Assembly: GCA_963826885.1 (NCBI GenBank)
Contig: CAWGYL010000001.1
Span: 145,777 to 209,776, forward strand
DNA from: Nitrospirota bacterium
GTDB lineage: Bacteria > Nitrospirota > UBA9217
DNA length: 64,000 nt
Direction: 5' to 3'
In this document: positions 1 through 64,000 of the stretch, piece after piece
How positions within the stretch are numbered: the stretch's first letter is position 1
Layout of the letters: every line of letters starts with the position of its first letter
Program-made: the position numbers and the translations under genes
Notes under the pieces: model-generated
Told to the model about the DNA's origin: nothing
Databases searched by the model: none
The model's input: only the letters and a program-made list of their open reading frames with translations

Positions 1-1403
1 AAGGACTGCTCGATGTCAGGGAGGAGTCCGTCACTTCTTTCGTATCTCTTACGGAAACAGGCAGGGACTATCTCGAGAAAGGCACGCCGGAGATGCGGAT
101 CATCGACGCTCTTCGTGAAGGGAAAAAGTTCACCGTCAAGGAAATTATCCAGTCATGGGGCATGGAGCCAACCGAGGTCAGTGCGGCTGTGGGGACGCTC
201 AAGGAAACTGGCGTCATTCGCATCGTCCAGGGCGGTATCCTTGAACTTTCAGCCGGAGCCGATGTCTCCGAATATGAATTCCTTGCTTCACTCATCAAAG
301 CATCGGCAGGATCCGATCTAACCGGCCTGTCGGCCTTCACCCCGGAACAACAGTCAGTGATCCAGACAAACTTCCACAAACGCGGGAAGTCCAAGGGGAT
401 CTTTCGCATTTTCGAAAAAAAGAACCGGTCTTACGCGTTGACGGCTGCGGGCCGGGAACTTCTTGTTCTGCTCCAGCAGCGGGGAGGAGCGCTTGATGAA
501 ATCTCCACCCTTACGCCGGAGATGCTGAAGCAGGGGACTTGGAAAAACAAAAAGTTCCGCGCTTACAATATCGCCCTCAGCCCGCCCCGCCGCAGCATTG
601 GCAAGAAACATCCTTATAAGGAATTCCTCGACTTCGTGAAGTACAAGTTTATCGGCATGGGATTTACAGAAATGCGCGGCCCTCTCGTGGAAAACGAATT
701 TTGGGACATGGACGCGCTGTTCATGCCTCAATTCCACCCGGCGCGGAATATACATGACGTGTATTTTATCAAAGACCCCGCAACGAGCAAACAGATTGAA
801 CAGCCTTTCGCCAAACAGGTCGCAGCGGCGCACAAGGACGGTGGAAAGACGGGGTCCACGGGTTGGCGCTACGCTTTCGACCTGGAACGGGCGAAACGAC
901 TGATTCTGCGGAGCCAGGGAACAGCGGTATCGGCGCGGACCTTGGCCTCAGGCCCCAAAATTCCCGGGAAATATTTTTCCATTGCCCGCTGTTTCCGCTA
1001 TGATTCTGTGGACGCCACCCATGCCCCCGATTTTTACCAAGTCGAGGGCATCGTGCTCGGAGAGGACATAAATTTCAAGCAGCTACTCGGCCTCCTGAAA
1101 CTGTTTGGGCAGGAAATCGCCAAAGCGGGCGAGTTTCAGTTTCGGCCAGCCTACTTTCCGTTCACGGAACCCTCCGTTGAACTGCATGTAAAGCATCCGG
1201 AACTGGGATGGATGGAACTGGGCGGGGCCGGCATTTTCCGGCCTGAAGTGACCATGCCGCTGGGCGTGAACGTCCCGGTCATCGCCTGGGGCTTGGGCCT
1301 CGACCGCATGGCCATGGTGGCGCTCGGTATTCAGGACATCCGCGACCTGTTCTCGCGGGATCTGGATTTCATCAGAACCAAGAAAATACCGCTGAATAAA
1401 TAA
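1..1403 (+). CDS. pheS: Phenylalanine--tRNA ligase alpha subunit, long archaeal/eukaryote type (5'-truncated by the window edge)
   Basis: Frame is open from base 3 (..LTETGRDYLEKGTPE..). Class II motifs present: FWDMDALFMPQFHPAR, RCFRYDSVDATH, QVEG, YFPFTEPS, WGLGLDR. More than 466 aa. Confidence 0.96.
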   Translation, partial: GLLDVREESVTSFVSLTETGRDYLEKGTPEMRIIDALREGKKFTVKEIIQSWGMEPTEVSAAVGTLKETGVIRIVQGGILELSAGADVSEYEFLASLIKASAGSDLTGLSAFTPEQQSVIQTNFHKRGKSKGIFRIFEKKNRSYALTAAGRELLVLLQQRGGALDEISTLTPEMLKQGTWKNKKFRAYNIALSPPRRSIGKKHPYKEFLDFVKYKFIGMGFTEMRGPLVENEFWDMDALFMPQFHPARNIHDVYFIKDPATSKQIEQPFAKQVAAAHKDGGKTGSTGWRYAFDLERAKRLILRSQGTAVSARTLASGPKIPGKYFSIARCFRYDSVDATHAPDFYQVEGIVLGEDINFKQLLGLLKLFGQEIAKAGEFQFRPAYFPFTEPSVELHVKHPELGWMELGGAGIFRPEVTMPLGVNVPVIAWGLGLDRMAMVALGIQDIRDLFSRDLDFIRTKKIPLNK

Positions 1404-1455
1404 CAATGCCCTCGGGCATACTATGAAAACAAGGCAATTTTATCATCCATGCCGT

Positions 1456-1489
1456 AAAAACTCGGCCTTTAGGGCGGGCAGGATGTCAA
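1456..1489 (+). mobile_element. Possible isolated IS200/IS605-family end (hairpin + TCAA)
   Basis: aaactcggcctttagggcgggcaggatgtcaa resembles the subterminal hairpin 'ccccgccctttagggcggggaggatgtcaa' of IS605/tnpB ends; no transposase nearby. Confidence 0.4.
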
Positions 1490-1555
1490 GACGCTTTACT
1501 CTGTGCTCCAAACTTTGAACGCTAAACTCTGGACTCTGAACGTTGTATTTCATAT

Positions 1556-3253
1556 ATGCCTACCATTGACATCAAAAAACATGACCTCGACTCACTCATC
1601 GGACAGAAGCTTGCCCTTAGCGCGCTTGAAAAGCACCTCATGCTCGCAAAAGCGGAACTGAAGGAATATAATTCCGCGACCGATGATCTCAAAGTAGAGC
1701 TGTCAGACAGCAACCGGCCGGACCTCTGGTCCGCCGAGGGAATCGCCCGTCAGATCAGGATTGCCCTTTCCGGCAAGCCCGAGGTCTATCCTTTCTTTAA
1801 TCACGGGAGGAAAGCGACACGGGAGATCCGGGTCGCCCGGGCAATGAAGGCCGTCCGCCCCTTTATCGCCGCCTGCACGGCAAGCGGCGTGCGCATGAGC
1901 GACGATGTGCTGGCGCAGATGATCCAAAGCCAGGACAAGCTTGCCGAAATATTTGGCAGAAAACGGACGACGATCTCGATCGGGATTTATGAGCTCGATC
2001 GCATCGTATTCCCCGTGGACTACCGGCTCGCGGATCCTTCTTCGATATCCTTTACGCCGCTCGGCATGGAAGAACGACTGACACTTGCTGAAATCCTCGA
2101 ACGCCATCCGAAAGGCATTGAATACGGCGGCATCGTCAAACCTTTTTCACAGTATCCTGTACTCATGGACAGCATGGAACGGGTGCTTTCCTTCCCGCCA
2201 ATCATCAACAGCAGGGAAATCGGTGAGGTGAAGCCCCAGACGAGGAATGTGCTCATCGAAGTAACGGGCACGGACCTCCGGATGACGATGCTTACGCTTA
2301 ATATTCTGGCGACAAGCGTCTATGACCGCGGTGCGGAAATCGAGCCGGTACTCGTTATCTATCCCTACGAAACGGCAGTCGGAAAGCGTGTGGCCTTTCC
2401 GGCGGACACCTCGGGAAAGTTCAAGGTCCCCCTGTCGAAGTTCTCCTCAGGGCTGGGTGAAGATGTTGTTTTGAATGATGTGAAAAAATATCTCGCGTCC
2501 TACGGTCATTCCGTATCGGCATCCCGCGGTATGATCACGGTTGTCGTGCCGCCGTACCGCGATGATATCATGCACCCCATGGACCTCGTCGAGGATTATG
2601 CCATCAGCAGGGGATACGATTCCTTCGAACCTGTAATGCCGAAGCAATCCACGGTTGGCTCGCTTACCGCGCTTGAGCTGCTTTCAGACTCGGCCCGCGG
2701 AACCATGGTTGGCGCGGGTTTCCAGGAGATCATGTCCAATATCCTTTGCTCACGCGAAGAGCTTGACTATGCCATGCCGGAGGGGGAAGTGCTCGTCGAG
2801 GTGGACAACGTGATGTCCCTGGCCTATTCTGTGCTCAGGAACCGCGTCATCCCGTCGCTGTTAACCGTGGAGACAGCCAGCTCCAATGCCTTTTATCCCC
2901 ACAGTACCTTCGAAATTGGAGAAGTTGCTGTTTTCGACAAAAACGAAAATAATGGGTCACGAACGGAGCTGAATCTGGGCGCCCTCATATCCCATCCCGA
3001 GGCCAACTTCTCGGAAATGCATTCCACCCTCGATATCCTTTTCTATTATCTCGGTTTGGACTACTCGCTAGTTCCGGTTGATCAACCAATGTTCACCCAA
3101 GGACGGTGCGGGGCGATCCTTTCGAACGGTGTAACTGTCGGCTACATTGGTGAGATACGTCCTAATGTGCTTGAACGCGTGCAGATTACCATGCCATGCG
3201 CGGCTTTCGAAATCACTCTGGACCGTGTACTTCGGCTGATAGACCGGAAATAA
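1556..3253 (+). CDS. pheT: Phenylalanine--tRNA ligase beta subunit, short archaeal/eukaryote type
   Basis: 565 aa; MPTI start, NRPDLWSAEGIAR, SFPPIINS, YRDDIMHPMDLVED; no room for the bacterial B2 (OB) or C-terminal B8 anticodon-binding domains. Confidence 0.95.
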   Translation: MPTIDIKKHDLDSLIGQKLALSALEKHLMLAKAELKEYNSATDDLKVELSDSNRPDLWSAEGIARQIRIALSGKPEVYPFFNHGRKATREIRVARAMKAVRPFIAACTASGVRMSDDVLAQMIQSQDKLAEIFGRKRTTISIGIYELDRIVFPVDYRLADPSSISFTPLGMEERLTLAEILERHPKGIEYGGIVKPFSQYPVLMDSMERVLSFPPIINSREIGEVKPQTRNVLIEVTGTDLRMTMLTLNILATSVYDRGAEIEPVLVIYPYETAVGKRVAFPADTSGKFKVPLSKFSSGLGEDVVLNDVKKYLASYGHSVSASRGMITVVVPPYRDDIMHPMDLVEDYAISRGYDSFEPVMPKQSTVGSLTALELLSDSARGTMVGAGFQEIMSNILCSREELDYAMPEGEVLVEVDNVMSLAYSVLRNRVIPSLLTVETASSNAFYPHSTFEIGEVAVFDKNENNGSRTELNLGALISHPEANFSEMHSTLDILFYYLGLDYSLVPVDQPMFTQGRCGAILSNGVTVGYIGEIRPNVLERVQITMPCAAFEITLDRVLRLIDRK

Positions 3254-3498
3254 GTTCTCAGGAAATTCATGCAAGGTATGCTGTGCAAAACTCCCTGCCT
3301 CGCACCAAACGGGGCATTTTAATTTGAGGATATTTAAGGGATTTTCCGGCGGGTACTGAGAGGTGGCGGGTATTATCAGAAAAAGAATTTATCTATTGCG
3401 GGTAATGATTTCACCATGATATAATAGCGCACTCGCTGGCGGGGAAAGCATCTTCTGCCAATTGAGTAGAATCCATCGTTCGCCTCAGGGGAGATGAC

Positions 3499-3527
3499 TT
3501 GACACTAAAAAAACGATAGTGTAATAT
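3499..3527 (+). promoter_or_regulatory. Sigma70-type promoter for the lipid cluster, overlapped by an inverted repeat
   Basis: TTGACA(3499)-17 nt-TAATAT(3522); ACACTA(3502-3507)...TAGTGT(3517-3522) dyad. Confidence 0.55.
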
Positions 3528-3777
3528 TCGTCATTTTTAAAAAACCTTAAATGTTATATGGTTCCAATGTCTTCTCATTGCAAGGCTAACCTCCTGATAA
3601 GAGGAAGTTCAGGCAGTCGGTCGTAGTGCGAGGCAGGGTTTTAAAGCAATGATTCTGTGTAATTACCGCTTGAACCCATCACTGAGCGTCTGAACACGTT
3701 CGTTGTGCTTTGACGTCACGGGATTGTGCAGATTGAAATTCACGGGAAATCGCTTATATCCTTGGGCAGAATTACAA

Positions 3778-4512
3778 GTGGAAAAACAGGAAAACAAGTT
3801 AGCTTTAATTATTGGGGGAAGCCGCGGCATCGGCCGGAGCATAGCACTCCGTCTCGCCAGCTCGGGCTTCTCGCTCTGGGTTACCTATAAAGGGAACCAC
3901 GATGCGGCGCGGAGCGTAAAGGCTGAAGTAGAGCAACTTGGCTGCTCCTGTGAGTTGATTCCTTTTGATGTTTCCAGCTATGAAGAAACCGAGGCCGCCC
4001 TGGCTGCCCGCGTTGAGAATGTAGCGCCTGATGTCCTTGTGTACAATTCCGGCATCTCCCGCGACAATCTTCTTATGTGGATGACAAAGGATGAATGGTA
4101 TTCCGTTCTTGCCACGAATTTGAACGGGTTCTTCAATGTGACGCGCATGGTGATTTTCTCGATGTTGAAAGCGAAACGGGGACGCATCGTCGTTGTGTCT
4201 TCCGCGTCGGGACAGCTCGGCCAGGCAGGACAGGTTAACTATTCTGCATCGAAAGCGGGTCTGATTGGCGCAGCCAAGGCCCTGGCGCGGGAAGTGGGGA
4301 AAAAGAACATCCTCGTGAACGTCGTCGCTCCCGGGTTCATCGAGACCGAGATGACCGGCGATATCCCGAAGGACAAGGTCCTTCCGCTCATTCCGCTCAA
4401 TCGCGTGGGGACGGCGGAGGACGTGGCGTCTGTCGTAAATTTTCTCTGCACCGAGGAGCACCTGTATGTTCACGGCCAGGTGATCGGCATCAACGGCGGG
4501 CTGGCGATGTAG
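3778..4512 (+). CDS. fabG: 3-oxoacyl-ACP reductase (SDR)
   Basis: GGSRGIG, NYSASKAG (YxxxK), VNVVAPGFIET; GTG at 3778 is a more plausible start than 3703. Confidence 0.93.
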   Translation: MEKQENKLALIIGGSRGIGRSIALRLASSGFSLWVTYKGNHDAARSVKAEVEQLGCSCELIPFDVSSYEETEAALAARVENVAPDVLVYNSGISRDNLLMWMTKDEWYSVLATNLNGFFNVTRMVIFSMLKAKRGRIVVVSSASGQLGQAGQVNYSASKAGLIGAAKALAREVGKKNILVNVVAPGFIETEMTGDIPKDKVLPLIPLNRVGTAEDVASVVNFLCTEEHLYVHGQVIGINGGLAM

Positions 4513-4564
4513 TCTCCATATTTTTTTGACAATAAACATCATTTTCCGGAGCATCTGACAAACA

Positions 4565-6061
4565 ATGAAAAAATACGACCATATCGTCGTGGGGAGCGGT
4601 ATCAGCGGTTTGACGATGACACTCCTGCTTTCCATGAACGGGCGTAAGGTGCTCCTGCTCGAAAAAGCCGGGCACATCGGCGGCTCCTTGGCGCGCTTCT
4701 CGAAGAAGGGCGTTTTTTTCGATACGGGTTTTCATTTCACCGGCGGGCTTCATGAGGGCGGCATCCTGTCCGATTGTCTGTCGTTCCTTGGCATCCGCGA
4801 TTATATAGAACCGATCTTTCTTTCCGAAGCGTGCAGGAATCTGTTTGTATTGGAAGCGGCGGGAAAGCGGTTTGAACTCCCCAGCGGCGTCGAGAACATA
4901 AAGAAATACCTCAAAGCCTACTTCCCCGGGGAAGTAGGCGCGATCGACCGCTATTTTGAAATGACCCGATCGGTTTGCAGCCGGACTCCCTCGCTCAATC
5001 TTCTTGAAAACGAAATATCATCGACCAACCTGGATGAAGATTTCGTCTCTCTTGACACGGTTCTCAGGGACCTGACCGGGAATGAATTGCTGCGGGGGCT
5101 GCTGTCCGGATATGCCATGTGCTACGGCGTGCGTCCGAAGGATGTTTCCTTTGCCAATCACAGCAGGATGGTCCTGAACTTTTATGAATCCATTGCCTGC
5201 GTAAAAAACGGCGGCGATGCCTTCATCAATGCCTTCCGGGAAAAATTCAAGGACTTTGATGTGGAGATCCGCTGCGAGACCTATATTACCGAGCTTGCGG
5301 ATATTCAGAATAGCAATGTCAGCCGATTCGTATTGAGCACCGGAGAAGAGGTTGCGGCCGATTCTTGTATTTTTACGATCCACCCCAAAGAGATACTGAA
5401 GATGTTGCCGAAGAAGCATTTCAGCAGGGCATTTGCGGCCCGCGTTTCATCATTCGAATCATCGGTCGGCTTTATTTCATTGTTCGCAGTGCTCAAACCC
5501 GAGACCAAAGACCCCAATCCCGAAGCGTCGCTGATATCGCTGTTTCCCGATAACGATATGAACAACATGCTGGACCCGGCCTACCAGGGGATGCCGGCCG
5601 TGGTCATCATCAAGTCCCCCGAGAGCGCAGAGGAAAATCTGAAGAAGGGGATCTGCATTCTTGAACCGTCGTATTTCGGGCATGTCGCGGAATGGAGCGA
5701 TTCCCGCAGGGGGCAGAGACCGCAGGCTTATCTGGAATATAAGACGAAGCGCGTCGAAACGATCAAGGAACATATTTTCAGCAATATTCCCGCCTACCGG
5801 GATTGTCTGGAAATTCTCGATGCGGGGTCCATGCTTACCTTCAAGGAATACCTGAACAGCCCTGAGGGAAGCGCTTACGGCGTGCAGCAGAAGATGGGAC
5901 AGTTCAACCTCATCGGGAAGTTGCCGCTTCACAATCTTTACGCTGCCGGTCAAAGTTCATTGCTGCCTGGGATTATCGGCGCGATGATGTCATCGCTGAT
6001 CGTCGGCCGGACCATCATGGGTAAAGAACTGTATGGAATGATGCTGAGCAAGGCGCTATGA
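4565..6061 (+). CDS. FAD-dependent oxidoreductase, phytoene desaturase/retinol saturase family
   Basis: VVGSGISG Rossmann motif, FDTGFHFTGG, GSAYG, NLYAAGQS..PGIIGAMMS. Confidence 0.85.
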   Translation: MKKYDHIVVGSGISGLTMTLLLSMNGRKVLLLEKAGHIGGSLARFSKKGVFFDTGFHFTGGLHEGGILSDCLSFLGIRDYIEPIFLSEACRNLFVLEAAGKRFELPSGVENIKKYLKAYFPGEVGAIDRYFEMTRSVCSRTPSLNLLENEISSTNLDEDFVSLDTVLRDLTGNELLRGLLSGYAMCYGVRPKDVSFANHSRMVLNFYESIACVKNGGDAFINAFREKFKDFDVEIRCETYITELADIQNSNVSRFVLSTGEEVAADSCIFTIHPKEILKMLPKKHFSRAFAARVSSFESSVGFISLFAVLKPETKDPNPEASLISLFPDNDMNNMLDPAYQGMPAVVIIKSPESAEENLKKGICILEPSYFGHVAEWSDSRRGQRPQAYLEYKTKRVETIKEHIFSNIPAYRDCLEILDAGSMLTFKEYLNSPEGSAYGVQQKMGQFNLIGKLPLHNLYAAGQSSLLPGIIGAMMSSLIVGRTIMGKELYGMMLSKAL

Positions 6062-7293
6062 CGAATCGGTTGTTGAAGAGGGTAGTAATAACCGGAATCG
6101 GAGCCGTAACCCCCTTCGGCAACGGAATAGCCGCGCTCATGAAGGGACTCGAAGAAGGAAGAAGCGCCGTGCGGCGCATGGAGGGCTGGGAGGAGTATAC
6201 CGGTCTCCGCAGTCTCGTCGGGGCGCCCGTGGAAATGCGGGACGAGAAGCGCATTCCCCGGCAGAAGCGACGGTCCATGGGTCGCATGAGCATTTTTGCG
6301 GCACAGTCCGCAGAAGAGGCGATTGCCGATGCTGGCATTACGCTGGAGCAGGAAGATCGGTGGCGCATGGGGTGCGTTATTGGATCGACCATGGGCAGCG
6401 CTAAGAGTATCAATGATGCTTTCGAGATCATGCTTCCCAATAAAGATTTGAGCCATTTGAACTCGACCATGTTCTTCCAGTGTATGTCCCACACCGCGGC
6501 AGCGAATGTGGCTCAGTACCTGGGCATCAACGGGTCCATCATGGCCCCTGCCGCGGCCTGCGCATCGGCTCTCCACGCCATCGGCGTCGGATACGATCTG
6601 ATCAGGCTGGGCAGGCAGGATGTTCTGCTCTGCGGAGGCGCGGAGGAGCTTCATCCCACGGTGACGGGGTCATTCGACATTCTCTATGCAACTTCGGCGG
6701 GTTATAATGACAGACCTCAGCAAACGCCGAGACCTTTTGACAAGGACCGAGATGGCCTGGTCTGCGGCGAAGGAAGCGGCATTCTGGTGCTGGAAGAATA
6801 CGAACGCGCAGTCAAGCGAAAAGTGAGGATTTACGCCGAGATTGCGGGTTTCAGCACTACGGCAAACGGCCTCCATGTGAGCCAGTCGAACAGGGAATCA
6901 ATGGTGATTTGCATGCACGAGGCACTCCGTGATGCTGGCCTGATGCAGAACGATATTGATTATATCAATGCCCATGCCACGGCCACGGTCCAGGGCGATC
7001 AGGAAGAGGCTGAGGCCATCGGTAAACTATTCGGGAACTCCGCCCCGGTCAGCAGCCTGAAAGGATATATTGGACACACGCTGGGGGCTTCCGGCGCCAT
7101 CGAACTGGAGGCGTCTCTCAAAATGATGGAACAGGGCGTGATCTACCCGACGCGCAATCTCGAAGCCGTAAGCCCGGATTGCGCGGGCATCAATCACGTG
7201 TTCATGCCGGTAAAAAAAGAAATCAGGAACCTGCTGAAAAACGGTTTCGCCTTCGGCGGGATTAATGCGGCGCTGGTGTGCAGGAAAGTTTGA
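6058..7293 (+). CDS. Beta-ketoacyl-ACP synthase (KS1, FabF/FabB-like)
   Basis: Cys-His-His triad: AAACAS, INAHATAT, KGYIGHTLG; C-terminal FAFGGIN. Confidence 0.95.
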   Translation: MTNRLLKRVVITGIGAVTPFGNGIAALMKGLEEGRSAVRRMEGWEEYTGLRSLVGAPVEMRDEKRIPRQKRRSMGRMSIFAAQSAEEAIADAGITLEQEDRWRMGCVIGSTMGSAKSINDAFEIMLPNKDLSHLNSTMFFQCMSHTAAANVAQYLGINGSIMAPAAACASALHAIGVGYDLIRLGRQDVLLCGGAEELHPTVTGSFDILYATSAGYNDRPQQTPRPFDKDRDGLVCGEGSGILVLEEYERAVKRKVRIYAEIAGFSTTANGLHVSQSNRESMVICMHEALRDAGLMQNDIDYINAHATATVQGDQEEAEAIGKLFGNSAPVSSLKGYIGHTLGASGAIELEASLKMMEQGVIYPTRNLEAVSPDCAGINHVFMPVKKEIRNLLKNGFAFGGINAALVCRKV

Positions 7294-7474
7294 TTTGAAG
7301 GCAAAAGAACAAGAATCAAAATCGGCGCGGTCGCAGTAATCTGTTTTTCCAACAAGCTCGGTATCGGAAAGTCACTTAATCACCTGAAACAGAGTGATTC
7401 CAGTAAACCGGAATGGCGTTAAAAGCGAACGAATAGACTTTTTTAAAAGCCCATCAAATTTTCCGGAGGAATGA

Positions 7475-7741
7475 ATGACCGATCAGGAAATCATCGAGAA
7501 AACGAACAAGGTATTCGAGGAGTCCTTTGAGATCGAGAAGGAACGGCTTGTGCCGCAGGCGCAAATCTTTACCGATCTCGGCCTCGACAGCCTCGACATC
7601 GTGGATCTGATCGTCGCGCTCCAGAACAGCTTCGGCGTCAAGATCAGGAATGAGGAAAAAGTCAGAGAGATCAGGACACTTCAGGACATTTATAAATTCA
7701 TTGTATCCCTCAAGGGCGAGGAAAGCAAAAAGAGCTCGTGA
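7475..7741 (+). CDS. Acyl carrier protein (ACP1)
   Basis: 88 aa, acidic, DLGLDSLD phosphopantetheine site; GGAGG RBS. Confidence 0.95.
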   Translation: MTDQEIIEKTNKVFEESFEIEKERLVPQAQIFTDLGLDSLDIVDLIVALQNSFGVKIRNEEKVREIRTLQDIYKFIVSLKGEESKKSS

Positions 7742-8517
7742 CAATGCCGGCTCGACAGAAAATTTATCTTCTTAACCTGTATTTTTATACGCTCTTCCTG
7801 CTGGCATCAGCAATCGGGATACCGGTGCTGACGCTCGGCGTGGCTTTTACGCGGCCGTTTTCTTCACACCGAAGGACCATGAAGCGATTCCGCCGGGCCA
7901 TAAGCTGGTATGGGAAACTGATTACGGCACTGCCCTGGCCGTTCATCAAGCTCCGGTACGAGGACCATGCGAAGAATAACCCGGGTGAGCCCTATATTTT
8001 CGTATGCAACCACCGATCGGCTTCTGACGCATTCCTGATGTGTGTGCTGCCCCATGAATGCGTGCAGATCGTGAACGTATGGCCTTTCCGGATTCCCGTG
8101 ATTGGAATGTATGCCAAACTCTCGGGATACCTGAATATCAGGATGATGTCCTATGAGGAGTTTATCGAGATAGCTGGCAAGTTATTGAATCAGGGGGTCT
8201 CCATCATCTTTTTTCCCGAAGGGACCAGGTCAGCAAACAGGCAAATGGGGAGCTTTCACGGTGCCGCTTTCAGGCTTGCGTTCAATACCAAGGCGGCCGT
8301 AGTCCCGCTTTGCATATCGGGGAATGAAAATATTCCACCCAAGGGGTCAATGATGTTACGGCCCGGGACTATCAGGGTGAGAAGACTCTCTGCCATCACC
8401 TGGGATGAATACAAGGACCTGAACGCCTATGCGTTCAAGAACCGGGTGCGGAACATTATCGACCAGGAACTGGTAAAAATGGAAGGTAGAGGCGGGGAAG
8501 CAGTTGATGGTAGATAG
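7738..8517 (+). CDS. Lysophospholipid acyltransferase (PlsC family)
   Basis: NHRSASD (NHxxxxD), FFPEGTRS, N-terminal TM segment. Confidence 0.9.
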   Translation: MTMPARQKIYLLNLYFYTLFLLASAIGIPVLTLGVAFTRPFSSHRRTMKRFRRAISWYGKLITALPWPFIKLRYEDHAKNNPGEPYIFVCNHRSASDAFLMCVLPHECVQIVNVWPFRIPVIGMYAKLSGYLNIRMMSYEEFIEIAGKLLNQGVSIIFFPEGTRSANRQMGSFHGAAFRLAFNTKAAVVPLCISGNENIPPKGSMMLRPGTIRVRRLSAITWDEYKDLNAYAFKNRVRNIIDQELVKMEGRGGEAVDGR

Positions 8518-8566
8518 GAAACGGTAGACTGCAGAAAGTAGGTAAGAGTCAGGGGAGTCTTGCACG

Positions 8567-9889
8567 ATGGCACTAATGATCAATATGATTGAATTCGACC
8601 GAAATAGAAAGCTTGAATTCTTAAGTCCCGGCGAGATACGGAAAGTGCAGGAAGGCTTGCTGCACAGGCACATGCATCATCTAGCGTCATCTTCGCCTTT
8701 TTATCGGAACCTGTTCCGAATAAAAGGCGTGGATATCAGCGGCGTGACCCTCGACAACCTACATAAGCTGCCGCTAACCGATAAGAGCATGCTGAGCGAG
8801 CATAACGACGATTTTCTCGCCGTTCCGCGAGCGCAAGTTGTGGACATCGTCCTTTCTTCGGGGACCACAGGAAGACCGACGGTCATGATGTATACGGAAA
8901 ACGATCTCCGCCGTCTGGCCTACAATGAGGAAATCTCGTTTACCGGCTGCGGTTTGACGCGAGAGGATGTTGTACTGCTGACCTGCACCCTGGACCGTTG
9001 TTTCATAGCAGGACTGGCATATTTCTCAGGCGTCCGAAGCCTTGGCGCGGCGGCGATCAGAAACGGGCTTTCTAGCTTTGAAAGCCATCTGGAAATCATC
9101 AAGAGAATGAAGCCGACAGCGCTGGTTGGCGTACCCACGTTCCTCATCAAGCTGGGCCAATTCATCCAGACGCAGGACATCGACCCTGCCTCGGTCGGAG
9201 TGGGAAAACTGATCTGCATCGGAGAGCCCATCCGCGACCGGGACCTTGAGTTCCTGCGAGTGGGAGCGGACCTCAAGGCCCTCTGGGGCGCCAGTATCTA
9301 TTCAACCTACGCATCTTCGGAGACTATTACGAGCTTTTGCGAGTGCACTACCCAGAAAGGCGGGCACCTGCACCCCGATTTGGCGATCGTGGAAATCGTG
9401 AACGAAGCGGGTGGGATCCTTCCGGCTGGGGAGATTGGAGAGGTGGTCATGACGCCCTTGTCCATAGAAGCTATGCCGCTGCTTCGATTCAGGACGGGGG
9501 ACATAAGCTTTCTTATGCATGAACATTGCTCCTGCGGAAGAAACTCGTCCCGCTTAGGCCCGATTCTTGGAAGAAAAAAACAGATGATCAAGTTCCGGGG
9601 AACAACGCTGTACCCGAACTCGATTTATACGGTGCTGGATTCGTTCCCGGAAGTCAGTGAATACTATGTCAGCGCATCGAGCGACTATGACTTGTCCGAC
9701 GTTGTGAAGGTCCATGTTGCGCTCAAGGACGCATCCTGTACAGCGGAGATGATCATGGACAAGCTTCAGGCTTATCTGCGGGTGCGGCCAGAGGTGGTCA
9801 TCGCAGACGAGGAAACCGTTAAAAAGCAAGTCTACTCCGGGAATCCGCGGAAATTAATCCGATTCGTCGATACGAGAAAGAGCCTATGA
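8567..9889 (+). CDS. Phenylacetate-CoA ligase (PaaK) family adenylating enzyme
   Basis: SSGTTGRP, TYASSE, LRFRTGD, GRKKQMIK. Confidence 0.88.
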   Translation: MALMINMIEFDRNRKLEFLSPGEIRKVQEGLLHRHMHHLASSSPFYRNLFRIKGVDISGVTLDNLHKLPLTDKSMLSEHNDDFLAVPRAQVVDIVLSSGTTGRPTVMMYTENDLRRLAYNEEISFTGCGLTREDVVLLTCTLDRCFIAGLAYFSGVRSLGAAAIRNGLSSFESHLEIIKRMKPTALVGVPTFLIKLGQFIQTQDIDPASVGVGKLICIGEPIRDRDLEFLRVGADLKALWGASIYSTYASSETITSFCECTTQKGGHLHPDLAIVEIVNEAGGILPAGEIGEVVMTPLSIEAMPLLRFRTGDISFLMHEHCSCGRNSSRLGPILGRKKQMIKFRGTTLYPNSIYTVLDSFPEVSEYYVSASSDYDLSDVVKVHVALKDASCTAEMIMDKLQAYLRVRPEVVIADEETVKKQVYSGNPRKLIRFVDTRKSL

Positions 9890-11373
9890 ATACCTGTCAG
9901 ACACAGATTTACGGTGCGGAATATTCCAATGAAGAGGTCGCCGAGGCGGTCCGGAACGGCAAACTGCTTTCCATGGAAATCGAGTTCAACAGCATCTGCA
10001 ATTTCCGTTGTGTGTACTGCTATGCGGCGGAAAACGGACAGCGGCGGAACGAACTAACGGTTGAACAGTTCCAGGACGTGATCACGCAGGCAAAGGAGCT
10101 GGGGGCACGTAAAATCATCGTTCTTGGCGGCGAGCCGATGCTCTATCCCTCGATCCTGAACATGCTGCAGTTCATCAGGCGGCTCGACATGGATGTCGAA
10201 CTCTTCACCAACGGTTCAGGAATCACGCCCGAAATGGCGCAGACGCTCTACGACATGCGTGTGCGTGTCGTGCTCAAGATGAACACGTTCGACGAGAAGC
10301 TCCAGGACACGCTTTCGGGAAGAAAAGGAGCATACGATCAGATCCGCCGGGCCTTCGACAATTTGAAACAGGCGGGCTATCCATCAGTGGACCGCTTCAT
10401 GGGAGTGAGCACCGTCATCTGCCGGCAGAACATCGACGAGCTTCCCAGACTATGGGAGTGGCTCCGGGACCAGAACATCGCCCCCTATTTCGAGATGATC
10501 ACTCCTCAGGGCGGAGCCAGGGACAACAGCGCGCTTGACATCAATACGAAAGAAGCTGAGGAATTCTTCCACAAGATCGCCGAGCTTGACAGGACGAAAT
10601 ACGGCCACCACTGGGAGCCGAGGCCGCCGCTGGTAGGAGGGGTATGCTTGCGCCATCAGTTTTCCTGCGCCGTGAACTCCGAAGGCTACGTCCAGCCCTG
10701 TGTCGGGGTCACGATCCCGATCGGGAATGTGCGGGAGAAAAAACTTGCTGATATCCTGAAAGACAGTGAGGTCGTCTCGGATCTGAAAAGCTACAGGAGC
10801 ATGATAAAGGGCCCCTGCGGCAACTGCGACCATATAAGTGTATGCTACGGCTGCAGGGGGGCCGCCTACCAGCTGACTGGCGATTACCTTGCCTCGGACC
10901 CCCTTTGCTGGAGGAACCTCGATAAAAAAGACGATATCATCTATCTTCCCGTGGATGCAGCGCTGCTCGTTCCCCACAAGCCGCCGATGCTACTCATCGA
11001 CCGCCTGCTGGAAATAAAAGAGCGGTCGTCCCTGTTGGAAATGACGGTTAAGGACAACACGATCTTTGTCGGAGCTGATAACAGGCTTGACGATGTGTCG
11101 TACCCGGAGATCCTGGCCCAGGCCATTGCTGCCCAGGAAGGATTCCGGAAGCTCGGATGCCGGGATTACCAACCAGAAGGGTTTCTGCTCGGACTGAAGA
11201 ACCTGGAAATCATCGGATCAGCCAGAGTCGGGGATACGCTCCAAATCTTCGTACAAAAAGTAGCCAAGTATGGAGACTTCGGCATCATCCAGGGCGAAGT
11301 CCGGAAAGGCAATGATGTGATAGCCCGCGGCGAATTGAAAGTCTACCAGAGCGACGGCAAGGTGGCCGCATAA
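9886..11373 (+). CDS. Radical SAM/SPASM protein fused to a C-terminal hot-dog (ApeP/FabZ-like) domain
   Basis: CNFRCVYC, GGEP, VQPC, CGNC..C.GC..DPLC SPASM cysteines; the last ~140 aa contain LVPHKPPMLLID...EILAQAIAA...GFLLG. Confidence 0.88.
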   Translation: MNTCQTQIYGAEYSNEEVAEAVRNGKLLSMEIEFNSICNFRCVYCYAAENGQRRNELTVEQFQDVITQAKELGARKIIVLGGEPMLYPSILNMLQFIRRLDMDVELFTNGSGITPEMAQTLYDMRVRVVLKMNTFDEKLQDTLSGRKGAYDQIRRAFDNLKQAGYPSVDRFMGVSTVICRQNIDELPRLWEWLRDQNIAPYFEMITPQGGARDNSALDINTKEAEEFFHKIAELDRTKYGHHWEPRPPLVGGVCLRHQFSCAVNSEGYVQPCVGVTIPIGNVREKKLADILKDSEVVSDLKSYRSMIKGPCGNCDHISVCYGCRGAAYQLTGDYLASDPLCWRNLDKKDDIIYLPVDAALLVPHKPPMLLIDRLLEIKERSSLLEMTVKDNTIFVGADNRLDDVSYPEILAQAIAAQEGFRKLGCRDYQPEGFLLGLKNLEIIGSARVGDTLQIFVQKVAKYGDFGIIQGEVRKGNDVIARGELKVYQSDGKVAA

Positions 11374-12041
11374 TGGCGTGCAAGTTAATCAGGAGCATTG
11401 CCGCGGTTCTGCTGGCGGTCCTGTTGGCGTGCCCTGTTTTTGCTGGCGAAAATCCAGATGGCGAAACAGAAAACCTTGTAGCGTTCCTGAACGCCTTGGG
11501 AAAAAAGGTTTCCGATTTTAAAACCCTGAAGACCGATTTTACCCAGGAAAAGGAAATGGCCATGTTCAAGGACAAACTCGTCCTAAAGGGCCGGATTTAT
11601 CTTGAGAAGCCGAACAAAGTAGCTTGGCACGTCGATTCCCCTCTCCGTTATTCCGTTCTGATCACCGACAAACTAATCCGTCAATGGGACGAGGATACCA
11701 ACCAGGTTCAGGAAATATCCCTGACAAAAAACCCTATTTTTCAGAACGTACTCAATCAACTCACGGTTTGGTTCTCCGGAGACTACAGCTCGCTTATCGA
11801 AGGCAATGCCGTGCGCATCGTCAAGCGCGATCCGTTGGAAATTGAATTCCTCCCGTTGGAAAAGAACATCACCAAAAAAGTCATCAAGAGCATTACCATC
11901 ACGTTCCGTGACGACCAGAAATATCTCCGGCAAATCCGGATCCTGGAACAGAGCGGTGACATTACGACCATTCATTTCACCAATACCCGCTTGAATGCCC
12001 CTCTCGATAAAAGCGATTTCGAGGTAAAAGGGCATGTTTGA
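11373..12041 (+). CDS. LolA-like lipid/lipoprotein carrier
   Basis: Signal peptide; DFTQEK...GRIYLEKPNKVAW typical of the LolA-like family. Confidence 0.85.
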   Translation: MACKLIRSIAAVLLAVLLACPVFAGENPDGETENLVAFLNALGKKVSDFKTLKTDFTQEKEMAMFKDKLVLKGRIYLEKPNKVAWHVDSPLRYSVLITDKLIRQWDEDTNQVQEISLTKNPIFQNVLNQLTVWFSGDYSSLIEGNAVRIVKRDPLEIEFLPLEKNITKKVIKSITITFRDDQKYLRQIRILEQSGDITTIHFTNTRLNAPLDKSDFEVKGHV

Positions 12042-14418
12042 CCGGCTGTTTGCCTTCCTTTTTCAGTTGATCCACAATCAGAAGAGGCTGGTGATCGGGT
12101 CCGTCCTCGTTCTTACGATTGCCGCGGGAATCGGCCTGTTCTTCATACGCTACGAGGGCAATATCGACCTGATGCTGCCGCCCGACCCCGAGGTCAGCAG
12201 GAGCATCAATTTTCTTCGTGATTCCAGCCTTTCGGACAAAATCATTGTATCACTGGCGCTGACCGACCCCACCAAAAGCAAGAAGGACCTCTTTCTCGCG
12301 GCCGACGAACTTGCCGCATCGCTCAGGCCGCCGCTTTTTACGAAAGTCCTCTCGGGTTTTTCCGTGGCCGACGTGATGGAGGAATTCTCTCTTCTCCAGT
12401 ATGCTCCCCAAGTCCTGGACAAAGAGGATCTTGATTCGATCAACAAGGACATTACCGCTCCCCGGGTGTCCGAGAGGCTTAGCGCCATTTACCGGCAGTC
12501 GCTCCGTCCTGAAAGCATCTTCATGTCGTCGCTCTCCCGGACCGACCCGCTCAACATCAAAATGCTTATCCTTGCCAAACTGCGCGCGCTTCCCGCTTCG
12601 ATGGGATACGACGTAGCCATTGAGGAAGGCCACTTTATCAGTCGCGACGGGCGTCATGCAATGCTGATCCTTCAGACGCCGGTCCCGGTAATGGACGGTC
12701 AGCGAAGCAAAGAGCTCGTCACGGAACTGGAAAACAGACTTCATGAACTCCCCGGATACGTTAAGGCCGATATGGTCGGCGGCCATCTGCATACGGTTAG
12801 CAATGAACGGGTAATGAAGCGGGACATCAAGGTCGCATCGGCCATTGCATCCATAGCGTTCCTTCTGCTTTTCATCATAGTCTTCCGGGATGCGCGGGCG
12901 CTCTTCGTGTTTGTCATTCCCCTGATAGCCGTGGCTTGGGCCATCATCATCGCAACGTGCATCGAAGGACGGCTGTCATACCTCGTGATCGGCTTCGGTA
13001 CCGCCATTGCCGGCATATCGATCGATTACGGGCTTCTCGTGTATATCGCCATGAAGCGGGGAGCCGACGCCGCACAGACCGTGAAGCTGGCGAAGCTGGT
13101 AAGCATCGACGCGCTCACGACGATGTTCAGTTTTGCCGTGCTCTATTTATCCATGATTCGCGGGTACCACCAGCTGGCCCTGTTTTCGGTTCTCTGCGTG
13201 GCCATCTGCCTGATGCTTTCCCTGTTCGTGCTACCCTTGCTGTTGTCGTGGAAGCAGTACGCGATTGTATCCGATCCCACTATCGGTGACCGCCTCAAAT
13301 CGTTTCGCTGGCCAACGAAGCTGAGTGTCGTCGTCTGGGCGCTGCTTACGCTGTGCGCATTCGTGCTTTCGTTCTCGATCCGCTTTGACAGCGATGTGAA
13401 AAAATTGGATGGAAGCGAACCGGCAGTGCTCCAGGCGGAGCAGAGGTTCCACGAAGTGTGGGGCGGGAAAACCAATCAGGCCATCCTGGTTGTGCAGGGA
13501 GCAACCTATGAAGAAGCAATGGAAAAGAACGACATCGTATACCGTGAGGCCGCCAGGGCCATCGGAGCCGGGAACATCTCCAGTCTTGCTTTGTTCTGGC
13601 CCTCTGAAAAGACGCGAAAAGACAACAGTGAACAGTGGGACCGGTTCTGGAGAGAGGGAAGGGGAAAAAAACTGAAAAGGCTGATCAACGGGGCATCATC
13701 GGCCTACGGTTTTTCAGACCGGGCGTTTACCCCGTTCTTCGATGGCTTATACCTGCATGATGTTAACGAAGAAAACCCGAATGGCGTCATTGCCCGGCTG
13801 CAGGAACGATTCGTGCTCAGGAAAAATGATTCGGTCAGCATCCTTTCCTTTTTCCCTGATGAGCAAAAGCCTTTTGAAGCCCTGAAGGATATAGCGGATA
13901 AACATCAGGGCGCATTTATCGTTTCCGGAAGGGCGATGTCTTCGTCCATTTCCGATTTTACCTCAAAGGAAATGAGAATCCTGGCGCCGGCTGCGATCCT
14001 GTTCAACGTGGTACTCGCCTGGCTCTTCTTCAGGAACTGGACGGAAACGTTTATATCGCTCGTCCCCCTGCTTACCGGCGTTGTCTGGCTGACGGGGCTC
14101 ATGGCGTTCTTTAAGATGCCGCTCAATGTAGTGAACGTCATAGCTGCGATCATAACAACCGGCGTCATTGTCGACTACGGCCTCGGGATGACTTACGAAT
14201 ACCGGTATAACCTGCGCATCGGCACGGTCATGGCGGTCACGCTTTCCGCAGTCACCAACGTCATCGGAGCGGGGGCCTTGCTTTTTGCCAGACATCCGGC
14301 GCTGCATTCAACGGCTGTGGCCATGGTCATCTGCATGGTGTCCGGATACCTTTCTTCCATTATCGTGGTTCCGTCCCTTTGCAGTATCCTGGGAGCGACG
14401 AAGAATGGCGGTCACTAA
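12034..14418 (+). CDS. MMPL/RND-family lipid exporter
   Basis: 794 aa, two TM bundles with GISIDYG / GVIVDYG motifs and large soluble loops. Confidence 0.88.
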   Translation: MFDRLFAFLFQLIHNQKRLVIGSVLVLTIAAGIGLFFIRYEGNIDLMLPPDPEVSRSINFLRDSSLSDKIIVSLALTDPTKSKKDLFLAADELAASLRPPLFTKVLSGFSVADVMEEFSLLQYAPQVLDKEDLDSINKDITAPRVSERLSAIYRQSLRPESIFMSSLSRTDPLNIKMLILAKLRALPASMGYDVAIEEGHFISRDGRHAMLILQTPVPVMDGQRSKELVTELENRLHELPGYVKADMVGGHLHTVSNERVMKRDIKVASAIASIAFLLLFIIVFRDARALFVFVIPLIAVAWAIIIATCIEGRLSYLVIGFGTAIAGISIDYGLLVYIAMKRGADAAQTVKLAKLVSIDALTTMFSFAVLYLSMIRGYHQLALFSVLCVAICLMLSLFVLPLLLSWKQYAIVSDPTIGDRLKSFRWPTKLSVVVWALLTLCAFVLSFSIRFDSDVKKLDGSEPAVLQAEQRFHEVWGGKTNQAILVVQGATYEEAMEKNDIVYREAARAIGAGNISSLALFWPSEKTRKDNSEQWDRFWREGRGKKLKRLINGASSAYGFSDRAFTPFFDGLYLHDVNEENPNGVIARLQERFVLRKNDSVSILSFFPDEQKPFEALKDIADKHQGAFIVSGRAMSSSISDFTSKEMRILAPAAILFNVVLAWLFFRNWTETFISLVPLLTGVVWLTGLMAFFKMPLNVVNVIAAIITTGVIVDYGLGMTYEYRYNLRIGTVMAVTLSAVTNVIGAGALLFARHPALHSTAVAMVICMVSGYLSSIIVVPSLCSILGATKNGGH

Positions 14419-14419
14419 A

Positions 14420-15079
14420 ATGAGAACGCCAGCCTTGGTCATACTCCTGCTCGTTGCAGGATGCAGCGCTGTTCCTTTTCAAGAAACGGCCCGGGTACCA
14501 ATGGCGCCGGAGGCGCCTCGCAGCGTTGTCGAGCGATTTCAAGAACACATGCCGGACATTTTTCAATTGCTCAATACTGTTGTTTTTGAGTATAATTGGC
14601 GCAAGTTTGTTGGCATCGGCTCCATTGAAATCAACAGACGCGACTACCTGTTCAGGGTCGTGTGTCTCAACCCCATGGGCGTAAAATTGTTCGAACTTGA
14701 GGGAAACCGGGATAGGATTGTTCCCGTTTACTCGATCGCGGCATTCAGTAAATACGGCAATATCGCTTCCGTGGTTGGCACCGACATTAAGCGGATTTAC
14801 TTTGATCTAATACCTTCCACTGATGCGAGGATATGGAGAACAAGGTACAGCATCAGTTTCCGTCAAGCCTCAGGCGACGAAACGTTAGAGTATCTCTTTG
14901 CAGGAAAACAGGGTGACCTCGTCGAGAAGAATTATTACGACGGCAGCGGCCTTGCCTGGCGAGTTTCGTACTATGAGTATCAGGAACAGAGCGGCAAGCG
15001 GTTTCCCCGCGGAATTGTGCTGTTGAACTATCAGCACGGCTATCGCTTGATCGTACGGCAAAAGGAGTTCCATTCTTGA
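14420..15079 (+). CDS. Lipoprotein, DUF3261/LolB-like
   Basis: Lipobox VAG-C after hydrophobic stretch; PMGVKLFEL segment; usual position in aryl-polyene-type clusters. Confidence 0.6.
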   Translation: MRTPALVILLLVAGCSAVPFQETARVPMAPEAPRSVVERFQEHMPDIFQLLNTVVFEYNWRKFVGIGSIEINRRDYLFRVVCLNPMGVKLFELEGNRDRIVPVYSIAAFSKYGNIASVVGTDIKRIYFDLIPSTDARIWRTRYSISFRQASGDETLEYLFAGKQGDLVEKNYYDGSGLAWRVSYYEYQEQSGKRFPRGIVLLNYQHGYRLIVRQKEFHS

Positions 15080-15465
15080 GATCAATCAGGAAAGAAATCG
15101 AACAGTACATGACGGACCTGGCTTCCGAGGGGCAGACGCTGACGTCGCGCTTTGTATTCCCCGATGAATTCGTGGGGTTCCAGGGACATTTTCCCGGGAA
15201 GAAGATCCTGCCCGGCGTATGCCAGATCCAATGCGCACTCACGACGCTTGAAAAAGTGCACAAGAAGAGGGTGATTCTGAAACAGATCGCTCTTGCAAAG
15301 TATCTGGCTCCGGTATCGCCAGGGGAGGAAGTGATCTTTGTCTGCAGAATCTTGCCGCAGGACGATGGTCAGCTCACGGTGAAAGCGATCGCATCGAAGA
15401 ACAACACGAAAATTTCGGAGCTCAAACTCCAAGTCCGCTTCGCGGAAGAAGGCAGCGGCTGCTAG
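15076..15465 (+). CDS. 3-hydroxyacyl-ACP dehydratase (ApeI/FabZ-like)
   Basis: FQGHFPGKKILPGVCQ catalytic His motif. Confidence 0.88.
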   Translation: MRSIRKEIEQYMTDLASEGQTLTSRFVFPDEFVGFQGHFPGKKILPGVCQIQCALTTLEKVHKKRVILKQIALAKYLAPVSPGEEVIFVCRILPQDDGQLTVKAIASKNNTKISELKLQVRFAEEGSGC

Positions 15466-15466
15466 G

Positions 15467-15952
15467 ATGAAGACGCGGAGAAAGACATCCTACTTCGAAC
15501 GGATCCCGGGCGCGCCCGATCCGATTGTCGTTGAAATAAAACGGCGTGTGCGTTTCAATGAGGCCGACCCTATGGCGATCGTCTGGCACGGACGGTACCC
15601 GCTCTATTTTGAAGAGGCTTCGGAGGAATTGGGCAGACGATGCGGATTGTCCTATCCGGAATATTTCAAGGCTGGTCTGCGCGCGCCGATCGTCGAACTG
15701 CATATTGATTACATCAAGCCGCTTTTCCTTGATGATGAATTTATCATCAAGGCATCGCTGATCTGGAATGAAGGCGCCCGGTTGAATACAGAATTCCACC
15801 TGTTCAAGCAGGATGGAAGTCTTGCGACGAGCGGCTACATGGTGCAATTGTTCATCAACCATCAGTCGGGAGAGCCCTATATGGTCTCACCGGAGTTGCT
15901 GGAGCGGTGCCGTAAAAGATGGAAAGCAGGAGAGCTTCATCATCGTTTATGA
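15467..15952 (+). CDS. Acyl-CoA/ACP thioesterase (4HBT/YbgC, ApeK-like)
   Basis: RVRFNEADPMAIVWHGRY..YFE motif. Confidence 0.88.
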   Translation: MKTRRKTSYFERIPGAPDPIVVEIKRRVRFNEADPMAIVWHGRYPLYFEEASEELGRRCGLSYPEYFKAGLRAPIVELHIDYIKPLFLDDEFIIKASLIWNEGARLNTEFHLFKQDGSLATSGYMVQLFINHQSGEPYMVSPELLERCRKRWKAGELHHRL

Positions 15953-17073
15953 GAGCCTTAGTCGTTGCATCGGATGTGATAACGCCTTACGGTATGGGCA
16001 TCGATGTCTGCTGGCAGGGCATTATGTCGGGAAGGACGGCGATCTCGCCGGTTACGCGGTTTAATACCAGCGCCTTTCAGTCAAGTGTGGCAGCCACGGT
16101 TAGCGGCCTCGAATACCGCGGCCGCGAGTCCCTGGTCATGCAGATGTTTGGTGCCCTTTTTCAGCAGAACAACGCCGCGATCCCGGAGGACGCGAAACTG
16201 GTTCTGGCTACGACGAAAGGCGAGGTCGATTTTCTGGAAAAAAGCGTGCTTGAAGGCAGCGGCGATGCGGCGGAGAGCGTGATAAGCCGGCTGCTGGAAA
16301 AAGTAGCTGTATTAACGGGCGTCCGGGGCGCGGGCATGGTGGTGTCAGCGGCATGCACATCTTCCGCTGCTGCTGCGGCGCGGGCGGCAGCTATGATCAG
16401 AAACGGCCATGCTGATTGTGTGCTGGTTGTGGCCTGCGATGGCGTAACGGAGTTTATTTTTTCAGGGTTCTCGTCGCTCATGGCCCTGGATAAGGCACCT
16501 GCTAGGCCCTTTGATAAAAACAGGGCCGGTTTGAGCATCGGGGAGGCAGCGGCATTCGCGCTGGTCATGAGCGAGGACCGGGCCCTCCGGGAAAACCGCC
16601 GGGTTCTGGGAGAGATCTCGGGCTGGGGTTTGAGCGACGATGCGAACCACATGACCGGACCATCCCGTGAAAGCAAGGGGCTAATCCTTGCCGTCACCAA
16701 GGCGCTGGCATCTGCAGGAATAAGCGCCGAAGATATCGGGTTCATTGCCGCGCACGGAACCGGGACCGTATACAATGACGCCATGGAAATGCGGGCATTT
16801 CATGGGGTATTCAGGAACGGTGCTGTTCCGCTCTACTCCCTCAAAGGGGGAATCGGTCACACCATGGGGGCGGCCGGGCTCGTGGAGATGATCATGGCGT
16901 TGCGGTCGCTGAGAGAGGGCATTGTACTTCCGACGGTCAACATGAAGGAACCTGATGCGGATGCACTTGGCTGGGTATCGGACATCAAGCGTCCAGCTGG
17001 ACGCGGCAGAAAGGCTCTCGTGACGAACGCCGGATTCAGTGGAGTAAACACGGCGCTAGTGCTGACGAAATGA
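15949..17073 (+). CDS. Beta-ketoacyl-ACP synthase (KS2)
   Basis: SAACTSS, IAAHGTGT, KGGIGHTMG; ATGA overlap with the upstream stop. Confidence 0.93.
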   Translation: MRALVVASDVITPYGMGIDVCWQGIMSGRTAISPVTRFNTSAFQSSVAATVSGLEYRGRESLVMQMFGALFQQNNAAIPEDAKLVLATTKGEVDFLEKSVLEGSGDAAESVISRLLEKVAVLTGVRGAGMVVSAACTSSAAAAARAAAMIRNGHADCVLVVACDGVTEFIFSGFSSLMALDKAPARPFDKNRAGLSIGEAAAFALVMSEDRALRENRRVLGEISGWGLSDDANHMTGPSRESKGLILAVTKALASAGISAEDIGFIAAHGTGTVYNDAMEMRAFHGVFRNGAVPLYSLKGGIGHTMGAAGLVEMIMALRSLREGIVLPTVNMKEPDADALGWVSDIKRPAGRGRKALVTNAGFSGVNTALVLTK

Positions 17074-17263
17074 AAAGCTCATAAGACAGATTATTAGCAT
17101 AAACCAGTATTCGGAACAGGATTGAACCGGTGAACGTGAACCGCGAGGGTCGCGAAGGTAAAGAGTCAGGCCGGAATTTAATTTAAATTGAAAGACGCAC
17201 ATTGGTCCAGCGCGACGATCGCGGTGCCGCTTCTCCCATTCTGAGAAGAATTCGCTTATCCAC

Positions 17264-17947
17264 ATGATCACTGTTTCAGGCATAGGATGGCTCACAAACG
17301 TGGGGTACGGGGGGGTACGGCGCCGCCAACGCCTAATGTACGATAACGGCGAAGGGGTGAATTCCTTGCCCAGGCGGGGAATCTTTTCCCATTCCTTTAA
17401 AAACTTCGGACGGCTCGACGCAATATCGCGGATGACCACCTATGCGGTGGCGCTTGCTGTGCAGGATGCAGGCATCAAGTATTTACCCGGACTCAAGCAG
17501 GATATCGGCATCATCGGAACGAATGCCGAGGGATCGCTCCAGGCAGACCTGGCCTATTTCAAGGACTATGTTGAAAGCGGACGAACGCTTTCGCGGGGGA
17601 GCCTGTTTATTTACACTCTTCCGTCGAGCCCTGTCGGCGAGGCGGCGATCCATTTCGGGTTCCTCGGGCCGTTGCTGTATGTCTGGGGACTGGACAATTC
17701 ACTTGTCGCCGTACTCGATATCGCCCAGGATATGATCACTGCCGGAGAGACACCGATCATACTGGCGGGAAAAGCGGAAGAGTCAGAAGCTGTTTTTTTT
17801 GTTCTTGAAAGCAGTCCCGGGCAGGGTGAGGCAGGTTCAGGCGACCTGGAGGATGTCAGGGAGATCGTGAAAGAAACGCCTGGTGTGGCCTCGATGATAC
17901 AGGAACTGTCACTGTTAACCGCTAGAAAGGCATCGTGTGAAGATTAA
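17264..17947 (+). CDS. Ketosynthase N-terminal-like chain-length factor (CLF1)
   Basis: FGRLDAISR, LFIYTLPSS; truncated KS fold with no catalytic Cys/His. Confidence 0.78.
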   Translation: MITVSGIGWLTNVGYGGVRRRQRLMYDNGEGVNSLPRRGIFSHSFKNFGRLDAISRMTTYAVALAVQDAGIKYLPGLKQDIGIIGTNAEGSLQADLAYFKDYVESGRTLSRGSLFIYTLPSSPVGEAAIHFGFLGPLLYVWGLDNSLVAVLDIAQDMITAGETPIILAGKAEESEAVFFVLESSPGQGEAGSGDLEDVREIVKETPGVASMIQELSLLTARKASCED

Positions 17948-19205
17948 ACTAATTTATCCCCAATGGCCAAAACTGGATCGCCAGACAGAATTTCATCTTC
18001 CGCCCCATGGGCCGATTTGCTTCGCCGCAACGATACCTGATGACGCGGAGGTGTCCTTCTACGATGAGCATGTACAGGCTATCGATTTTGATTCGCCGGC
18101 GGACCTTGTGGCGATTTCCTGTATGCTCACCTGCCAGATCCAGCACGGATGGGAGATTGCGGATCAGTTCCGTGCCCGGGGCGTGCCCGTGATCTTCGGC
18201 GGCATCGCGACCATGCTCCATGCCGAGGAAACAATGAAGCATGCTGACTCGGTCTTTCTTGGCGAGACGGAAGGCCGCTTCAGCTTCGTTCTGGAGGACC
18301 TGAAAAAGAACCAGTTGAAAAAAAAATACGACTATCAGTGGAAGTTCCCCGACATCTCCCTTGTCGGTCCGGCTCGCAGAAACATTCTGAACCGCCCACT
18401 CTACAATTATCGCGGAGTGCAGATGGTGGACCTCATCCATGCATCGCGCGGCTGCAGGTTCAACTGCTTCCCCTGCTGTACGCCGTTCCTTGGCGGACGC
18501 GAGTTCCGTCCCCGTCCCGTTGATGACGTGATCAGCGAGATCGCGACCATAGAAAATAACCGCCTGTTCTTTGTTGATAATTCGATGGCTCAGAATGACC
18601 AGTGGGAAAAGGACTTGTTTCGTGCGTTAATCCCGCTTAAAAAGAAGTGGGTCTGTCATCCCATAAAGGACAATGATGAGATCCTGGACCTTGCCGCCGA
18701 AGCCGGATGCTGGTACGTATACCAAGCCATTTTAGACACCTCGGACCATATCAGAAAACGGGTCAAAAGGCTGCAGGAACGGGGCATCGGCGTTGAAGGG
18801 ACGATCATCCTCGGCACCGACGAACAGGATGAGGACTATGTGAAGCGGCTCGTCGACTTCCTGCTTGAGATTAAGCTGGATCTTGCCGAGTTCACGATTC
18901 TTACGCCCTTTCCCCATACCCCGATCCGGGAGACGTTGCAGAAAGAGGGGAGAATCCTCTCCAATGACTGGCGGCACTACACGGGCGGCGAGGTGGTCTA
19001 TCAGCCCGCGAAAATGACGGCGGAGAAGCTGCAGGACCTCTACTACTATGCTTGGGACAGGTTCTACAGCGACAGCAGCCAAAACCTCAAGATGGCGAAA
19101 CTCTTCCTGAAGGTCATCGAAAAGGAAAAAGCGGACGGAACGTACCAGGGTGGTCACCTCCGGCGCAGAAAATGGCAGAAGGATGAGACCGAAGGGAAAG
19201 TATGA
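17937..19205 (+). CDS. Cobalamin-dependent radical SAM protein
   Basis: N-terminal B12-binding-type domain (VIFGGIAT, VFLGETE), SRGCRFNCFPC, ILTPFPHT. Confidence 0.9.
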   Translation: MKIKLIYPQWPKLDRQTEFHLPPHGPICFAATIPDDAEVSFYDEHVQAIDFDSPADLVAISCMLTCQIQHGWEIADQFRARGVPVIFGGIATMLHAEETMKHADSVFLGETEGRFSFVLEDLKKNQLKKKYDYQWKFPDISLVGPARRNILNRPLYNYRGVQMVDLIHASRGCRFNCFPCCTPFLGGREFRPRPVDDVISEIATIENNRLFFVDNSMAQNDQWEKDLFRALIPLKKKWVCHPIKDNDEILDLAAEAGCWYVYQAILDTSDHIRKRVKRLQERGIGVEGTIILGTDEQDEDYVKRLVDFLLEIKLDLAEFTILTPFPHTPIRETLQKEGRILSNDWRHYTGGEVVYQPAKMTAEKLQDLYYYAWDRFYSDSSQNLKMAKLFLKVIEKEKADGTYQGGHLRRRKWQKDETEGKV

Positions 19206-20575
19206 TGAAAATCCTGCTTATATCAGCTAACGTGACTCTGTCGCCGTACCCGATCTATCCGATCGGCGTAAGCATGATTGCCGGAGCACTCACGAAAGCG
19301 GGCCATGAAGTGCTACAGGTGGATCTGCTTCACCAGAACACATCGATGGAAGCCATTGCGGAAGAGGTGAGGAAATTCAACCCCGGCCTCGTCGGCATTT
19401 CGGTGCGGAACATCGACAACGTCAACCTGATGAACGAGCAATACTATATCCAGAATGTCAAGGACATCGTGAGCAGGATCCGGGAAGTCACGGCTGTGAA
19501 GGTGCTCCTGGGAGGGGCGGGCTTCTCGCTTATCCCGGATCTGATCCTGAAGGAGACCGGCGCGGATTACGGCATTGTCGGGGAAGGCGAGGTCCTTGCC
19601 GTCGAATTCGCAAACAATGCGGTAAACGGGATCTATCCCGCGGAGCGGCTTATCTCATCGGCACCGCGGTTGTCCGGGGCCGAGATCAACTCGGCGCTTT
19701 ATGACGAACGGCTGCTCGAATTTTACCTTCACAGCGGAAACATCGCCTCGATCCAGACGAAACGGGGATGCAGCTATAAATGCGTCTACTGCACCTATCC
19801 CGTGCTCGAAGGATCCAAGCTCCGCAGAAGGGAGCCCCGTGCGGTTGCCGACGACATTGAGCTGCTGAGGGACAAGTTCAAGACCAAGTATGTCTTCTTC
19901 GTCGATTCGGTGTTTAACGACGATGAGGGCGCCTACCTCGAGGTTATTGATGAAATGGAGAGACGCAACATCTCCATCCCTTGGACCGCATTCTTCAAGC
20001 CGCGCGGCCTAAACGACGAAATCGTGCAACGCATGAAGAAAACCGGTTTCGTTGCTGCCGAGGTCGGCGCCGATGCGGCCTGCGATACTACACTCCGGAA
20101 AATGGGCAAGAGCTTCACTTTCCGCGATATCGCGGAGTGCAACGACCTTTTTGTGCGGCACGGCATCGCTACGTCTCATTTCTTCATGTTCGGCGGTCCG
20201 GGGGAGACGCCCGATACGGTCCACGAGGGCATCAGGAATATTTTGAGCCTTCAGAAGTGCGTTGCATTCATCTTTATGGGCATCAGGATCCTGCCTGAGA
20301 CGGCGCTTGCGCGGCTCGCAATCAAGGAAAAAATTATTGCGCCCGATGACGGAATGCTTCATCCGGTTTATTATATATCACCTGCGGTGGACCAGAAATG
20401 GCTCGAAGAGACGCTGACCATGGCATTTAAGGGCGTACGTCACTGCGTGTTCCCGCCCGATGCCATGGACAACAGCCTTCAGGTGCTGCATAAGCTTGGT
20501 TACACCGGTCCCATGTGGGATCTGCTGCTGCCCGGGAAAAAACCCCGCGAGAGGCCGAGGCATGCGAGAAAATAA
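19202..20575 (+). CDS. Lipid-biosynthesis B12-binding radical SAM protein (TIGR04072-like)
   Basis: PYPIYPIG, ISVRNIDNV, TKRGCSYKCVYCTYP, FVDSVFND, FGGPGET. Confidence 0.88.
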   Translation: MMKILLISANVTLSPYPIYPIGVSMIAGALTKAGHEVLQVDLLHQNTSMEAIAEEVRKFNPGLVGISVRNIDNVNLMNEQYYIQNVKDIVSRIREVTAVKVLLGGAGFSLIPDLILKETGADYGIVGEGEVLAVEFANNAVNGIYPAERLISSAPRLSGAEINSALYDERLLEFYLHSGNIASIQTKRGCSYKCVYCTYPVLEGSKLRRREPRAVADDIELLRDKFKTKYVFFVDSVFNDDEGAYLEVIDEMERRNISIPWTAFFKPRGLNDEIVQRMKKTGFVAAEVGADAACDTTLRKMGKSFTFRDIAECNDLFVRHGIATSHFFMFGGPGETPDTVHEGIRNILSLQKCVAFIFMGIRILPETALARLAIKEKIIAPDDGMLHPVYYISPAVDQKWLEETLTMAFKGVRHCVFPPDAMDNSLQVLHKLGYTGPMWDLLLPGKKPRERPRHARK

Positions 20576-21755
20576 ACTCATACCTCATGACCGCATATGG
20601 ATCGTCATTCCGGTCTATAATAATAAGGACACCGTGAGGACGGTGGCTCAAGAATGCCGTTCTCTCATGAAAAACGTTCTCGTCATCGATGACGGCAGCA
20701 CGGATGCTGATCTATCCGCGCTCCTGTTCGGTCTGGATGTGGTCGTGCTGAAGCATTCGGAAAACCGCGGCAAGGGCCAAGCCATCATGACAGGGTGTTG
20801 CTATGTCGAGAACCATGGCGGCGAGTACATGATCACCATTGATGCCGACGGCCAGCATCTGCCTCGTGACATCGGGAAAATCCTTCCACTGATAAACGAA
20901 CAGCATCCGATGATCGTCATCGGGTCCCGCAATTTCAATACTGATCATGTCCCTGCATCGAGCCGTTTCGGCAGGTCCTTTGCAAATTTCTGGTTTCGCG
21001 TCGAAACAGGCAGAATCGTGGATGACTGCCAGAGCGGTTTTCGCGCGTACCCCGTGCATTATCTGAAGCAGATGAAGTTCAAAGGCGTCCGGTATGATTT
21101 CGAGGCTGAGGTTCTGGCCAAGGTAGCATGGGCAGGTCTTGCAATAACAACGGTACCTATCGAAGTCCGGTACCCGAAGCCGGAAGAACGAGTGTCGAGC
21201 TTCAAGCCCTTGCTCGACAATATGAGGCTCACAGCCATTCACTCCATGCTCGTGGGAAGAAGGCTCGTGCCATGGCCGCACAAGAAACTGGTCAAGGATG
21301 CGAATGCCTTCGACGTCTCACTGCTCCGGCATCCGGGAAAAGTGCTCCGGATGCTGATCATGGAGCAGGCAACACCGGAAGGACTGGCGATGTCGGCGGC
21401 CATGGGCATGTTCCTGGCCGTACTGCCGCTCCTATTCGTGCATTCCCTCGTGATCCTGTACGTCGCGCTTCGGCTGAATCTAAACAAGATCGTGGCGCTC
21501 AATGTCCAGCATCTGGCCATGCCGCCGTTCATCCCGGCGCTCTGCATCGAGGTCGGCTACTATCTGCGACATGGAGAATGGCTTACGGACCTGTCGTTCA
21601 CAACGGTTTTTGAGCAGTTCTCGTCTCGACTGTACGAGTGGTTTCTAGGGTCGCTCATCATCGCGCCGCTGTCCGCTGTTCTGATCGGAGCGGTAATGTA
21701 CATCGCGGCGGCAATGATAAAAAGAGTAAGGTATGTCAATGGCGGCAAGGAATAG
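20562..21755 (+). CDS. Family 2 glycosyltransferase with C-terminal membrane DUF2062-like domain
   Basis: IPVYNN, DDGSTD, NRGKG, IDADGQH, DCQSGFRAYP; hydrophobic C-terminus. Confidence 0.88.
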   Translation: MRENKLIPHDRIWIVIPVYNNKDTVRTVAQECRSLMKNVLVIDDGSTDADLSALLFGLDVVVLKHSENRGKGQAIMTGCCYVENHGGEYMITIDADGQHLPRDIGKILPLINEQHPMIVIGSRNFNTDHVPASSRFGRSFANFWFRVETGRIVDDCQSGFRAYPVHYLKQMKFKGVRYDFEAEVLAKVAWAGLAITTVPIEVRYPKPEERVSSFKPLLDNMRLTAIHSMLVGRRLVPWPHKKLVKDANAFDVSLLRHPGKVLRMLIMEQATPEGLAMSAAMGMFLAVLPLLFVHSLVILYVALRLNLNKIVALNVQHLAMPPFIPALCIEVGYYLRHGEWLTDLSFTTVFEQFSSRLYEWFLGSLIIAPLSAVLIGAVMYIAAAMIKRVRYVNGGKE

Positions 21756-22641
21756 TGTTGAGAGGAAGCGAGGCAACAGGCTGGGTTTCTGGTTTTTTCG
21801 CGTCGCTGTCCGGACCTTCGGCCTGCGCGGCGCCTATGGTTTTCTCTACTTCGTCGTTCTCTACTATCTGGCAGTCGACCATGCGGTCGTCTCGGCAAGT
21901 CTTGCCTTTGCCCGAAGGCGTTTTCCGGAGCATGGGGCGATTCGCAGGCTCCTGGACGTGTACCTGCTTTTTGTCAACCAGGGCAAAAACCTTATCGATC
22001 GGTTCGCTGTTGCGTCAGGATATAAGGATATCGACATCGAGCTCAAGGACCTGGAGAAGCTCCAGGCCTTTCTCGCAAAGCAGCCTAAAGGCTTCATCCT
22101 GCTGACCGCACACGTGGGAAACTGGCAGGTGGCAATGACGGCGCTCAGGAAACTCGGCCGGACCGTGCACCTCATGATGCGGCCCGAAGACAACGCGGCG
22201 GTCAAGGAGGCTTTGCAGGTCGACAGCGAGCAGGAGCAAGTGAAGGTCATCTTCACCGATGATACGCTCGGAGGGGTCATCGAGGCGATGAAGGCCGTCA
22301 ACCGGGGCGAGATCGTGTCGATCATGGGCGACCGAACCTATGGGTACAGCGCAACCGGTGTTTCGTTCCTCGGCAGCGAGGTTCGGTTCCCCCATGGCGC
22401 CTTCAGTCTCGCGGCTGCTGCGCAGTGCCCCGTGGTAGTCCTGCTTTCGGCCAGGATCGGCGTGAAACGGTATGTCGTGGACGTTTCCCACATCATCGCC
22501 GCGCCTGCTGGAAGTCGGGGTGGGAACAGCGAGGCGATGAAGGCCGCTGTCCAGGAGTTCGCGCGCGTGCTCGAGGGATATGTGGTGGACTATCCCTATC
22601 AATGGTTTGTGTTCCGTGACATATGGAAGTCCAATGATTAA
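21733..22641 (+). CDS. LpxL-like lysophospholipid acyltransferase
   Basis: TAHVGNWQ, IMGDR, YPYQWF. Confidence 0.85.
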   Translation: MSMAARNSVERKRGNRLGFWFFRVAVRTFGLRGAYGFLYFVVLYYLAVDHAVVSASLAFARRRFPEHGAIRRLLDVYLLFVNQGKNLIDRFAVASGYKDIDIELKDLEKLQAFLAKQPKGFILLTAHVGNWQVAMTALRKLGRTVHLMMRPEDNAAVKEALQVDSEQEQVKVIFTDDTLGGVIEAMKAVNRGEIVSIMGDRTYGYSATGVSFLGSEVRFPHGAFSLAAAAQCPVVVLLSARIGVKRYVVDVSHIIAAPAGSRGGNSEAMKAAVQEFARVLEGYVVDYPYQWFVFRDIWKSND

Positions 22642-22647
22642 TGAATA

Positions 22648-22950
22648 ATGCATCGAGATAAGGAGCGAATGATGGCGCATACCAAGGAGCAGGAGCTGCA
22701 GAAGATACGGGAGGAATTGAAAGAGATGATCGTGAAGGACCTGAGCCTCGAGGATATCAAGCCCGAGGATATTAAAGACGACGAGGTCCTTTTCGGCGAG
22801 GGAGTTGGGCTGGATTCTCTTGATGCCGTCGAGATCGTGGTTCTCCTTCAGCGCAATTACGGCCTCGAAGTCAAGAACATGGATCAGGGGAAAGAAATCC
22901 TCCGTTCCATCGATACCATCGCCAACTACGTCTACGACAACAAGAAGTAA
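22648..22950 (+). CDS. Acyl carrier protein (ACP2)
   Basis: LFGEGVGLDSLDAVE; acidic. Confidence 0.93.
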   Translation: MHRDKERMMAHTKEQELQKIREELKEMIVKDLSLEDIKPEDIKDDEVLFGEGVGLDSLDAVEIVVLLQRNYGLEVKNMDQGKEILRSIDTIANYVYDNKK

Positions 22951-23166
22951 AGTCCTTGAAGCCGGGCAAGCGGAGCAGGGTTGCGCGTGTCAACAGCCCC
23001 TTTGCCCCCGGATGGGGACATTCCCGACCGTTACGCCCCTGCCGGAAAGCGGCAGGCGACTGAAGACTGCTGTCTTCTTCCCGTGGCAGGAAGGACTATT
23101 TACGGGAAAACGCAATGTTTCATCAAAGAACAAGGCCTGAGCATGCCGGCAGGGGAGAATAGCCAT

Positions 23167-24534
23167 ATGGAAAAAAATGCAGTGCTCGATGTTATAAGGA
23201 AAAATCTTTTCTATGGATCTGCAGAATATACGAAGAGCCAGCCGGACCTGTTTATTCCTCACCGGTTCAAAATCCTGGCGCCGTCACAGGTGGACAGCTT
23301 TCTTGAGAAAGTAAAAAAAAGTTTGACGGAGGAGGAAATATTGTTGTACGTTCACCTTCCGTTCTGCGCCTCCGAATGTTTTTTTTGCAACTCCTTCCCT
23401 CATAAAGTGAACAAGGAAGTCCAGACTGAGTACCTCGATAATCTGTTGAAGGAGATTGAGCTGGTGGCGGGCCATGGGGTATTCAAGGGCAAGAAAGCGA
23501 AATGCATTTCCCTCGGGGGCGGCACTCCCACATCATACTCCAATTACGATCTTGAGCGTATTTTAGATGTAATTTCATCAAACATAGATTTATCCGATGC
23601 CTGTAGCATCACTTCGGAAGCGCATCCTCACACGCTCGCCCATACAAAGAGAATCAGGGAATTAAAAGCCATAGGCATCAACAGAATCAGCATCGGTTGC
23701 CAGACATTCGACCGGGGAACGCTTCTCCTGTGCAATAGAAATAACACGAAGGAACAGGTTGCAGGGATAGTCAGGGATGCGCAGGACGCCGGCATAGCGA
23801 TCAATATCGACATGATGACCGGACTTCCGGGACAGACCATGGAACACGTGAAAAGCGATCTCGAAATACTTGCCAGCATACGTCCTGATTCAGTCGAGTA
23901 TATCAGGCATGAAATAGTGAACCCACTTGTCGTCAAACTGTACAAGGATCAGCCGAGTCTGGTTGTCAGCCATGACACCCTTTTCGAGATGGTCTATACA
24001 ACGCAAGAATGGATGAGCGCAAACGGATACGAGCAAAACGGCAGGTTCACCAATGATAAACAATGGGCATACCGGTATTATTGGCTCAAGGAAATGCCGA
24101 TCATCGCGTTCGGTTCGCGGACGCGGTCGTACACCAAGACGATGTGCTTTGACAAGTATGAAGAGCTTTCCGTCTATTCGCGTATTCTCAGGAAGGGCGG
24201 CCTGCCTATCACCAGGTACATCGAGCTTACGGAACGAGAACAGATGTTCCGATCACTGTTGCTGAACCTGCAGATAGCAGAGGGGCTTGACAGCAAACAG
24301 TTTCGCGCTCGATTTGCCGCGGACCCGGTGGATGTCTTTTCACCGCTCGTTGCAAAGCTTCGCGAATACGGGTGCCTCAACCATGAAACCGCGGCTATTC
24401 AGTTGTCGAAATACGGCGCTTATTTCGTAGAGGACATTTGCGACTACATTATCGATACAGTATTAAAAGAGGAATCGGGTAGCCTGGCACGAACTCCCCA
24501 TTCAGATGGGCGCACCTCTACGAGGCTTCATTGA
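23167..24534 (+). CDS. HemN-like (class C) radical SAM protein
   Basis: LYVHLPFCASECFFC, LGGGTPT, RISIGCQTF, DMMTGLPGQT; GGGGAG RBS before ATG 23167. Confidence 0.88.
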   Translation: MEKNAVLDVIRKNLFYGSAEYTKSQPDLFIPHRFKILAPSQVDSFLEKVKKSLTEEEILLYVHLPFCASECFFCNSFPHKVNKEVQTEYLDNLLKEIELVAGHGVFKGKKAKCISLGGGTPTSYSNYDLERILDVISSNIDLSDACSITSEAHPHTLAHTKRIRELKAIGINRISIGCQTFDRGTLLLCNRNNTKEQVAGIVRDAQDAGIAINIDMMTGLPGQTMEHVKSDLEILASIRPDSVEYIRHEIVNPLVVKLYKDQPSLVVSHDTLFEMVYTTQEWMSANGYEQNGRFTNDKQWAYRYYWLKEMPIIAFGSRTRSYTKTMCFDKYEELSVYSRILRKGGLPITRYIELTEREQMFRSLLLNLQIAEGLDSKQFRARFAADPVDVFSPLVAKLREYGCLNHETAAIQLSKYGAYFVEDICDYIIDTVLKEESGSLARTPHSDGRTSTRLH

Positions 24535-24590
24535 CTGAAGAAACGCACTTGTCCGGCATTGTCACGAACCATTCTATCGTGTGGTATTTT

Positions 24591-25526
24591 ATGAGTCGTC
24601 TAATCATAATCACAATAGCATTGTCTTTCCTCCTGTCCTGCAACGGTGCGCATCAACAATACGATTCGCCCCGCACTGTGTCGGTCCCTTTGTTCACTTA
24701 CATCCTGGACGACGGCAATGATACGGATTACTTGGTGGCGAAGGAGATTTTCACAGAACAGGGTGCCGTTGCCTGCTCTGCGGTCACGACGGACTGGATC
24801 GGCAAGAACAACCATCTGACCGCTGATCAGATCAGGGCGCTCCGCGACGCGGGCTGGGAAATCATGAGCCACACGGTATCCCATCACCATCTCACGTCAC
24901 TCAATGCCGCGCAGATCGAGGATGAGTTTTCACGGTCGATCGCTACGCTCGAGAGTTTGGGTGTGACGGTGCACAATATCGTCTATCCCTACAACCAGAG
25001 CAACGAGTTGGTCAGAAAGATTGCGGCAAAATACTACCGGTCTGGCAGGGGCGGGACGTATGCTGTGAATTATGCAGGCACAGATCCTTATTTTTTAAAA
25101 TCTTTTCCCTATAAACACGATCTCACCGGGATGAAGCAGACTATCGATCATTCGTATGCCGATCGAGCCTGGCTCATAGTGTATCAGCATGAGGTAGATA
25201 TCAAGATCGATATCACGGACAGGAGGGGAACTTTTGTCCCAGGAGAGCACTTGACCTTTAGCCCGTCGGGCGCAGTGGGCAGGTATGAAGCGCCTGCGTG
25301 GTTCCAGTATTTTGGGTCGCTCTATTTCGTTCCCCTGGCTGGAACACCACAACCTGGGGACTGGATATTGGGAAAGTCAAGCAATGCATCGGCGAAGTTC
25401 AATCATGTTATATACGACGACCGCGCGGCCATCATCGATATGATACGGTATGTCCGTACGAAGTATCCAGACATGCGCATCGTGACCGTAGATCAGGGGC
25501 TGAATTTGCTGGGGATGGCGAAATAG
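24591..25526 (+). CDS. Lipoprotein polysaccharide deacetylase (NodB/CE4)
   Basis: Lipobox LLS-C; ILDDG, EIMSHTVSH, VYPY, YQHEV. Confidence 0.82.
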   Translation: MSRLIIITIALSFLLSCNGAHQQYDSPRTVSVPLFTYILDDGNDTDYLVAKEIFTEQGAVACSAVTTDWIGKNNHLTADQIRALRDAGWEIMSHTVSHHHLTSLNAAQIEDEFSRSIATLESLGVTVHNIVYPYNQSNELVRKIAAKYYRSGRGGTYAVNYAGTDPYFLKSFPYKHDLTGMKQTIDHSYADRAWLIVYQHEVDIKIDITDRRGTFVPGEHLTFSPSGAVGRYEAPAWFQYFGSLYFVPLAGTPQPGDWILGKSSNASAKFNHVIYDDRAAIIDMIRYVRTKYPDMRIVTVDQGLNLLGMAK

Positions 25527-25615
25527 ATCGGAACCCCAAATGCAGACAAGCTTGGGACCACCAGCTCCGCGTTGCGGAACACACGGATAAACAGGTCTAG
25601 GTAAAACACATTCCA

Positions 25616-26791
25616 ATGAGCGAAACCTCTATTCTCATAACCGGCATGGGAGCAATATCCGCGGCGGGAGACACGATTCCTGAAACGCTTGCAACATTCG
25701 AGCGCGGGCAACGGAATGCGGGACCGGTTACGCGTTTTCCCACGAAACTGACCTATCCTGTTTTCGAGGTCAAGAACCTGCCGTCTCGGTATTTTCTCGA
25801 AGGTCAACGAACCTTGAGCCTAGCTCTCATTGCCGTTGACCAGGCCCTTGCCGAAGCAGATCTCGGCGATGTATCAGGACTTCGCATCGGCGTGTGCATG
25901 GGCACGACTGTGGCCAGCCAGTTGAACGACCTTCAATTTTACACTTCATTCCGCGAGCGCGACGAAGCGCCGATGACTGCGGTTGAACGGTTTCTGAAAG
26001 GGAACCTGGCAGAGGTCATCAGCCGCAAGCTCAAGGCGCGCGGACCAGCGCTTACTGTGGTGAACGCCTGTTCTTCGGGGACCGATGCCATCGGCGTTGC
26101 ACTTTCTTGGCTCAGGAGCAATCTTTGCGACATCGCTCTTGCAGGCGGCGCTGATGAACTGAATCACGTTCCTTACTGCGGGTTTGGCTCGCTCGGCATC
26201 GTAAACCCCGGGTTGTGCGCCCCCTTTGACAGGGATCGGAAAGGGCTGAACCTCGGTGAAGGTGCCGGCGTCGTGGTCCTAGAGAAGACGACCGCGCGGA
26301 AGCGAGGACGATCGTCGGAGCTTGTTCTTCTCGGGTACGGCTCATCGAGCGATGCATATCACCTTACCGCCCCGAGCCCTGACGGCGTTGGACTCAAGGC
26401 ATCGCTCAGGACTGCGCTCGATGAGGCTGGTATTAAACCGGAAGAGGTGGGCTTCGTGAACGCCCATGGCACCGGCACGCATGACAATGATCTCGTGGAG
26501 GGTAATACGCTGGCCGGAATGTTCGGAAAAGACCTGAAGATGCTTTCCACCAAGGGATACACCGGCCATACGCTCGGAGCGGCAGGGGGACTCGAGGCAG
26601 TGTTCACGGCGCTCGGTCTCCGGGAGGGCTGGATACCGGCAAGCGCGGGATTTTCAAACCAGGACGCTGCCATCGCTCTCGCCCCGGTGCGGGTAAAAAC
26701 GGAGGTAGGCGGTTACTATGCAATCTCAACATCGCTGGCCTTCGGGGGCAATAATGCCGCGCTCGTGATCGGGCGGGGAGTAAGGGAATGA
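25616..26791 (+). CDS. Beta-ketoacyl-ACP synthase (KS3)
   Basis: NACSSG, VNAHGTGT, KGYTGHTLG, FGGNN. Confidence 0.94.
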   Translation: MSETSILITGMGAISAAGDTIPETLATFERGQRNAGPVTRFPTKLTYPVFEVKNLPSRYFLEGQRTLSLALIAVDQALAEADLGDVSGLRIGVCMGTTVASQLNDLQFYTSFRERDEAPMTAVERFLKGNLAEVISRKLKARGPALTVVNACSSGTDAIGVALSWLRSNLCDIALAGGADELNHVPYCGFGSLGIVNPGLCAPFDRDRKGLNLGEGAGVVVLEKTTARKRGRSSELVLLGYGSSSDAYHLTAPSPDGVGLKASLRTALDEAGIKPEEVGFVNAHGTGTHDNDLVEGNTLAGMFGKDLKMLSTKGYTGHTLGAAGGLEAVFTALGLREGWIPASAGFSNQDAAIALAPVRVKTEVGGYYAISTSLAFGGNNAALVIGRGVRE

Positions 26792-27858
26792 ATGTTCTCG
26801 GGATCGGAGCCGTGTTTGCTGGAGGCATCGGCATCAAAAGCTTAGAAGAGACCCTGGTCGCAGGGTGGCAAAAGCCGGTTGACGTGGAGGCCAAATGGGC
26901 AGCGAGTGGAAAATACCCGGTATATCAGGCAAATCTCGACGACGTCCCGGATAAGACGATACTTAAAAAAGTCAGGCGCGCGGACCGGTTAAGCAAGATG
27001 GCGGTGATCTGCGCTGCGGATGCGATCAAGGATAGTGGAATCAGGGATATCAATAGGGAGAAAGTGGGCGTAATCGTAGCAACCGCATTTGGCGCGCACG
27101 TGACGACCTTCGGTTTTCTCGACAATATCCTCGATTTTGGCGAAACTGCCGTTTCTCCCACGATATTTTCAAATTCGGTGCATAATGCCGCGGCTTCCTA
27201 TGTTTCGTCGTCGCTTGACATCAAAGGGCCGACGCTCACCATAACGCAGTTCCGCTTTTCCTTCCAGTCGGCGCTGCAGCTTGCGCTTGTCTGGCTTCAG
27301 CAGAAGCGCTGCGATTATGTTCTGGCCGGCGCTGTGGATCAGTTCGGCGATGTACTGTGTTATGTTGCCGACCGGAAGCTGACCACAGCCCAGGATGGCA
27401 GGATTAAGCCATTTGTCTTCAAGCCAACCTTCCAGGTGCCTGGTGAAGGCGCAATTTTTTATATTTTGGGGCGTGAGAAGATGGAGAAGGCCTATTGCAC
27501 TGTTCAATCAGTCATGATCAATGACAATACTTCGCAGGGCGCGGGTACGGATGTCATAATCATCGATGCCGACGGCATGCTTCCCGACGAGTCGGCTTAT
27601 CTTGCCTGCGCTGATTCAGGGGTGTTGCTTGCGGCATATTCTCCGCTTTTCGGAACGATGATGACGGGCAGCGCCTTTAATGTGGCCGCCGGCGCATTGA
27701 TGCTGAGCAAACAGCGCTATTTCCCGAACCCGGTACAGGATAATCCCCAGGGTCTGAGAATACTGACTGATAGCGGATCGGCGAATATAGCAGCAATTGA
27801 ATGTGTCGGATACGACTGTCATTCTACGAGAGCAGCAGTTCGTTTGATCGCTATATGA
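26788..27858 (+). CDS. Chain-length factor / non-catalytic KS partner (CLF2)
   Basis: RRADRLSKMA, SPTIFSNSVHNAAAS; no catalytic Cys. Confidence 0.82.
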   Translation: MNVLGIGAVFAGGIGIKSLEETLVAGWQKPVDVEAKWAASGKYPVYQANLDDVPDKTILKKVRRADRLSKMAVICAADAIKDSGIRDINREKVGVIVATAFGAHVTTFGFLDNILDFGETAVSPTIFSNSVHNAAASYVSSSLDIKGPTLTITQFRFSFQSALQLALVWLQQKRCDYVLAGAVDQFGDVLCYVADRKLTTAQDGRIKPFVFKPTFQVPGEGAIFYILGREKMEKAYCTVQSVMINDNTSQGAGTDVIIIDADGMLPDESAYLACADSGVLLAAYSPLFGTMMTGSAFNVAAGALMLSKQRYFPNPVQDNPQGLRILTDSGSANIAAIECVGYDCHSTRAAVRLIAI

Positions 27859-27904
27859 AACGCATATAAGACATCAATTGAATCACTCATCGTGAGGAAC
27901 TATC

Positions 27905-28147
27905 ATGACTGTAGAAGAAATCGAAAGAAAATTGATCGACGGTATTTCAGCAATTACGAATAAGAATGCGTCGGAGATCACCGTGGACAAGGCCTTTCAT
28001 GATCTCGGCATCGACTCGATGGGATTCGTTGAAATTCTCGTGTACATCGAAAAGACCTTTAAGCTCCAGCTGATCGCGTCGGACCTGACCAAGAAGGATT
28101 TCGAGAGCATCCGTTCACTGGCAACACATATCAACAGGAAATTGTAG
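27905..28147 (+). CDS. Acyl carrier protein (ACP3)
   Basis: DLGIDSMGFVE; 80 aa. Confidence 0.92.
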   Translation: MTVEEIERKLIDGISAITNKNASEITVDKAFHDLGIDSMGFVEILVYIEKTFKLQLIASDLTKKDFESIRSLATHINRKL

Positions 28148-28161
28148 GAATTCAGGTCATT

Positions 28162-29478
28162 ATGCTGGAATCGAAACGCAAACGCTACCTTTCCGGATCA
28201 GACTGGGTCATCAATACGTTGGACCGGATGATGAAGTCCGCCACCTGCGTTGGGAACATATCCCAGATCGTGCTACAGCTCGGTTCAACCCTTCAGCAGA
28301 ACGAAGTACGTAATGCGTTGAACCGTTTTGTCAAAAAATTTCCCGTAATTAGTGGACGCGGAGCACGCGATATCAGACTGGCGCCGTACTGGAAAATTCC
28401 GCGGAAAAACGATGGCGAAATATCTTTTCATACGGTTGCCCCGGATAACAACACGTCACCGGGTGATAACTTTTCTTTCCTTGAAAAGAGCGCGAACGCT
28501 CCATTCCGCGACAAGAGAGACTACCTGTCCTTTCAGTTTCTGCCGAACGGAGGCCGAAATGTTATATCAATGACCTTCGACCATCGCCTTTTCGATGCCA
28601 GGGGCGCGGAAGCGTTTTTGAGCCTCTTTCAACAGGATGTCATGGATGGCAGCGTAGATGGCGACATCACCTTCGTATCTTCGGCGGCCCTGACGCAGTG
28701 GTCGCGGAAATTCCGCGCTGGCCAGAACGTGAACCGCAGGATCATCGCGTTGTCGAAATCTACACCCGAGCAGTTGCCCCTTCATCGTGAAGGCAGCGGC
28801 GCCTACCGGTATCGGTTGATTTCGTTCACCCCCGGGGAGACTGAAGATGTTTACAAACGCGCTTACCATGAAGCAGGCTACCTCATGGAGTCTCCCTTTT
28901 TCCTCGCCGTAATCATACAGGCCATGCATGATCTGTTTATTCGGCGGTATCGTACCCGGTCGAGCTATCTGATCCCGGTCACTGTAGATCTCAGACCGAA
29001 CGCGGACGCATTGCAGGAGATATTTTTCAATTATGTATCCTATCTTTTTTATCAGATCCCGGTGCAGGAGGCAGGCGACCAGCCAAAGATCATCGCATCA
29101 CTCAAGCAGCAGATGTATGATCAGGTAAAAGCCGGTTTTCCGAAAGACCTGGCCGAAGCCAGCCAACTAACTCGCATTGCACCACCGTCAATCCTTGGCA
29201 GGCTTCTTCATTTGCCCCTGAAGGGGAAAATGGCGACGTTTGCCTTTTCCCATCTCGGCAAAAGCTCGTACCACCATGGAGATTTTATGGGAGCAAAAAT
29301 CGAGAACCTATTCCATATGCCGCGCGTACCGGTGCCGCCGGGACTGGGGTTCTTCACGAATTATTTCAACGGCAGATTAAATATAGTTCTGTCCCATCTC
29401 GACGGTTTATTGAAGGATGAAGAAGTAAAAATGCTGGAGGCTGGAATCAGAGCACGATGCGGAGTTCCGAAAACGTGA
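28162..29478 (+). CDS. Condensation-domain/CAT-fold acyltransferase (PapA5/alcohol acyltransferase-like)
   Basis: FDHRLFDARG (HxxxD), PVTVDLR, FSHLG. Confidence 0.7.
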   Translation: MLESKRKRYLSGSDWVINTLDRMMKSATCVGNISQIVLQLGSTLQQNEVRNALNRFVKKFPVISGRGARDIRLAPYWKIPRKNDGEISFHTVAPDNNTSPGDNFSFLEKSANAPFRDKRDYLSFQFLPNGGRNVISMTFDHRLFDARGAEAFLSLFQQDVMDGSVDGDITFVSSAALTQWSRKFRAGQNVNRRIIALSKSTPEQLPLHREGSGAYRYRLISFTPGETEDVYKRAYHEAGYLMESPFFLAVIIQAMHDLFIRRYRTRSSYLIPVTVDLRPNADALQEIFFNYVSYLFYQIPVQEAGDQPKIIASLKQQMYDQVKAGFPKDLAEASQLTRIAPPSILGRLLHLPLKGKMATFAFSHLGKSSYHHGDFMGAKIENLFHMPRVPVPPGLGFFTNYFNGRLNIVLSHLDGLLKDEEVKMLEAGIRARCGVPKT

Positions 29479-30698
29479 AACAGATCGTCTGTGACGTCCT
29501 CGTGATCGGAGGAGGAGTTGCCGGAACGCTGGCTGCTGTTGCGGCGGCCCGCGTCGGTGCACGCACCTTGCTTGCTGAGAGGGAAACATACCTTGGCGGC
29601 ACGGGGTACGCGGGATTGCTTCAGCATATTTGCGGTCTTTATCTGAATGGGGACGCAGTTCCTGCTGATACCCTGAACAAAGGGTTGGTGCGTGAAGTCG
29701 CTGCCCTGTTGCTGAGGTACTCTCCGAAAACGGGAATACAAAAAATCGGAAAAGTTTATGTGCTTCCTTATGAACGCGAGGGGCTCCGGATAGTTCTGGA
29801 AACACTATGCAGAAATGAAAACCGGCTAATGGTGATGCGGGAAAACGCTGTGGAATCGGTAGAGAGACAGGGCTCGGATATTAGGAGGGTTGTGACTATA
29901 TCCGCCGGAGTTCGCACCGTTCTCGAGTCGGCGGTGGTTGTCGACTGCTCGGGAAATGGGGAGGCAGCCGCTCTGGCAGGTGCTGAGTCCGATCTTGCGA
30001 TTGAACATGAACGTCAGCTTGCCGGGTATGTAATACAGATAAAAGGATTGCATGATGCCGATGAAACACTTTCAGTAAAAGTACCCTATTATATAGCCCG
30101 AGCGGTGAACGAAGGCAGGCTGTCTTATTCCGCGAAATTTACGACGTTTTCTCTGGGCGCTAATCCCGGGGAAGGTTATTGCAAGATGAGCGTTGAAGGA
30201 GAGAAAAGCCCGGAGCGTGAAAGCCTCGCAAAAAGAGATGCCTCATCCATCCATGCCATGCTCGCCGAAGCACTGACTGCATTTAACAAATCATGGATTG
30301 CCGATAGCTCTCTGAGCGTGGTCGATCGTGAAGGGAGAAGAATCAAGGGCGATTATATTCTGACGCGGGAAGATGTACTGCAGGCCAGAAAATTTGCCGA
30401 CAGTGTGGTGAAAAATGCCTGGCCCATCGAACTTTGGAACAAGGAGAAAGGGACGTTATACGAATACATTCCCGAGGGCAATTACTATGAGATCCCCTTC
30501 AGGTGCCTGATGGTCAAGGGGATATCGAATCTTCTGACAGCAGGCCGATGTATTTCCGTAACGCATGAAGCGCTCGGCTCAACTCGCGTCATGGGGACCT
30601 GTATGGCATTGGGAGAACAGGCAGGGCGAGCAGCTGCTTACAGGGCATTAAACGGGACCTATCCTACCGACATAAAATCGTTTTCTGGCAACAGATAA
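29475..30698 (+). CDS. FAD-dependent oxidoreductase (FAD_oxidored family)
   Basis: DVLVIGGGVAG, DCSGNG, REGRRIKG, YEIPFRCL, AGRCIS...RVMGTCMALGEQAG. Confidence 0.85.
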   Translation: MKQIVCDVLVIGGGVAGTLAAVAAARVGARTLLAERETYLGGTGYAGLLQHICGLYLNGDAVPADTLNKGLVREVAALLLRYSPKTGIQKIGKVYVLPYEREGLRIVLETLCRNENRLMVMRENAVESVERQGSDIRRVVTISAGVRTVLESAVVVDCSGNGEAAALAGAESDLAIEHERQLAGYVIQIKGLHDADETLSVKVPYYIARAVNEGRLSYSAKFTTFSLGANPGEGYCKMSVEGEKSPERESLAKRDASSIHAMLAEALTAFNKSWIADSSLSVVDREGRRIKGDYILTREDVLQARKFADSVVKNAWPIELWNKEKGTLYEYIPEGNYYEIPFRCLMVKGISNLLTAGRCISVTHEALGSTRVMGTCMALGEQAGRAAAYRALNGTYPTDIKSFSGNR

Positions 30699-30716
30699 AA
30701 GAGAAAGGGGTTGCGC

Positions 30717-32174
30717 ATGCGTATTCTCCTCGTTAAACCGAATCCTCAGCTCCTCGTGGCCAAAAGGCTTCAGGAAGGTTTCCTGCATCTCGAACCGTTG
30801 GAACTTGAAATGGTCGCGGCCGGGGTGCCGACGGAAGATGAGGTCATTATCCAGGACCTGAGCTTCGAGAAAGACCCAGTCCGGGGCTTTGAGAAAAAAG
30901 TCCGCCGCTTTGATCCGCAAATCGTCGGATTCACCGGCTACAGCTCCCAGTCTGGAATGGTCAAGCGCCTCGCGGCGCTGACGAAGAAGATCAACCCGAA
31001 GATCGTTACGGTTGTCGGAGGCACACATGCAACGATCGTACCGGCGGACTATGCCATAAACGGCGAGGGCATTGATATAGTCGTGCGCGGTGAGGGAGGC
31101 ACGGCCTTCGCTGAAATCGTGAAACGCTACAAAAACGACGCAACGCTCGCTTTCGGCGACAACGTCCTGTCCCCCCGGGCCTCGGACTTCGCGGAAAAGG
31201 CGGCCGGCCCACCGCCCGAGTTCCCTCCGGTGGACCAGATTCCGCGTGCCCGGAGGGAACTGGTTGACCGTTCTCGATACTTCTGCGTCTGGACCTCTAG
31301 CACGGAGAAGAAACTCGACACGATATTCCCACGCATGGCGAGCATGCGCACATCCACGGGATGTGCTTATTCCTGCTCTTTTTGCGTGGTGCACTACATG
31401 ATGCGCGGAAAATACCTCCAGCGTCAGCCTGAAGACGTGGTTGACGAAATCTCGAAGATCCCCGAGGATCATATCTACTTCGTCGATGATGAAACGTTTC
31501 TGAACAGGGACCGATTGACGAAGATTGCGAACCTGCTTATCGAAAAAGGGATCAAGAAGAAGTATATCAGCTGGGCTCGGGCAGACACCATTGTCAAGTA
31601 TCCCGATCTTTTCAGACTCTGGAAACAGGTCGGCTTGAGCGTCGTTTACGTTGGCCTTGAAGCCATGGTAGGGTCGCGGCTAGATAAATACAAAAAACGC
31701 ACGAATGTCGACACAAACCGGAAAGCCGTCGAGCTTCTCAAGGAAATCGGCATCACGCTGCATGCGAGCTTCATGGTAGATCCGGACTTCTCGGTCCAAG
31801 ATTTCCGCGATCTGGAAGTGGAAATCATAAAAGTTTGTCCCGCGGAAGTTTCGTTTACGGTCTTTTCACCGTCGCCGGGAACGGATCTCTGGAAAGAGCA
31901 CAAGGACGATTATATCGTTGATCCCTACCTGTATTACGATTGCATGCATACGATTCTGCCGACGAAGCTCGACATGAAACTGTTCTATGCGCACTTCGCG
32001 AAGCTGTCCCGTGTCGCTCTGCAGGCGAACCCGCTCAGGGTGAACAAGGTGAAGGTGCCATTCCGGGAGATGGTGAAGATCATTTATCTGGGGACCCGGT
32101 ATATTTTCTCGATGAGGAACATTCATAAAGACTATTCGTCGAACGGCGCATCGGGAAAAGCGTTCAAGACATGA
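30717..32174 (+). CDS. Cobalamin-dependent radical SAM protein
   Basis: EPLELE, VVGGTHAT, VRGEG, TGCAYSCSFC, YFVDD, SPSPGT. Confidence 0.9.
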   Translation: MRILLVKPNPQLLVAKRLQEGFLHLEPLELEMVAAGVPTEDEVIIQDLSFEKDPVRGFEKKVRRFDPQIVGFTGYSSQSGMVKRLAALTKKINPKIVTVVGGTHATIVPADYAINGEGIDIVVRGEGGTAFAEIVKRYKNDATLAFGDNVLSPRASDFAEKAAGPPPEFPPVDQIPRARRELVDRSRYFCVWTSSTEKKLDTIFPRMASMRTSTGCAYSCSFCVVHYMMRGKYLQRQPEDVVDEISKIPEDHIYFVDDETFLNRDRLTKIANLLIEKGIKKKYISWARADTIVKYPDLFRLWKQVGLSVVYVGLEAMVGSRLDKYKKRTNVDTNRKAVELLKEIGITLHASFMVDPDFSVQDFRDLEVEIIKVCPAEVSFTVFSPSPGTDLWKEHKDDYIVDPYLYYDCMHTILPTKLDMKLFYAHFAKLSRVALQANPLRVNKVKVPFREMVKIIYLGTRYIFSMRNIHKDYSSNGASGKAFKT

Positions 32175-32236
32175 GGTTCAAGGAGAGTTGGATGAAATAT
32201 ACGCCTTTTTGTTAGAATTTCTTTCTTCAATAACGA

Positions 32237-33664
32237 ATGAACATATTTGAAATTATCAAGCGCGAAACCGAGCGGAGTGGCGATAAGATTGCCGTGATTG
32301 AAGGTGATGACCGGATTACCTACGGTCAATTGCTCTCCTCGGTTGAGACGGTCGCTGAGGCCTTGAGAAAACAGGGGGTGAGCCGGCTTCACCGTGTGGG
32401 TCTACTCTGCGAAGACAGTATCGATTATATCGTCGCGAGCCTTGCGATTTTGTCTCTATCGGCAGTAATTATCCCGATCCCGCCGGAACAGGCTGCAGAA
32501 GAGATCGAAACAGTCATCGACCGGATCGACGTTGACTTCCTCGTTGCCGAGCCGAGGCTGCGGCGGGGTGGATATAGTGCTCCCTTGCAGTCCCCGGGCT
32601 TTTTCAAGAAGGAATTCATGATTGTGAAGCGGACACCGAGAGAACGTCCAAAGGCCGAGTACTACAGGCTTAACCCGGCTTTCATTAGGTTCAGTTCAGG
32701 CACCACAGGAACGAGCAAGGGCGTCGTGCTTTCCCATGAAGCGATCATCGAGCGGACCGATGCTGCGGATAAGGGTCTGCAGATCACCTCAAAGGATACC
32801 GTGCTTTGGGTACTGTCCATGAGTTTTCATTTCGTTGTTACTATACTCCTGTTCCTCCGGAATGGCGCGACCATTGTGCTATGCGGCAACCGATTTCCCG
32901 AGGCTCTTATCGACGGGATTTCGAGAGAGAAGGGAACGTTCATTTACGCGTCACCCTTTCATTACAGCTTGCTTTCACGGACCGAAACGATTTCCGGCGA
33001 CGCACTGAAAAGTATCCGGCTGGCTGTTTCGACAGCCATGAAACTGCCGGAACAGATTGCTGGTGAGTTCCGGGAAAAATTCGGCTTTGAGCTGACCGAA
33101 GCCTATGGGATTATTGAAGTCGGCCTCCCATTCATCAGGCTTTCCGGGGGCAAAGAAAAACGCGGATCAGTGGGTAAACCGCTGCCCGATTACGAGATAA
33201 AACTCGACAAGAAGGATGCCGATGGTGTTGGGGAGATCCGCATCAGGGGGAAAGGCATGCTCGACGCCTATTATTCTCCGTGGCAGGGAAGAGATGACGT
33301 GCTCGCTGACGGCTGGTTCAGGACCGGTGATCTTGGCAAAATCGACAGTGATGGTTTTCTCTTCATCGTGGGCAGAGAAAAAGACGTGATCAACTTCGCG
33401 GGAATGAAGGTTTTTGCCCAGGAAGTCGAATCCGTGCTGAATCAGCACCCGCTGGTAAAGGAGTCACTGGTTTACGGTGCCGCACATTCCCTCTACGGGC
33501 AACTACCCATGGCGAAGATTGTACTGCGTGACGGCATTGAAAATCCCGATGTGAATGAGCTTAGCCGATTCTGTTATCAGCGGCTGGCGCAGTACAAGGT
33601 GCCCAAGGGCTTTGAGTTCATCGATCGTCTGGAAAAAACGGCGAGCGGGAAGATCAAGCGGTAG
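32237..33664 (+). CDS. Class I adenylate-forming enzyme (acyl-CoA/acyl-ACP ligase)
   Basis: FSSGTTGTSKG, EAYGIIE, FRTGDLG, TASGK. Confidence 0.92.
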   Translation: MNIFEIIKRETERSGDKIAVIEGDDRITYGQLLSSVETVAEALRKQGVSRLHRVGLLCEDSIDYIVASLAILSLSAVIIPIPPEQAAEEIETVIDRIDVDFLVAEPRLRRGGYSAPLQSPGFFKKEFMIVKRTPRERPKAEYYRLNPAFIRFSSGTTGTSKGVVLSHEAIIERTDAADKGLQITSKDTVLWVLSMSFHFVVTILLFLRNGATIVLCGNRFPEALIDGISREKGTFIYASPFHYSLLSRTETISGDALKSIRLAVSTAMKLPEQIAGEFREKFGFELTEAYGIIEVGLPFIRLSGGKEKRGSVGKPLPDYEIKLDKKDADGVGEIRIRGKGMLDAYYSPWQGRDDVLADGWFRTGDLGKIDSDGFLFIVGREKDVINFAGMKVFAQEVESVLNQHPLVKESLVYGAAHSLYGQLPMAKIVLRDGIENPDVNELSRFCYQRLAQYKVPKGFEFIDRLEKTASGKIKR

Positions 33665-33920
33665 GACTGCCGTCCATAGTTTCTCGGCGATTTACTGATC
33701 ACCGAAATCAGGCAATTTATGAGTGTCATCATCGTATAACGGCAAAGCTAAACAGCGACCGTCTTTTATGGTCTGCACATCATTTCATTGACAAATCATG
33801 CATTTTCTTGTATCTTGGGGTCGGTTTTTCGGTGCATCGAAGGTTAAGAAGAATCCATGCTGAATAGTTCGAGTCAGCGATGGAAAAAGCAGGGCGCTAC
33901 GGGATGAACGGAGTGCTGGA

Positions 33921-34617
33921 TTGATTCCTTTACGAGATATCAACCCCACAGAGCGCTTCGCAGTTGTCACCCGCATCCTGATCATTTTCAATGTCATTGT
34001 TTTTATTTATGAGTTAGCGCTGGGGAATGTCGCCGGCGAGGCGCTTGCATATGCTTTTGCGCTGGTGCCTGCAAATCTGCTTACTCACGCTCCACGAACG
34101 GCTCAGACAATCCCGGCAGTCGCAACCCTGTTTACTTCCATGTTTTTGCATGGTGGTCTTCTTCACCTTACTGGAAATATGCTTTACCTCTGGATCTTCG
34201 GTAACAATGTGGAAGATGCAATGGGAAAAATCCGCTTTGTCATTTTCTCCTTGTTCTGCGGCGTTGCCGCCGCGTCTGCTCATTCGTTGGCGAACAGGGA
34301 TTCAATGATTCCCAAGCTCGGCGCGCGGGGCAATCTCCGGGGTATTGGGAGCCTATCTGCTTCTATATCCTCGGGCTCGGGTGGTAACACTCGTATTTTT
34401 CGGTTTCTACATCAGGACCGTGGAAATATCAGCCATGGTCGTGCTCGGCTGCTGGTTCGTGCTCTAGTTCCTAAACGCCCTGATAGAGAGCGGTTCCCGC
34501 GGTGGCGTTGCCTGGTATGCTCATGTCGCCGGTTTCATAGCAGGCATTTTCCTGATCGGCCTCTTCAAACGGAAAGACGTCCCGTTCTGGAGAGGGAGGA
34601 GATCTGAATATCCATGA
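33921..34617 (+). pseudogene. Rhomboid intramembrane serine protease, inactivated
   Basis: IPLRD, SMFLHGG, GNMLYLWIFGNNVED. A 2-nt loss at ~34326 removes the catalytic Ser (GA[S]GAISG). The shifted frame has TAG at 34465, then GGVAWYAHVAGF. Confidence 0.85.
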
Positions 34618-35696
34618 TTGTTTCGTGCGATTGCGGCGCAAGGCTAAAAATTGACGAGATCAAGATCGCCGGCAGGCGCGTGACGATACGATGTCCGCGC
34701 TGCGGCAACGTTCTTCCTCTGAATCAGCCGGCGCCTGCCGTGCCCGCACCGACTGTAAAAAAAGCCACGCAGCCTCATCCATCCTCGAGCGGCATTCTTG
34801 TGCTGGTTGCCCATGATAGTGAGGTGGTCAGATACATGGTTGCTGGCGTCCTCACCGAAGCCGGTTTCCGAGTCGAGTTGGTTTCAAACGGTGTCGATGT
34901 GCTGAAAAAAGCTATCGAGCTCAGACCGCAGGGGCTGGTGCTCGATGTGGGCCTTCCGGGCATCTACGGGTTCGAATTATGCGAACGGCTGAAAGCCAAT
35001 CCTGTAACCAAGGATATAAAAATCATTCTTCTTTCCTCGGTATACGACCGGAGGCGATATAAGCGTACGCCGGACAACCTTTACGGTGCCGATGACTATA
35101 TTGAGAAACATCATATCCCGGATTTTCTGACGGTCAAACTGCACAATCTCATTTCGTCCCAGAAACCAGCCAGAATTGCTCCTCAACCGGCTGCGCCGCC
35201 GCGCCACGAACTTCCGGAAATGTCGCGTCCGCCAGCACGGGAATTTAAGCCGTCGCTGATCAGCCATGAGGCCGTACCCCGTGCTGATCGGGATTTTCGC
35301 GATTCGGCTCCGCAGAGTGCGACGGTTTCCCCTGTTGCGCGAGGAGAAAGTTCTGAAATGATGACGGTCATGCCGGAGTCGCTGAGCCTCGATGCATCAA
35401 TATTTCAAAAAGAGGAATGCGATATCCCTGGGGTCGACGAGGGAGATCCCGAAGCTCTTGAGAAAGCCCGTCGTTTTGCCAGGATTATCGTCTCCGATAT
35501 CGCTCTTTATAACCAGGAGGCGGTGATTGAAGGTATCAGGAACGGGACCTTTTTTGAGTTGTTGAAAAACGATGTGGAAGAAGGTCGTGAGCTCTTCGAA
35601 AAGCGGATTCCCGCGGCGATCCGAGCGAAGAAAGACTACTATCAAGAGGCTTTTGATAATTTTATTGGCGCTGCAAAAAGAAAGAAAGTTCGTTGA
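34614..35696 (+). CDS. Zinc-ribbon + receiver domain protein with a conserved C-terminal ARRFARIIVSDIALYN domain
   Basis: CDC..CPRC zinc ribbon; LDVGLPG receiver motif; Pro-rich linker. Confidence 0.8.
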   Translation: MIVSCDCGARLKIDEIKIAGRRVTIRCPRCGNVLPLNQPAPAVPAPTVKKATQPHPSSSGILVLVAHDSEVVRYMVAGVLTEAGFRVELVSNGVDVLKKAIELRPQGLVLDVGLPGIYGFELCERLKANPVTKDIKIILLSSVYDRRRYKRTPDNLYGADDYIEKHHIPDFLTVKLHNLISSQKPARIAPQPAAPPRHELPEMSRPPAREFKPSLISHEAVPRADRDFRDSAPQSATVSPVARGESSEMMTVMPESLSLDASIFQKEECDIPGVDEGDPEALEKARRFARIIVSDIALYNQEAVIEGIRNGTFFELLKNDVEEGRELFEKRIPAAIRAKKDYYQEAFDNFIGAAKRKKVR

Positions 35697-35721
35697 CATA
35701 CGATTTCAGTTCTAGTATAGT
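35693..35721 (+). promoter_or_regulatory. Sigma70 promoter of tRNA-Pro
   Basis: TTGACA-17 nt-TATAGT, ending 12 nt before the tRNA. Confidence 0.8.
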
Positions 35722-35732
35722 GTAAAAATTCG

Positions 35733-35810
<78 letters not shown>

Positions 35811-36009
35811 TTTCCCTCCTCCGCTTGAAATAAATGCTCAACCTCCCATGATTATTCTTAAATGAAAATAGCAGGAAGCGGGGGAAGGTGGAATTTACGA
35901 CTGTTGATCGAACAAGCAGCGTCGAAGACCGGGGATAGACGCACTACCTGTGATCAAGGACAACGGGGGCTTCGGTGCGGCCGCTATTTTTTTGTCCCAT
36001 GAGGTGTTC

Positions 36010-36972
36010 ATGATTGAAAGGGAGCGGTCAGTTGATGATTTGATGGGCGCCGAGCCCTATGGTGAAGAACAAGAGGAAAAAGAAGAAAGGGTAAACACCT
36101 CCGAAGACTCTTCTGTTGCCGCAACCGGTAGTGACGGACAGAAGGGCCTTGATGCCATCAAGTATTATCTCAAGGAAATACGGAAAACCCCCCTTCTCTC
36201 CTTTGAACAGGAACAGGAACTCGCGAAGCGGATAGAATCAGGCGATCTGGATGCCCGTTCAAAGATGATCGAGGCGAATCTGCGCCTCGTTGTCGCTATC
36301 GGCAAAAAGTACATCAATCGAGGTCTGCAGTTTTCCGACATTATAGAGGAAGGCAACCTGGGTTTGATCAGGGCAGTCGAGAAATTTCAGTATCAGCGCG
36401 GCTTCAAGTTCAGCACCTACGCTTCGTGGTGGATTAAACAAGCCATCGAGCGGGCAATCGTCAACCAGACGAGGACCATCCGCCTTCCTGTTCATATCGC
36501 CGAGATCGTAAATTCCTACATGCGTGCCACTCGCCAGCTCACCCAGTCCCTGGGGCGCGATCCGTCAATCGAAGAGATCGCCAAAAAAATGAAGGTCTCC
36601 GTTGAGAAGGTGAGGAGCATTTCGCAGGTAGTGCGTGAAACCTACTCGCTGGACATGCTGATCGGCGATCAGGAGGAAGATACCCTCAAGGATATTCTCC
36701 AGGATAGCAATGCTCTGTCGCCTGCCAGTGTTTCCGATGATATCCGTCGGCGCGAACATATCGATGAATGGCTTCAGCAGTTGTCGGTAAGCGAACGGAA
36801 GGTCATCGAGCTCCGCTTTGGCTTGAGCGACGGCGAACCCAAGACACTGGACAGCATCGGAAAAGAATTCGGGATCACGCGTGAACGCGTCCGGCAGATC
36901 GAAACGCAGGCACTTAATAAACTGCGGGCCATCACAAAACGGAAAAAGATAGATTTCGAAGGGATGCTGTAA
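36010..36972 (+). CDS. rpoS: Sigma70-family group 2 factor, RpoS-like
   Basis: [43 protein letters not shown]; lacks the RpoD region 1.1 and non-conserved region. Confidence 0.78.
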
Positions 36973-37023
36973 AAAAAGCGGACTGAAGTTATTTTACGGT
37001 TTATAATAATTTCTAATACATCC

Positions 37024-37100
37024 GCCCCTGTAGCTCAGGTGGATAGAGCAGCGGTTTCCTAAACCGCGTGCCGGGTGTTCGAGTCACCCCAGGGGCACCA
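37024..37100 (+). tRNA. tRNA-Arg(CCT)
   Basis: 77-nt cloverleaf; anticodon arm GCGGT-TTCCTAA-ACCGC; encoded CCA. Confidence 0.97.
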
Positions 37101-37117
37101 TAAAATCAATTAGTTAC

Positions 37118-37146
37118 GGCCGATACAGGATTGTATCGGTCTTTTT
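37118..37146 (+). terminator. Intrinsic terminator after tRNA-Arg
   Basis: GGCCGATACA-GGAT-TGTATCGGTC + TTTTT. Confidence 0.8.
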
Positions 37147-37217
37147 ATTTTCAAAATTGCTACTCTTTTGCTACTTATATGTGACGTAATTTGCCAGAAA
37201 TCATTTAATTATCAACG

Positions 37218-37249
37218 TAGAGCTGCGGTTCTCTAAACCGCTTGTCGGG
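37218..37249 (+). repeat. Degenerate third copy of the tRNA-Arg anticodon arm
   Basis: 27/32 identity to 37044-37075. Confidence 0.7.
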
Positions 37250-37399
37250 CTTATTTCAATTGACGAGTCGCCTTTGTCTTATCATACAGTAAACGATTCG
37301 TAAAAATAACGACATCGAACGGTCGTTAATTATTCGTTGTTAAAACCATCGAATTACCGTTGGAAATGTCCGAGTACACTTACGTTGCGCACTTTTTGC

Positions 37400-37591
37400 T
37401 CTTTTTGGACCTTCGTGGCCGGAAACGATACGAACGGTATCAACAAGAACACTACACAAAGCGCCGTTGCGTCTCAATTGACCGTATTCGGAAGCAAGCT
37501 CTATGCGAAATGGCAGGAAGACAACAACCCCGCATTCTACACAACCCAGATTCGCGTGGCGGTTACAAAATCGGATACCGTCTCGCAGTAG
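37400..37591 (+). pseudogene. Fragment of a surface/beta-propeller repeat protein
   Basis: WTFVAGNDTNGINKNTTQSA..QLTVFGSKLYAKWQE..QIRVA looks like a single repeat unit; no plausible start. Confidence 0.35.
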
Positions 37592-37879
37592 TCGGTCGGC
37601 GCGCATGGGGCACTCACACCCACAGCCACGGTCGTCGGTTTGTCGAACCCGCCTATCGTAGGCAGCTATCAATTTAAAAAAGATACAATAAGAAATTTGA
37701 ACCGTTTGGAAACAAAACCTGATTCCGTTTTCCCTGGATTGGCGTGGTGCCTGTGGCTATGATTAGATCCCTGATTTTGAGAGATGGTAAAAAAGATGGG
37801 TATGATTCTGCTTGATAGATAAAAAGAAAATGCCGATTTTTTTAATCAGAAGAATGATTATTATTAATTTAGGTAAAAA

Positions 37880-39210
37880 CAGTAGTGTCCGGTTGTTACG
37901 TAAATAAATTCAGCTGGTTATCGTCGTGACATTCTGTTTCGTGATTGATAGCTTCGTTAACCACTTGAGAAATTGGTTTTTTCTCAAAGAGGTTGACCTC
38001 CAAAATCTGTAAAATTGTGTGGAGACTGCCGGGAAGATTCAATCGCTTCTTGACAATCGCCACAAGAAGATAAACGCTGACGGCAATCCATATCTGGGTC
38101 TTGACCGCATTGGGAGATGTTCCGAAGAACGACTTGATCCGCAGATGTTGTTTGATCCACTTGAAGAACAGTTCCACCTGCCAGCGTGAGCGATAAATAT
38201 CTGCGACGGTCTTGGCCGGGATAAGGAAGTTGTTCGTAAGAACTACCAGGCGCTTGTTTCGTTCGGCATCGTAATAACGTACTCGGCGAAAGGGATCTGG
38301 ATAAGACAAACGTGATTGATAGCCGAGGAGCATGACTGTCTGATCGGCTTGAACGCCGACTGTTTTGTCCACCGGGGCAGAGTAGATGCGACGCAGCCGC
38401 GTGTTGCTCTTGCTCTTGATGACAAAAAATGCTGACAGCTGATTGATTTGGTAGAGCCGTTCGAAATCGAGATAAGCGCGGTCCATCGTATAGACCGAAT
38501 CGGCTTCGAACGGAACGGCATCCATCATGTTGACATCGTGAACGCTCGCGGGAGTCACGAAAATAAAGGTCGGAATTGATCCCCGCACATTGAGTAGTGT
38601 GTGCACCTTGATCGCGGCTTTTGTCTTTCGAAACGTCGCCCATGGGAAGGTCGACAGGCAAAGATCGATGACGGTTGAATCCAAGGCATAGACTGCCAGT
38701 TGCAGATCCAGACCAAGGTCTTCGTCCTGATAGAGTTTGCTGGCTATGTTGATGAGCAAATAACCGAAGTCCTGATAAATGCGGAAGTCCCGAAGTTCGT
38801 TCGCGTCTGCCAGTGTTGACTTCGCGAGCTTCCCCCGGAATCCCATGTGATAGAGTTTCTCCTTGTGGGAGTTGAGGCACGTTATGATGTCTCGTAGGCT
38901 TTCGCGATAGGTCAGTTGAGCGAAGGCCATATAGAGAAATTGATCGAGACAAGAAAAGCTCCTGACTTTGTGATTGCCGTGATATCGAAGAACGCACTGG
39001 TTGAATTCGAATCGTGGTAAATGCTGAAGCAATTGAGCGAAGACAGTCTTTCCCGAATTCATTCTGAGACCTCCTCAGTTGGTATTGAGGAGGATTATAG
39101 GACGAATCGAGATAAATTGAGTTCAAATCAAAAAGTTGCATTTCGACCTTTATGTTTTTGTATTACAGAGAGTTATCGCACTTTTGAAAATCGATAACCG
39201 GACACTACTG
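37880..39210 (-). mobile_element. IS4-family insertion sequence
   Basis: Perfect 15-bp IRs CAGTAGTGTCCGGTT (37880-37894 / 39196-39210); flanks AGGTAAAAA / ATGTAAAAA (near-perfect 9-bp TSD). Confidence 0.92.
37896..39062 (-). CDS. IS4-family DDE transposase
   Basis: ALDST, MDRAY, YRSRWQVELFFKWIKQ (YREK motif). Confidence 0.95.
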   Translation of the reverse strand: MNSGKTVFAQLLQHLPRFEFNQCVLRYHGNHKVRSFSCLDQFLYMAFAQLTYRESLRDIITCLNSHKEKLYHMGFRGKLAKSTLADANELRDFRIYQDFGYLLINIASKLYQDEDLGLDLQLAVYALDSTVIDLCLSTFPWATFRKTKAAIKVHTLLNVRGSIPTFIFVTPASVHDVNMMDAVPFEADSVYTMDRAYLDFERLYQINQLSAFFVIKSKSNTRLRRIYSAPVDKTVGVQADQTVMLLGYQSRLSYPDPFRRVRYYDAERNKRLVVLTNNFLIPAKTVADIYRSRWQVELFFKWIKQHLRIKSFFGTSPNAVKTQIWIAVSVYLLVAIVKKRLNLPGSLHTILQILEVNLFEKKPISQVVNEAINHETECHDDNQLNLFT

Positions 39211-39525
39211 ATGTAAAAAACGAATTTAAAAACCAATTTAATCTATTCTATGGTGCACATTTCAACCAGAATATCGTACTATTTTCATATAGCTACCGTT
39301 CCATGATTGCGGAACCCGAAAACTGGGACCACAAAGAGAATGAATAATTCTGCTTGACGTTGTTAGTCAACACTCATTTCTGCAGTTCTTGTGGTTGCCA
39401 ATCTTTGGAATATATAAAGCTGAAATTGTTAATGCCTACTCCCCAAAAAAGACACAAGCGCAGAATGCTCTTGCATCCCTTTTTATTTTCCTGTAACATT
39501 CCCTTATTCATTCGCGCTGACTGCC

Positions 39526-40197
39526 ATGCGGATACTTGTGATCGAAGATGAAAGAAAGACGGCAGCTTATCTCCGGAAAGGACTCTCCGAGAACGGCTTT
39601 CAAGTCGACATTGCCTATGAGGGAGAAGACGGACTATCTTTTGCCCTGGCTGGGGAACACGATTTCATCGTGCTCGATGTCATGATGCCGGGCCGTAATG
39701 GTTGGTCCATTCTCTCCGAACTGCGGCGTGCGGGGAAAAAAACGCCCATCCTGTTTCTGACGGCCCGCGACACAATTCAGGACCGGGTGAAGGGTCTGGA
39801 ATCCGGAGCTGATGACTATTTAGTGAAGCCTTTTGCATTCTCCGAACTGCTCGCCCGCATCCACTCAATTCTTCGCCGCGGTCCTGCCCGACAGCCCGAA
39901 TTGTTCCAGATAGCAGATCTGCAAATAGATTTTCCCCGCCACCGGGTGACTCGTGATGGACAACGTGTCGATCTTACGGTCAAGGAATTTCTTTTGTTGT
40001 CCCTACTTGCGCGACGCCACGGTGAGGTGCTCTCCCGTACGCTAATCGCCGAGCAGGTATGGGACATGAACTTTGATGGCGACACCAATATTGTGGACGT
40101 TGCCATCCGTAGACTTAGGAGAAAGGTCGACGACCCGTACCCGAAGAAGCTCATTCATACAGCGCGGGCCCTTGGATATGTCCTTGAAGAACGCTGA
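39526..40197 (+). CDS. Heavy-metal response regulator (CusR/CzcR, OmpR family)
   Basis: [44 protein letters not shown]. Confidence 0.92.
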
Positions 40198-41659
40198 TAA
40201 ACGCTTGGCCACCCGCGCTGCCCGTCTCTGTGCCTCGTTTTTCTCATCCATCACGGCGCGTCTCACCATAATCTACATTCTCTCGACTGCCATTTTGCTC
40301 ATGTTGACCGCGGGATTCCTTTACTGGATGATCGCAACGAGCCTGGAGAGGGAAAACATCAAATTTCTAGCTGATAATGTTCAGGTCTTTCGTTCCATTT
40401 TCCGTGATCGTTTGTCCAATCCCGCTCTCCTTCGAAAGGAGGTCAAGGAAGAAGGGCCTGCTCATCAATATTTTAAATTTTATGTCAGGGTGCTGGACGG
40501 CGACACAGAGGTGATAGAGACTCCCGGCATGGATGATCTCTCCGTGGACCCGATACCCTTTCCTTCCCCGGACAGGGCCAACGAAACCACTGATGAGGTT
40601 GTTCCCTGGAAAACCGTGCAGGGGAAGCCTTTCCTGCTCATGTCCGCCTGGGTGCCGCTCGGGCAGGAAGGGGGAGGACGGTATGTCCTGCATTTGGCGC
40701 TGGACATCTCGCATACCAACGCGGTCCTTGCGTACTATCGAAGAAACATCATCGTCGGCGTATTGTTCGGGGTGGTCTTGTCGGCCGGGGTCGGCGTCTT
40801 CGCCGTCCGGAAGGGACTGCGGCCCTTGCGAGAAATTGCCGGTACTGTCCACCGAATAACAGCGACCCAGCTCGACGAACGGATCGGCACAAGGCGATGG
40901 CCTGCGGAACTTTCTGCGCTCGCCGTCGCGTTTGACGGGATGCTCAACAGGCTTGAGGGATCTTTCGTCCGGTTGTCGAGGTTTTCCGCTGATCTGGCGC
41001 ATGAACTACGAACGCCCATCAACAACTTGATGGGCGAGGCGGAGGTGGCGCTCACGCGCGCCAGGACGCCTGACGAATACCAGCACGTCCTTGAATCGAA
41101 CATAGAAGAGTACCGGAAGATCACCCGGCTGATCGACAACCTTCTCTTCCTGGCACGTTCGGAAGAGTCGTGGGTGACCGACACAAAGACCCTCTTCAAC
41201 GCCTCAGCGGAAATTGAAGTCGTCCGGCAGTATTATGAGGTCCTGGCCGATGAACAGGGGATCGAAGTGATCTGCTCGGGCGATGCTCCGGTGAGGGCCG
41301 ATGTATCGTTATTTCAGCGTGCAGTCAGTAACCTGCTGTCCAACAGTCTTAAGTACACGCCGTCTGGCGGAAGGATTTCCATCGATGTCCGACAACCCGA
41401 AGATCGTTCCTTTACGGAAATCAGGGTGAGCGATACGGGTATCGGTATCGCACCAGAACACCTTCCGCACATTTTTAATCGATTCTACCGGGCTTACTCT
41501 GCACGCGCGCTCCATCCCGAAGGGACGGGGCTCGGTCTCGCCATTGTAAAGACCATCACAGATCTCCACGGCGCCACAATATCGGTCCAGAGCGTACCGG
41601 ATAGGGGAACTACGTTCATTCTGCGGTTTCCTTCGACGCCGGTGGCAGTAACAAGATGA
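40178..41659 (+). CDS. Heavy-metal sensor histidine kinase (CusS/CzcS-like)
   Basis: 2 [34 protein letters not shown]. Confidence 0.92.
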
Positions 41660-41682
41660 CAAAATTGTAATCTTCCTGTCAT
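41653..41682 (+). promoter_or_regulatory. CusR/CopR-type operator box
   Basis: Imperfect dyad AAGATGACAAAATTGTAATCTT followed by CCTGTCAT; resembles the ATGACA..TTGTCAT cus/cop box. Confidence 0.6.
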
Positions 41683-41777
41683 GTTCCCGTCCTGTCCTTC
41701 CTGATATACTGTAATCTATAAAACTATGCATATCAACGCGATTGTTCGACCCCTTCGCGGAATCCCTGAGGGGAATC

Positions 41778-42350
41778 ATGAGCCAGCCGCGGATTCTTGC
41801 CTTCGATTATCAAAACGTCGGATTCGAATGTCTCCGTGAGCTGATCGAGCGGAGAGAGAACATTGTGGCTGTGGTTACCCACAAGGCAAATCTATATGAG
41901 GGAGCGTGGTTCGCATATATCTAGGACCTGTCTATCAAGCATGGCATTCTCGTGTACACTCCGGCGTTGGGGAACACGCCTAAGTGGATCGTCAGAATAC
42001 CGTATATTTGGCTGGACCTGATTTTCTCTTTTGATTATCGATATTTGATTTCACAGGCGCTTCTCGACATCCCGCGCCACCGCTCGCTTCTCCCGCAATA
42101 TCGGGGGAGTATCCCGATAAACTGAGCTGTTGTGGTACGGCAAGAGACAACGGGTGTCACACTCCACGGATCTCGCCCAGGACAAGTCCAAGGCTACCTG
42201 TTTTTGCGCCTAGCGGCTCGAAGACTTGGATATTTACTGATGGAGACACACGACAGACATTTGTAATCTGGTTCGCGCCATCTCCTATTTCTATTCGGAT
42301 GCATTTACCAAGATGTGTGGTAGGCGGCTCTTCGTATACGAGGCTTTGCC
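41778..42350 (+). pseudogene. ArnA-like formyltransferase remnant
   Basis: AFDYQNVG, AVVTH, IFSFDYR, HRSLLPQYRG..PIN, TGVTLH; in-frame stops and indels; 3' end approximate. Confidence 0.78.
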
Positions 42351-42559
42351 CGAAAGGGCACTGGTGCAGGATTCCTGCGTTTAAGTGAGATCACCATGAA
42401 TCCGGAAACGCGATCATAACTGCCTCAGCATTAGTCGAAATTACTTTTAATGCTCACATGCTGCCTTAGCAAAGAGTTGCAATCCCACGATGTTGTGTGT
42501 ACTCGCTATAATGTGCCGTTACATTTTTTAAACTTTATTATTTCAAAAGGAGCTACTTA

Positions 42560-43417
42560 ATGCCGTTCATTCATTATTTGAGAACATATGGAATTGTCGC
42601 TCTTCTCGTTTTTACCATCACTTCATCCGCTCTTGCCACTGACAATTCGATAGTTACTGCGGCAAGTACCCAATTGCCAGACTCAGGGACAACGTCGGTT
42701 GAACTCAATAAGGATTATTTCACTGGCTATTTGACAGATACCATGAATATCTTAACATCGCCAGCACGGTGGAACCCATCTGACTGGCTGGAGGCATCCA
42801 TCGTTACGGGTGTCGCCGTGGGATTATATACGCAGGATGAGCAGATTAAGACATGGATGCTAAAACACGATAGCGGGACATATCAGAATCTGTCAGACGA
42901 TGCCAAAAAGATAGGCACTTACTCTGTGCCTGTCTTGGTGGGCCTTGGTGCTTACGGATACATAGCTTCAGATAATAAAGCCAAGGCAACATTTCTATTG
43001 TCCACCGAAAGCTTTCTCATTACGGGTGCTTTTGTTGAAGTTTTGAAATACTCAACAGGGAGGCATCGTCCCTATACGGGGGATCCGCACGATACGTGGT
43101 CTGGATATACGACCAACGGGGACTACCAATCATTCCCCTCAGGTGATTCCGCTTCAGCATTTGCAATAGCCACCGTTATTGCCACCGAGTACGACAATAT
43201 GATTGTTCCTCCATTGGTGTACGGGGCATCTGCACTCATAGGCTTCGAAAGGCTACATGAAAATGCTCATTGGGCATCCGATGTCTTTGTAGGGTCCGCA
43301 ATAGGGTATTTCACCGGTAAAGCAGTCGTTGCCTCCCATACTAAACAGAGTAACCTGAGTTTTGCGCCATTTATGGATGGGAAGGATAAAGGTGTTTTGA
43401 TAACCTATCGGTTTTAG
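42560..43417 (+). CDS. PAP2-family phosphatase
   Basis: K...GRHRP, SFPSGD, ERLHENAHWASDV; signal-like N-terminus. Confidence 0.85.
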   Translation: MPFIHYLRTYGIVALLVFTITSSALATDNSIVTAASTQLPDSGTTSVELNKDYFTGYLTDTMNILTSPARWNPSDWLEASIVTGVAVGLYTQDEQIKTWMLKHDSGTYQNLSDDAKKIGTYSVPVLVGLGAYGYIASDNKAKATFLLSTESFLITGAFVEVLKYSTGRHRPYTGDPHDTWSGYTTNGDYQSFPSGDSASAFAIATVIATEYDNMIVPPLVYGASALIGFERLHENAHWASDVFVGSAIGYFTGKAVVASHTKQSNLSFAPFMDGKDKGVLITYRF

Positions 43418-44039
43418 GTCAGGATTACTGGATTTTTTTTATGTTAGCCTTGAAACAAAACAAGCACACCAATGGACCAATGTGCTTGAAAACTGGCGAG
43501 TATATCGCAAGGACATGCTTTATATTCGACCTTTAGCGGCACAACGACCATTCATTCATCGATGTCCAAACTTAAATCAACAGCACTGTTCTTGCCTTAA
43601 AGGTAAAGAGGGACTCGAGATTAGCTATCGCTTTTGTAGAGTTGCATTCTTTATCCTATTATTGAGGACCGCAAAAGTAATGCAATAGCTCCGTATCGTT
43701 ATTTATCTTGTGTTTGCGGGCTTTTCATGGTGGTCATGCGTTGCATGACTCATGTTTCTCTCTTTTGTTCTTCAGGTATCCGCGGCATTCAGAAGGATCG
43801 TCAGGAATGAACTCTACTCAATATAGAATAGAAAGAATGCTTGCACGGTTCCATAAAATGTGGATCGATTGGAGAGGTGAATTAAATTTATTTTGAGCAT
43901 CGCGTCAACGAATATAGAGTAATCTGTCGGTCTATTAAGCATCGGAAACTAGCTGTCCCGACGTCTACTGGTCGCGTGAACCATTCATGATTACGAGCAT
44001 GGACTGGAAAATAAGATATTCCACTATTTATTAAAAATC

Positions 44040-45443
44040 GTGATTCAAAAAAAGATGACAAACGAAAAGCTGTCAACTTCGAATATGAAGAACATCCTGC
44101 TCGTCGCATATTATTTCCCGCCGAATACTGCTGTCGGCGGAATAAGAATCGTCAACTTCGTTAAATATCTCCCCTCCTTTAGTTGGAATCCCTATGTGTT
44201 GACCATACAAGAGCGCTACATTGAAGAGGTGGACCCCAGCAGGCTCAACTGTATTAAGGCAGAAAGGATCTTCAGGACGGTCAAACTATCCTCATTTGTA
44301 TCATGGACATACCTAAAATTAAAAAAAGTCTGCATAAGTATCGTTAAGAGAAAGCCGGCCGCTTCGTACGGCGTGGCCACACGTGATGCTGACAAGAAAA
44401 ACAATTCTTCCAGACCGGAATCGGTATTTCAAAAACTCAAGCGCTTCATTGCTTCCTTTCTCGTGCTGCCTGATGGAGAAAGAGGCTGGGTATTGCCCGC
44501 GGTATTGAGGGCGGTCAGGGAGATAAAGCGAAAAAATATTTCCTGCATAGTAACCTCCGGCCCGCCCCACTCGGCCCATTTAATAGGCTACCTGGTTAAA
44601 ATGATCACGGGAGTGAAATGGGTTGTGGACTTTCGCGACCCTTGGGTAATCGATGGCTCAAAGCCGTTATTAGTTACAACCGATTCGTCGATGAAGCTCG
44701 ATCGCTGGCTGGAGAAAAAAGTGGTTCAAAAAGCGGATTTAATAATCGCGAACACGGAAAATCTTCTGAGCGCCCTGAAGAAAAAACATAAAAATCAGTC
44801 TTCCCGCAAATTTATATGTATCCCAAATGGCTTTGACAAAGGAATTTTCGAAAAGATGGACCATTTGAAGAAATATGATAAGTTCACCATAATCTACACG
44901 GGGACATTATATTACGGCAGAACCCCCGAGCCTGTTTTTCAAGCCCTGAAAGAGCTGATTCAAGACGGCGACATCAGTTCTCGGGACATATGCGTGAAAT
45001 TAGTGGGTCACTGCAAACAGGTGAACGAATATCCGACGGCAGAGATGATCGATAACTATAACCTCGGTTCAGTCGCAGAAGTTTTAGAACAGGTTCCCTA
45101 TGCAGAGGCATTGGCGATGGTCAAACAAAGCCATCTGGCACTGCTCCTAGCGATTGGACAGCCTCTTTCAATACCTGGCAAGGCTTATGAGTACATGGGG
45201 TCTGGCACTAGAATTTTGACCCTTACCGAAGCAGGCGCTACGGCGGATCTGATCCGCTCGACGGGTGCCGGAGGGATTTTCGATTCTGCGGATGTGGAAG
45301 GGATCAAACATTTCATCTATCAGTCGATGAAAAACCGTAATTCACTCACACAGAATGATACTTCTCATATTCTGGAGAAATTCGATAGAAAATTTCTTAC
45401 CCAAAAGCTGGCCGATGAACTCGAAAGAATATGCACTTTATAA
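44040..45443 (+). CDS. GT-B family 4 glycosyltransferase
   Basis: AYYFPP, TSGPPHS, DFRDPW, IPNGFD, PGKAYEY; start may be the later ATG. Confidence 0.88.
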   Translation: MIQKKMTNEKLSTSNMKNILLVAYYFPPNTAVGGIRIVNFVKYLPSFSWNPYVLTIQERYIEEVDPSRLNCIKAERIFRTVKLSSFVSWTYLKLKKVCISIVKRKPAASYGVATRDADKKNNSSRPESVFQKLKRFIASFLVLPDGERGWVLPAVLRAVREIKRKNISCIVTSGPPHSAHLIGYLVKMITGVKWVVDFRDPWVIDGSKPLLVTTDSSMKLDRWLEKKVVQKADLIIANTENLLSALKKKHKNQSSRKFICIPNGFDKGIFEKMDHLKKYDKFTIIYTGTLYYGRTPEPVFQALKELIQDGDISSRDICVKLVGHCKQVNEYPTAEMIDNYNLGSVAEVLEQVPYAEALAMVKQSHLALLLAIGQPLSIPGKAYEYMGSGTRILTLTEAGATADLIRSTGAGGIFDSADVEGIKHFIYQSMKNRNSLTQNDTSHILEKFDRKFLTQKLADELERICTL

Positions 45444-45493
45444 TTATTATTGACAGAACGGCTGGCCTACGATAAGCACGTGATCAAGAAAAC

Positions 45494-45975
45494 ATGTCTC
45501 ATCGTTTCAAAGTCCGCTGCCCCGAGTGGGCGGAATGGCAGGATCATTTCCAGGGGAACATCTGTCACAGCATTGACTGGGCTGAAACACGTCGTTCAGC
45601 AGACAGCGATCCTCTTTATGTCCAGTGGCAGAACGAAAACAGTGCCTGTTTGGACATCGCCAGGGGCATAGGGCGCCGTTCGCCCGCACGCAATATCAGC
45701 CAGTTCATCAGACGGTTGTTTTTTGAAACCTACCCAGCAGCGAAGGATAATAATGTGGAATTGACCCGCTCCATGATCAAACAGCTTGCGGATTCTGCGA
45801 AGCAGGGGGATGTGGAAGTCTCGCAATCGAGTCCTTTGGCGCGCCCATCATGGCCCCTGATAAAGGCAGATTGAGCTTTGTAGCAACTCCCCACCAGGAA
45901 TTCATTCTGGACCTTACAATTCGGGAGGAGGAGCTTTGGCGGTGGCTATCCAAATACCACCGGCGCAAGACCTTT
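45494..45975 (+). pseudogene. FemAB/GNAT-like protein remnant
   Basis: NICHSIDWAE in one frame; FILDLTIREEELWRWLSKYHRRK in another; truncated. Confidence 0.5.
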
Positions 45976-46346
45976 GGCACAATTTTCCTCGTCTCTGGTT
46001 GCTTTCTTTCGAATTTTACGCCAAATCCAGGGTGGTTTTCAAAAGGCGTTGCACTTCTCAGAGTCGGCTGGCTTCTTCATTTCTCAGAGATTTACTTCTT
46101 TGGAGGTTGTATGGCACAAATTAACATCAGGACTTCGCAATGGGCACCTATTTTAGGGGGTAGGAGCTGCAGTAGCATCTCTTTCGAATAACGTTTCTTT
46201 TTAGAAACGTAGTCCTGAGCAATGTCGGCAAATCTACACTAGGGATTTATGCAATACTCTTTACTTTTGTGGACCAATTGCAACCAGTATGCAGCGTACT
46301 AGCTCTGTTATCGGTTAAACATCCTGGCTGATAGGAGGGGAGGAAT

Positions 46347-47377
46347 ATGCGTAATCGTATAGATTCGTTTGACCTGATTAGATCATTTGCCATCCTGACG
46401 ATTTTCATTGACCATACTATTACGAAAGATCCTCGGATTGATAATGGCTTTGCCCACCTCGCTATTACAACCTTAAGTCCAGGTCTTACTATGTCACTTC
46501 TCGGATTTATCAGCGCCGCCCTCTTGTCGTCAACGATGCTGAATTATGGACCATTTCTTATAAAAAGATTCACTAGGATATATATTTCCCTCGCCTTGTG
46601 CCTCTCCGTCGTACTCTCGCTGTATGCATATATAGGTAAACAGCATCTGCTCGTTCAGCAAACACTTCTTCACTATATGGGGTTATCTGCTTTTATAGAG
46701 ATATTGGCTGTGGACAACAAGTCTCCCATCGGAGCCGGATTGTGGTTCATAACGATAATAATGGCGTTGTATCTTCTCCTTCCGATGCTGGCGGCGCTGT
46801 TCAGGCATCGTAATGGCCTGATGCATCTTATATTGATCATAATTGTCTCAACAGTAATAAACAATTATGCCTATGGTACTCAATCCACGTTTAACGTCAT
46901 CATATCGTTCTCGGTGGGTTTATACGTCAGTATCCATGGTTTACTCGACGAGATGTATCAGAGACGGATTCTTTTGACATATTTGTTCTGTGCTAGTTTG
47001 CTGACGATAGTAGCACTCTCGACGAGCGAAGTAATTCCCTATGCCATACGTGGACTAGTGTTCTCATTGTATCCGTTGGCCTTCGTGCCTCTTTTTTTCA
47101 TCTGTCCGAAAAAATCCCGAGGTCAGTTATTAAAGCATCAGGCTTTTTCGCTGGTCTAAGCTATGAGTTTTATATACTGCACTTTTACTTCATTGATGAT
47201 GGATTTCGCGATTTCTTTCATAAGCCTATGGGTATTCTTGGTCAAATTACGATCTCTTTTTCGATCACGCTTGTTCTAGCGTATATCATATCTTATATAG
47301 CGAAAAGACTTCGTGAGTCTGTGAACGCATATTTGATCCCATCGATATCGGCGACGAATATCCAATCGTCAGTATAA
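46347..47377 (+). pseudogene. Acyltransferase-3 (OafA-like O-acyltransferase) with a single frameshift in a T7 tract
   Basis: DLIRSFAI..DH, KRFTRIY, LWFI; the frame shifts at T7 (47092-47098), and SYEFYILH continues in the next frame to TAA 47377. Confidence 0.75.
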
Positions 47378-47400
47378 TACGAGTCCTTTTTTCCTTAGCG

Positions 47401-47514
47401 AATCCCTATAGATTTACGGGGCGAGAATGGGATCGAGACGCAGGGCTGTGTTACTACCGGGTCAGGTATTGTGACCCGAAGACAGGTAAGTTTATCAGCA
47501 AAGACCCAATCGGG
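47401..47514 (+). pseudogene. Rhs repeat-associated core fragment
   Basis: Translates NPYRFTGREWDRDAGLCYYRVRYCDPKTGKFISKDPIG. Confidence 0.82.
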
Positions 47515-47748
47515 TATAGGGCTGCTAACTATTCGGGTCGATCGGTTGTACCAGCGTCCGATCTGTTCATGTACAAATTACGAACAGTATTTGATGATAG
47601 TTTCGAATGATCGGAATTACAGACTAGTAGGTGAAGTTTGTAATAGCGCATTATTTGACGCATGCTTTTATCCTATTTGAAGTGTGTGCATTTCTCGTTA
47701 TAAGAATAGTCTATGATCTTAAGAAAAAAGTGCACAGGTAATTAACTC

Positions 47749-47776
47749 TTGACAGCTGTACCAAAAATGGTACAAT
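47749..47776 (+). promoter_or_regulatory. TA promoter with overlapping palindromic operator
   Basis: TTGACA-16 nt-TACAAT; TGTACCA-AAAA-TGGTACA at 47757-47774. Confidence 0.78.
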
Positions 47777-47785
47777 AGATAACAC

Positions 47786-48142
47786 ATGGTCGATATTATC
47801 TTTGTGCTGAATGTTATCTTTTATCGTTCCGAGACCGGCAATGAACCGGTCCGTGAATGGTTAAAAGACCTTCCTCGCGATTATAAGAAGATCATCGGCG
47901 AAGATATTAAAACAGCGCAAATCGGCTGGCCATTGGGGATGCCGCTGATCGAAAAAATCGATGCAAATTTGTGGGAAGTGCGTACAAAATTGACAGATGG
48001 CATCGCTCGAATTCTCTTTACAGTGGACGGCAACTATATGGTCTTATTACACGGCTTCATAAAAAAATCGAAGAAAATACCAAAACATGAACTTGAGACG
48101 GCTTTAGCCCACCTCAGCAAATATAGAAGAGGTGCTAAATGA
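47786..48142 (+). CDS. Type II toxin, RelE/HigB (Gp49/DUF891) family
   Basis: FYRSETGNEPVREWL, GWPLGMP, LWEVR, LLHGFIKK; toxin-first gene order. Confidence 0.88.
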   Translation: MVDIIFVLNVIFYRSETGNEPVREWLKDLPRDYKKIIGEDIKTAQIGWPLGMPLIEKIDANLWEVRTKLTDGIARILFTVDGNYMVLLHGFIKKSKKIPKHELETALAHLSKYRRGAK

Positions 48143-48420
48143 AAAACGTGCATAGAGGCAGTAGCTTTGATGATTTTCTTGAAAAAGAAGGGTTACGATC
48201 AGGCGCGGAAGCTGTTGCAATCAAGAGAGCCATAGCTTATCAGATTGAATTAGAAATGAAGAAAGCGAAAATGACCAAGTCGGAATTGACAGTAAGAATG
48301 CGAACAAGTCGATCCGCCTTAGACAGGTTGCTTGATCCCTCAAATGTATCGGTTACTCTGCAGACCCTTGAAAGAGCAGCCAGGGCGTTGGGGAAGGATC
48401 TTAAAATTCAACTGGCCTAA
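48139..48420 (+). CDS. XRE-HTH antitoxin
   Basis: HRGSSFDDFL, MRTSRSALDRLLDP..SVTLQTL; ATGA overlap with the toxin. Confidence 0.88.
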   Translation: MKNVHRGSSFDDFLEKEGLRSGAEAVAIKRAIAYQIELEMKKAKMTKSELTVRMRTSRSALDRLLDPSNVSVTLQTLERAARALGKDLKIQLA

Positions 48421-48675
48421 CAGAATGATTTATTCGACTGCGCAATACAACTGCAACAAGATTGATAAGAGCGAACTGGAAGAGTTCTGACGATGAAGTA
48501 GAAATTGTCTTTAACCCCCTTAACAAGAAAGAGCACTATATCGGTACTTTGGTAAGTGAACGATAAAGAATAAACTGCTACTCATTTGCTACTCTTTTTA
48601 TTGCTAAAATATGCCTTTTATTGCCATTTAGTGACTTAATATGCTTTATAAATCAATATGATACATTAAGGCCCA

Positions 48676-48724
48676 CGGTTTCCTAAACCGCGTGCCGGGT
48701 GTTCGAGTCACCCCAGGGACACCA
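48676..48724 (+). repeat. att core: 3' half of tRNA-Arg
   Basis: 48/49 identity to 37052-37100. Confidence 0.92.
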
Positions 48725-48740
48725 ATAATCAATGAGTTAC

Positions 48741-48769
48741 GGCCTATTCAAGAATGAATAGGCCTTTTT
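48741..48769 (+). terminator. Intrinsic terminator, target site of the group IIC intron
   Basis: GGCCTATTCA-AGAA-TGAATAGGCC + TTTTT. Confidence 0.85.
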
Positions 48770-49485
48770 GTGTGCCGAGCATGATTGACAGCTTGGGGGT
48801 GCAAGTCCTCTTCACATCCTGATGGAGGAGAAGTGATAGCGAAGCGCAAGGGCGTCATCGCGAGGTGGGGTCTGAAGGAAGCGTGGAGCAAAGACGCGAG
48901 CCGATGGACAAGAACCGGATATGAGGCATACGGCGCTGGACGAGCGGGCAAATGATCGCGAAGTCCATATCCATCAAGGGCGCTGGTTGTAAATTCGGCG
49001 GTTGCGCGTTGAAGGCGGTCGGACTTATCGCGGGAGGTCTGCTGCATGTCCCGGAATCGGGACTGAGGTGGAGCTGAGGTCCTCCTGACCGTGCCGCAGA
49101 AGTCAGCAGAGGGCAAATTAGATATGTGCAGTCGGCTTACTCGATTGGGACACTCGCCCGAAAGGGGAGAAACAGCAGGGCTCGCACAAGCCGGGAACGA
49201 CATATCGAAGGCCCGAACGGCCCCCGCAAGGGGTTAAATGGAGCGGCAAGTAGGACGCATGACTCATGGACGGTAAGCAGCAGAAAATCCAGATGGAACT
49301 GGCCTTCTGTTAGCGACGACGAATTCGGGGACGATTCTGACGGTGGTGTCCCCGTTGTTGATTCTGCCTTTTGATTCTGCCTTTTGATCCTTCCTCTTGA
49401 TTTATCTTTCCCCAGTTTTCATTTCAGTTTTTCTTTTCAGTCAAAGTCAGTACAGTGAAGCCATCACAGAGTCCAGGGAGAATGC

Positions 49486-49893
49486 ATGATGGTTTCAGGA
49501 AAGAAGCGTTGCCAGTGCTGCGGCAAGAAGTTCGTGCCGGACAGAAGGATCGGGGTGCGCCAGAAGACGTGTTCGGCGGCGTGCCGGAAGATTCAGAAGG
49601 GCGAGAGCAACAAGCGTTATCGCGGAGAGAATCCGGATTACTGGCTCGGCAGGTACGAGATGGTCAAGGCGTGGAGAAAGGACCACCCCGATTATCAGAA
49701 GACCTGGCGACAGAAGAGAACCGAGCGGCGGATGACGTTCTCGCCCGGTGAGATACAAGCAGAGATGTTCTCTAAAGCCCTTGATGCATTTGAGAAAAAC
49801 GTCATCGTGCTTCGCGAGATACAAGCCGAGATGCCATTCCAAGTGATTGATATTACTGACCGTTTGGCCGCCTTACCGTGCCGCCCCACGTGA
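49486..49893 (+). CDS. Small basic Cys4 zinc-finger-like protein inside the IS21
   Basis: CQCC..F.PD.R...QKTCSAAC; K/R-rich; two EIQAEM repeats. Confidence 0.6.
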   Translation: MMVSGKKRCQCCGKKFVPDRRIGVRQKTCSAACRKIQKGESNKRYRGENPDYWLGRYEMVKAWRKDHPDYQKTWRQKRTERRMTFSPGEIQAEMFSKALDAFEKNVIVLREIQAEMPFQVIDITDRLAALPCRPT

Positions 49894-49966
49894 GATACAA
49901 GCCGAGTACGCGGAATAGTGCCGCGGGATCAGTGTGTTACCCGGTTTCGTCCGGCGAGATACAAGA
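49750..49966 (+). repeat. Four spaced direct repeats GAGATACAAG
   Basis: Copies at 49750, 49816, 49892, 49956. Confidence 0.8.
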
Positions 49967-50007
49967 CCAGATTCAAATTCCAGGCGCAGTATGGTAATAA
50001 TGCCGCC

Positions 50008-51438
50008 ATGACGAACGATGCGGGCAATAAGAACGAATCCCTCGAAAGCAGGGTGAAGCATCTGCGCGCGGTGGAAGGCTTGTCGATCCGGCAGATTGCG
50101 AAGGCGCTTTCCATGGGGAAGAAGCGCATCACCAGAATTATCAACGGTCAGAGCATACAGAAGCCCCTCAAACAGACACTTCTTGATCCCTATGAGCGTC
50201 TGATCGAGCAGTGGTACCAAGAACATCCCTACCTGCAAGCGCAGCAGGTGTATAGCCGCTTGAAGCCCTATGGATATTCCGGCGGTTACACCATACTCTC
50301 TGTTCATACCCGCAAATACCGGCGAAAAAGCAAAAGGCCGGTGTTTCATGAGCTCACGTTCCTGCCTGGGGAAGAGTCCCAAGTGGATTGGGCACTGTGG
50401 CGGATCCCGTCCGGGATTGCGTACGGTTTTGTTTTCCTTCTGTCCTGGTCCCGTTATGTCTACGTTCGTTTTTATCCCCGCTGTACCATGGAGTTCTTTC
50501 TGGACGGCCACATCGAAGCCTTCCGGGAGATAGGCGGAGTTTCCGGAAAGTGCCGGTACGATAACCTTACAAGCGTAGTGATCAAGCGAACGCCTGAGCT
50601 GAAACTGAACGCCCAGTTCATGGACTTCTGCCGGCATTACAGCTTCGGGGTACACCCCTGCACTGTACGAAGGCCAAATGAGAAAGGCCGCGTGGAACGG
50701 GTCATACGTGACCTCAAGGATTATCTCCGGGTCACCCCATGCGAGACCATTGCCGAGCTCAATAAGAAGGTCTCGCTCTGGCGGCAGGAGAGGAATAAAA
50801 GGGTCCATCGCACGACAGAACGGCCGCCTGCTGAAATGCTGAAAGAAGAAAAGCTGACCTCCCTGCCGCAGATACACTACCAGCCACGCAGATCAATCGT
50901 GGTCACGGTCGGCAAGACGGGTTTTGTTTCTTTCGAGACCAACCGCTACTCGGTCCCGTCCTCGGGGCCGACGCTCGAACTCCTGGCGTATCCCGAGCAT
51001 ATTGAGCTCCACGACAAGGGCAAAAAGATCACAACCCACAAGCGGAGCTTTCTCCGGAGCCAGAAGATCGAGAACCCCCTACACCGGGAACGGCCTCTGT
51101 CCATCACGCCGAACTTTAAGTACCAGCGGATATACCAGCTCATGAGCAACATGGACCTCTCGCTGCGACAGTTTCTCTCCGCGGCGGAACAAGACGGTCA
51201 GGATCCCGTGGCAATTGCCTATGAGCTGTTCAAGCTCATCAAGCAGGCCTCAAAAGGAATGTTGCTGTCGGCTATCAGGGAGGCCAACCAGGGCGGGATG
51301 TGCCGCGTGAAGCATCTCGTCCATATCCTGAACCTGCCGCACAAGACCCAGGACAACCCCGTTTATCCCCAGAACCAGCGGCTCCTGGACATTACCTACG
51401 AAGGAAGGGACTTATCGGAATATGACAACCTCAAATGA
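50008..51438 (+). CDS. istA: IS21 transposase IstA
   Basis: HTH, PGEESQVDW, YDNL, EKGRVER. Confidence 0.93.
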   Translation: MTNDAGNKNESLESRVKHLRAVEGLSIRQIAKALSMGKKRITRIINGQSIQKPLKQTLLDPYERLIEQWYQEHPYLQAQQVYSRLKPYGYSGGYTILSVHTRKYRRKSKRPVFHELTFLPGEESQVDWALWRIPSGIAYGFVFLLSWSRYVYVRFYPRCTMEFFLDGHIEAFREIGGVSGKCRYDNLTSVVIKRTPELKLNAQFMDFCRHYSFGVHPCTVRRPNEKGRVERVIRDLKDYLRVTPCETIAELNKKVSLWRQERNKRVHRTTERPPAEMLKEEKLTSLPQIHYQPRRSIVVTVGKTGFVSFETNRYSVPSSGPTLELLAYPEHIELHDKGKKITTHKRSFLRSQKIENPLHRERPLSITPNFKYQRIYQLMSNMDLSLRQFLSAAEQDGQDPVAIAYELFKLIKQASKGMLLSAIREANQGGMCRVKHLVHILNLPHKTQDNPVYPQNQRLLDITYEGRDLSEYDNLK

Positions 51439-52099
51439 CGTGTGGAAAAACCTGAAGGTCCTGACGGACAGGGAATCACTCACCAAAGAGGAACGGGTCA
51501 TAGTCGACCGGTTTCTTACGACTGAATATCAGGCCCGGGAGAAGCGCAGGGTCGATCATCTGCTCAAAATGTCTGGGATCAAACGGGTGAAGCGAATCGA
51601 GGATTTTGACTGGAAGTTCAATCCCAAGATACCCCGGGACAAGATCATGGAACTGATGAACACCGAGTGGCTCCAGAAGACCTGTAACATCGTGATCATC
51701 GGCCCGGCGGGTGTGGGGAAGACGCACATCGCCGACGCGTTGTGCGTGGATGCGATCATGAAGGGCCAGCAGGCGGTCTCAATCAGCATCTTCGACCTTA
51801 CCGCGAAACTCGCAAAAGCCAGAAGCATCTACAACCTGATCGATTACTACGCCAGGGTCAAGGTGCTCTGCCTCGATGAGATGGGGTACGTCTTCCCCAC
51901 CAAGGAGCAGGCGGACAGCATCTTCCAGATTATCTCGAAGCGCTCAGAGACCGGGACCACGGTCGTCACCACCAACCTGATCCCGTCGCAATGGGGGAAA
52001 ATCTTCGACTCGGTCACCGCCTCCGCGATCCTCGACCGCCTGGGCCTGAACGGGCATTTCCTGACGTTTGAAGGGAGGTCTTATAGAAGCAAACGATAG
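51422..52099 (+). CDS. istB: IS21 helper ATPase IstB
   Basis: GPAGVGKT, LDEMGY, TTNL, AILDRL, GRSYR. Confidence 0.94.
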   Translation: MTTSNDVWKNLKVLTDRESLTKEERVIVDRFLTTEYQAREKRRVDHLLKMSGIKRVKRIEDFDWKFNPKIPRDKIMELMNTEWLQKTCNIVIIGPAGVGKTHIADALCVDAIMKGQQAVSISIFDLTAKLAKARSIYNLIDYYARVKVLCLDEMGYVFPTKEQADSIFQIISKRSETGTTVVTTNLIPSQWGKIFDSVTASAILDRLGLNGHFLTFEGRSYRSKR

Positions 52100-52397
52100 C
52101 CGACACCAATCTCGCGATAGCCTCACCTGCTCCGAATCAGGAGAAGGTATTTTTGCGCTCCGCCGAAGAATACTCAATGCACCGGTGCGCCCGTTTTCAA
52201 TGTACAACGGGGACACCACCGTCAGAATCGTCCCCGTTCCGACCGTCGCCTACACCTTCCCGGCGGAGGGTAGGGGTGAAGCCCCGAAGACTGCCGGAGA
52301 AGGGACTGAACCGTTCACGGCGAAGAGCGCACCCGAACGCCCGGCGACCGAACAACTTATGGAGGAGGTGTACGAGCGAGAGAACGTAAGAGCAGGG

Positions 52398-53432
52398 CTA
52401 TGATTGTTTATCGACTTCCTCATAAACGAGACGAGTGATATCACGAACAATTTTCGACATCTGGTCAAAGTCCTTGCCCCGTACCATGATTCCGAGGAGG
52501 AACGGACGATTTGGATAATAGATTATTCCGAATTCGTGGAGCTGGGAGAGCTCTTTATCTTCACCGTCTGTAGTGGCTGATATTCTTCTCTCTCCATGTT
52601 TGCTTGCGATATCAACGTTCGGGGGAATACCCGCGACCATTCCTGTCCGAAATGATGATTTCAACAGATACCGAAGCGCCTTTTCCGACATCTCCTCTGT
52701 AAGATAGGAGGCATTGTATAGGACGCGAAAGAAAGCCGCGACAGCGTTCAACGACAAGGAGTCTTCCTGTTTGTGAGGATCGTATTCAACGTAAAGGTCA
52801 TTAAATGTCTTCTCAAGACGCCCTGATGGCAGGTTCGCATACAAGAGAGCATACGCCTCTGCATCGTCATGGGCGATCATTCTAAAGATAAGGTCATTGA
52901 TTGTATAGGATTTTCCTCGTTCCAATGTAGTTACTTGATCGCCTTGTCTCTGCGCAGCTTCTTGTCCTTTACCGGTGTTTGTAAGGGTTTTCCTCAGTAC
53001 CAATGGATTCGATTCCGCCCACTTGAAATAGGCGATCATTAAGGGCACCTTTAACAGGCTCTTCGGTGAGAACTTGTCATGTTCTTTGATGCCGAACCAG
53101 TTCCCGTTATTCAGGTCTCGAAAATAAACCGAGACAGCGGCAGCATCATTATTTTTTAACGCGTTTTCAATCAAAGCATTCACTTTGTACTGGAAAGGCT
53201 TGAGTTCCTTGGTCGCGTGATTTTTCCCGGTGTTATTCGATTCCACAGAGGCACGGATGAACTTAAACGTTCCATCGGTGTTCCAAGGGACAGCTTCGAC
53301 TTTGCTTGCGGTAGGAGACGTAAACACGCCCATACCACTGCCAACGAATACTCCCAGTGCAAAGGTTGCGGCAAGCAAGGTCAGCAAGAAAGGTCGATTG
53401 ATAGTTACCTTTATTTCTTCATCCTTGTTCAT
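52398..53432 (-). CDS. Class A beta-lactamase-like serine hydrolase, membrane-anchored
   Basis: SLLK (SxxK), SVYFRDL, KHG, HEFGIIY; N-terminal TM segment. Confidence 0.8.
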   Translation of the reverse strand: MNKDEEIKVTINRPFLLTLLAATFALGVFVGSGMGVFTSPTASKVEAVPWNTDGTFKFIRASVESNNTGKNHATKELKPFQYKVNALIENALKNNDAAAVSVYFRDLNNGNWFGIKEHDKFSPKSLLKVPLMIAYFKWAESNPLVLRKTLTNTGKGQEAAQRQGDQVTTLERGKSYTINDLIFRMIAHDDAEAYALLYANLPSGRLEKTFNDLYVEYDPHKQEDSLSLNAVAAFFRVLYNASYLTEEMSEKALRYLLKSSFRTGMVAGIPPNVDIASKHGERRISATTDGEDKELSQLHEFGIIYYPNRPFLLGIMVRGKDFDQMSKIVRDITRLVYEEVDKQS

Positions 53433-53983
53433 CGGGATTTTGTTGTCGCAGATCGCTGTCTTATGGCCGCTTTTTCCCTTATGGCACTATTCACTGTTTT
53501 TGCAGGTTTGTTTACTTCCTGGGATAAAATAAGACGGGGAGGGATGTTTTGCGCTCCGAGGATCTCTGCCATTTGGTCCAGCGCCCGCGCGATGTTTTCC
53601 AGCTTGTTGGAGCTCAGTTTTTCAAGCCCGGCGACCAGGAGGCCCTGGGCAACTTCCGGCGATTTCTTTACCAATGCTCGGCCCTGTCCGGTTAATTCCA
53701 CCCTGACCACGCGGCGGTCCTCCGTCGACCGTACCCTTATGACCAGCCCCTGCTTTTCGAGGCGGTCAAGAATGCCTACCACGGTAGCAGGGTGTAGGTA
53801 CATGCGACGGGCTATCTCCGATACCATGATAGGAGCTTCCTGGGCTATGGTTTTGATTGCCCAGAGTTGAGGGCCAGTGAGACCTGTCGCATGCTCGGCC
53901 TTCTTTGACTGTTCATTGACGACCTGAAAGACCCTGCGCAGATTATCAATGATTACCGCGACCGTATTTAATCTCTTGCTCAA
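53429..53983 (-). CDS. MarR-family regulator
   Basis: GLTGPQL, TVVGILDRLE, DRRVVRVELT. Confidence 0.92.
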   Translation of the reverse strand: MSKRLNTVAVIIDNLRRVFQVVNEQSKKAEHATGLTGPQLWAIKTIAQEAPIMVSEIARRMYLHPATVVGILDRLEKQGLVIRVRSTEDRRVVRVELTGQGRALVKKSPEVAQGLLVAGLEKLSSNKLENIARALDQMAEILGAQNIPPRLILSQEVNKPAKTVNSAIREKAAIRQRSATTKSR

Positions 53984-54353
53984 GAATAGAACCTCCTCAC
54001 AATTGGCTTGACAAAGCAGAAATAAAGTGCTAATAAAGTTGGCATACGAACTATTTTAGCACATACAATAAGGAATGCAATTAAAAAAGAAACACCCGAT
54101 TAAACCAAATGCTGGTCACAGTGTCAATAAATGCGACGCCACACATTTATTATACAGCAAAACGCATGAAAGGAGCAAAGAAATGATAATGACAGGCTGA
54201 ATATCTATCCTGTGAAAATCAAGAACGTATGGCTAGACTTGATTCAATACGCCCATATGGCATTATCACCAAAACGAACATTATTTTGTGTTTCATTATC
54301 GCGGCGGTAAAACCGCACTAAACGACATCAACAAAACGAGGAGGAAATACTAT

Positions 54354-54905
54354 ATGGATCGCAAAAGTTCATTGTATCTATCATTTGTCTTATTTGTCGG
54401 CATTACTACCTTGTGGGGTTGTCCTAAAAAAGCGGAAGTGACAACGACGCCGGAAGCACAACCACAGGCGGAAAAGGTGATGCCTCCGGCCACACCGGCT
54501 CCATCGACTGAAGCTGCTCCAGCCGAAATGAAAGCTGAAGCACCGAATGAAAAAGCCGCGACGATGGCGGAAGGGCTCAAGCCCGTTTATTTTGATTTCG
54601 ATAAGTCCTTTATCCGCGACGATGCGAAGTCCATCATTAAGGCGAATGTAGAATGGCTTAAGGCGAACCCCAAAGCAAAAATTAAGATCGAGGGAAATTG
54701 TGACGAACGGGGGACGAAAGAGTACAACCAGGCGCTCGGTCAACGGCGTGCAGCGAACGCAAAAAAGTATCTGACCGAAATGGGCATCTCGGGACATCGG
54801 ATTTCACTCCTCAGCTACGGCAAGGAAAAGCCGATTTGCAGCGAACATGATGAATCCTGCTGGCAGAAGAACCGGCGTGATGATTTCGTGGCTGTAGGCG
54901 AATAG
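54354..54905 (+). CDS. pal: Peptidoglycan-associated lipoprotein (Pal/OmpA-C)
   Basis: Lipobox LWG-C; YFDFD, EGNCDERGT.EYN.ALG.RRA, SYGKE, NRR. Confidence 0.9.
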   Translation: MDRKSSLYLSFVLFVGITTLWGCPKKAEVTTTPEAQPQAEKVMPPATPAPSTEAAPAEMKAEAPNEKAATMAEGLKPVYFDFDKSFIRDDAKSIIKANVEWLKANPKAKIKIEGNCDERGTKEYNQALGQRRAANAKKYLTEMGISGHRISLLSYGKEKPICSEHDESCWQKNRRDDFVAVGE

Positions 54906-55280
54906 GTGTACTGCACACAGCGGCACACAGCGGCACGAGTGCTTTCCGGGCCGAAGTTCCAATAGTTGGGGTGCCGCCATTAGGTAGGTTCCTCAATGGA
55001 AGTAGTGGAGATGGCAATGAACATCTTTACTCCGGAATATGTGGTTCTCGCAGCCGCTCTTCTGGCTTTCGTCTACCACGTAAAGAAAAGCCCGAAGACT
55101 GATGAAGGGGCAGCGAAATCGTCGAGGAATAACGGCAAAAGTGAATTGCTTCATTGACGTGGAAAAACACAAGACGATATCAATGCGGCCTGCCTTTATG
55201 CAAGGGCCAATCGACTGATAGACTCGCATTTTGGTATGGTTGCCGTGCGCGAAAAACGCCGACGAACTGGGTGTGACGTG

Positions 55281-55643
55281 ATGAGTTATCTGGACAGGAT
55301 GATATGGGCCGAATTAAAAGCTGATTTGGAAACAGGGCTTAGGGAGGGCACCGTGTCGCTCAAGAAAGGCGCCATGGTCGCCAGGAAGAGAGCGCGCGAG
55401 TTGACGGATGAAGGAAAGCGTCAATACAAACTGATCGCGCTCAAGACAAAAATGCACAATGGCTTTTCCGACCTGGGCGCGAGGGTTTACTCACTGGTCG
55501 TGGCGAAAGGCGGGAAAAATCCTACAGCGGACGCCAAAGTAAAAGATATTACGGCACAGCTCAAGAGATACGAGGCAGAGATCTCTTTACTCGAGAAGAC
55601 GCATCGAAAATCATCTAAACGGAAAATCAGGAAGGCTGCGTGA
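55281..55643 (+). CDS. Hypothetical basic coiled-coil protein
   Basis: Open frame with helical composition; start uncertain. Confidence 0.55.
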   Translation: MSYLDRMIWAELKADLETGLREGTVSLKKGAMVARKRARELTDEGKRQYKLIALKTKMHNGFSDLGARVYSLVVAKGGKNPTADAKVKDITAQLKRYEAEISLLEKTHRKSSKRKIRKAA

Positions 55644-55792
55644 TTCCTCCCTGCTGTTTCAGATGCAGCACTTGTTTTACTTTGACGGGTGCCGGAAACC
55701 TCATTGGTTCTTCGGCACCCATTTTTTTAAAGAGGAAAAGTGTTCACACTTGATAACACGAAATAAACACGATCGCTCAGAGAGAGATCGAT

Positions 55793-56101
55793 ATGCCAGA
55801 AAACAACGACAGGGACATGTCAAAGCATATATTGCCGACATCATCAAATTTGTTGGGAATATGCTTCGTTATCGTGAATTTTGTCAAGATTTGGAAAGTT
55901 GGAAGGATAGAACAAATTATTGTCGATAAAAATGATTGGTATTTCGATGTCGTTGTTTCTCATCGCAAGCGTACTCTCGTACTTTTCCATGCGCTCCCAG
56001 AAAAAACTGAATTATATGTAAAAACAGCAGATATAATTATTTTGAGTGGTCTCGTTTCTATGACCATAATTGCGGCGTCCTGTATGTCCGAAGTCCTTTA
56101 G
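55793..56101 (+). pseudogene. Small membrane protein, apparently frameshifted
   Basis: HILPTSSNLLGICF N-terminus; the hydrophobic middle segment (MIGISMSLFLIASVLSYFSMRS) lies in a different frame. Confidence 0.45.
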
Positions 56102-56217
56102 AGAGTCAATGACGTGTAAAAAAGATAGATACGATTATCATTCCGCTTGTTTATGCCGATAGATGAATGTTAGACGGAAGAGAGGTATCTACTAGAATTG
56201 AGCATAGGTAATATATT

Positions 56218-57558
56218 ATGAGAAAAAAAGTTGTGGAAGGGTCCGTTCTTTTTATCAGCATCCTGAAGTGGCTGTTTTTGGCAACATGCATCGGCATTCT
56301 CGTCGGTATCTCGACAACAGTGTTCTTGAAACTGCTCGGCTTTGGCATCTTCGCCACAGCGCGGTATCACTACTATTTTCTTCTTCTTCCGGCGGCCCTG
56401 TTCCTGAGCGCCCTTATCGTGAAGGTCTTCGCACCCGACGCCGAGGGCCATGGCACGGAGAAGGTCATCGAGGCAGTACACAGGCATTCGGGGAAAATAC
56501 AACTGGCCGTCGTGCCTGTGAAACTAGTAGCCACGATCATAACGATCGCCTTTGGAGGCTCGGCCGGCAAGGAAGGCCCCGCTGCCCAGATCGGCGCGGC
56601 TATAGCCTCGGCTTTTTCAGGGCTCTTGCGCTTCAGCGATCAGGACAGGAAGAAACTGGTCATCTGCGGCATCAGCGCCGGCTTCGCCACGGTCTTCGGT
56701 ACGCCCATCGCGGGCGCGCTTTTCGGCGTTGAGGTATTGTTTGTCGGTACCATGCTCTATGACGTGCTCCTCCCGTCCTTTGTGGCAGGCATCGTTGGCT
56801 ATCAGGTGTCTACTACACTGGGAATCAAATACTTTCATGAAGCTGTCTGCATCGTACCCGTTTTTAGCAGTTATTTCTTCCTTAAGATATGCCTGGCCGG
56901 TCTGTTTTTCGGACTCTGTTCGCTCCTCCTCATTGAATCGCTCAGCCTTTTTGAACGGCTGAGCCATCGGGTGAAGGTTTGGAAACCGCTCAAAGGGCTC
57001 ATTGGTGGTATGGCGCTGATCATTCTTTCACTGCTCTTTTCCACGCGCTATCTCGGTCTCGGTCTGGAAACAATCAAGGCCTCACTGGCCGGCGGAAGCA
57101 TTCCTGGCGGTGCGTTTCTGCTCAAAATACTGTTCACGTCGATCACACTCGGTTTCGGCGGAAGTGGCGGCATCGTAACACCCATCTTTTTCACCGGCGC
57201 AACGGCCGGCAGCGCTTTCGCTAACGTCCTGGGTTTCGATACGTCGCTGTTTTCAGCCATCGGGATGGTCGCACTTCTCGCCGGTGCGGCCAATACACCG
57301 ATATCCGCAAGTATCATGGCGATCGAGCTGTTCGGACCTCAAATCGCTCCCTATGCAGCCGTGGCGTGCATCATCAGTTTTCTTATGACCGGTCACCGAA
57401 GTGTCTATCCGAGTCAGGTGCTATCGCTGGCAAAGTCGTCATCCTTGTCGGTGGCCAAGGGCAGCGAGATGCGGGACGCTGGTGAAGTTGTGTTTCAACC
57501 AGGGCAGAAAAGCATCAGCGGCAGCATTATGAAAATAATTCAAAAGTTTAAAAAATAG
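56218..57558 (+). CDS. CLC-family chloride channel/transporter
   Basis: GHGTE, GKEGP, GIVTP, NTPISA. Confidence 0.9.
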   Translation: MRKKVVEGSVLFISILKWLFLATCIGILVGISTTVFLKLLGFGIFATARYHYYFLLLPAALFLSALIVKVFAPDAEGHGTEKVIEAVHRHSGKIQLAVVPVKLVATIITIAFGGSAGKEGPAAQIGAAIASAFSGLLRFSDQDRKKLVICGISAGFATVFGTPIAGALFGVEVLFVGTMLYDVLLPSFVAGIVGYQVSTTLGIKYFHEAVCIVPVFSSYFFLKICLAGLFFGLCSLLLIESLSLFERLSHRVKVWKPLKGLIGGMALIILSLLFSTRYLGLGLETIKASLAGGSIPGGAFLLKILFTSITLGFGGSGGIVTPIFFTGATAGSAFANVLGFDTSLFSAIGMVALLAGAANTPISASIMAIELFGPQIAPYAAVACIISFLMTGHRSVYPSQVLSLAKSSSLSVAKGSEMRDAGEVVFQPGQKSISGSIMKIIQKFKK

Positions 57559-57668
57559 CGTGCTTCTGTATCAAAAAGATATCGCATTCACAAAGGATCA
57601 TGGCTCAAATGATCGGCCGTTTCCGAGTGATTATGTCCACCGTCAAAAAGCTTGTGTTTGGATTACGA

Positions 57669-57698
57669 TTGACAACCAATGGCGACGGATACTATAAT
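57669..57698 (+). promoter_or_regulatory. Consensus sigma70 promoter
   Basis: TTGACA-18 nt-TATAAT. Confidence 0.78.
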
Positions 57699-57787
57699 AA
57701 AATTTAAGAGCAAGTTATAACGTTTCATGGCGGACTGACGCGCCCGGAAGTACTTCTGCTGATATGGTAGGGTACACCGGGAAAGAG

Positions 57788-57838
57788 GGCTAGCAAAGAG
57801 CATTTATAATAAAATAAATGCTTGTGCTAGCCTTTTTT
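57788..57838 (+). terminator. Intrinsic terminator within the antiporter leader
   Basis: GGCTAGCA..AGCATTTAT/ATAAATGCT..TGCTAGCC + T6, 25 nt before the GTG. Confidence 0.78.
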
Positions 57839-57863
57839 ATTTATCGCCGAAGGAGAAACGCCG

Positions 57864-59043
57864 GTGGAAGTTTCTGAATTTTTTATAAAGTTGCTCGTAG
57901 TCCTGCTCTCAGCTAAGCTTTTTGCTGAGATATTCAACAGACTCAGCATTCACTCGGTTCTTGGCGAGGTGGTGGCAGGTCTCATCATCGGGCCGAGCGC
58001 ATTGGGGTTAGTGTCGCCCGACGCGACATTACACTTGATTGCAGAGATTGGCATCCTGCTACTCTTGTTCGAAGTGGGGCTAGAGATGGACATTGGTCAG
58101 CTCGTGAAAGAAGGGGTCTGGTCGACGCTGGTAGCGGTCACCGGCGTAGTTGTGCCCGGCGTGTTTGGCTTCTACGTCCTATCATTGGTTTGGGATGGCG
58201 ATGATACCTTCACTCTTCGTGGGAGGCACAATCGTAGCCACAAGCATCGGCATCACAGTACGAGTGCTGAAGGATTTGCACTAGCATAACACGCGAATGG
58301 CGAGGATTGTGCTAGGCGCTGCAGTCCTGGACGACGTGATCGGTGTCGTGGTCCTGGCCATGCTCTATGGTTTTGCCGTGAGAGGCTCGATCAGCATACC
58401 TGGAACCATCCGTATACTGATATTTATTTCGGCATTTCTGCTGATTGCGCCGGTTTGGCCAAGCTTGCCTCCTCGAGCCGCACCAAGGGCATGATCCCCA
58501 CCATCATCATTTCGTTGATCTTGGGGATGGCGGTTATTTCCCATGGCGTAGGGGCCCCGGAGCTTCTGGGGTCCTTTACTGCCGGGATCGCCCTGGCCAG
58601 GAGTTTTCCCCTTCCCCCCCGGTGCAAGCATCGACCATTACAGCCATCAGCTAGCCGCGAAGATTGAGGAGAGCATGACACCGATCATCGATTTATTTGT
58701 TCCCGTATTTTTTGTAATGGTCGACGTATCGATCAATTTGCGAGCCATCGATATGACTTCGGGACCATTCTGGGCATTCGCCGGTACTATAACCATCGGA
58801 GCGATACTCAGCAAAATAGTCAGCGGCGTATGGGCCCCGGGTGGCATTCGTGAAAAGCTGTCCACCGGCGTTGCTATGGTCCCCCGGGGAGAGGTGGGGC
58901 TCATTTTTGCTGAGGTTGGCAAGCGAAACAACATCTTTAACGATACATCGTATTCTGTGGTTGTTTTCGTTGTTGCCTTAACGACGTTGATGGCACCACT
59001 CATGATGCGCGTAGTGATGAAGAAAGAACTACCGCCATCATAG
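57864..59043 (+). pseudogene. CPA2 cation:proton antiporter (NapA/KefB-like), multiply frameshifted
   Basis: VLGEVVAG, LLFEVGLE, GAAVLDD, PVFFV, MVPRGEVG spread over several frames. Confidence 0.85.
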
Positions 59044-59178
59044 CACAGAATGTTCCACAAGTACTCCAGATGAGATCCCTGTCACACATGCCTCACGCTC
59101 GGATAAGGAGCGATTAAAGAAGACCACGATATGTGCCTGAATATCATTGCAGGCTGACTGGAAAAGGATACGGTGCTG

Positions 59179-59245
59179 ATGCTGTGGCTTGAATTTATTC
59201 TGTGCTTAGCGGGTATCATTTACTCCGGCACGAAGCTGTCTATCT
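59179..59245 (+). pseudogene. N-terminal remnant of a Na+/Ca2+ antiporter-like gene
   Basis: MLWLEFILCLAGIIYSGTKLS, then the frame ends. Confidence 0.35.
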
Positions 59246-59495
59246 CATAGCAGTTGCATTTCTAGGAGATTGTATGTTTCATGTAGTATCTTACATAATC
59301 GTGGATCCAGATGAAAGACCGATCCGTCTTCTGTTTGAGAAGGCGGACCGGATTCGCCTGTTCATCAAACTTCACTGCCGTCTTACTTTTCAAAGAGCTT
59401 CGAGTATGTTCCGTACCCGTCCTTTACCAAGTCCTCCTTGGGGATGAACCTGAGTGATGCCGAGTTCATGCAGTAGCGCAGGCCCGTCGGAGCCG

Positions 59496-60829
59496 GATAG
59501 AGTAAACTGGATTGTGTGAAATTGCTTTAAGGTATAAAGAAGGGCGCACCTCCTATATAATGTATTTGCCGACACATTAAAAAAGGAGGAGCACCCTATG
59601 GAACTGACGGTCAGTGTAACAGAAGTAGCGGAGTTATTCAAGGCGATCCAGGGGAAGCCGGGGCAATTATTTGAGATGATGCGGATGGACATCCAGGAAG
59701 AGGTGGGGAAATACCTTACCAATCTTATGGATGCCGAGCTAACCCATCATTTGGGCAGAGAGAAATACGAACGCGTCGATGGAGACGCCAATCATCGGAA
59801 TGGGACCTATTCGCGAAGGTTTTGTATCAAGGGGATCGGTGAAGTAGAGCTCCGGATACCGAGAGACCGGGATGGAGAGTTCAAGACGCAAGTTATCCCC
59901 CGGAGCCAACAGTACGAGGATGCAATCACCGAGGACCTTTCGCTCATGTACCTCACGGGGATCAGCACAAGGAGCCTCTCCCTTATCAGCAGGCGGCTCA
60001 TCGGCAGAAACATCTCGCACCAGGAGGTAAGCAAGGCCAATAAGGAGTTGACGGAAGCCGTTGAACGTTGGAGGAGCCGTGATTTATCCAACGAAACCAT
60101 AAAATACATTTATGTGGACGGTGTCATCTTCTCTATGCGTGTAGCAAGAAGCATTGAGAAAGTCCCCGTCTTGGTGGCTATCGGCGTGACGGAGAATGGT
60201 TCGAAACTTGTTCTCGGCATCCAGAGCGGCGATAAGGAGTCCGCGGGAAGCTGGCGAGAGTTTTTCCGGGACTTAAAAAATCGGGGTCTGAAGGGCAATG
60301 AAGTACGATTGGGCATCATGGACGGCCTGTCGGGCCTGGAGAAAGTGTTCCAGGAGGAATTTACGCAAGCCAAGGTACAGCGTTGCCAGGTCCATGTGGC
60401 CCGGAACGTCCTGACCAAGACACCCAAGAATATAAAGCAGCAAGTCGCTGATGATCTTCGTTCCATCTTCTATGCCTCCTCCAAAGAGAAGGCTATGACA
60501 TTTTACGAAGCGTTTTCAGAGAAATGGAACAAGGAGATCCCGTCGGCGGTGAGTTCACTCAGCCAGTCGATCGACCGATGCTTAACCTTTTTCAACTTTC
60601 CGCATGAGGAGTGGATATCTTTACGAACATCGAATGTCATTGAACGGTTGAACAAAGAATTTAAACGAAGAACAAAGCCTATGGAAATAGTGGCAGGAGA
60701 GGCAGCATGCTACCGGCTGCTTGCATTCATATCGTTGAAGATGGAATTGAGTTGGAGAACAAATCGCGTAGGTAAGGTGCGACCCCATTTACCCCTATAT
60801 GCAATTTACACAAAATAGTTGACACTATC
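59496..60829 (+). mobile_element. IS256-family insertion sequence
   Basis: Imperfect ~27-bp IRs (GATAG..); 9-bp TSD TCGGAGCCG at 59487-59495 and 60830-60838. Confidence 0.93.
59598..60818 (+). CDS. IS256 (Mutator-type) transposase
   Basis: IPRDRDGEF, YVDG, MDG, QRCQVH, SNVIERLNKEFKRR. Confidence 0.95.
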   Translation: MELTVSVTEVAELFKAIQGKPGQLFEMMRMDIQEEVGKYLTNLMDAELTHHLGREKYERVDGDANHRNGTYSRRFCIKGIGEVELRIPRDRDGEFKTQVIPRSQQYEDAITEDLSLMYLTGISTRSLSLISRRLIGRNISHQEVSKANKELTEAVERWRSRDLSNETIKYIYVDGVIFSMRVARSIEKVPVLVAIGVTENGSKLVLGIQSGDKESAGSWREFFRDLKNRGLKGNEVRLGIMDGLSGLEKVFQEEFTQAKVQRCQVHVARNVLTKTPKNIKQQVADDLRSIFYASSKEKAMTFYEAFSEKWNKEIPSAVSSLSQSIDRCLTFFNFPHEEWISLRTSNVIERLNKEFKRRTKPMEIVAGEAACYRLLAFISLKMELSWRTNRVGKVRPHLPLYAIYTK

Positions 60830-61804
60830 TCGGAGCCGGGCCGTCGTTAAATACATGACCAAGGTGTGAGTCGGCATGTTTACTTCTTACCTCGGTCCTG
60901 ACCGAGAACATACTACGGTCCTCTTTCGTCACAATGTTGCCGGGTTCGAGTGGCTTGGTAAAGCTCGGCCATCCGGTGCCTGAACCGTACTTGTCGAGGG
61001 AGCTGAACAGGGGCTCGCCGGAGACGATATCGACATAGATCCCCGGTTTGTGGTTGTCCCAGTATTCATTTCCGAAGGGCGGCTCTGTGCCTTCCTGTTG
61101 AGTTACATTGTACTGAATCGGGGTCAGTCTTTTTTTCAACTCTTCGCTGGTCGGCTTCATATAAACACTTGTATTAGTGTCTTCGGTTGTTTCTGTATGC
61201 ATCGTGTTATCCTTTCCCCAGACCTTTGAAAGATATTGGTCGCGGCCCGAATTGTACCGATAGAATTTATATCGGATCGGGTTCTTTTTCCAGTAGTCCT
61301 GATGGTACTCCTCGGCGCGGTAAAAGGGACCGGCAGGCCGGATCTCAGTGACAATCGGTTTATCGAACCGCCCTGATCGTTCGAGGCCCTTTTTCGATTC
61401 TTCTGCCAGCCGCTTTTGTTCCTCGTTGTGATAAAAAATTGCGGACTTGTACGACGGCCCGCGGTCAACGAACTCACCGCCGGCATCAGTTGGGTCAATC
61501 TGTCTCCAGAACACATCAAGGAGCATCTTGTAGCTCACCTTCGCAGGATCGTAGGTGATCTCCACGGATTCCAGGTGGCCAGTGGTTTCGGAAGTCACAT
61601 CCTCATAGGTGGGATTGATGGTATGCCCGCCGGTGTAGCCGGATACGACCTCTTTTACTCCGTCCAGTTTCTCGAAAGGTGGGGTCATGCACCAGAAGCA
61701 CCCTCCCGCGAATGTTGCTTTTTCAACAGATGGCATTGTGCCTGCGTTGGTTTGGGTAACCAGGAGCGGCAGAACCAGCAATGTTCCTATCAACAATTTC
61801 ACAA

Positions 61805-62030
61805 ACATGATCAGTTCCTCTCTTTCATCTTAATTGTTTCCACATACGTTCCTGCCTTCTTCAAGGCCGTTTCCATCTCTTCGATCGTGATCACCTTCGG
61901 ATCGTAATAAACAGTATCTGTCTCATGAACGTAATGAAAGCCAGTCTCGATCTTTTGAACTCCATTTAGCCCCTGTAGGGCCGACTTGCCTTCATCGTAA
62001 CAATTAACCTTAAAGATCAGTTCAATGAAT
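61805..62030 (-). pseudogene. HMA-like small domain remnant upstream of msrAB
   Basis: ..FKVNCYDEGKSALQGLNGV..VYYDPKVITIEEMETALKKAG; no in-frame start found. Confidence 0.4.
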
Positions 62031-62172
62031 AAAAATCCGTCTCCTTCACAAGTTGCTTCCTGATATAATTATGAATATCCAGTAAGAGAGTACCGAGCGT
62101 AATGAGATGTATCGGCAACGGTGCGCTTGAGGCGGATGCACATGAGATTTCGAATTATGCCATCTGGCAGCC

Positions 62173-63975
62173 ATGGTTAAGGTAACGCTTGACATGATGA
62201 TGAGACCCAGGCGGCAAGCGGGCTTTTTGCTTCTCTGCTTCTTGACTGGCGTGATCGCTGGACTGGGTGCTGTCGTTTTCCGCACGCTCATCGCGCTGGT
62301 GCACAACATACTATTTTACGGCAAACTCTCTACTCTTTATGATGCAAATGCGCATACAGCTGTCAGCACGTGGGGGCCCCTTGTTATCCTTGTGCCGGTG
62401 ATCGGTTCACTGGGTGTGACCTTCCTCGTGACCAAATTTGCTCCAGAAGCAAAGGGCCATGGCGTGCCCGAAGTGATGGACGCCGTGTACTATGGTAAGG
62501 GCGTTGTACGTCCCGTCGTGGCTGTGGTTAAGTCCCTTGCCTCGGCGCTTTCCATCGGCAGTGGCGGGTCTGTTGGAAGAGAAGGACCGATCGCACAAAT
62601 AGGCTCTGCCTTCGGATCCACTATGGGGCAGCTCTTCAACTTGACAACGAAGCAGCGAATCACGCTCATTGCCGCTGGAGGGGGAGGGGGCATTGCCGCG
62701 ACCTTCAACACGCCTATCGGGGGCATCCTATTCGCTGTCGAGCTTCTTCTGAACGAAGTAAGCGTAGCCACGCTGGTGCCTGTGGCAGTTGCCACGATCA
62801 CAGCAACATATGTTGGCCAACTTTTCTTCGGCGTCCATCCGTCTTTTGTCATACCCGCACTTCAACAGCCCTATTTCCATCCGCTCAATCCCTGGCTCCT
62901 CGGACCGTATGCTGTACTCGGTGTACTCATGGGTCTAGCTTCCACGGTGTATATCCATTCGCTCTACTTGGTCGAGGACTTTTTCGAGAACCGTACGGTG
63001 AAAAACCCCTATCTGCAGCATGCCGGGGGCATGCTGGCCGTAGGAGGGTTGATGTATGGTCTAATATCTGTGACGGGCCATTATTACGTCGACGGCGTAG
63101 GCTATTCTACGATCGAGGATATTCTGGAAGGAAATATCAGCGTTGTACTTCTTCTCGTGATACTGTTTTTTCTGAAAATGTTTGCGACGGCCATCACGCT
63201 GGGATCCGGAGGCTCTGGCGGGATATTCTCGCCATCCTTATTCCTGGGCGCAACCGCCGGAGGCGCCTTCGGGATCGTTCTCCAGCATGTTCTTCCACAC
63301 GCTCCGGTAAGTCCTGCTGCTTTCGCCGTGGCCGGCATGGCTGGCATGGTAGGAGGCGCTACGGGAGCAGCCATGACGGCTATCGTCATGATCTTCGAGA
63401 TGACCTTGGATTACAGCGTCATCATGCCGATGACGATCACCGTAGTACTAAGCTATGGAACCCGCATGCTGCTCATCCGTGAAAGTATTTATACGATGAA
63501 GCTCGCACGCCGCGACCACCATATTCCCGCTGCGCTCCAGGCGAATCTTCTCCATGCCAGGCGTGCGCAGGACATTATGGAGAAGCCGGTCGTGACAGTA
63601 TCATCATCGGACAGTCTGGATGATCTCACTCGCTGCTCTTCGGAGCATCCGGAGGTACGGTGGTTCCTTGTCGTTGAGGATGGCCATGTCGCGGGTGTTG
63701 CTCCAAGGGACTATGCGCTATCTGCTTCTGAGAACGAGCGCAAGGGCTGGCACTCCGTGGCTGATATGATGCGGCGCGACTTTATCTTTGCCCGCAATAA
63801 CGAGACGATGGACAGCATCGTGGCACGCATGCACCGGCCGCACGCCGCAGTGGCAGTGGTACTCAGGCACCCTGAATCGACGAAAGCAATTGATGTCACG
63901 GGGATTATTACCTGGGAACGTGTTGCGGAACTGTTAGAAGAGACCGTTGAACTATTTTCGGAAGCGCGAGAATAA
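62173..63975 (+). CDS. CLC-family transporter with C-terminal CBS domains
   Basis: GHGVPE, GREGP, GIFSP, EMT.DY, SIYT; CBS pair. Confidence 0.92.
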   Translation: MVKVTLDMMMRPRRQAGFLLLCFLTGVIAGLGAVVFRTLIALVHNILFYGKLSTLYDANAHTAVSTWGPLVILVPVIGSLGVTFLVTKFAPEAKGHGVPEVMDAVYYGKGVVRPVVAVVKSLASALSIGSGGSVGREGPIAQIGSAFGSTMGQLFNLTTKQRITLIAAGGGGGIAATFNTPIGGILFAVELLLNEVSVATLVPVAVATITATYVGQLFFGVHPSFVIPALQQPYFHPLNPWLLGPYAVLGVLMGLASTVYIHSLYLVEDFFENRTVKNPYLQHAGGMLAVGGLMYGLISVTGHYYVDGVGYSTIEDILEGNISVVLLLVILFFLKMFATAITLGSGGSGGIFSPSLFLGATAGGAFGIVLQHVLPHAPVSPAAFAVAGMAGMVGGATGAAMTAIVMIFEMTLDYSVIMPMTITVVLSYGTRMLLIRESIYTMKLARRDHHIPAALQANLLHARRAQDIMEKPVVTVSSSDSLDDLTRCSSEHPEVRWFLVVEDGHVAGVAPRDYALSASENERKGWHSVADMMRRDFIFARNNETMDSIVARMHRPHAAVAVVLRHPESTKAIDVTGIITWERVAELLEETVELFSEARE

Positions 63976-64000
63976 CCCCCAGCCCCCACAGAAATAACCT

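Follow-up and report, generated by a model that had tools for sequence, protein, structure and literature searches.

Clusters related to the one described here were reported by Rattray et al. (2009), who found that Geobacteraceae and Pelobacter groups share the clusters of K. stuttgartiensis and D. psychrophila, the latter species carrying syntenic clusters. No pigment is reported for D. psychrophila, only C31:8 and C31:9 hydrocarbons, and a test for ladderanes found none. The family has been labelled "ladderane-like" by genome miners and had been recorded from many anaerobes before. No product was found to be established for any of its members in the literature searched, in agreement with what an earlier, sequence-only reading of this DNA had said of these clusters.

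The window analyzed here is a stretch of 64,000 nucleotides from a Nitrospirota genome. Its ORF listing contains an unbroken run of 28 ORFs on the plus strand, between positions 3703 and 33664, flanked by pheS/pheT upstream and by a rhomboid gene, a response regulator and a sigma-70 gene downstream. When the longest ORFs, with predicted starts, are considered, 15 of the 27 junctions overlap, in line with the many overlaps noticed in the sequence-only reading; for the first ORF, a TTG at 3703 is the longest start, 3778 being an in-frame GTG. The 28 ORFs form a single operon-like biosynthetic cluster of about 30 kb. The co-orientation described earlier holds, but the count of 26 genes does not, as a lipoprotein (about 14405-15079) and a 438-aa protein (28162-29478) have to be added. 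The 28 products were assigned to families by Pfam and NCBIfam profile searches, evaluated by Pfam gathering scores and NCBIfam curated cut-offs, and every enzyme class previously named was recovered. The assignments are reported in Table 1.

Table 1. Predicted products of the 28 ORFs, in window positions, with the main supporting match (scores in bits)
Gene	Position	Strand	Assignment	Evidence
g01	3778..4512 (longest ORF from 3703)	+	ketoreductase, FabG/FlxB/ApeQ-like	Pfam adh_short 171.7
g02	4565..6061	+	CrtI/amine-oxidase-like flavoenzyme ("phytoene dehydrogenase-like")	Pfam NAD_binding_8, Amino_oxidase
g03	6058..7293	+	ketosynthase KS1, ApeR-like	Pfam ketoacyl-synt N + C; Cys-His-His intact (alignment)
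g04	7475..7741	+	acyl carrier protein ACP1	Pfam PP-binding; GLDSLD; NCBIfam PRK05350 70.5 (cut-off 65)
g05	7738..8517	+	PlsC-type acyltransferase	Pfam Acyltransferase 72.6; NCBIfam AGP_acyltrn 60, below cut-off
g06	8567..9889	+	PaaK/FlxY/ApeH-like adenylating ligase	Pfam AMP-binding, AMP-binding_C_2
g07	9886..11373	+	fusion: radical SAM-SPASM (residues ~30-345) and ApeP-like hotdog dehydratase half (~352-492)	Pfam Radical_SAM, SPASM, ApeP-like
g08	11373..12041	+	LolA2-like periplasmic lipid carrier	NCBIfam LolA2_flexi 126.6 (cut-off 125); Pfam LolA 83.6
g09	12034..14418	+	MMPL/HAE3 RND-type exporter	Pfam MMPL 27.9; NCBIfam HAE3 86.5, HpnN-like 77.3, below cut-off
g10	14405..15079 (longest ORF from 14285)	+	lipoprotein, LolB/DUF3261 (ApeN)-like	lipobox LLVAGCS
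g11	15076..15465	+	hotdog dehydratase, ApeI/FabZ-like	Pfam FabA, ApeI-like, PKS_DH_N, E ~4e-4, below gathering scores
g12	15467..15952	+	4HBT/YbgC-type thioesterase	Pfam 4HBT_2 55.7; NCBIfam YbgC/FadM 57.5 (cut-off 68.7)
g13	15919..17073	+	ketosynthase KS2, ApeO-like	Pfam, NCBIfam, alignment; Cys-His-His intact
g14	17264..17947	+	short CLF-like protein, ApeC-like, 227 aa	Pfam ketoacyl-synt N only, 24.3
g15	17937..19205	+	divergent B12-binding/radical SAM protein, without named family	CRFNCFPC at residue 173
g16	19202..20575	+	TIGR04072 "lipid biosynthesis B12-binding/radical SAM protein"	NCBIfam TIGR04072 (rSAM_ladder_B12) 624.7 (cut-off 360)
g17	20460..21755	+	GT2 glycosyltransferase fused to membrane domain DUF2062	Pfam Glycos_transf_2 64.8, DUF2062 43.1
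g18	21733..22641	+	LpxL-type (lipid A late) acyltransferase homologue	Pfam Lip_A_acyltrans 56.7; NCBIfam matches all below cut-off
g19	22648..22950	+	acyl carrier protein ACP2	Pfam PP-binding; GLDSLD; NCBIfam PRK09184 75.3 (cut-off 70)
g20	22981..24534	+	HemN/ChuW-like radical SAM protein	Pfam Radical_SAM, HemN_C; NCBIfam ChuW/HutW 178.7 (cut-off 400)
g21	24531..25526	+	polysaccharide (NodB-type) deacetylase	Pfam Polysacc_deac_1 56.9
g22	25616..26791	+	ketosynthase KS3	Pfam; Cys-His-His intact; NCBIfam PRK09185 284.1 (cut-off 407)
g23	26788..27858	+	chain-length-factor-like partner of KS3	Pfam ketoacyl-synt N, Ketoacyl-synt_2
g24	27905..28147	+	acyl carrier protein ACP3	Pfam PP-binding 45.9; GIDSMG
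g25	28162..29478	+	free-standing condensation-domain-fold protein, 438 aa	predicted structure
g26	29457..30698	+	FAD-dependent oxidoreductase (PF12831)	Pfam FAD_oxidored 260.7
g27	30711..32174	+	B12-binding radical SAM protein	Pfam B12-binding 66.4, Radical_SAM 61; CAYSCSFC at residue 218
g28	32237..33664	+	FadD/MenE-like acyl-AMP/CoA ligase	Pfam AMP-binding 196.6, AMP-binding_C 68.6

FabF proteins scoring above the family cut-off are encoded on other contigs, which argues that the cluster does not serve housekeeping fatty acid synthesis. No FabD was found in the host assembly, which is 90% complete, and malonyl supply is therefore assumed. In two peat RNA libraries from a single study, contigs span 23/30 and 24/30 bins of the 3700-23600 region; the cluster is possibly expressed, carried-over DNA being another possible source of these contigs.

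The family to which the cluster belongs is widespread and marked by TIGR04072. Relatives were confirmed at 402 or more places in a species-genome collection. Among the fetched loci, 76 had 3 or more genes detected, and 74 of these share the gene order of the window, spanning Nitrospirota, Geobacterales, Desulfobacterales and Omnitrophota. Genes g01-g05 are syntenic in all five extended genomes. Within the phylum, 74 of 401 sampled genomes score above the cut-off. The cluster is thus neither rare nor new in kind. The proposed link to the anammox "ladderane-candidate" islands is upheld both by the TIGR04072 search, suggested with it as a check (624.7 bits for g16 against the cut-off of 360), and by the same colinear cluster in Geobacteraceae and Pelobacter genomes, the groups already named by Rattray et al. 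(2009).

The core of the cluster is a complete type II PKS toolkit of the aryl-polyene/flexirubin type, to which further genes are added. The three ketosynthases with an intact triad and the two CLF-like proteins previously recognized are confirmed by alignment: the active-site Cys is absent at the ketosynthase position in g14, and neither the Cys nor the His motifs are present in g23. The three carrier proteins, with DSL or DSM motifs, are likewise confirmed. Ketoreductase g01 scores 290.7 bits with FlxB_rubin_SDR (cut-off 340) and 236.9 with FabG PRK12826.1-2 (cut-off 222), and KS1 434.4 bits with PRK09116, below the cut-off of 470. Ligase g06, which on sequence grounds is likely to activate the starter acid, scores 463 bits with FlxY_rubin (cut-off 520), and 183.6 and 161.7 with PaaK models; g28 reaches 282.3 bits with a long-chain-fatty-acid-CoA ligase subfamily (cut-off 476). 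The FlxY, FlxB, PRK09116 and PRK09185 matches thus lie below curated cut-offs, and those to ApeI and ApeP below Pfam gathering scores. KS3 matches, at 170-197 bits, the PDB structures of FabF (4ls5), the ishigamide KS (6kxd), 9s5h_B and ApeO (6qsp). The best PDB match of g11 is 6qsr_A (E 0.0016), and the ApeP-like domain of g07 (Pfam E 3e-4) matches 6qsr_B over residues 352-489 (E 4.2e-7); g11 is presumed to partner this dehydratase half. No FabI-, FabK- or FabV-type reductase was found by Pfam and NCBIfam among the 28 products, and the cluster encodes neither a tyrosine ammonia-lyase nor a chorismate lyase.

Five radical SAM proteins, each with one CxxxCxxC motif, are encoded: one SPASM, three B12-binding and one HemN-like. 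The SPASM protein g07 (CNFRCVYC at residue 38) is kept, at about 495 aa, in 27/27 loci spanning g06-g08, and its fusion to an ApeP-like dehydratase half is a new observation. Directly before g16 always lies g15, found in 58/58 loci spanning g14-g17 with a mean column identity of 80% (32 sequences); its two Pfam matches are below gathering scores (B12-binding 28.3 against 32.1, Radical_SAM 27.2 against 29.5), and its best NCBIfam match reaches 55.6 bits (cut-off 251). For g16 (CSYKCVYC at residue 190), the next-best NCBIfam families are BzaD (195.5) and TsrM-type (140.4), and the best PDB match is TsrM (6wte, 115.6 bits). Since its nearest characterized relatives methylate aromatic sp2 carbons, C-methylation of an aryl head or of the polyene would be its most likely reaction; nothing was found in favour of the radical cyclization or cross-linking previously suggested. 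The named family nearest to g27 is the hopanoid C-3 methylase HpnR (NCBIfam 229.2 bits, cut-off 650), followed by BchE (141.6). The roles of g02, g07, g15, g26 and g27 are taken from superfamily membership only. The HemN-like g20 matches HemN (1olt, 100.1 bits) and the methyltransferase NocN (83.6 bits) in PDB. It lies within the cluster in only 4 of the 55 loci spanning its site, and of 5 other genomes bearing the cluster, 3 have it elsewhere; the housekeeping HemW is encoded elsewhere in the genome. At its cluster position g20 is an accessory gene, so that the count of five enzymes given by the sequence-only reading is right for this locus and not for the typical layout.

No match to g25 was obtained in Pfam, NCBIfam or PDB sequence searches. 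Its AlphaFold2 model (30 sequences; pLDDT 86.2, pTM 0.89) was matched by Foldseek to AzeD (8s6l, E 3e-20), the SrfA-C condensation domain, TRI3 and PapA5 (1q9j, E 1e-16). In the FDHxxxDxxG motif, H141 and G148 are fully conserved and D145 almost fully, and the gene is found in 32/32 loci spanning g24-g26. By its modelled fold, g25 may be assigned, here for the first time, to the PapA5/NRPS C-domain-like acyltransferases.

Among the remaining products, g02 is far under cut-off for CrtD (88 bits) and crtI_fam (48.8), and is syntenic in 5/5 extended genomes; no NCBIfam family exceeds its cut-off for g26. Lipoprotein g10, kept in 43/43 loci spanning g09-g11, shows weak Pfam matches (DUF4292, LolB, DUF3261; E 0.007-0.06) and none in NCBIfam. 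The NCBIfam matches of g17 are polyprenyl-phosphate sugar transferase types, every one under cut-off, and g21 is present in 37/55 loci spanning g19-g22. The gene set is consistent with the exported, glycosylated envelope lipid previously proposed.

On balance, the product appears to be a polyene lipid rather than a ladderane: it would have two chains, be C-methylated by cobalamin-dependent enzymes and be exported. First, g06 would activate a starter acid, aromatic or of a similar kind, and load it onto an ACP. A conjugated polyene would be built, without enoyl reductase, by KS1, KS2 with the short CLF, g01 and the two-part dehydratase, to which g11 and g07 (C-terminal half) contribute. The carrier-bound chain would then be tailored by the SPASM radical SAM domain of g07 and the invariant g15/g16 pair. 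A second chain may derive from a second arm, made of ligase g28, KS3/CLF, ACP3, the flavoenzymes g26 and g02 and the HpnR-like g27, and be linked by g25, as an ester or amide, to an acceptor. A sugar-lipid anchor may be provided by the GT2, the deacetylase and the two acyltransferases, and delivery to the outer membrane by the MMPL exporter, LolA2 and the LolB-like lipoprotein. In this genome, g20 could add a further methyl-derived modification.

The cluster could instead make a mostly saturated, methyl-branched outer-membrane acyl glycolipid, resembling lipid A or an ornithine lipid, with branches arising where B12 radical SAM enzymes methylate unactivated carbons, and with enoyl reduction falling to one of the flavoenzymes. 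The LpxL- and PlsC-like acyltransferases, the deacetylase and the GT2 would fit such a product, as would the proximity of g27 to an sp3 C-methylase and two flavoenzymes without assigned function. However, the best-matching characterized KS, CLF and dehydratase systems form polyenes, and the closest families for g06 are FlxY and PaaK rather than fatty-acid ligases, which makes this product unlikely. The route put forward by Rattray et al. (2009) leads to polyunsaturated fatty acids or hydrocarbons without the need for oxygen: the CrtI-like and radical SAM enzymes would introduce double bonds into acyl chains, during or after their elongation, and the other products would process and move the lipid. 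The co-occurrence of such a flavoenzyme and several radical SAM enzymes with FAS-like genes agrees with it, as do the hydrocarbons of D. psychrophila, in which polyketide-type PUFA genes are reported absent. Against it, C31:9 hydrocarbons of other bacteria are made by the Ole/Pfa route. The KS/short CLF pair, the aryl-type ligase, the dehydratase in two parts and the export set of LolA2, MMPL and lipoprotein also match the aryl-polyene toolkit, which yields conjugated polyenes by omitting enoyl reduction and makes a desaturase unnecessary; the inference chain of Rattray et al. (2009) was also called weak by its reviewers, and we regard this route as quite improbable. A ladderane or other concatenated-ring lipid, with rings closed by the B12 radical SAM pair, is suggested by the name of the model matched by g16, by the related locus of the anammox K. 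stuttgartiensis (Rattray et al., 2009) and by reviews in which cyclobutane formation is still ascribed to a B12 radical SAM enzyme. Such a product is very hard to maintain, however, for a family found mostly in phyla without known ladderanes, and reported from D. psychrophila, where a test found none, when the favoured ladderane locus is a different six-gene cluster and the matches of KS3/CLF and g11 to 9s5h and amxFabZ do not exceed those to ordinary FabF and FabZ.

The exported polyene lipid therefore remains our preferred product, and it is probably not a ladderane. The anammox island that the cluster resembles is the locus shared with non-ladderane organisms, whereas the favoured, anammox-exclusive "Cluster I" is a different locus. 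The likeness to aryl-polyene/flexirubin clusters, noticed in the sequence-only reading, is borne out: LolA2_flexi is above its cut-off, and the flexirubin families FlxY and FlxB, just below theirs, are the top NCBIfam matches of g06 and g01. In PDB, chains A and B of one entry (6qsr) are the best matches of g11 and of the g07 C-terminal half, respectively, and the ketosynthases, KS3 among them, match ApeO-ApeC (6qsp), as well as the KS of the ishigamide polyene (6kxd).

The cluster consists of an unbroken run of open reading frames, all on one strand, extending from 3703 to 33664 in the ORF listing of the window and overlapping at 15 of the 27 junctions when the longest ORFs are taken. The sequence-only reading had counted 26 co-oriented genes; the operon-like, single-strand run stands, but the number is 28. 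Its proposed start, 3778, is an in-frame GTG directly before the Rossmann motif of the first gene, g01. Product classes, assigned by Pfam and NCBIfam scans, are reported in the table. A motif scan finds one copy of CxxxCxxC in each of the five radical SAM proteins and DSL or DSM in all three ACPs; in the alignments, Cys-His-His is kept in KS1, KS2 and KS3, and the Cys is absent from both CLF-like proteins. Scan and alignment thus agree with the five radical SAM proteins, three KS, two CLF and three ACPs recognized at first sight.

Predicted genes of the cluster, with handles in gene order and positions in the window
Gene	Position	Strand	Product class
g01		+	FabG/FlxB-like ketoreductase
g02		+	CrtI-like flavoenzyme
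g03		+	KS1
g04		+	ACP1
g05		+	PlsC-type acyltransferase
g06		+	PaaK/FlxY-like ligase
g07		+	radical SAM-SPASM protein, hotdog domain at C-terminus
g08		+	LolA
g09		+	MMPL
g10		+	lipobox lipoprotein
g11		+	hotdog dehydratase
g12		+	4HBT thioesterase
g13		+	KS2
g14		+	CLF-like, 227 aa
g15	17937-19205	+	B12-binding radical SAM protein
g16	19202-20575	+	B12-binding radical SAM protein
g17		+	GT2-DUF2062
g18		+	LpxL-type acyltransferase
g19		+	ACP2
g20		+	HemN-like radical SAM protein
g21		+	NodB-type deacetylase
g22		+	KS3
g23		+	CLF
g24		+	ACP3
g25		+	438 aa, without sequence-family match
g26		+	PF12831 flavoenzyme
g27		+	HpnR-like B12 radical SAM protein
g28		+	FadD-like ligase

The cluster is preceded by pheS and pheT and followed by genes for a rhomboid protein, a response regulator and a sigma-70 factor. 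Among the five genomes with extended flank, pheS/pheT and the three downstream genes are kept only in two, both Nitrospirota, and the borders of the cluster are therefore placed at g01 and g28. A terminator-like site after pheT and a promoter-like site at 3499-3527 are consensus matches only. The PheRS genes (93-3253) are of the short type, with a beta chain of 565 aa (B3_4, B5 and catalytic-like domain) and an alpha chain of 436 aa, a layout usually termed archaeal or eukaryote-like; two further Nitrospirota genomes also have them immediately before the cluster, at 72-80% identity. A DDE transposase with a DUF4372 domain is found 4 kb downstream of the cluster (37896-39062, - strand), and G+C drops from about 0.52-0.55 to 0.42-0.47 across 36-48 kb.

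Judged from sequence matches, the core of the cluster is an aryl-polyene (APE)/flexirubin toolkit, as had been proposed. The LolA protein g08 exceeds the LolA2_flexi cut-off (126.6 versus 125), and the top NCBIfam matches of the ligase g06 and the ketoreductase g01 are FlxY_rubin (463 bits, below the cut-off of 520) and FlxB (290.7 versus 340). Together with g09, which matches Pfam MMPL (27.9 versus 20.5), and g10, which shows weak LolB/DUF3261 matches, an export set of the APE/flexirubin type is present (LolA-like, MMPL, lipoprotein). So is a KS with a short, Cys-less CLF (g14), accompanied by a second stand-alone KS. For g11 the best hotdog match is 6qsr_A (E 0.0016), and for the C-terminal part of g07 it is 6qsr_B (E 4.2e-7), two chains that we take to be the APE dehydratase pair; the Pfam ApeI-like and ApeP-like matches of the two proteins are below gathering scores. 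KS3 matches ApeO in 6qsp, confirmed as ApeO-ApeC, at 173.8 bits, and also the ishigamide polyene KS 6kxd. Pfam and NCBIfam gave no reductase of the FabI, FabK or FabV type among the 28 products. NCBIfam models of the ring-forming type II PKS of cispentacin were matched below threshold at 25616-28147 (AmcF 210.5 versus 325, AmcG 29 versus 80, AmcB 46.1 versus 80); this likeness of KS3, CLF and ACP3 is a lead only, since the scores are no higher than those of ordinary FabF families.

A housekeeping FAS II was rejected, because the cluster KS are below the FabF cut-off and two FabF above it are encoded on other contigs of the source assembly (4.47 Mb, 21 contigs, 90% complete). FabD (TIGR00128, PF00698) was not found in this 90%-complete assembly. 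As the canonical fabF (G000:C18:639-1859) starts 639 bases from the contig end, the FabD gap is read as an assembly gap rather than as absence, and the usual fab operon is probably truncated by the contig break. Another tandem KS pair is located at G000:C18:195050-197910. In two peat RNA libraries from one study, contigs of at least 93% likeness cover 23 and 24 of the 30 bins between 3700 and 23600, where carried-over DNA is possible and bins with no contigs are uninformative.

Among the radical SAM proteins, g16 was assigned to the NCBIfam equivalog TIGR04072 ('lipid biosynthesis B12-binding/radical SAM protein', short name rSAM_ladder_B12) with 624.7 bits against a cut-off of 360, over model positions 1-442 of 443, in keeping with the family membership that had been suspected. 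After its own family, it is nearest to BzaD (195.5 bits) and TsrM (140.4 bits), the PDB entry 6wte scoring 115.6 bits. BzaD and TsrM both methylate aromatic sp2 carbons. Its neighbour g15 lies directly upstream, always with a 4-base overlap; both Pfam domain matches of g15 are below gathering scores and its best NCBIfam match reaches 55.6 bits, and it is the most conserved protein aligned, with a mean column identity of 80% over 32 sequences from several phyla. A predicted complex of g15 and g16 (score 0.01, mark 0.32) is uninformative either way. In g07, a SPASM radical SAM enzyme is joined to an ApeP-like dehydratase half; this fusion is conserved and would hold the radical enzyme at the carrier-bound chain. 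The protein nearest to g27 is HpnR, the hopanoid C-3 methylase (229 bits versus a cut-off of 650), and those nearest to g20 are HemN and the methyltransferase NocN. The possibility that g20 is the housekeeping HemW was ruled out, HemW being encoded elsewhere.

The g25 product has no useful sequence match in Pfam, NCBIfam or PDB. Its predicted fold, obtained from a 30-sequence alignment, is confident (pLDDT 86.2, pTM 0.89) and condensation/CAT-like; the best matches of the fold search were AzeD 8s6l (E 3e-20, TM 0.73), the SrfA-C condensation domain, TRI3 and PapA5, and the alignment shows an invariant His within FDHxxxDxxG. An Atlas search, giving leads only, placed the nearest clusters most commonly in Omnitrophota and Planctomycetota, and 18% of the members in one match set carry a Condensation domain. 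On the basis of the model, g25 is read as an enzyme that would couple an ACP-bound chain to a hydroxyl or an amine.

With confidence only slightly better than even, the cluster as a whole is modelled as making and exporting a polyene lipid with a second chain and a sugar-lipid anchor. In this model, g06 would load an acid starter, from which KS1, KS2 with its CLF, the ketoreductase and the split dehydratase would build a conjugated polyene. The SPASM domain and the g15/g16 pair would tailor the polyene on its carrier, most likely by C-methylation, and a second chain may come from an arm comprising g28, ACP3, KS3/CLF, g27 and the flavoenzymes. Joining the two parts, or their anchor, would fall to g25; the GT2, the deacetylase and the two acyltransferases would provide the sugar-lipid anchor, and MMPL, LolA2 and the LolB-like lipoprotein could export the product. 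A saturated branched glycolipid is unlikely, and an anaerobic route to polyunsaturated fatty acids quite unlikely.

Cyclisation or cross-linking by radical chemistry, which the sequence-only reading had entertained, fares poorly: the evidence speaks for methylation of an aryl-polyene-like lipid rather than for ring formation. That the g15/g16 pair and the dehydratase-tethered SPASM enzyme do more than methylate, forming C-C bonds that would close rings or cross-link a carrier-bound polyene, is very unlikely. If it were true, carbocyclic envelope lipids of a new class would be common among anaerobic Nitrospirota, Geobacterales, Desulfobacterales and Omnitrophota; ladderane formation would have evolved from the ancestral chemistry of this pair, as present in the anammox locus, and cultivable Geobacter would offer a tractable model for the long-standing ladderane problem.

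The cluster belongs to a very widespread family that has been described before, and is an ordinary, vertically flanked example of it. At least 7197 relatives of g16 were found in a large protein database, at E <= 1e-30 among 8000 candidates scored, and of 481 pattern matches in a collection with a single genome for each species, 402 proved to be relatives. Within an even sample of the phylum (401 genomes, source genome included), TIGR04072 was matched above cut-off in 74. Of 14 other genomes of the same genus, 3 have a high-scoring g16 orthologue, 9 have only a paralogue of 290-330 bits and 2 have neither, so that the distribution is patchy. A TIGR04072 paralogue of this kind (about 290-330 bits, below cut-off) is also present in the source assembly, at G000:C1:899971-901311, and occurs more widely in the phylum than the cluster does.

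In order to analyze synteny, the window proteins were compared by tblastn with the best 80 of the 402 loci, up to 10 kb on either side of g16. Among these best 80, strict colinearity with the window was observed in 74 of the 76 loci with at least 3 detected genes, the colinear loci being from Nitrospirota, Geobacterales, Desulfuromonadales, Desulfobacterales, Omnitrophota and unnamed bacteria; in two Elusimicrobiota loci only g15 and g16 are in place. The g15-g16 pair occurs in all 58 loci of this set that span g14-g17, and g07, g10 and g25 occur in all loci holding their respective flanking genes (27/27, 43/43 and 32/32). Of the 55 loci spanning the sites of the deacetylase g21 and the HemN-like g20, again among the best 80, the former is found in 37 and the latter in 4 (L013, L036, L038 and L039). 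The genes g01-g05 are syntenic in 5/5 genomes examined with a longer flank. The core is thus set at 26 genes. In three of the five extended-flank genomes a g20 homologue (57-69% identity) is found at other positions, namely some 11 kb downstream, just upstream or on a different contig. Loci with all five radical SAM genes within the cluster are in the minority.

A quick maximum likelihood tree of joined g15 and g16 (68 rows, midpoint root only) was built, leaving out loci in which either gene had less than 85% coverage, less than 50% identity or a stop. Twelve rows of Geobacterales/Desulfuromonadales type and two Elusimicrobiota rows nest, with a support of 99, in a set otherwise made of 15 Nitrospirota rows. 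Compared with Nitrospirota loci, the Geobacterales/Desulfuromonadales and Elusimicrobiota loci (L024-L034, L042, L044, L045, L049, L057, L061, L063) show identities of 72-77%, as high as within Nitrospirota. This nesting and identity suggest that the cluster was transferred between phyla. In L063, from an Elusimicrobiota MAG, one ORF of 903 aa (8648-11359) spans g15 and g16, which the sister locus L057 keeps as two genes; as evidence of a g15-g16 complex this ORF was set aside, being a single case that may represent either a natural fusion or an assembly/frame artefact.

The claim of novelty holds in part: no product is assigned in the literature searched, but the cluster kind is very widespread and already known, since Rattray et al. 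2009, in its accessible portion, and later papers describe the family. No chemistry was found for any member in the papers searched, as expected from the sequence-only reading. A literature search for TIGR04072 or 'lipid biosynthesis B12-binding' returned no paper, and one combining aryl polyene, radical SAM and anaerobes or B12 gave no product assignment. PMC12758564, consulted for ladderane genes, contains nothing on the TIGR04072-marked cluster, and 'radical SAM' has 0 occurrences in the search entries of the papers on the clostridial aryl polyenes celluxanthene and flavoaffinin. The family is among the commonest large lipid/polyketide clusters of anaerobic sediment, peat and groundwater bacteria. 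Solving the cluster would name an abundant envelope lipid of anaerobes, a possible biomarker, would give functions to at least 3 radical SAM families, among them that of g15, which has no name, and would show whether the shared anammox locus relates to ladderanes. New handles are the condensation-fold coupling enzyme g25, the radical SAM-dehydratase fusion g07 and the map of core versus accessory genes.

APE clusters of Gram-negative bacteria (ApeA-S; structures from X. doucetiae and A. baumannii, PMC8358021) resemble the window in much of their gene set. Both pair a KS with a short CLF and have another KS that stands alone, as well as a ketoreductase, two ACPs and, probably, a dehydratase made of two proteins and an adenylating ligase for the starter. 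Genes for a thioesterase, acyltransferases and a glycosyltransferase are likewise common to both, as is export by LolA-like, MMPL and lipoprotein components. The window differs in the fusion of its ApeP-like half with a radical SAM-SPASM enzyme, and an ApeB-type SAM methyltransferase was not seen among the 28 products. To our knowledge, the APE gene set has no radical SAM genes, no CrtI-like gene and no second KS/CLF/ACP arm with a condensation-fold protein. The flexirubin clusters of Bacteroidota supply, through the NCBIfam Flx models, the top matches of g06, g01 and g08, and flexirubin, in which a polyene acid is esterified with a second lipid chain, is similar to the proposed two-arm layout. 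Unlike flexirubin clusters, only LolA2 passes its cut-off in the window, the second arm is made of KS/CLF/ACP and a condensation-fold protein instead of the flexirubin second-arm proteins DarA/DarB, the hosts of the family belong to anaerobic phyla and the radical SAM set is extra.

With PapA5 and stand-alone condensation-domain acyltransferases, g25 shares the two-lobed CAT-like fold and the conserved His in HxxxD; it differs by a sequence identity of 10-15%, by having no Pfam match and by its motif, DHxxxDxxG versus HHxxxDG. The g20 protein resembles class C radical SAM methyltransferases and cyclopropanases (Jaw5, NocN) in the HemN fold family, in HemN_C and in its seat within a polyketide-type cluster, whereas its score to NocN is only 83.6 bits and it remains below every NCBIfam cut-off; Jaw5, which cyclopropanates an unsaturated polyketide chain (review PMC13459092), is likened by description only.

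The FAS-like loci of K. stuttgartiensis (kuste3335-3352) were reported in 'striking' synteny with D. psychrophila (DP1853-1860), with Geobacter and Pelobacter carbinolicus given as further carriers of such clusters (Rattray et al. 2009, PMC2649909, accessible portion). As far as that portion describes them, these loci and the window have in common two adjacent radical SAM genes, phenylacetyl-CoA-ligase-like, phytoene-dehydrogenase-like, glycosyltransferase and oxidoreductase genes, an MMPL-type membrane protein, several FabF paralogues and ACPs. The suspected link to the anammox 'ladderane-candidate' islands is supported by the TIGR04072 match and by synteny of the PaaK-like ligase, CrtI-like, GT, MMPL and FabF genes in Geobacter/Pelobacter-type genomes, loci from these groups being colinear with the window. 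From the name of the TIGR04072 model and the accessible portion of Rattray et al. 2009, g15/g16 are putative orthologues of kuste3343/3342. Two SAM methylases (kuste3338, kuste3347) are listed for the anammox locus and are absent from the window, which has a HemN-like gene, unlike these loci as described in that portion. According to the same portion, ladderanes are absent from D. psychrophila, which has only C31:8/C31:9 hydrocarbons. When the anammox genes were expressed in E. coli, no novel fatty acid was seen and neither of the two radical SAM proteins was detected (Javidpour et al. 2016), and antiSMASH 'ladderane' clusters are expressed in many non-anammox phyla, with their function left open (Geller-McGrath et al. 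2023); for this family, the 'ladderane' label given by genome-mining tools is a mislabel.

Ladderane biosynthesis is still called unknown in a 2026 review and a 2026 preprint. A ladderane-type product of the window is extremely improbable, the favoured candidate of the field being another locus, the six-gene 'Cluster I' (kuste3603-3608: amxACP, amxFabZ, amxFabF2/FabFmut, PDH and B12 radical SAM). The window lies outside Cluster I: its host is a Nitrospirota, and g11 and KS3 are no closer to the amx proteins. The score of g11 with amxFabZ 7qv0 (21.6 bits) is no better than with ordinary FabZ, and KS3 reaches 190.6 bits with 9s5h_B, presumably the anammox heterodimer from its two chains and date, versus 196.6 with B. 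subtilis FabF; overall, KS3, CLF and dehydratase are no closer to 9s5h/amxFabZ than to ordinary FabF/FabZ. Cluster I resembles the window in combining a B12 radical SAM enzyme with a phytoene-dehydrogenase-like flavoenzyme and a KS/CLF-like heterodimer, but, unlike the window, it has six genes and is described as exclusive to ladderane producers.

Follow-up and report, generated by a model that had tools for sequence, protein, structure and literature searches.

A radical SAM/SPASM enzyme fused to a predicted ApeP-type dehydratase half in an aryl-polyene-like gene cluster of a Nitrospirota bacterium: a possible role at the starter stage

The stretch of Nitrospirota DNA analyzed here (the window, 64,000 nucleotides) carries a long run of genes on the forward strand. 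Upstream of the gene under study are a KR/SDR (3703-4512), a phytoene-desaturase-like flavoprotein (4565-6061), a ketosynthase (6058-7293), an acyl carrier protein (ACP1, 7475-7741), a PlsC-type acyltransferase (7738-8517) and a FlxY/ApeH/PaaK-like starter ligase (8567-9889; 463 bits with the NCBIfam FlxY model, cut-off 520). ACP1 matches the Pfam PP-binding and NCBIfam ACP models, is conserved in the cassette and likely carries both the starter and the chain. Downstream follow a LolA2-like gene (11373-12041; above the cut-off of NCBIfam LolA2_flexi), an MMPL/RND exporter (12034-14418), a gene without assigned family (14285-15079), an ApeI-like hot-dog subunit of 129 amino acids (15076-15465), a thioesterase (15467-15952), a KS (15919-17073) and a KS-like, chain-length-factor-like gene (17264-17947). 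The KR/SDR, desaturase-like, ketosynthase and PlsC-type genes were assigned with Pfam, and the exporter, thioesterase, KS and KS-like genes with Pfam and NCBIfam; all of these, the LolA2-like gene and the gene without assigned family are collinear in related loci.

Two B12-binding radical SAM genes recognized by Pfam come next, B12a (17937-19205) and B12b (19202-20575). Of the fused loci with at least 9 kb of downstream sequence, 43 of 48 and 16 of 19 have both, and cassettes without the SPASM module can also carry B12a. The remaining cluster genes (20460-33664, Pfam) encode a GT2-DUF2062 protein, an LpxL-like acyltransferase, an ACP, a polysaccharide deacetylase, a KS and a KS-like protein, a further ACP, a protein without assigned family, a FAD oxidoreductase, a HemN-like radical SAM protein (22981-24534), a third B12 radical SAM protein (30711-32174) and an AMP-ligase (32237-33664). 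The published aryl-polyene set comprises ligase, ACP, KS/CLF, KR, ApeI and ApeP, thioesterase, LolA, RND exporter and acyl- and glycosyl-transferases (PMC8253772, Table 1), and measured against that list the complete aryl-polyene/flexirubin set lies within 3703-22641. The same rigid aryl-polyene/flexirubin-like (“ladderane-type”) cassette occurs in anaerobes whose labels place them in about ten bacterial groups.

The gene at the center of this study (P0001, 9886-11373, forward strand) is a single ORF of 495 codons for amino acids, the start of which overlaps the ligase gene by four bases and the stop of which overlaps the start of the LolA-like gene by one base. An earlier note on this DNA, made from the letters alone, had described it as a radical SAM enzyme with a SPASM domain and a hot-dog domain in one uninterrupted frame, and Pfam and the cysteine motifs bear this out. 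The radical SAM and hot-dog parts share one open frame free of stops in all 160 related loci, and the best 120 database matches all have the same architecture and length. A DNA contig from an independent study covers positions 9702-12041 with 15 substitutions and no indels, and spans the junction between the domains. Among 38 full-length copies from 401 genomes of the organism's own phylum there are two exceptions, an internal TAG in one (G570) and a split near residue 390 in another (G511), and these could be cited for an artefact of assembly or annotation in which two adjacent genes were misread as one. The split in G511, however, falls within the hot-dog domain rather than at the domain junction, and the invariance of frame, length and domains leaves that explanation practically no chance: it is refuted for practical purposes. 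Contigs from RNA libraries match the gene in parts only and are no proof of transcription. The fusion is real, widespread and so far unstudied.

The radical SAM core (residues 33-188, bases 9982-10449) scores 89.1 bits with Pfam PF04055 (cut-off 29.5) and contains the CxxxCxxC motif (C38, C42 and C45; bases 9997-10020) and a GGEP motif at residues 81-84. The SPASM domain (residues 254-341, bases 10645-10908) matches PF13186 over residues 254-315 with 29.8 bits (cut-off 21.5) and has eight cysteines (C254, C261, C272, C311, C314, C320, C323 and C341) for two putative auxiliary [4Fe-4S] clusters. SPASM domains follow the consensus CX9-15GX4C ... CX2CX5CX3C ... C. The spacing here is C254-x12-G267-x4-C272, then C311-x2-C314-x5-C320-x2-C323, then C341, with C261 in addition; the final interval is thus x2 instead of x3. 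In an alignment of 156 sequences, C38, C42, C45, G81, G82 and all SPASM-part cysteines but one are kept throughout, while E83 is kept in 155 and C261 in 154. Since the radical SAM ligands and GGE are retained in 155-156 of 156 sequences from many labelled groups, their conservation argues for purifying selection on catalysis. As the N-terminal module has sites for three [4Fe-4S] clusters and its SAM motif is intact, it is probably an active enzyme.

The AlphaFold model of the fusion protein is confident (pLDDT 91.4, pTM 0.89), and in Foldseek searches its radical SAM part, a partial TIM barrel, matches SkfB, SuiB, PqqE, BlsE, MoaA and anSME with E values of 1e-16 to 1e-10; CteB is also among the nearest solved structures. 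The best curated NCBIfam families are AhbD (139.3 bits), NirJ2 (131.4), TIGR04053 (120) and PqqE (113), for which the cut-offs lie at 381-500 bits (500 for AhbD/NirJ, TIGR04545 and TIGR04055; 381 for PqqE). All scores being far below these values, the fusion protein is not a member of the AhbD/NirJ/PqqE-type families; for AhbD/NirJ, where the scores fall under the equivalog cut-off, heme-pathway genes are also absent among the neighbors. It shares the three-cluster layout of AhbD/NirJ/PqqE/MftC-type SPASM enzymes, none of which is known to be joined to a hot-dog domain or placed in an acyl-carrier pathway.

Most SPASM enzymes modify proteins or peptides, and several of the nearest solved structures (SkfB, SuiB, PqqE, CteB and anSME) are of peptide-modifying enzymes. 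The module might by analogy be a maturase whose target is the ACP, a ketosynthase or a small peptide that has escaped notice. The radical SAM core starts near residue 30, however, and so there is no room for an N-terminal peptide-recognition domain, which is absent. Furthermore, the top-scoring curated families, AhbD and NirJ, are small-molecule enzymes, and no conserved small ORF was noticed in the cassette, in passing, while collinear loci were compared. We regard a maturase role as highly improbable.

The C-terminal part (residues 355-492, bases 10948-11361) is a hot-dog domain of the ApeP type. Its best PDB sequence match is chain B of the ApeI:ApeP complex of Xenorhabdus doucetiae (6qsr_B, E 1.3e-7), and that of the product of ORF 15076 is chain A (6qsr_A). 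The structural match to 6qsr_B has a target-normalized TM of 0.78 with an rmsd of 2.8 over 145 columns. The score with Pfam ApeP-like (PF22817) stays under the cut-off of 27 (20.8 bits over residues 358-492; 24.2 bits in a six-frame search); PF22817 is on the database's precomputed Pfam list for all of the 120 best matches. The sequence PHKPPMLLID occupies residues 363-372 and EILAQ residues 408-412. No exception to E408 (bases 11107-11109) or Q412 occurs among 156 aligned sequences, and the counterpart of E408 in 6qsr_B is the Glu of ExxAQ. At the position of the His of X. doucetiae ApeP stands R400; a His is found there in just four of 156 aligned homologs. ORF 15076, in turn, carries GHFPG with H38 (bases 15187-15189); none of 40 orthologs departs from G37, H38 or F39, and the acid position, which is Asp in 6qsr_A and Gln here, is never D or E. 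The earlier note was therefore right that the fused hot-dog domain lacks the GHFPG His and that a separate dehydratase bears it. Its description of the fused domain as non-catalytic goes too far, since neither E408 nor Q412 ever varies and the first of them falls within the predicted contact surface.

In three predictions of the complex between the fusion protein and the ORF 15076 product the ipSAE was 0.88, 0.88 and 0.87, against 0.00 for the best control. Of solved complexes, 58 of 80 attain that mark, and of mismatched pairs 2 of 110; because a complex like this one has already been solved (6QSR), the predicted pairing may reflect the predictor's memory of it. The runs share at least 98% of contacts with a partner pLDDT of at least 88. 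The predicted interface is confined to residues 363-442, E408 included, and on the partner side includes residues 36-40; like that of ApeI:ApeP, it runs sheet to sheet. A natural single chain (P0169) joins radical SAM, SPASM, ApeP and ApeI-like parts (assigned with Pfam, the ApeP part by phmmer), another locus (L005) has an ApeP-like and ApeI-like double hot-dog protein, and the ApeI-like gene accompanies the fusion in 44 of 48 and 17 of 19 loci with at least 9 kb downstream. ApeI and ApeP are described as a heterodimer with a single active site (PMC8041823). Sequence matches and modeling together give good support to a predicted heterodimeric 3-hydroxyacyl-ACP dehydratase of which the fused domain is the ApeP-type half and the product of ORF 15076 the other, as had been proposed from the sequence. 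The Glu of one composite active site most likely comes from the fused domain; there Glu408 of the fusion protein would meet His38 of its partner, the catalytic residues of ApeI:ApeP being taken, as our assumption, from FabZ chemistry. The cluster also resembles ApeI:ApeP clusters in its ligase, LolA, RND exporter, thioesterase and KS/CLF pair; the difference is that ApeP here bears a 350-amino-acid radical SAM/SPASM enzyme at its N-terminus.

This dehydratase role appears to be independent of radical chemistry, since the radical SAM motif is gone from many of the fused relatives. CxxxCxxC is absent from 22 of 35 diverse fused representatives, which retain C311, C314, C320 and C341 as well as the hot-dog domain. 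A shorter class of about 350 amino acids consists of the SPASM and hot-dog parts only, and in the tree the degenerate forms nest within the fused clade. Judged by its motifs, the N-terminal part is no radical enzyme in much of the fused family. By extension, the N-terminal part of the present protein could mainly serve ApeP as a structural or redox appendage that has no radical SAM catalysis of its own, such as an Fe-S scaffold or an electron relay to, e.g., flavoprotein or B12 enzymes. In the clade of this window, however, all ligands of the radical SAM cluster and GGE have been kept under many labels, and for the present protein we find an appendage improbable.

What the module may act on is suggested by its neighbors. 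In 62 of 70 and in 50 of 55 loci the gene just upstream, in the same orientation, is the ligase; it is missing from three of the 70 fused loci. The pairing persists where the radical SAM gene is unfused, as in a genome (G1034) with a free ApeP in the same cluster and in Kuenenia-type clusters (L089, L094-L097). In the “ladderane-candidate” clusters of Kuenenia stuttgartiensis (kuste3335-3352) and the Desulfotalea type, a radical SAM gene is described next to a phenylacetyl-CoA-ligase gene (PMC2649909, PMC4790861); the gene order of L095 matches the published kuste3352-to-3335 list, and the equivalence with Kuenenia rests on that order. The Kuenenia-type standalone orthologs are 43-47% identical to the radical SAM part and in the tree are sister to the fused forms (SH-aLRT 98 and 96). 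These clusters share with the present cassette the ligase next to the radical SAM enzyme and a B12 radical SAM gene nearby; unlike here, the radical SAM enzyme is unfused and the dehydratase is of the ordinary FabA/FabZ type. In these comparisons the radical module keeps closer company with the starter ligase than with the dehydratase. Dehydratase halves are repeatedly found joined to loading enzymes, as in a ligase-ApeP fusion (G129) and in the ApeH-ApeI fusion described from Acinetobacter baumannii (PMC8041823). The latter resembles the present protein in that a loading-stage enzyme is joined to one protomer that pairs with the other; there it is an adenylating ligase with ApeI, here a radical SAM enzyme with ApeP.

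A second pattern concerns ammonia-lyases. The starter module of flexirubin consists of the tyrosine ammonia-lyase FlxA and the ligase FlxY. The present cassette resembles the flexirubin pathway in its FlxY-like ligase and its LolA. In one related locus (L186) an ammonia-lyase occupies the slot between ligase and ApeP, the place taken here by the radical SAM module. Searched by tblastn, this lyase matched four loci, every one a cassette with standalone ApeP, and none of the 160 fused loci, 62 of which extend upstream of the KR gene; the lyase is likewise absent from view in the present cassette. PF00221 was found in all four standalone-ApeP genomes tested of one order and by tblastn in a fifth, and these five genomes are kin rather than independent cases. 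It was found in none of six of the seven fused genomes tested; the seventh (G005) has two PF00221 genes elsewhere in its genome. Aromatic starters of aryl-polyene/flexirubin-type clusters are supplied by a chorismate lyase or a tyrosine ammonia-lyase. The organism's own genome (90% complete) has neither PF00221 nor the UbiC-type PF04345, and no examined cluster holds both the radical SAM module and a tyrosine ammonia-lyase. Ten standalone cassettes come from the phylum to which G003 belongs, labelled Desulfobacterota at L017. The two of them with a ligase have a lyase or a radical SAM ortholog, and the eight with no ligase in view have neither in view. Searched genome-wide, seven of these eight had neither and the eighth (G1075) had a lyase on another contig. 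With neither in 7 of the 10 genomes, lyase and radical SAM module are no strict either/or.

These patterns bear on the reading of the earlier note, in which the fusion would dock the radical enzyme on the dehydratase complex to act on ACP-bound enoyl chains or on the ACP itself. As iterative chemistry, the module would act, in each round of chain elongation, on the enoyl-ACP that the fused dehydratase has just let go. The reactions might include hydrogen abstraction followed by cyclization, cross-linking, methylene transfer or further desaturation. The covalent link to a dehydratase half fits action in every cycle equally well, the model is a confident single body, and the cluster contains four radical SAM genes besides the fusion along with the phytoene-desaturase-like gene. 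There are parallels in Jaw5 with the jawsamycin synthase and in “type c” ladderane proposals, and radical SAM action on 2-enoyl intermediates has been proposed for related clusters (PMC13459092, PMC10139942). Jaw5 is likewise proposed to act on carrier-bound unsaturated acyl intermediates, but is described as HemN-like and unfused (PMC13459092), whereas the fusion here is of the SPASM class and a separate HemN-like gene lies at 22981-24534. Against iterative action, close orthologs are unfused and sit by the ligase, away from the dehydratase, and the constant neighbor is the ligase rather than ApeI. Furthermore, sister cassettes without the module retain the KS, KR and DH set and carry an ammonia-lyase instead. 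Three observations new here, i.e. the adjacency of radical SAM and ligase genes without fusion, the lyase in sister cassettes and the motif loss in 22 of 35 fused relatives, lead us to favor a radical reaction on the starter, once the ligase has loaded it on the carrier, over iterative chemistry along the chain as it grows; the latter we consider possible but rather unlikely.

Our preferred reading, to which we give a probability of roughly 0.55, is that the fusion protein serves an aryl-polyene/flexirubin-like lipid pathway of anaerobes, of the type II polyketide/fatty-acid kind, as a subunit with two functions, the radical part working at the starter stage. From comparative genomics, we infer that the substrate of the module would be the unit loaded on the carrier protein by the adjacent FlxY/ApeH-like ligase, or the earliest intermediates that arise from it. 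The module would then be the oxygen-free counterpart of the tyrosine ammonia-lyase that handles this loading-stage job in sister cassettes, and through the fusion it would sit on the dehydratase to which this carrier-bound thioester also binds. By speculative analogy with AhbD and MftC, the starter may be oxidized: the radical would take a hydrogen from the carbon beside the aromatic ring of a saturated aryl-alkanoyl thioester, an electron would leave through the auxiliary clusters, and the product would be an α,β-unsaturated (cinnamoyl/coumaroyl-type) starter. As the named families score far below their cut-offs (139 against 500 bits for AhbD), this chemistry rests on loose kinship. That the SPASM module is specifically an oxygen- and ammonia-lyase-independent maker of the unsaturated aryl starter, which desaturates or oxidatively decarboxylates a saturated aryl-alkanoic acid that the neighboring ligase has put on the carrier protein and that ApeI:ApeP holds, is a tentative and distinctly unlikely refinement.

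In conclusion, a radical SAM/SPASM enzyme and a predicted dehydratase half form one protein in a cassette found in many anaerobes. If the refined reading given last is true, no radical SAM enzyme before this one will have been shown to act on an acyl starter bound to a carrier protein, and a function would be at hand for the radical SAM gene, long an enigma, that lies next to the CoA-ligase gene in the “ladderane-candidate” clusters of Kuenenia and Desulfotalea.

The radical SAM/SPASM-ApeP fusion is encoded in one uninterrupted frame of 495 aa on the forward strand (9886-11373), as the earlier note had read it. Its start, an ATG, overlaps the ligase gene upstream of it (8567-9889; FlxY/ApeH/PaaK-like) by 4 bases, and its stop shares 1 base with the following gene, which begins at 11373; this places it in a tightly packed operon. 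Pfam assigns Radical_SAM to residues 33-188 (89.1 bits, cut-off 29.5) and SPASM to residues 254-315 (29.8 bits, cut-off 21.5); the ApeP-like match at residues 358-492 scores 20.8 bits, below the cut-off of 27. The radical SAM and SPASM cysteines noted previously are C38, C42 and C45 of the CxxxCxxC motif together with C254, C261, C272, C311, C314, C320, C323 and C341, and the hot-dog motifs quoted with them lie at residues 363-372 (PHKPPMLLID) and 408-412 (EILAQ). The separate His-bearing dehydratase is likewise present, with GHFPG in ORF 15076-15465.

The fusion is not an assembly artefact. No stop or frameshift was found between the domains, which are in one frame in all 160 related loci listed (80 from species genomes and 80 from metagenomes, among the matches listed), and the best 120 of 2259 database matches have identical length and an identical precomputed domain list. 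An independent study supplies a DNA contig that extends over 9702-12041 and differs by 15 substitutions, with no indel; the RNA contigs of one study, from two libraries, cover the gene in parts only. The exceptions among 38 full-length copies from 401 genomes of the organism's own phylum are one with an internal TAG and another that is split near residue 390, within the hot-dog domain. Short matches that suggested separate hot-dog genes are mostly cut-offs on contigs of about 1 kb and give no evidence for split genes.

The hot-dog domain has its best solved sequence relative in chain B of 6QSR (E 1.3e-7), an entry titled [quoted passage not shown], and chain A of the same entry is the best solved relative of the ORF 15076 product. 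An AlphaFold model of the fusion (pLDDT 91.4, pTM 0.89) matches 6qsr_B with a TM-score of 0.78. In the alignment to 6qsr_B, both share the ExxAQ motif (E408) and R400 stands at the position of the His. Across 156 aligned sequences E408 and Q412 are invariant, and position 400 is His in only four. In 40 orthologs of ORF 15076, G37-H38-F39 is invariant, and Gln or Leu, but no acid, occupies the position that is Asp in 6qsr_A. FabZ-type dehydratases draw their catalytic His and Glu from different subunits. ApeI/ApeP is described as a heterodimer with a single active site (PMC8041823). The simplest reading of these residues is one composite site, with His38 supplied by ORF 15076 and Glu408 by the fusion. 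The domain had been termed non-catalytic for want of the His; that absence stands, but the term probably goes too far, since E408 is invariant and a composite site is the simplest reading.

Docking of the fusion on this dehydratase, as envisaged in the earlier note, agrees with structure prediction: a complex of the full-length fusion with the ORF 15076 product was predicted at ipSAE 0.88, 0.88 and 0.87 (best control 0.00), where the ipSAE mark is attained by 58 of 80 solved complexes and by 2 of 110 mismatched pairs. Runs share at least 98% of their contacts, with a pLDDT of at least 88 for the partner; the predicted contacts involve only residues 363-442 of the fusion, and residues 1-6, 33-40, 46-55 and 67-76 of the partner. 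Since a like complex has already been solved, the prediction is to be taken as likeness rather than proof. Two "Rosetta stone" proteins lend independent support, at the level of sequence, to the ApeP/ApeI pairing. One homolog (P0169, 652 aa) combines radical SAM, SPASM and ApeI-like domains (Pfam) with ApeP-type residues 359-491, the latter found by phmmer with the hot-dog part of the fusion as query. The other is a double hot-dog protein of 289 aa (L005:5279-6145), ApeI-like in its C-terminal half by Pfam and ApeP-like in its N-terminal half by its sequence; it sits in a second cluster upstream of that locus's fusion.

The radical SAM module looks catalytically competent in this clade, judging from its conserved residues: all 156 sequences have the three cluster-ligand Cys, both Gly of GGE and seven of the eight SPASM Cys, and E83 is found in 155 of them and C261 in 154. 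It scores far below the cut-offs of the nearest curated families, AhbD (139 bits vs 500), NirJ2 (131 vs 500), TIGR04053 (120 vs 395) and PqqE (113 vs 381), and the nearest structures are SkfB, SuiB, PqqE, BlsE and anSME. The core starts near residue 30, which leaves no space for an N-terminal peptide-recognition domain.

In a quick maximum-likelihood tree of the radical SAM part (62 rows), all 26 fused rows fall within one 29-row clade (SH-aLRT 92; 27-row core 99), whose sister consists of standalone enzymes, including that of locus L095 (support 98; joint clade 96). The L095 cluster reads deacetylase, KS, KS-like, methyltransferase, KS, ligase, rSAM/SPASM, B12 rSAM, KR, ACP, FabA/Z, ACPS, methyltransferase, MMPL, desaturase-like and GT, an order that agrees with the published one from kuste3352 to kuste3335 (PMC4790861, Table 2). 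Clusters of this other type, collinear with the kuste3352-3335 list, were seen at L094-L097 and L089 (genomes G588, G531, G638, G516 and G239), carried by some genomes of the organism's own phylum and one of the phylum of G001; in them an ortholog of the radical SAM module stands alone, accompanied by an ordinary FabA/Z dehydratase and two SAM methyltransferases.

Among 35 diverse representatives of the fused forms, taken from clusters at 50% identity, CxxxCxxC is kept in 13 and absent from 22. The forms without it retain C311, C314, C320, C341, E408 and Q412, and are nested within the fused clade, so that the loss is secondary and the dehydratase half persists without need of radical chemistry. 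The SPASM part and the hot-dog domain may form one firmly joined structural unit. Atlas taxonomy gives "commonest Planctomycetota" for the degenerate forms; a metagenome scan with their alignment found the motif intact in 79 of 80 loci listed, the 80th (L146) ending at a contig edge where its state is not readable. Other architectures were also seen. In a class of about 350 aa (P0180, P0214, P0216, P0230, P0233, P0234) an N-terminal stretch of about 120 aa precedes SPASM and hot-dog, the radical SAM barrel being mostly deleted, and P0230 and P0234 still begin with CxxxCxxC. P0148 (720 aa) joins the fusion to a LolA domain, and P0202 (717 aa) a PlsC acyltransferase to a degenerate rSAM/SPASM and ApeP; these two may be genuine or may reflect read-through in gene calling.

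The cluster that holds the fusion runs from 3703 to about 33664 and contains a complete aryl-polyene/flexirubin set: KR, KS, ACP, PlsC, FlxY-like ligase, LolA2-like protein, RND exporter, ApeI-like protein, thioesterase, a KS/CLF-like pair, GT2 and an LpxL-like acyltransferase. It also includes a phytoene-desaturase-like flavoprotein (4565-6061), a second KS/KS-like/ACP set (25616-28147) and five radical SAM genes, namely the SPASM fusion, two adjacent B12-type genes (17937-20575), a HemN-like gene (22981-24534) and a third B12-type gene (30711-32174). Two conserved cassette proteins, 14285-15079 (264 aa) and 28162-29478 (438 aa), match no Pfam or NCBIfam model. The former occupies the slot of the DUF3261/LolB-like ApeN in E. 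coli; as listed, its first 134 bases lie within the end of the RND gene, and its true start is probably further on.

The genome scan confirmed at least 559 of 599 candidate stretches, and the KR-to-GT2 cassette is collinear in the 80 genome loci listed. Their depositor labels are Nitrospirota, Geobacterales and other Desulfobacterota, Omnitrophota, Planctomycetes, Verrucomicrobiota, Kiritimatiellia, Lentisphaerae, Deferribacteres and Bacteroidales, some of them probably out of step with reference taxonomy. Loci labelled "Planctomycetia" (e.g. L058, in the phylum of G001) belong to a reference phylum with small genomes of 0.7-3.7 Mb. A full-length fusion occurs in 38 of 401 sampled genomes of the organism's own phylum and in 3 of 14 of its own genus. 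In the phylum of G003 (Desulfobacterota by label), an ApeP-like gene is present in 30 of 401 genomes, fused in three and free-standing in 27. Near-identical DNA was seen in runs labelled as soil, peat and wetland metagenomes. Since 2009, clusters of this type in Kuenenia, Desulfotalea and Geobacter have been treated in the literature as "ladderane-candidate" clusters or as clusters for anaerobic polyunsaturated lipids (PMC2649909), and genome-mining software is described as naming them "ladderane" in many non-anammox phyla, with function unknown (PMC9902471).

The most constant neighbour of the radical SAM module is the ligase, which immediately precedes it in 62 of 70 and 50 of 55 loci. It adjoins the module also when this is unfused, as in clusters of the L095 type and in genome G1034, where the free ApeP lies 10 kb off in the same cluster. 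Sister cassettes with free ApeP have an aromatic ammonia-lyase in place of the radical SAM module, either exactly between ligase and ApeP (L186) or as the first gene of the cassette (L098-L100). A lyase query gave no match in the 160 fused loci listed or in the window (62 loci have space upstream of KR), and PF00221 is absent genome-wide from six of seven fused genomes tested. The lyase is present in five of five free-ApeP genomes of one order, all kin (four by PF00221, one by tblastn). Among ten free-ApeP cassettes in the phylum of G003, the two with a ligase carry either the lyase (L186) or the rSAM ortholog (G1034), and the other eight have no ligase, lyase or rSAM ortholog in view. Genome-wide, seven of these eight have neither lyase nor ortholog, and the eighth, G1075, carries a lyase on a separate contig. 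A strict rule of "lyase or rSAM" thus fails, with 7 of 10 genomes of that phylum having neither. The pattern that survives, which covers few independent lineages, is that lyase and radical SAM module never occur together in the clusters seen and that the ligase is accompanied by one of them.

A link between the SPASM module and the two adjacent B12 radical SAM genes (B12a, 17937-19205; B12b, 19202-20575) was considered because L098 and L099 have standalone ApeP and no B12 genes. It was ruled out by the presence of B12a, at 59-64% identity, in eight of ten standalone-ApeP cassettes of the phylum of G003; L186, with lyase, B12a and B12b, also speaks against it. B12a is the most conserved cassette protein across groups (L181-L189), most other cassette proteins being 25-50% identical in loci of that phylum, and its occurrence depends neither on the SPASM module nor on the lyase; it looks like a core enzyme of the cassette pathway in anaerobes.

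PF00221 and the UbiC-type family PF04345 were both not found in the organism's own genome (90% complete), and hence neither were these usual starter sources. In genome G129 (L191:4481-6259), ligase and ApeP share one 593-aa frame (AMP-binding and ApeP-like by Pfam), which stands in a lyase-type sister cassette and parallels the ApeH-ApeI fusion reported from A. baumannii (PMC8041823). Loading enzymes have thus repeatedly been joined to dehydratase halves.

The earlier note had the radical SAM enzyme act on ACP-bound enoyl chains or on the ACP itself. We regard the iterative reading of this, with action on enoyl-ACP in each cycle of chain extension, as a serious rival, if an unlikely one. Most likely, the radical SAM module works at the loading stage, on whatever the ligase loads. 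This placement follows the constancy of the ligase, the lyase of the sister cassettes and the company of either lyase or radical SAM module that the ligase keeps, together with the lack of PF00221 and PF04345 and the recurrent fusions of loading enzymes with dehydratase halves. In such a scheme the ligase would load a starter unit, which the radical SAM module would take as its substrate. One speculation, guided only by the nearest curated families, is that benzylic H-abstraction would be followed by oxidation to an unsaturated aryl-acyl thioester in an AhbD- or MftC-like manner.

The ApeI:ApeP heterodimer, the ApeH-ApeI fusion and enigmatic clusters rich in radical SAM genes were already known. 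No published description of an rSAM/SPASM-ApeP fusion was found in the largely open-access literature searched. Clusters of "ladderane/aryl-polyene" type are called by genome mining in many anaerobic phyla, their product being given as unknown in PMC9902471, and the question of their radical SAM genes goes back to 2009 (PMC2649909). The fusion places one of these radical enzymes within the carrier-protein machinery and, with ORF 15076, offers a predicted two-protein complex that is open to expression and assay. The ligase linkage and the lyase swap make the radical chemistry testable with ligase, ACP, candidate acids and the fusion enzyme, and the repeated loss of CxxxCxxC in fused relatives provides a natural control for functions that need it. 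If the starter idea is true, it would represent a new type of reaction for SPASM enzymes, on a small molecule bound to an acyl carrier, and would bear on the O2-free synthesis of polyene lipids by anaerobes.
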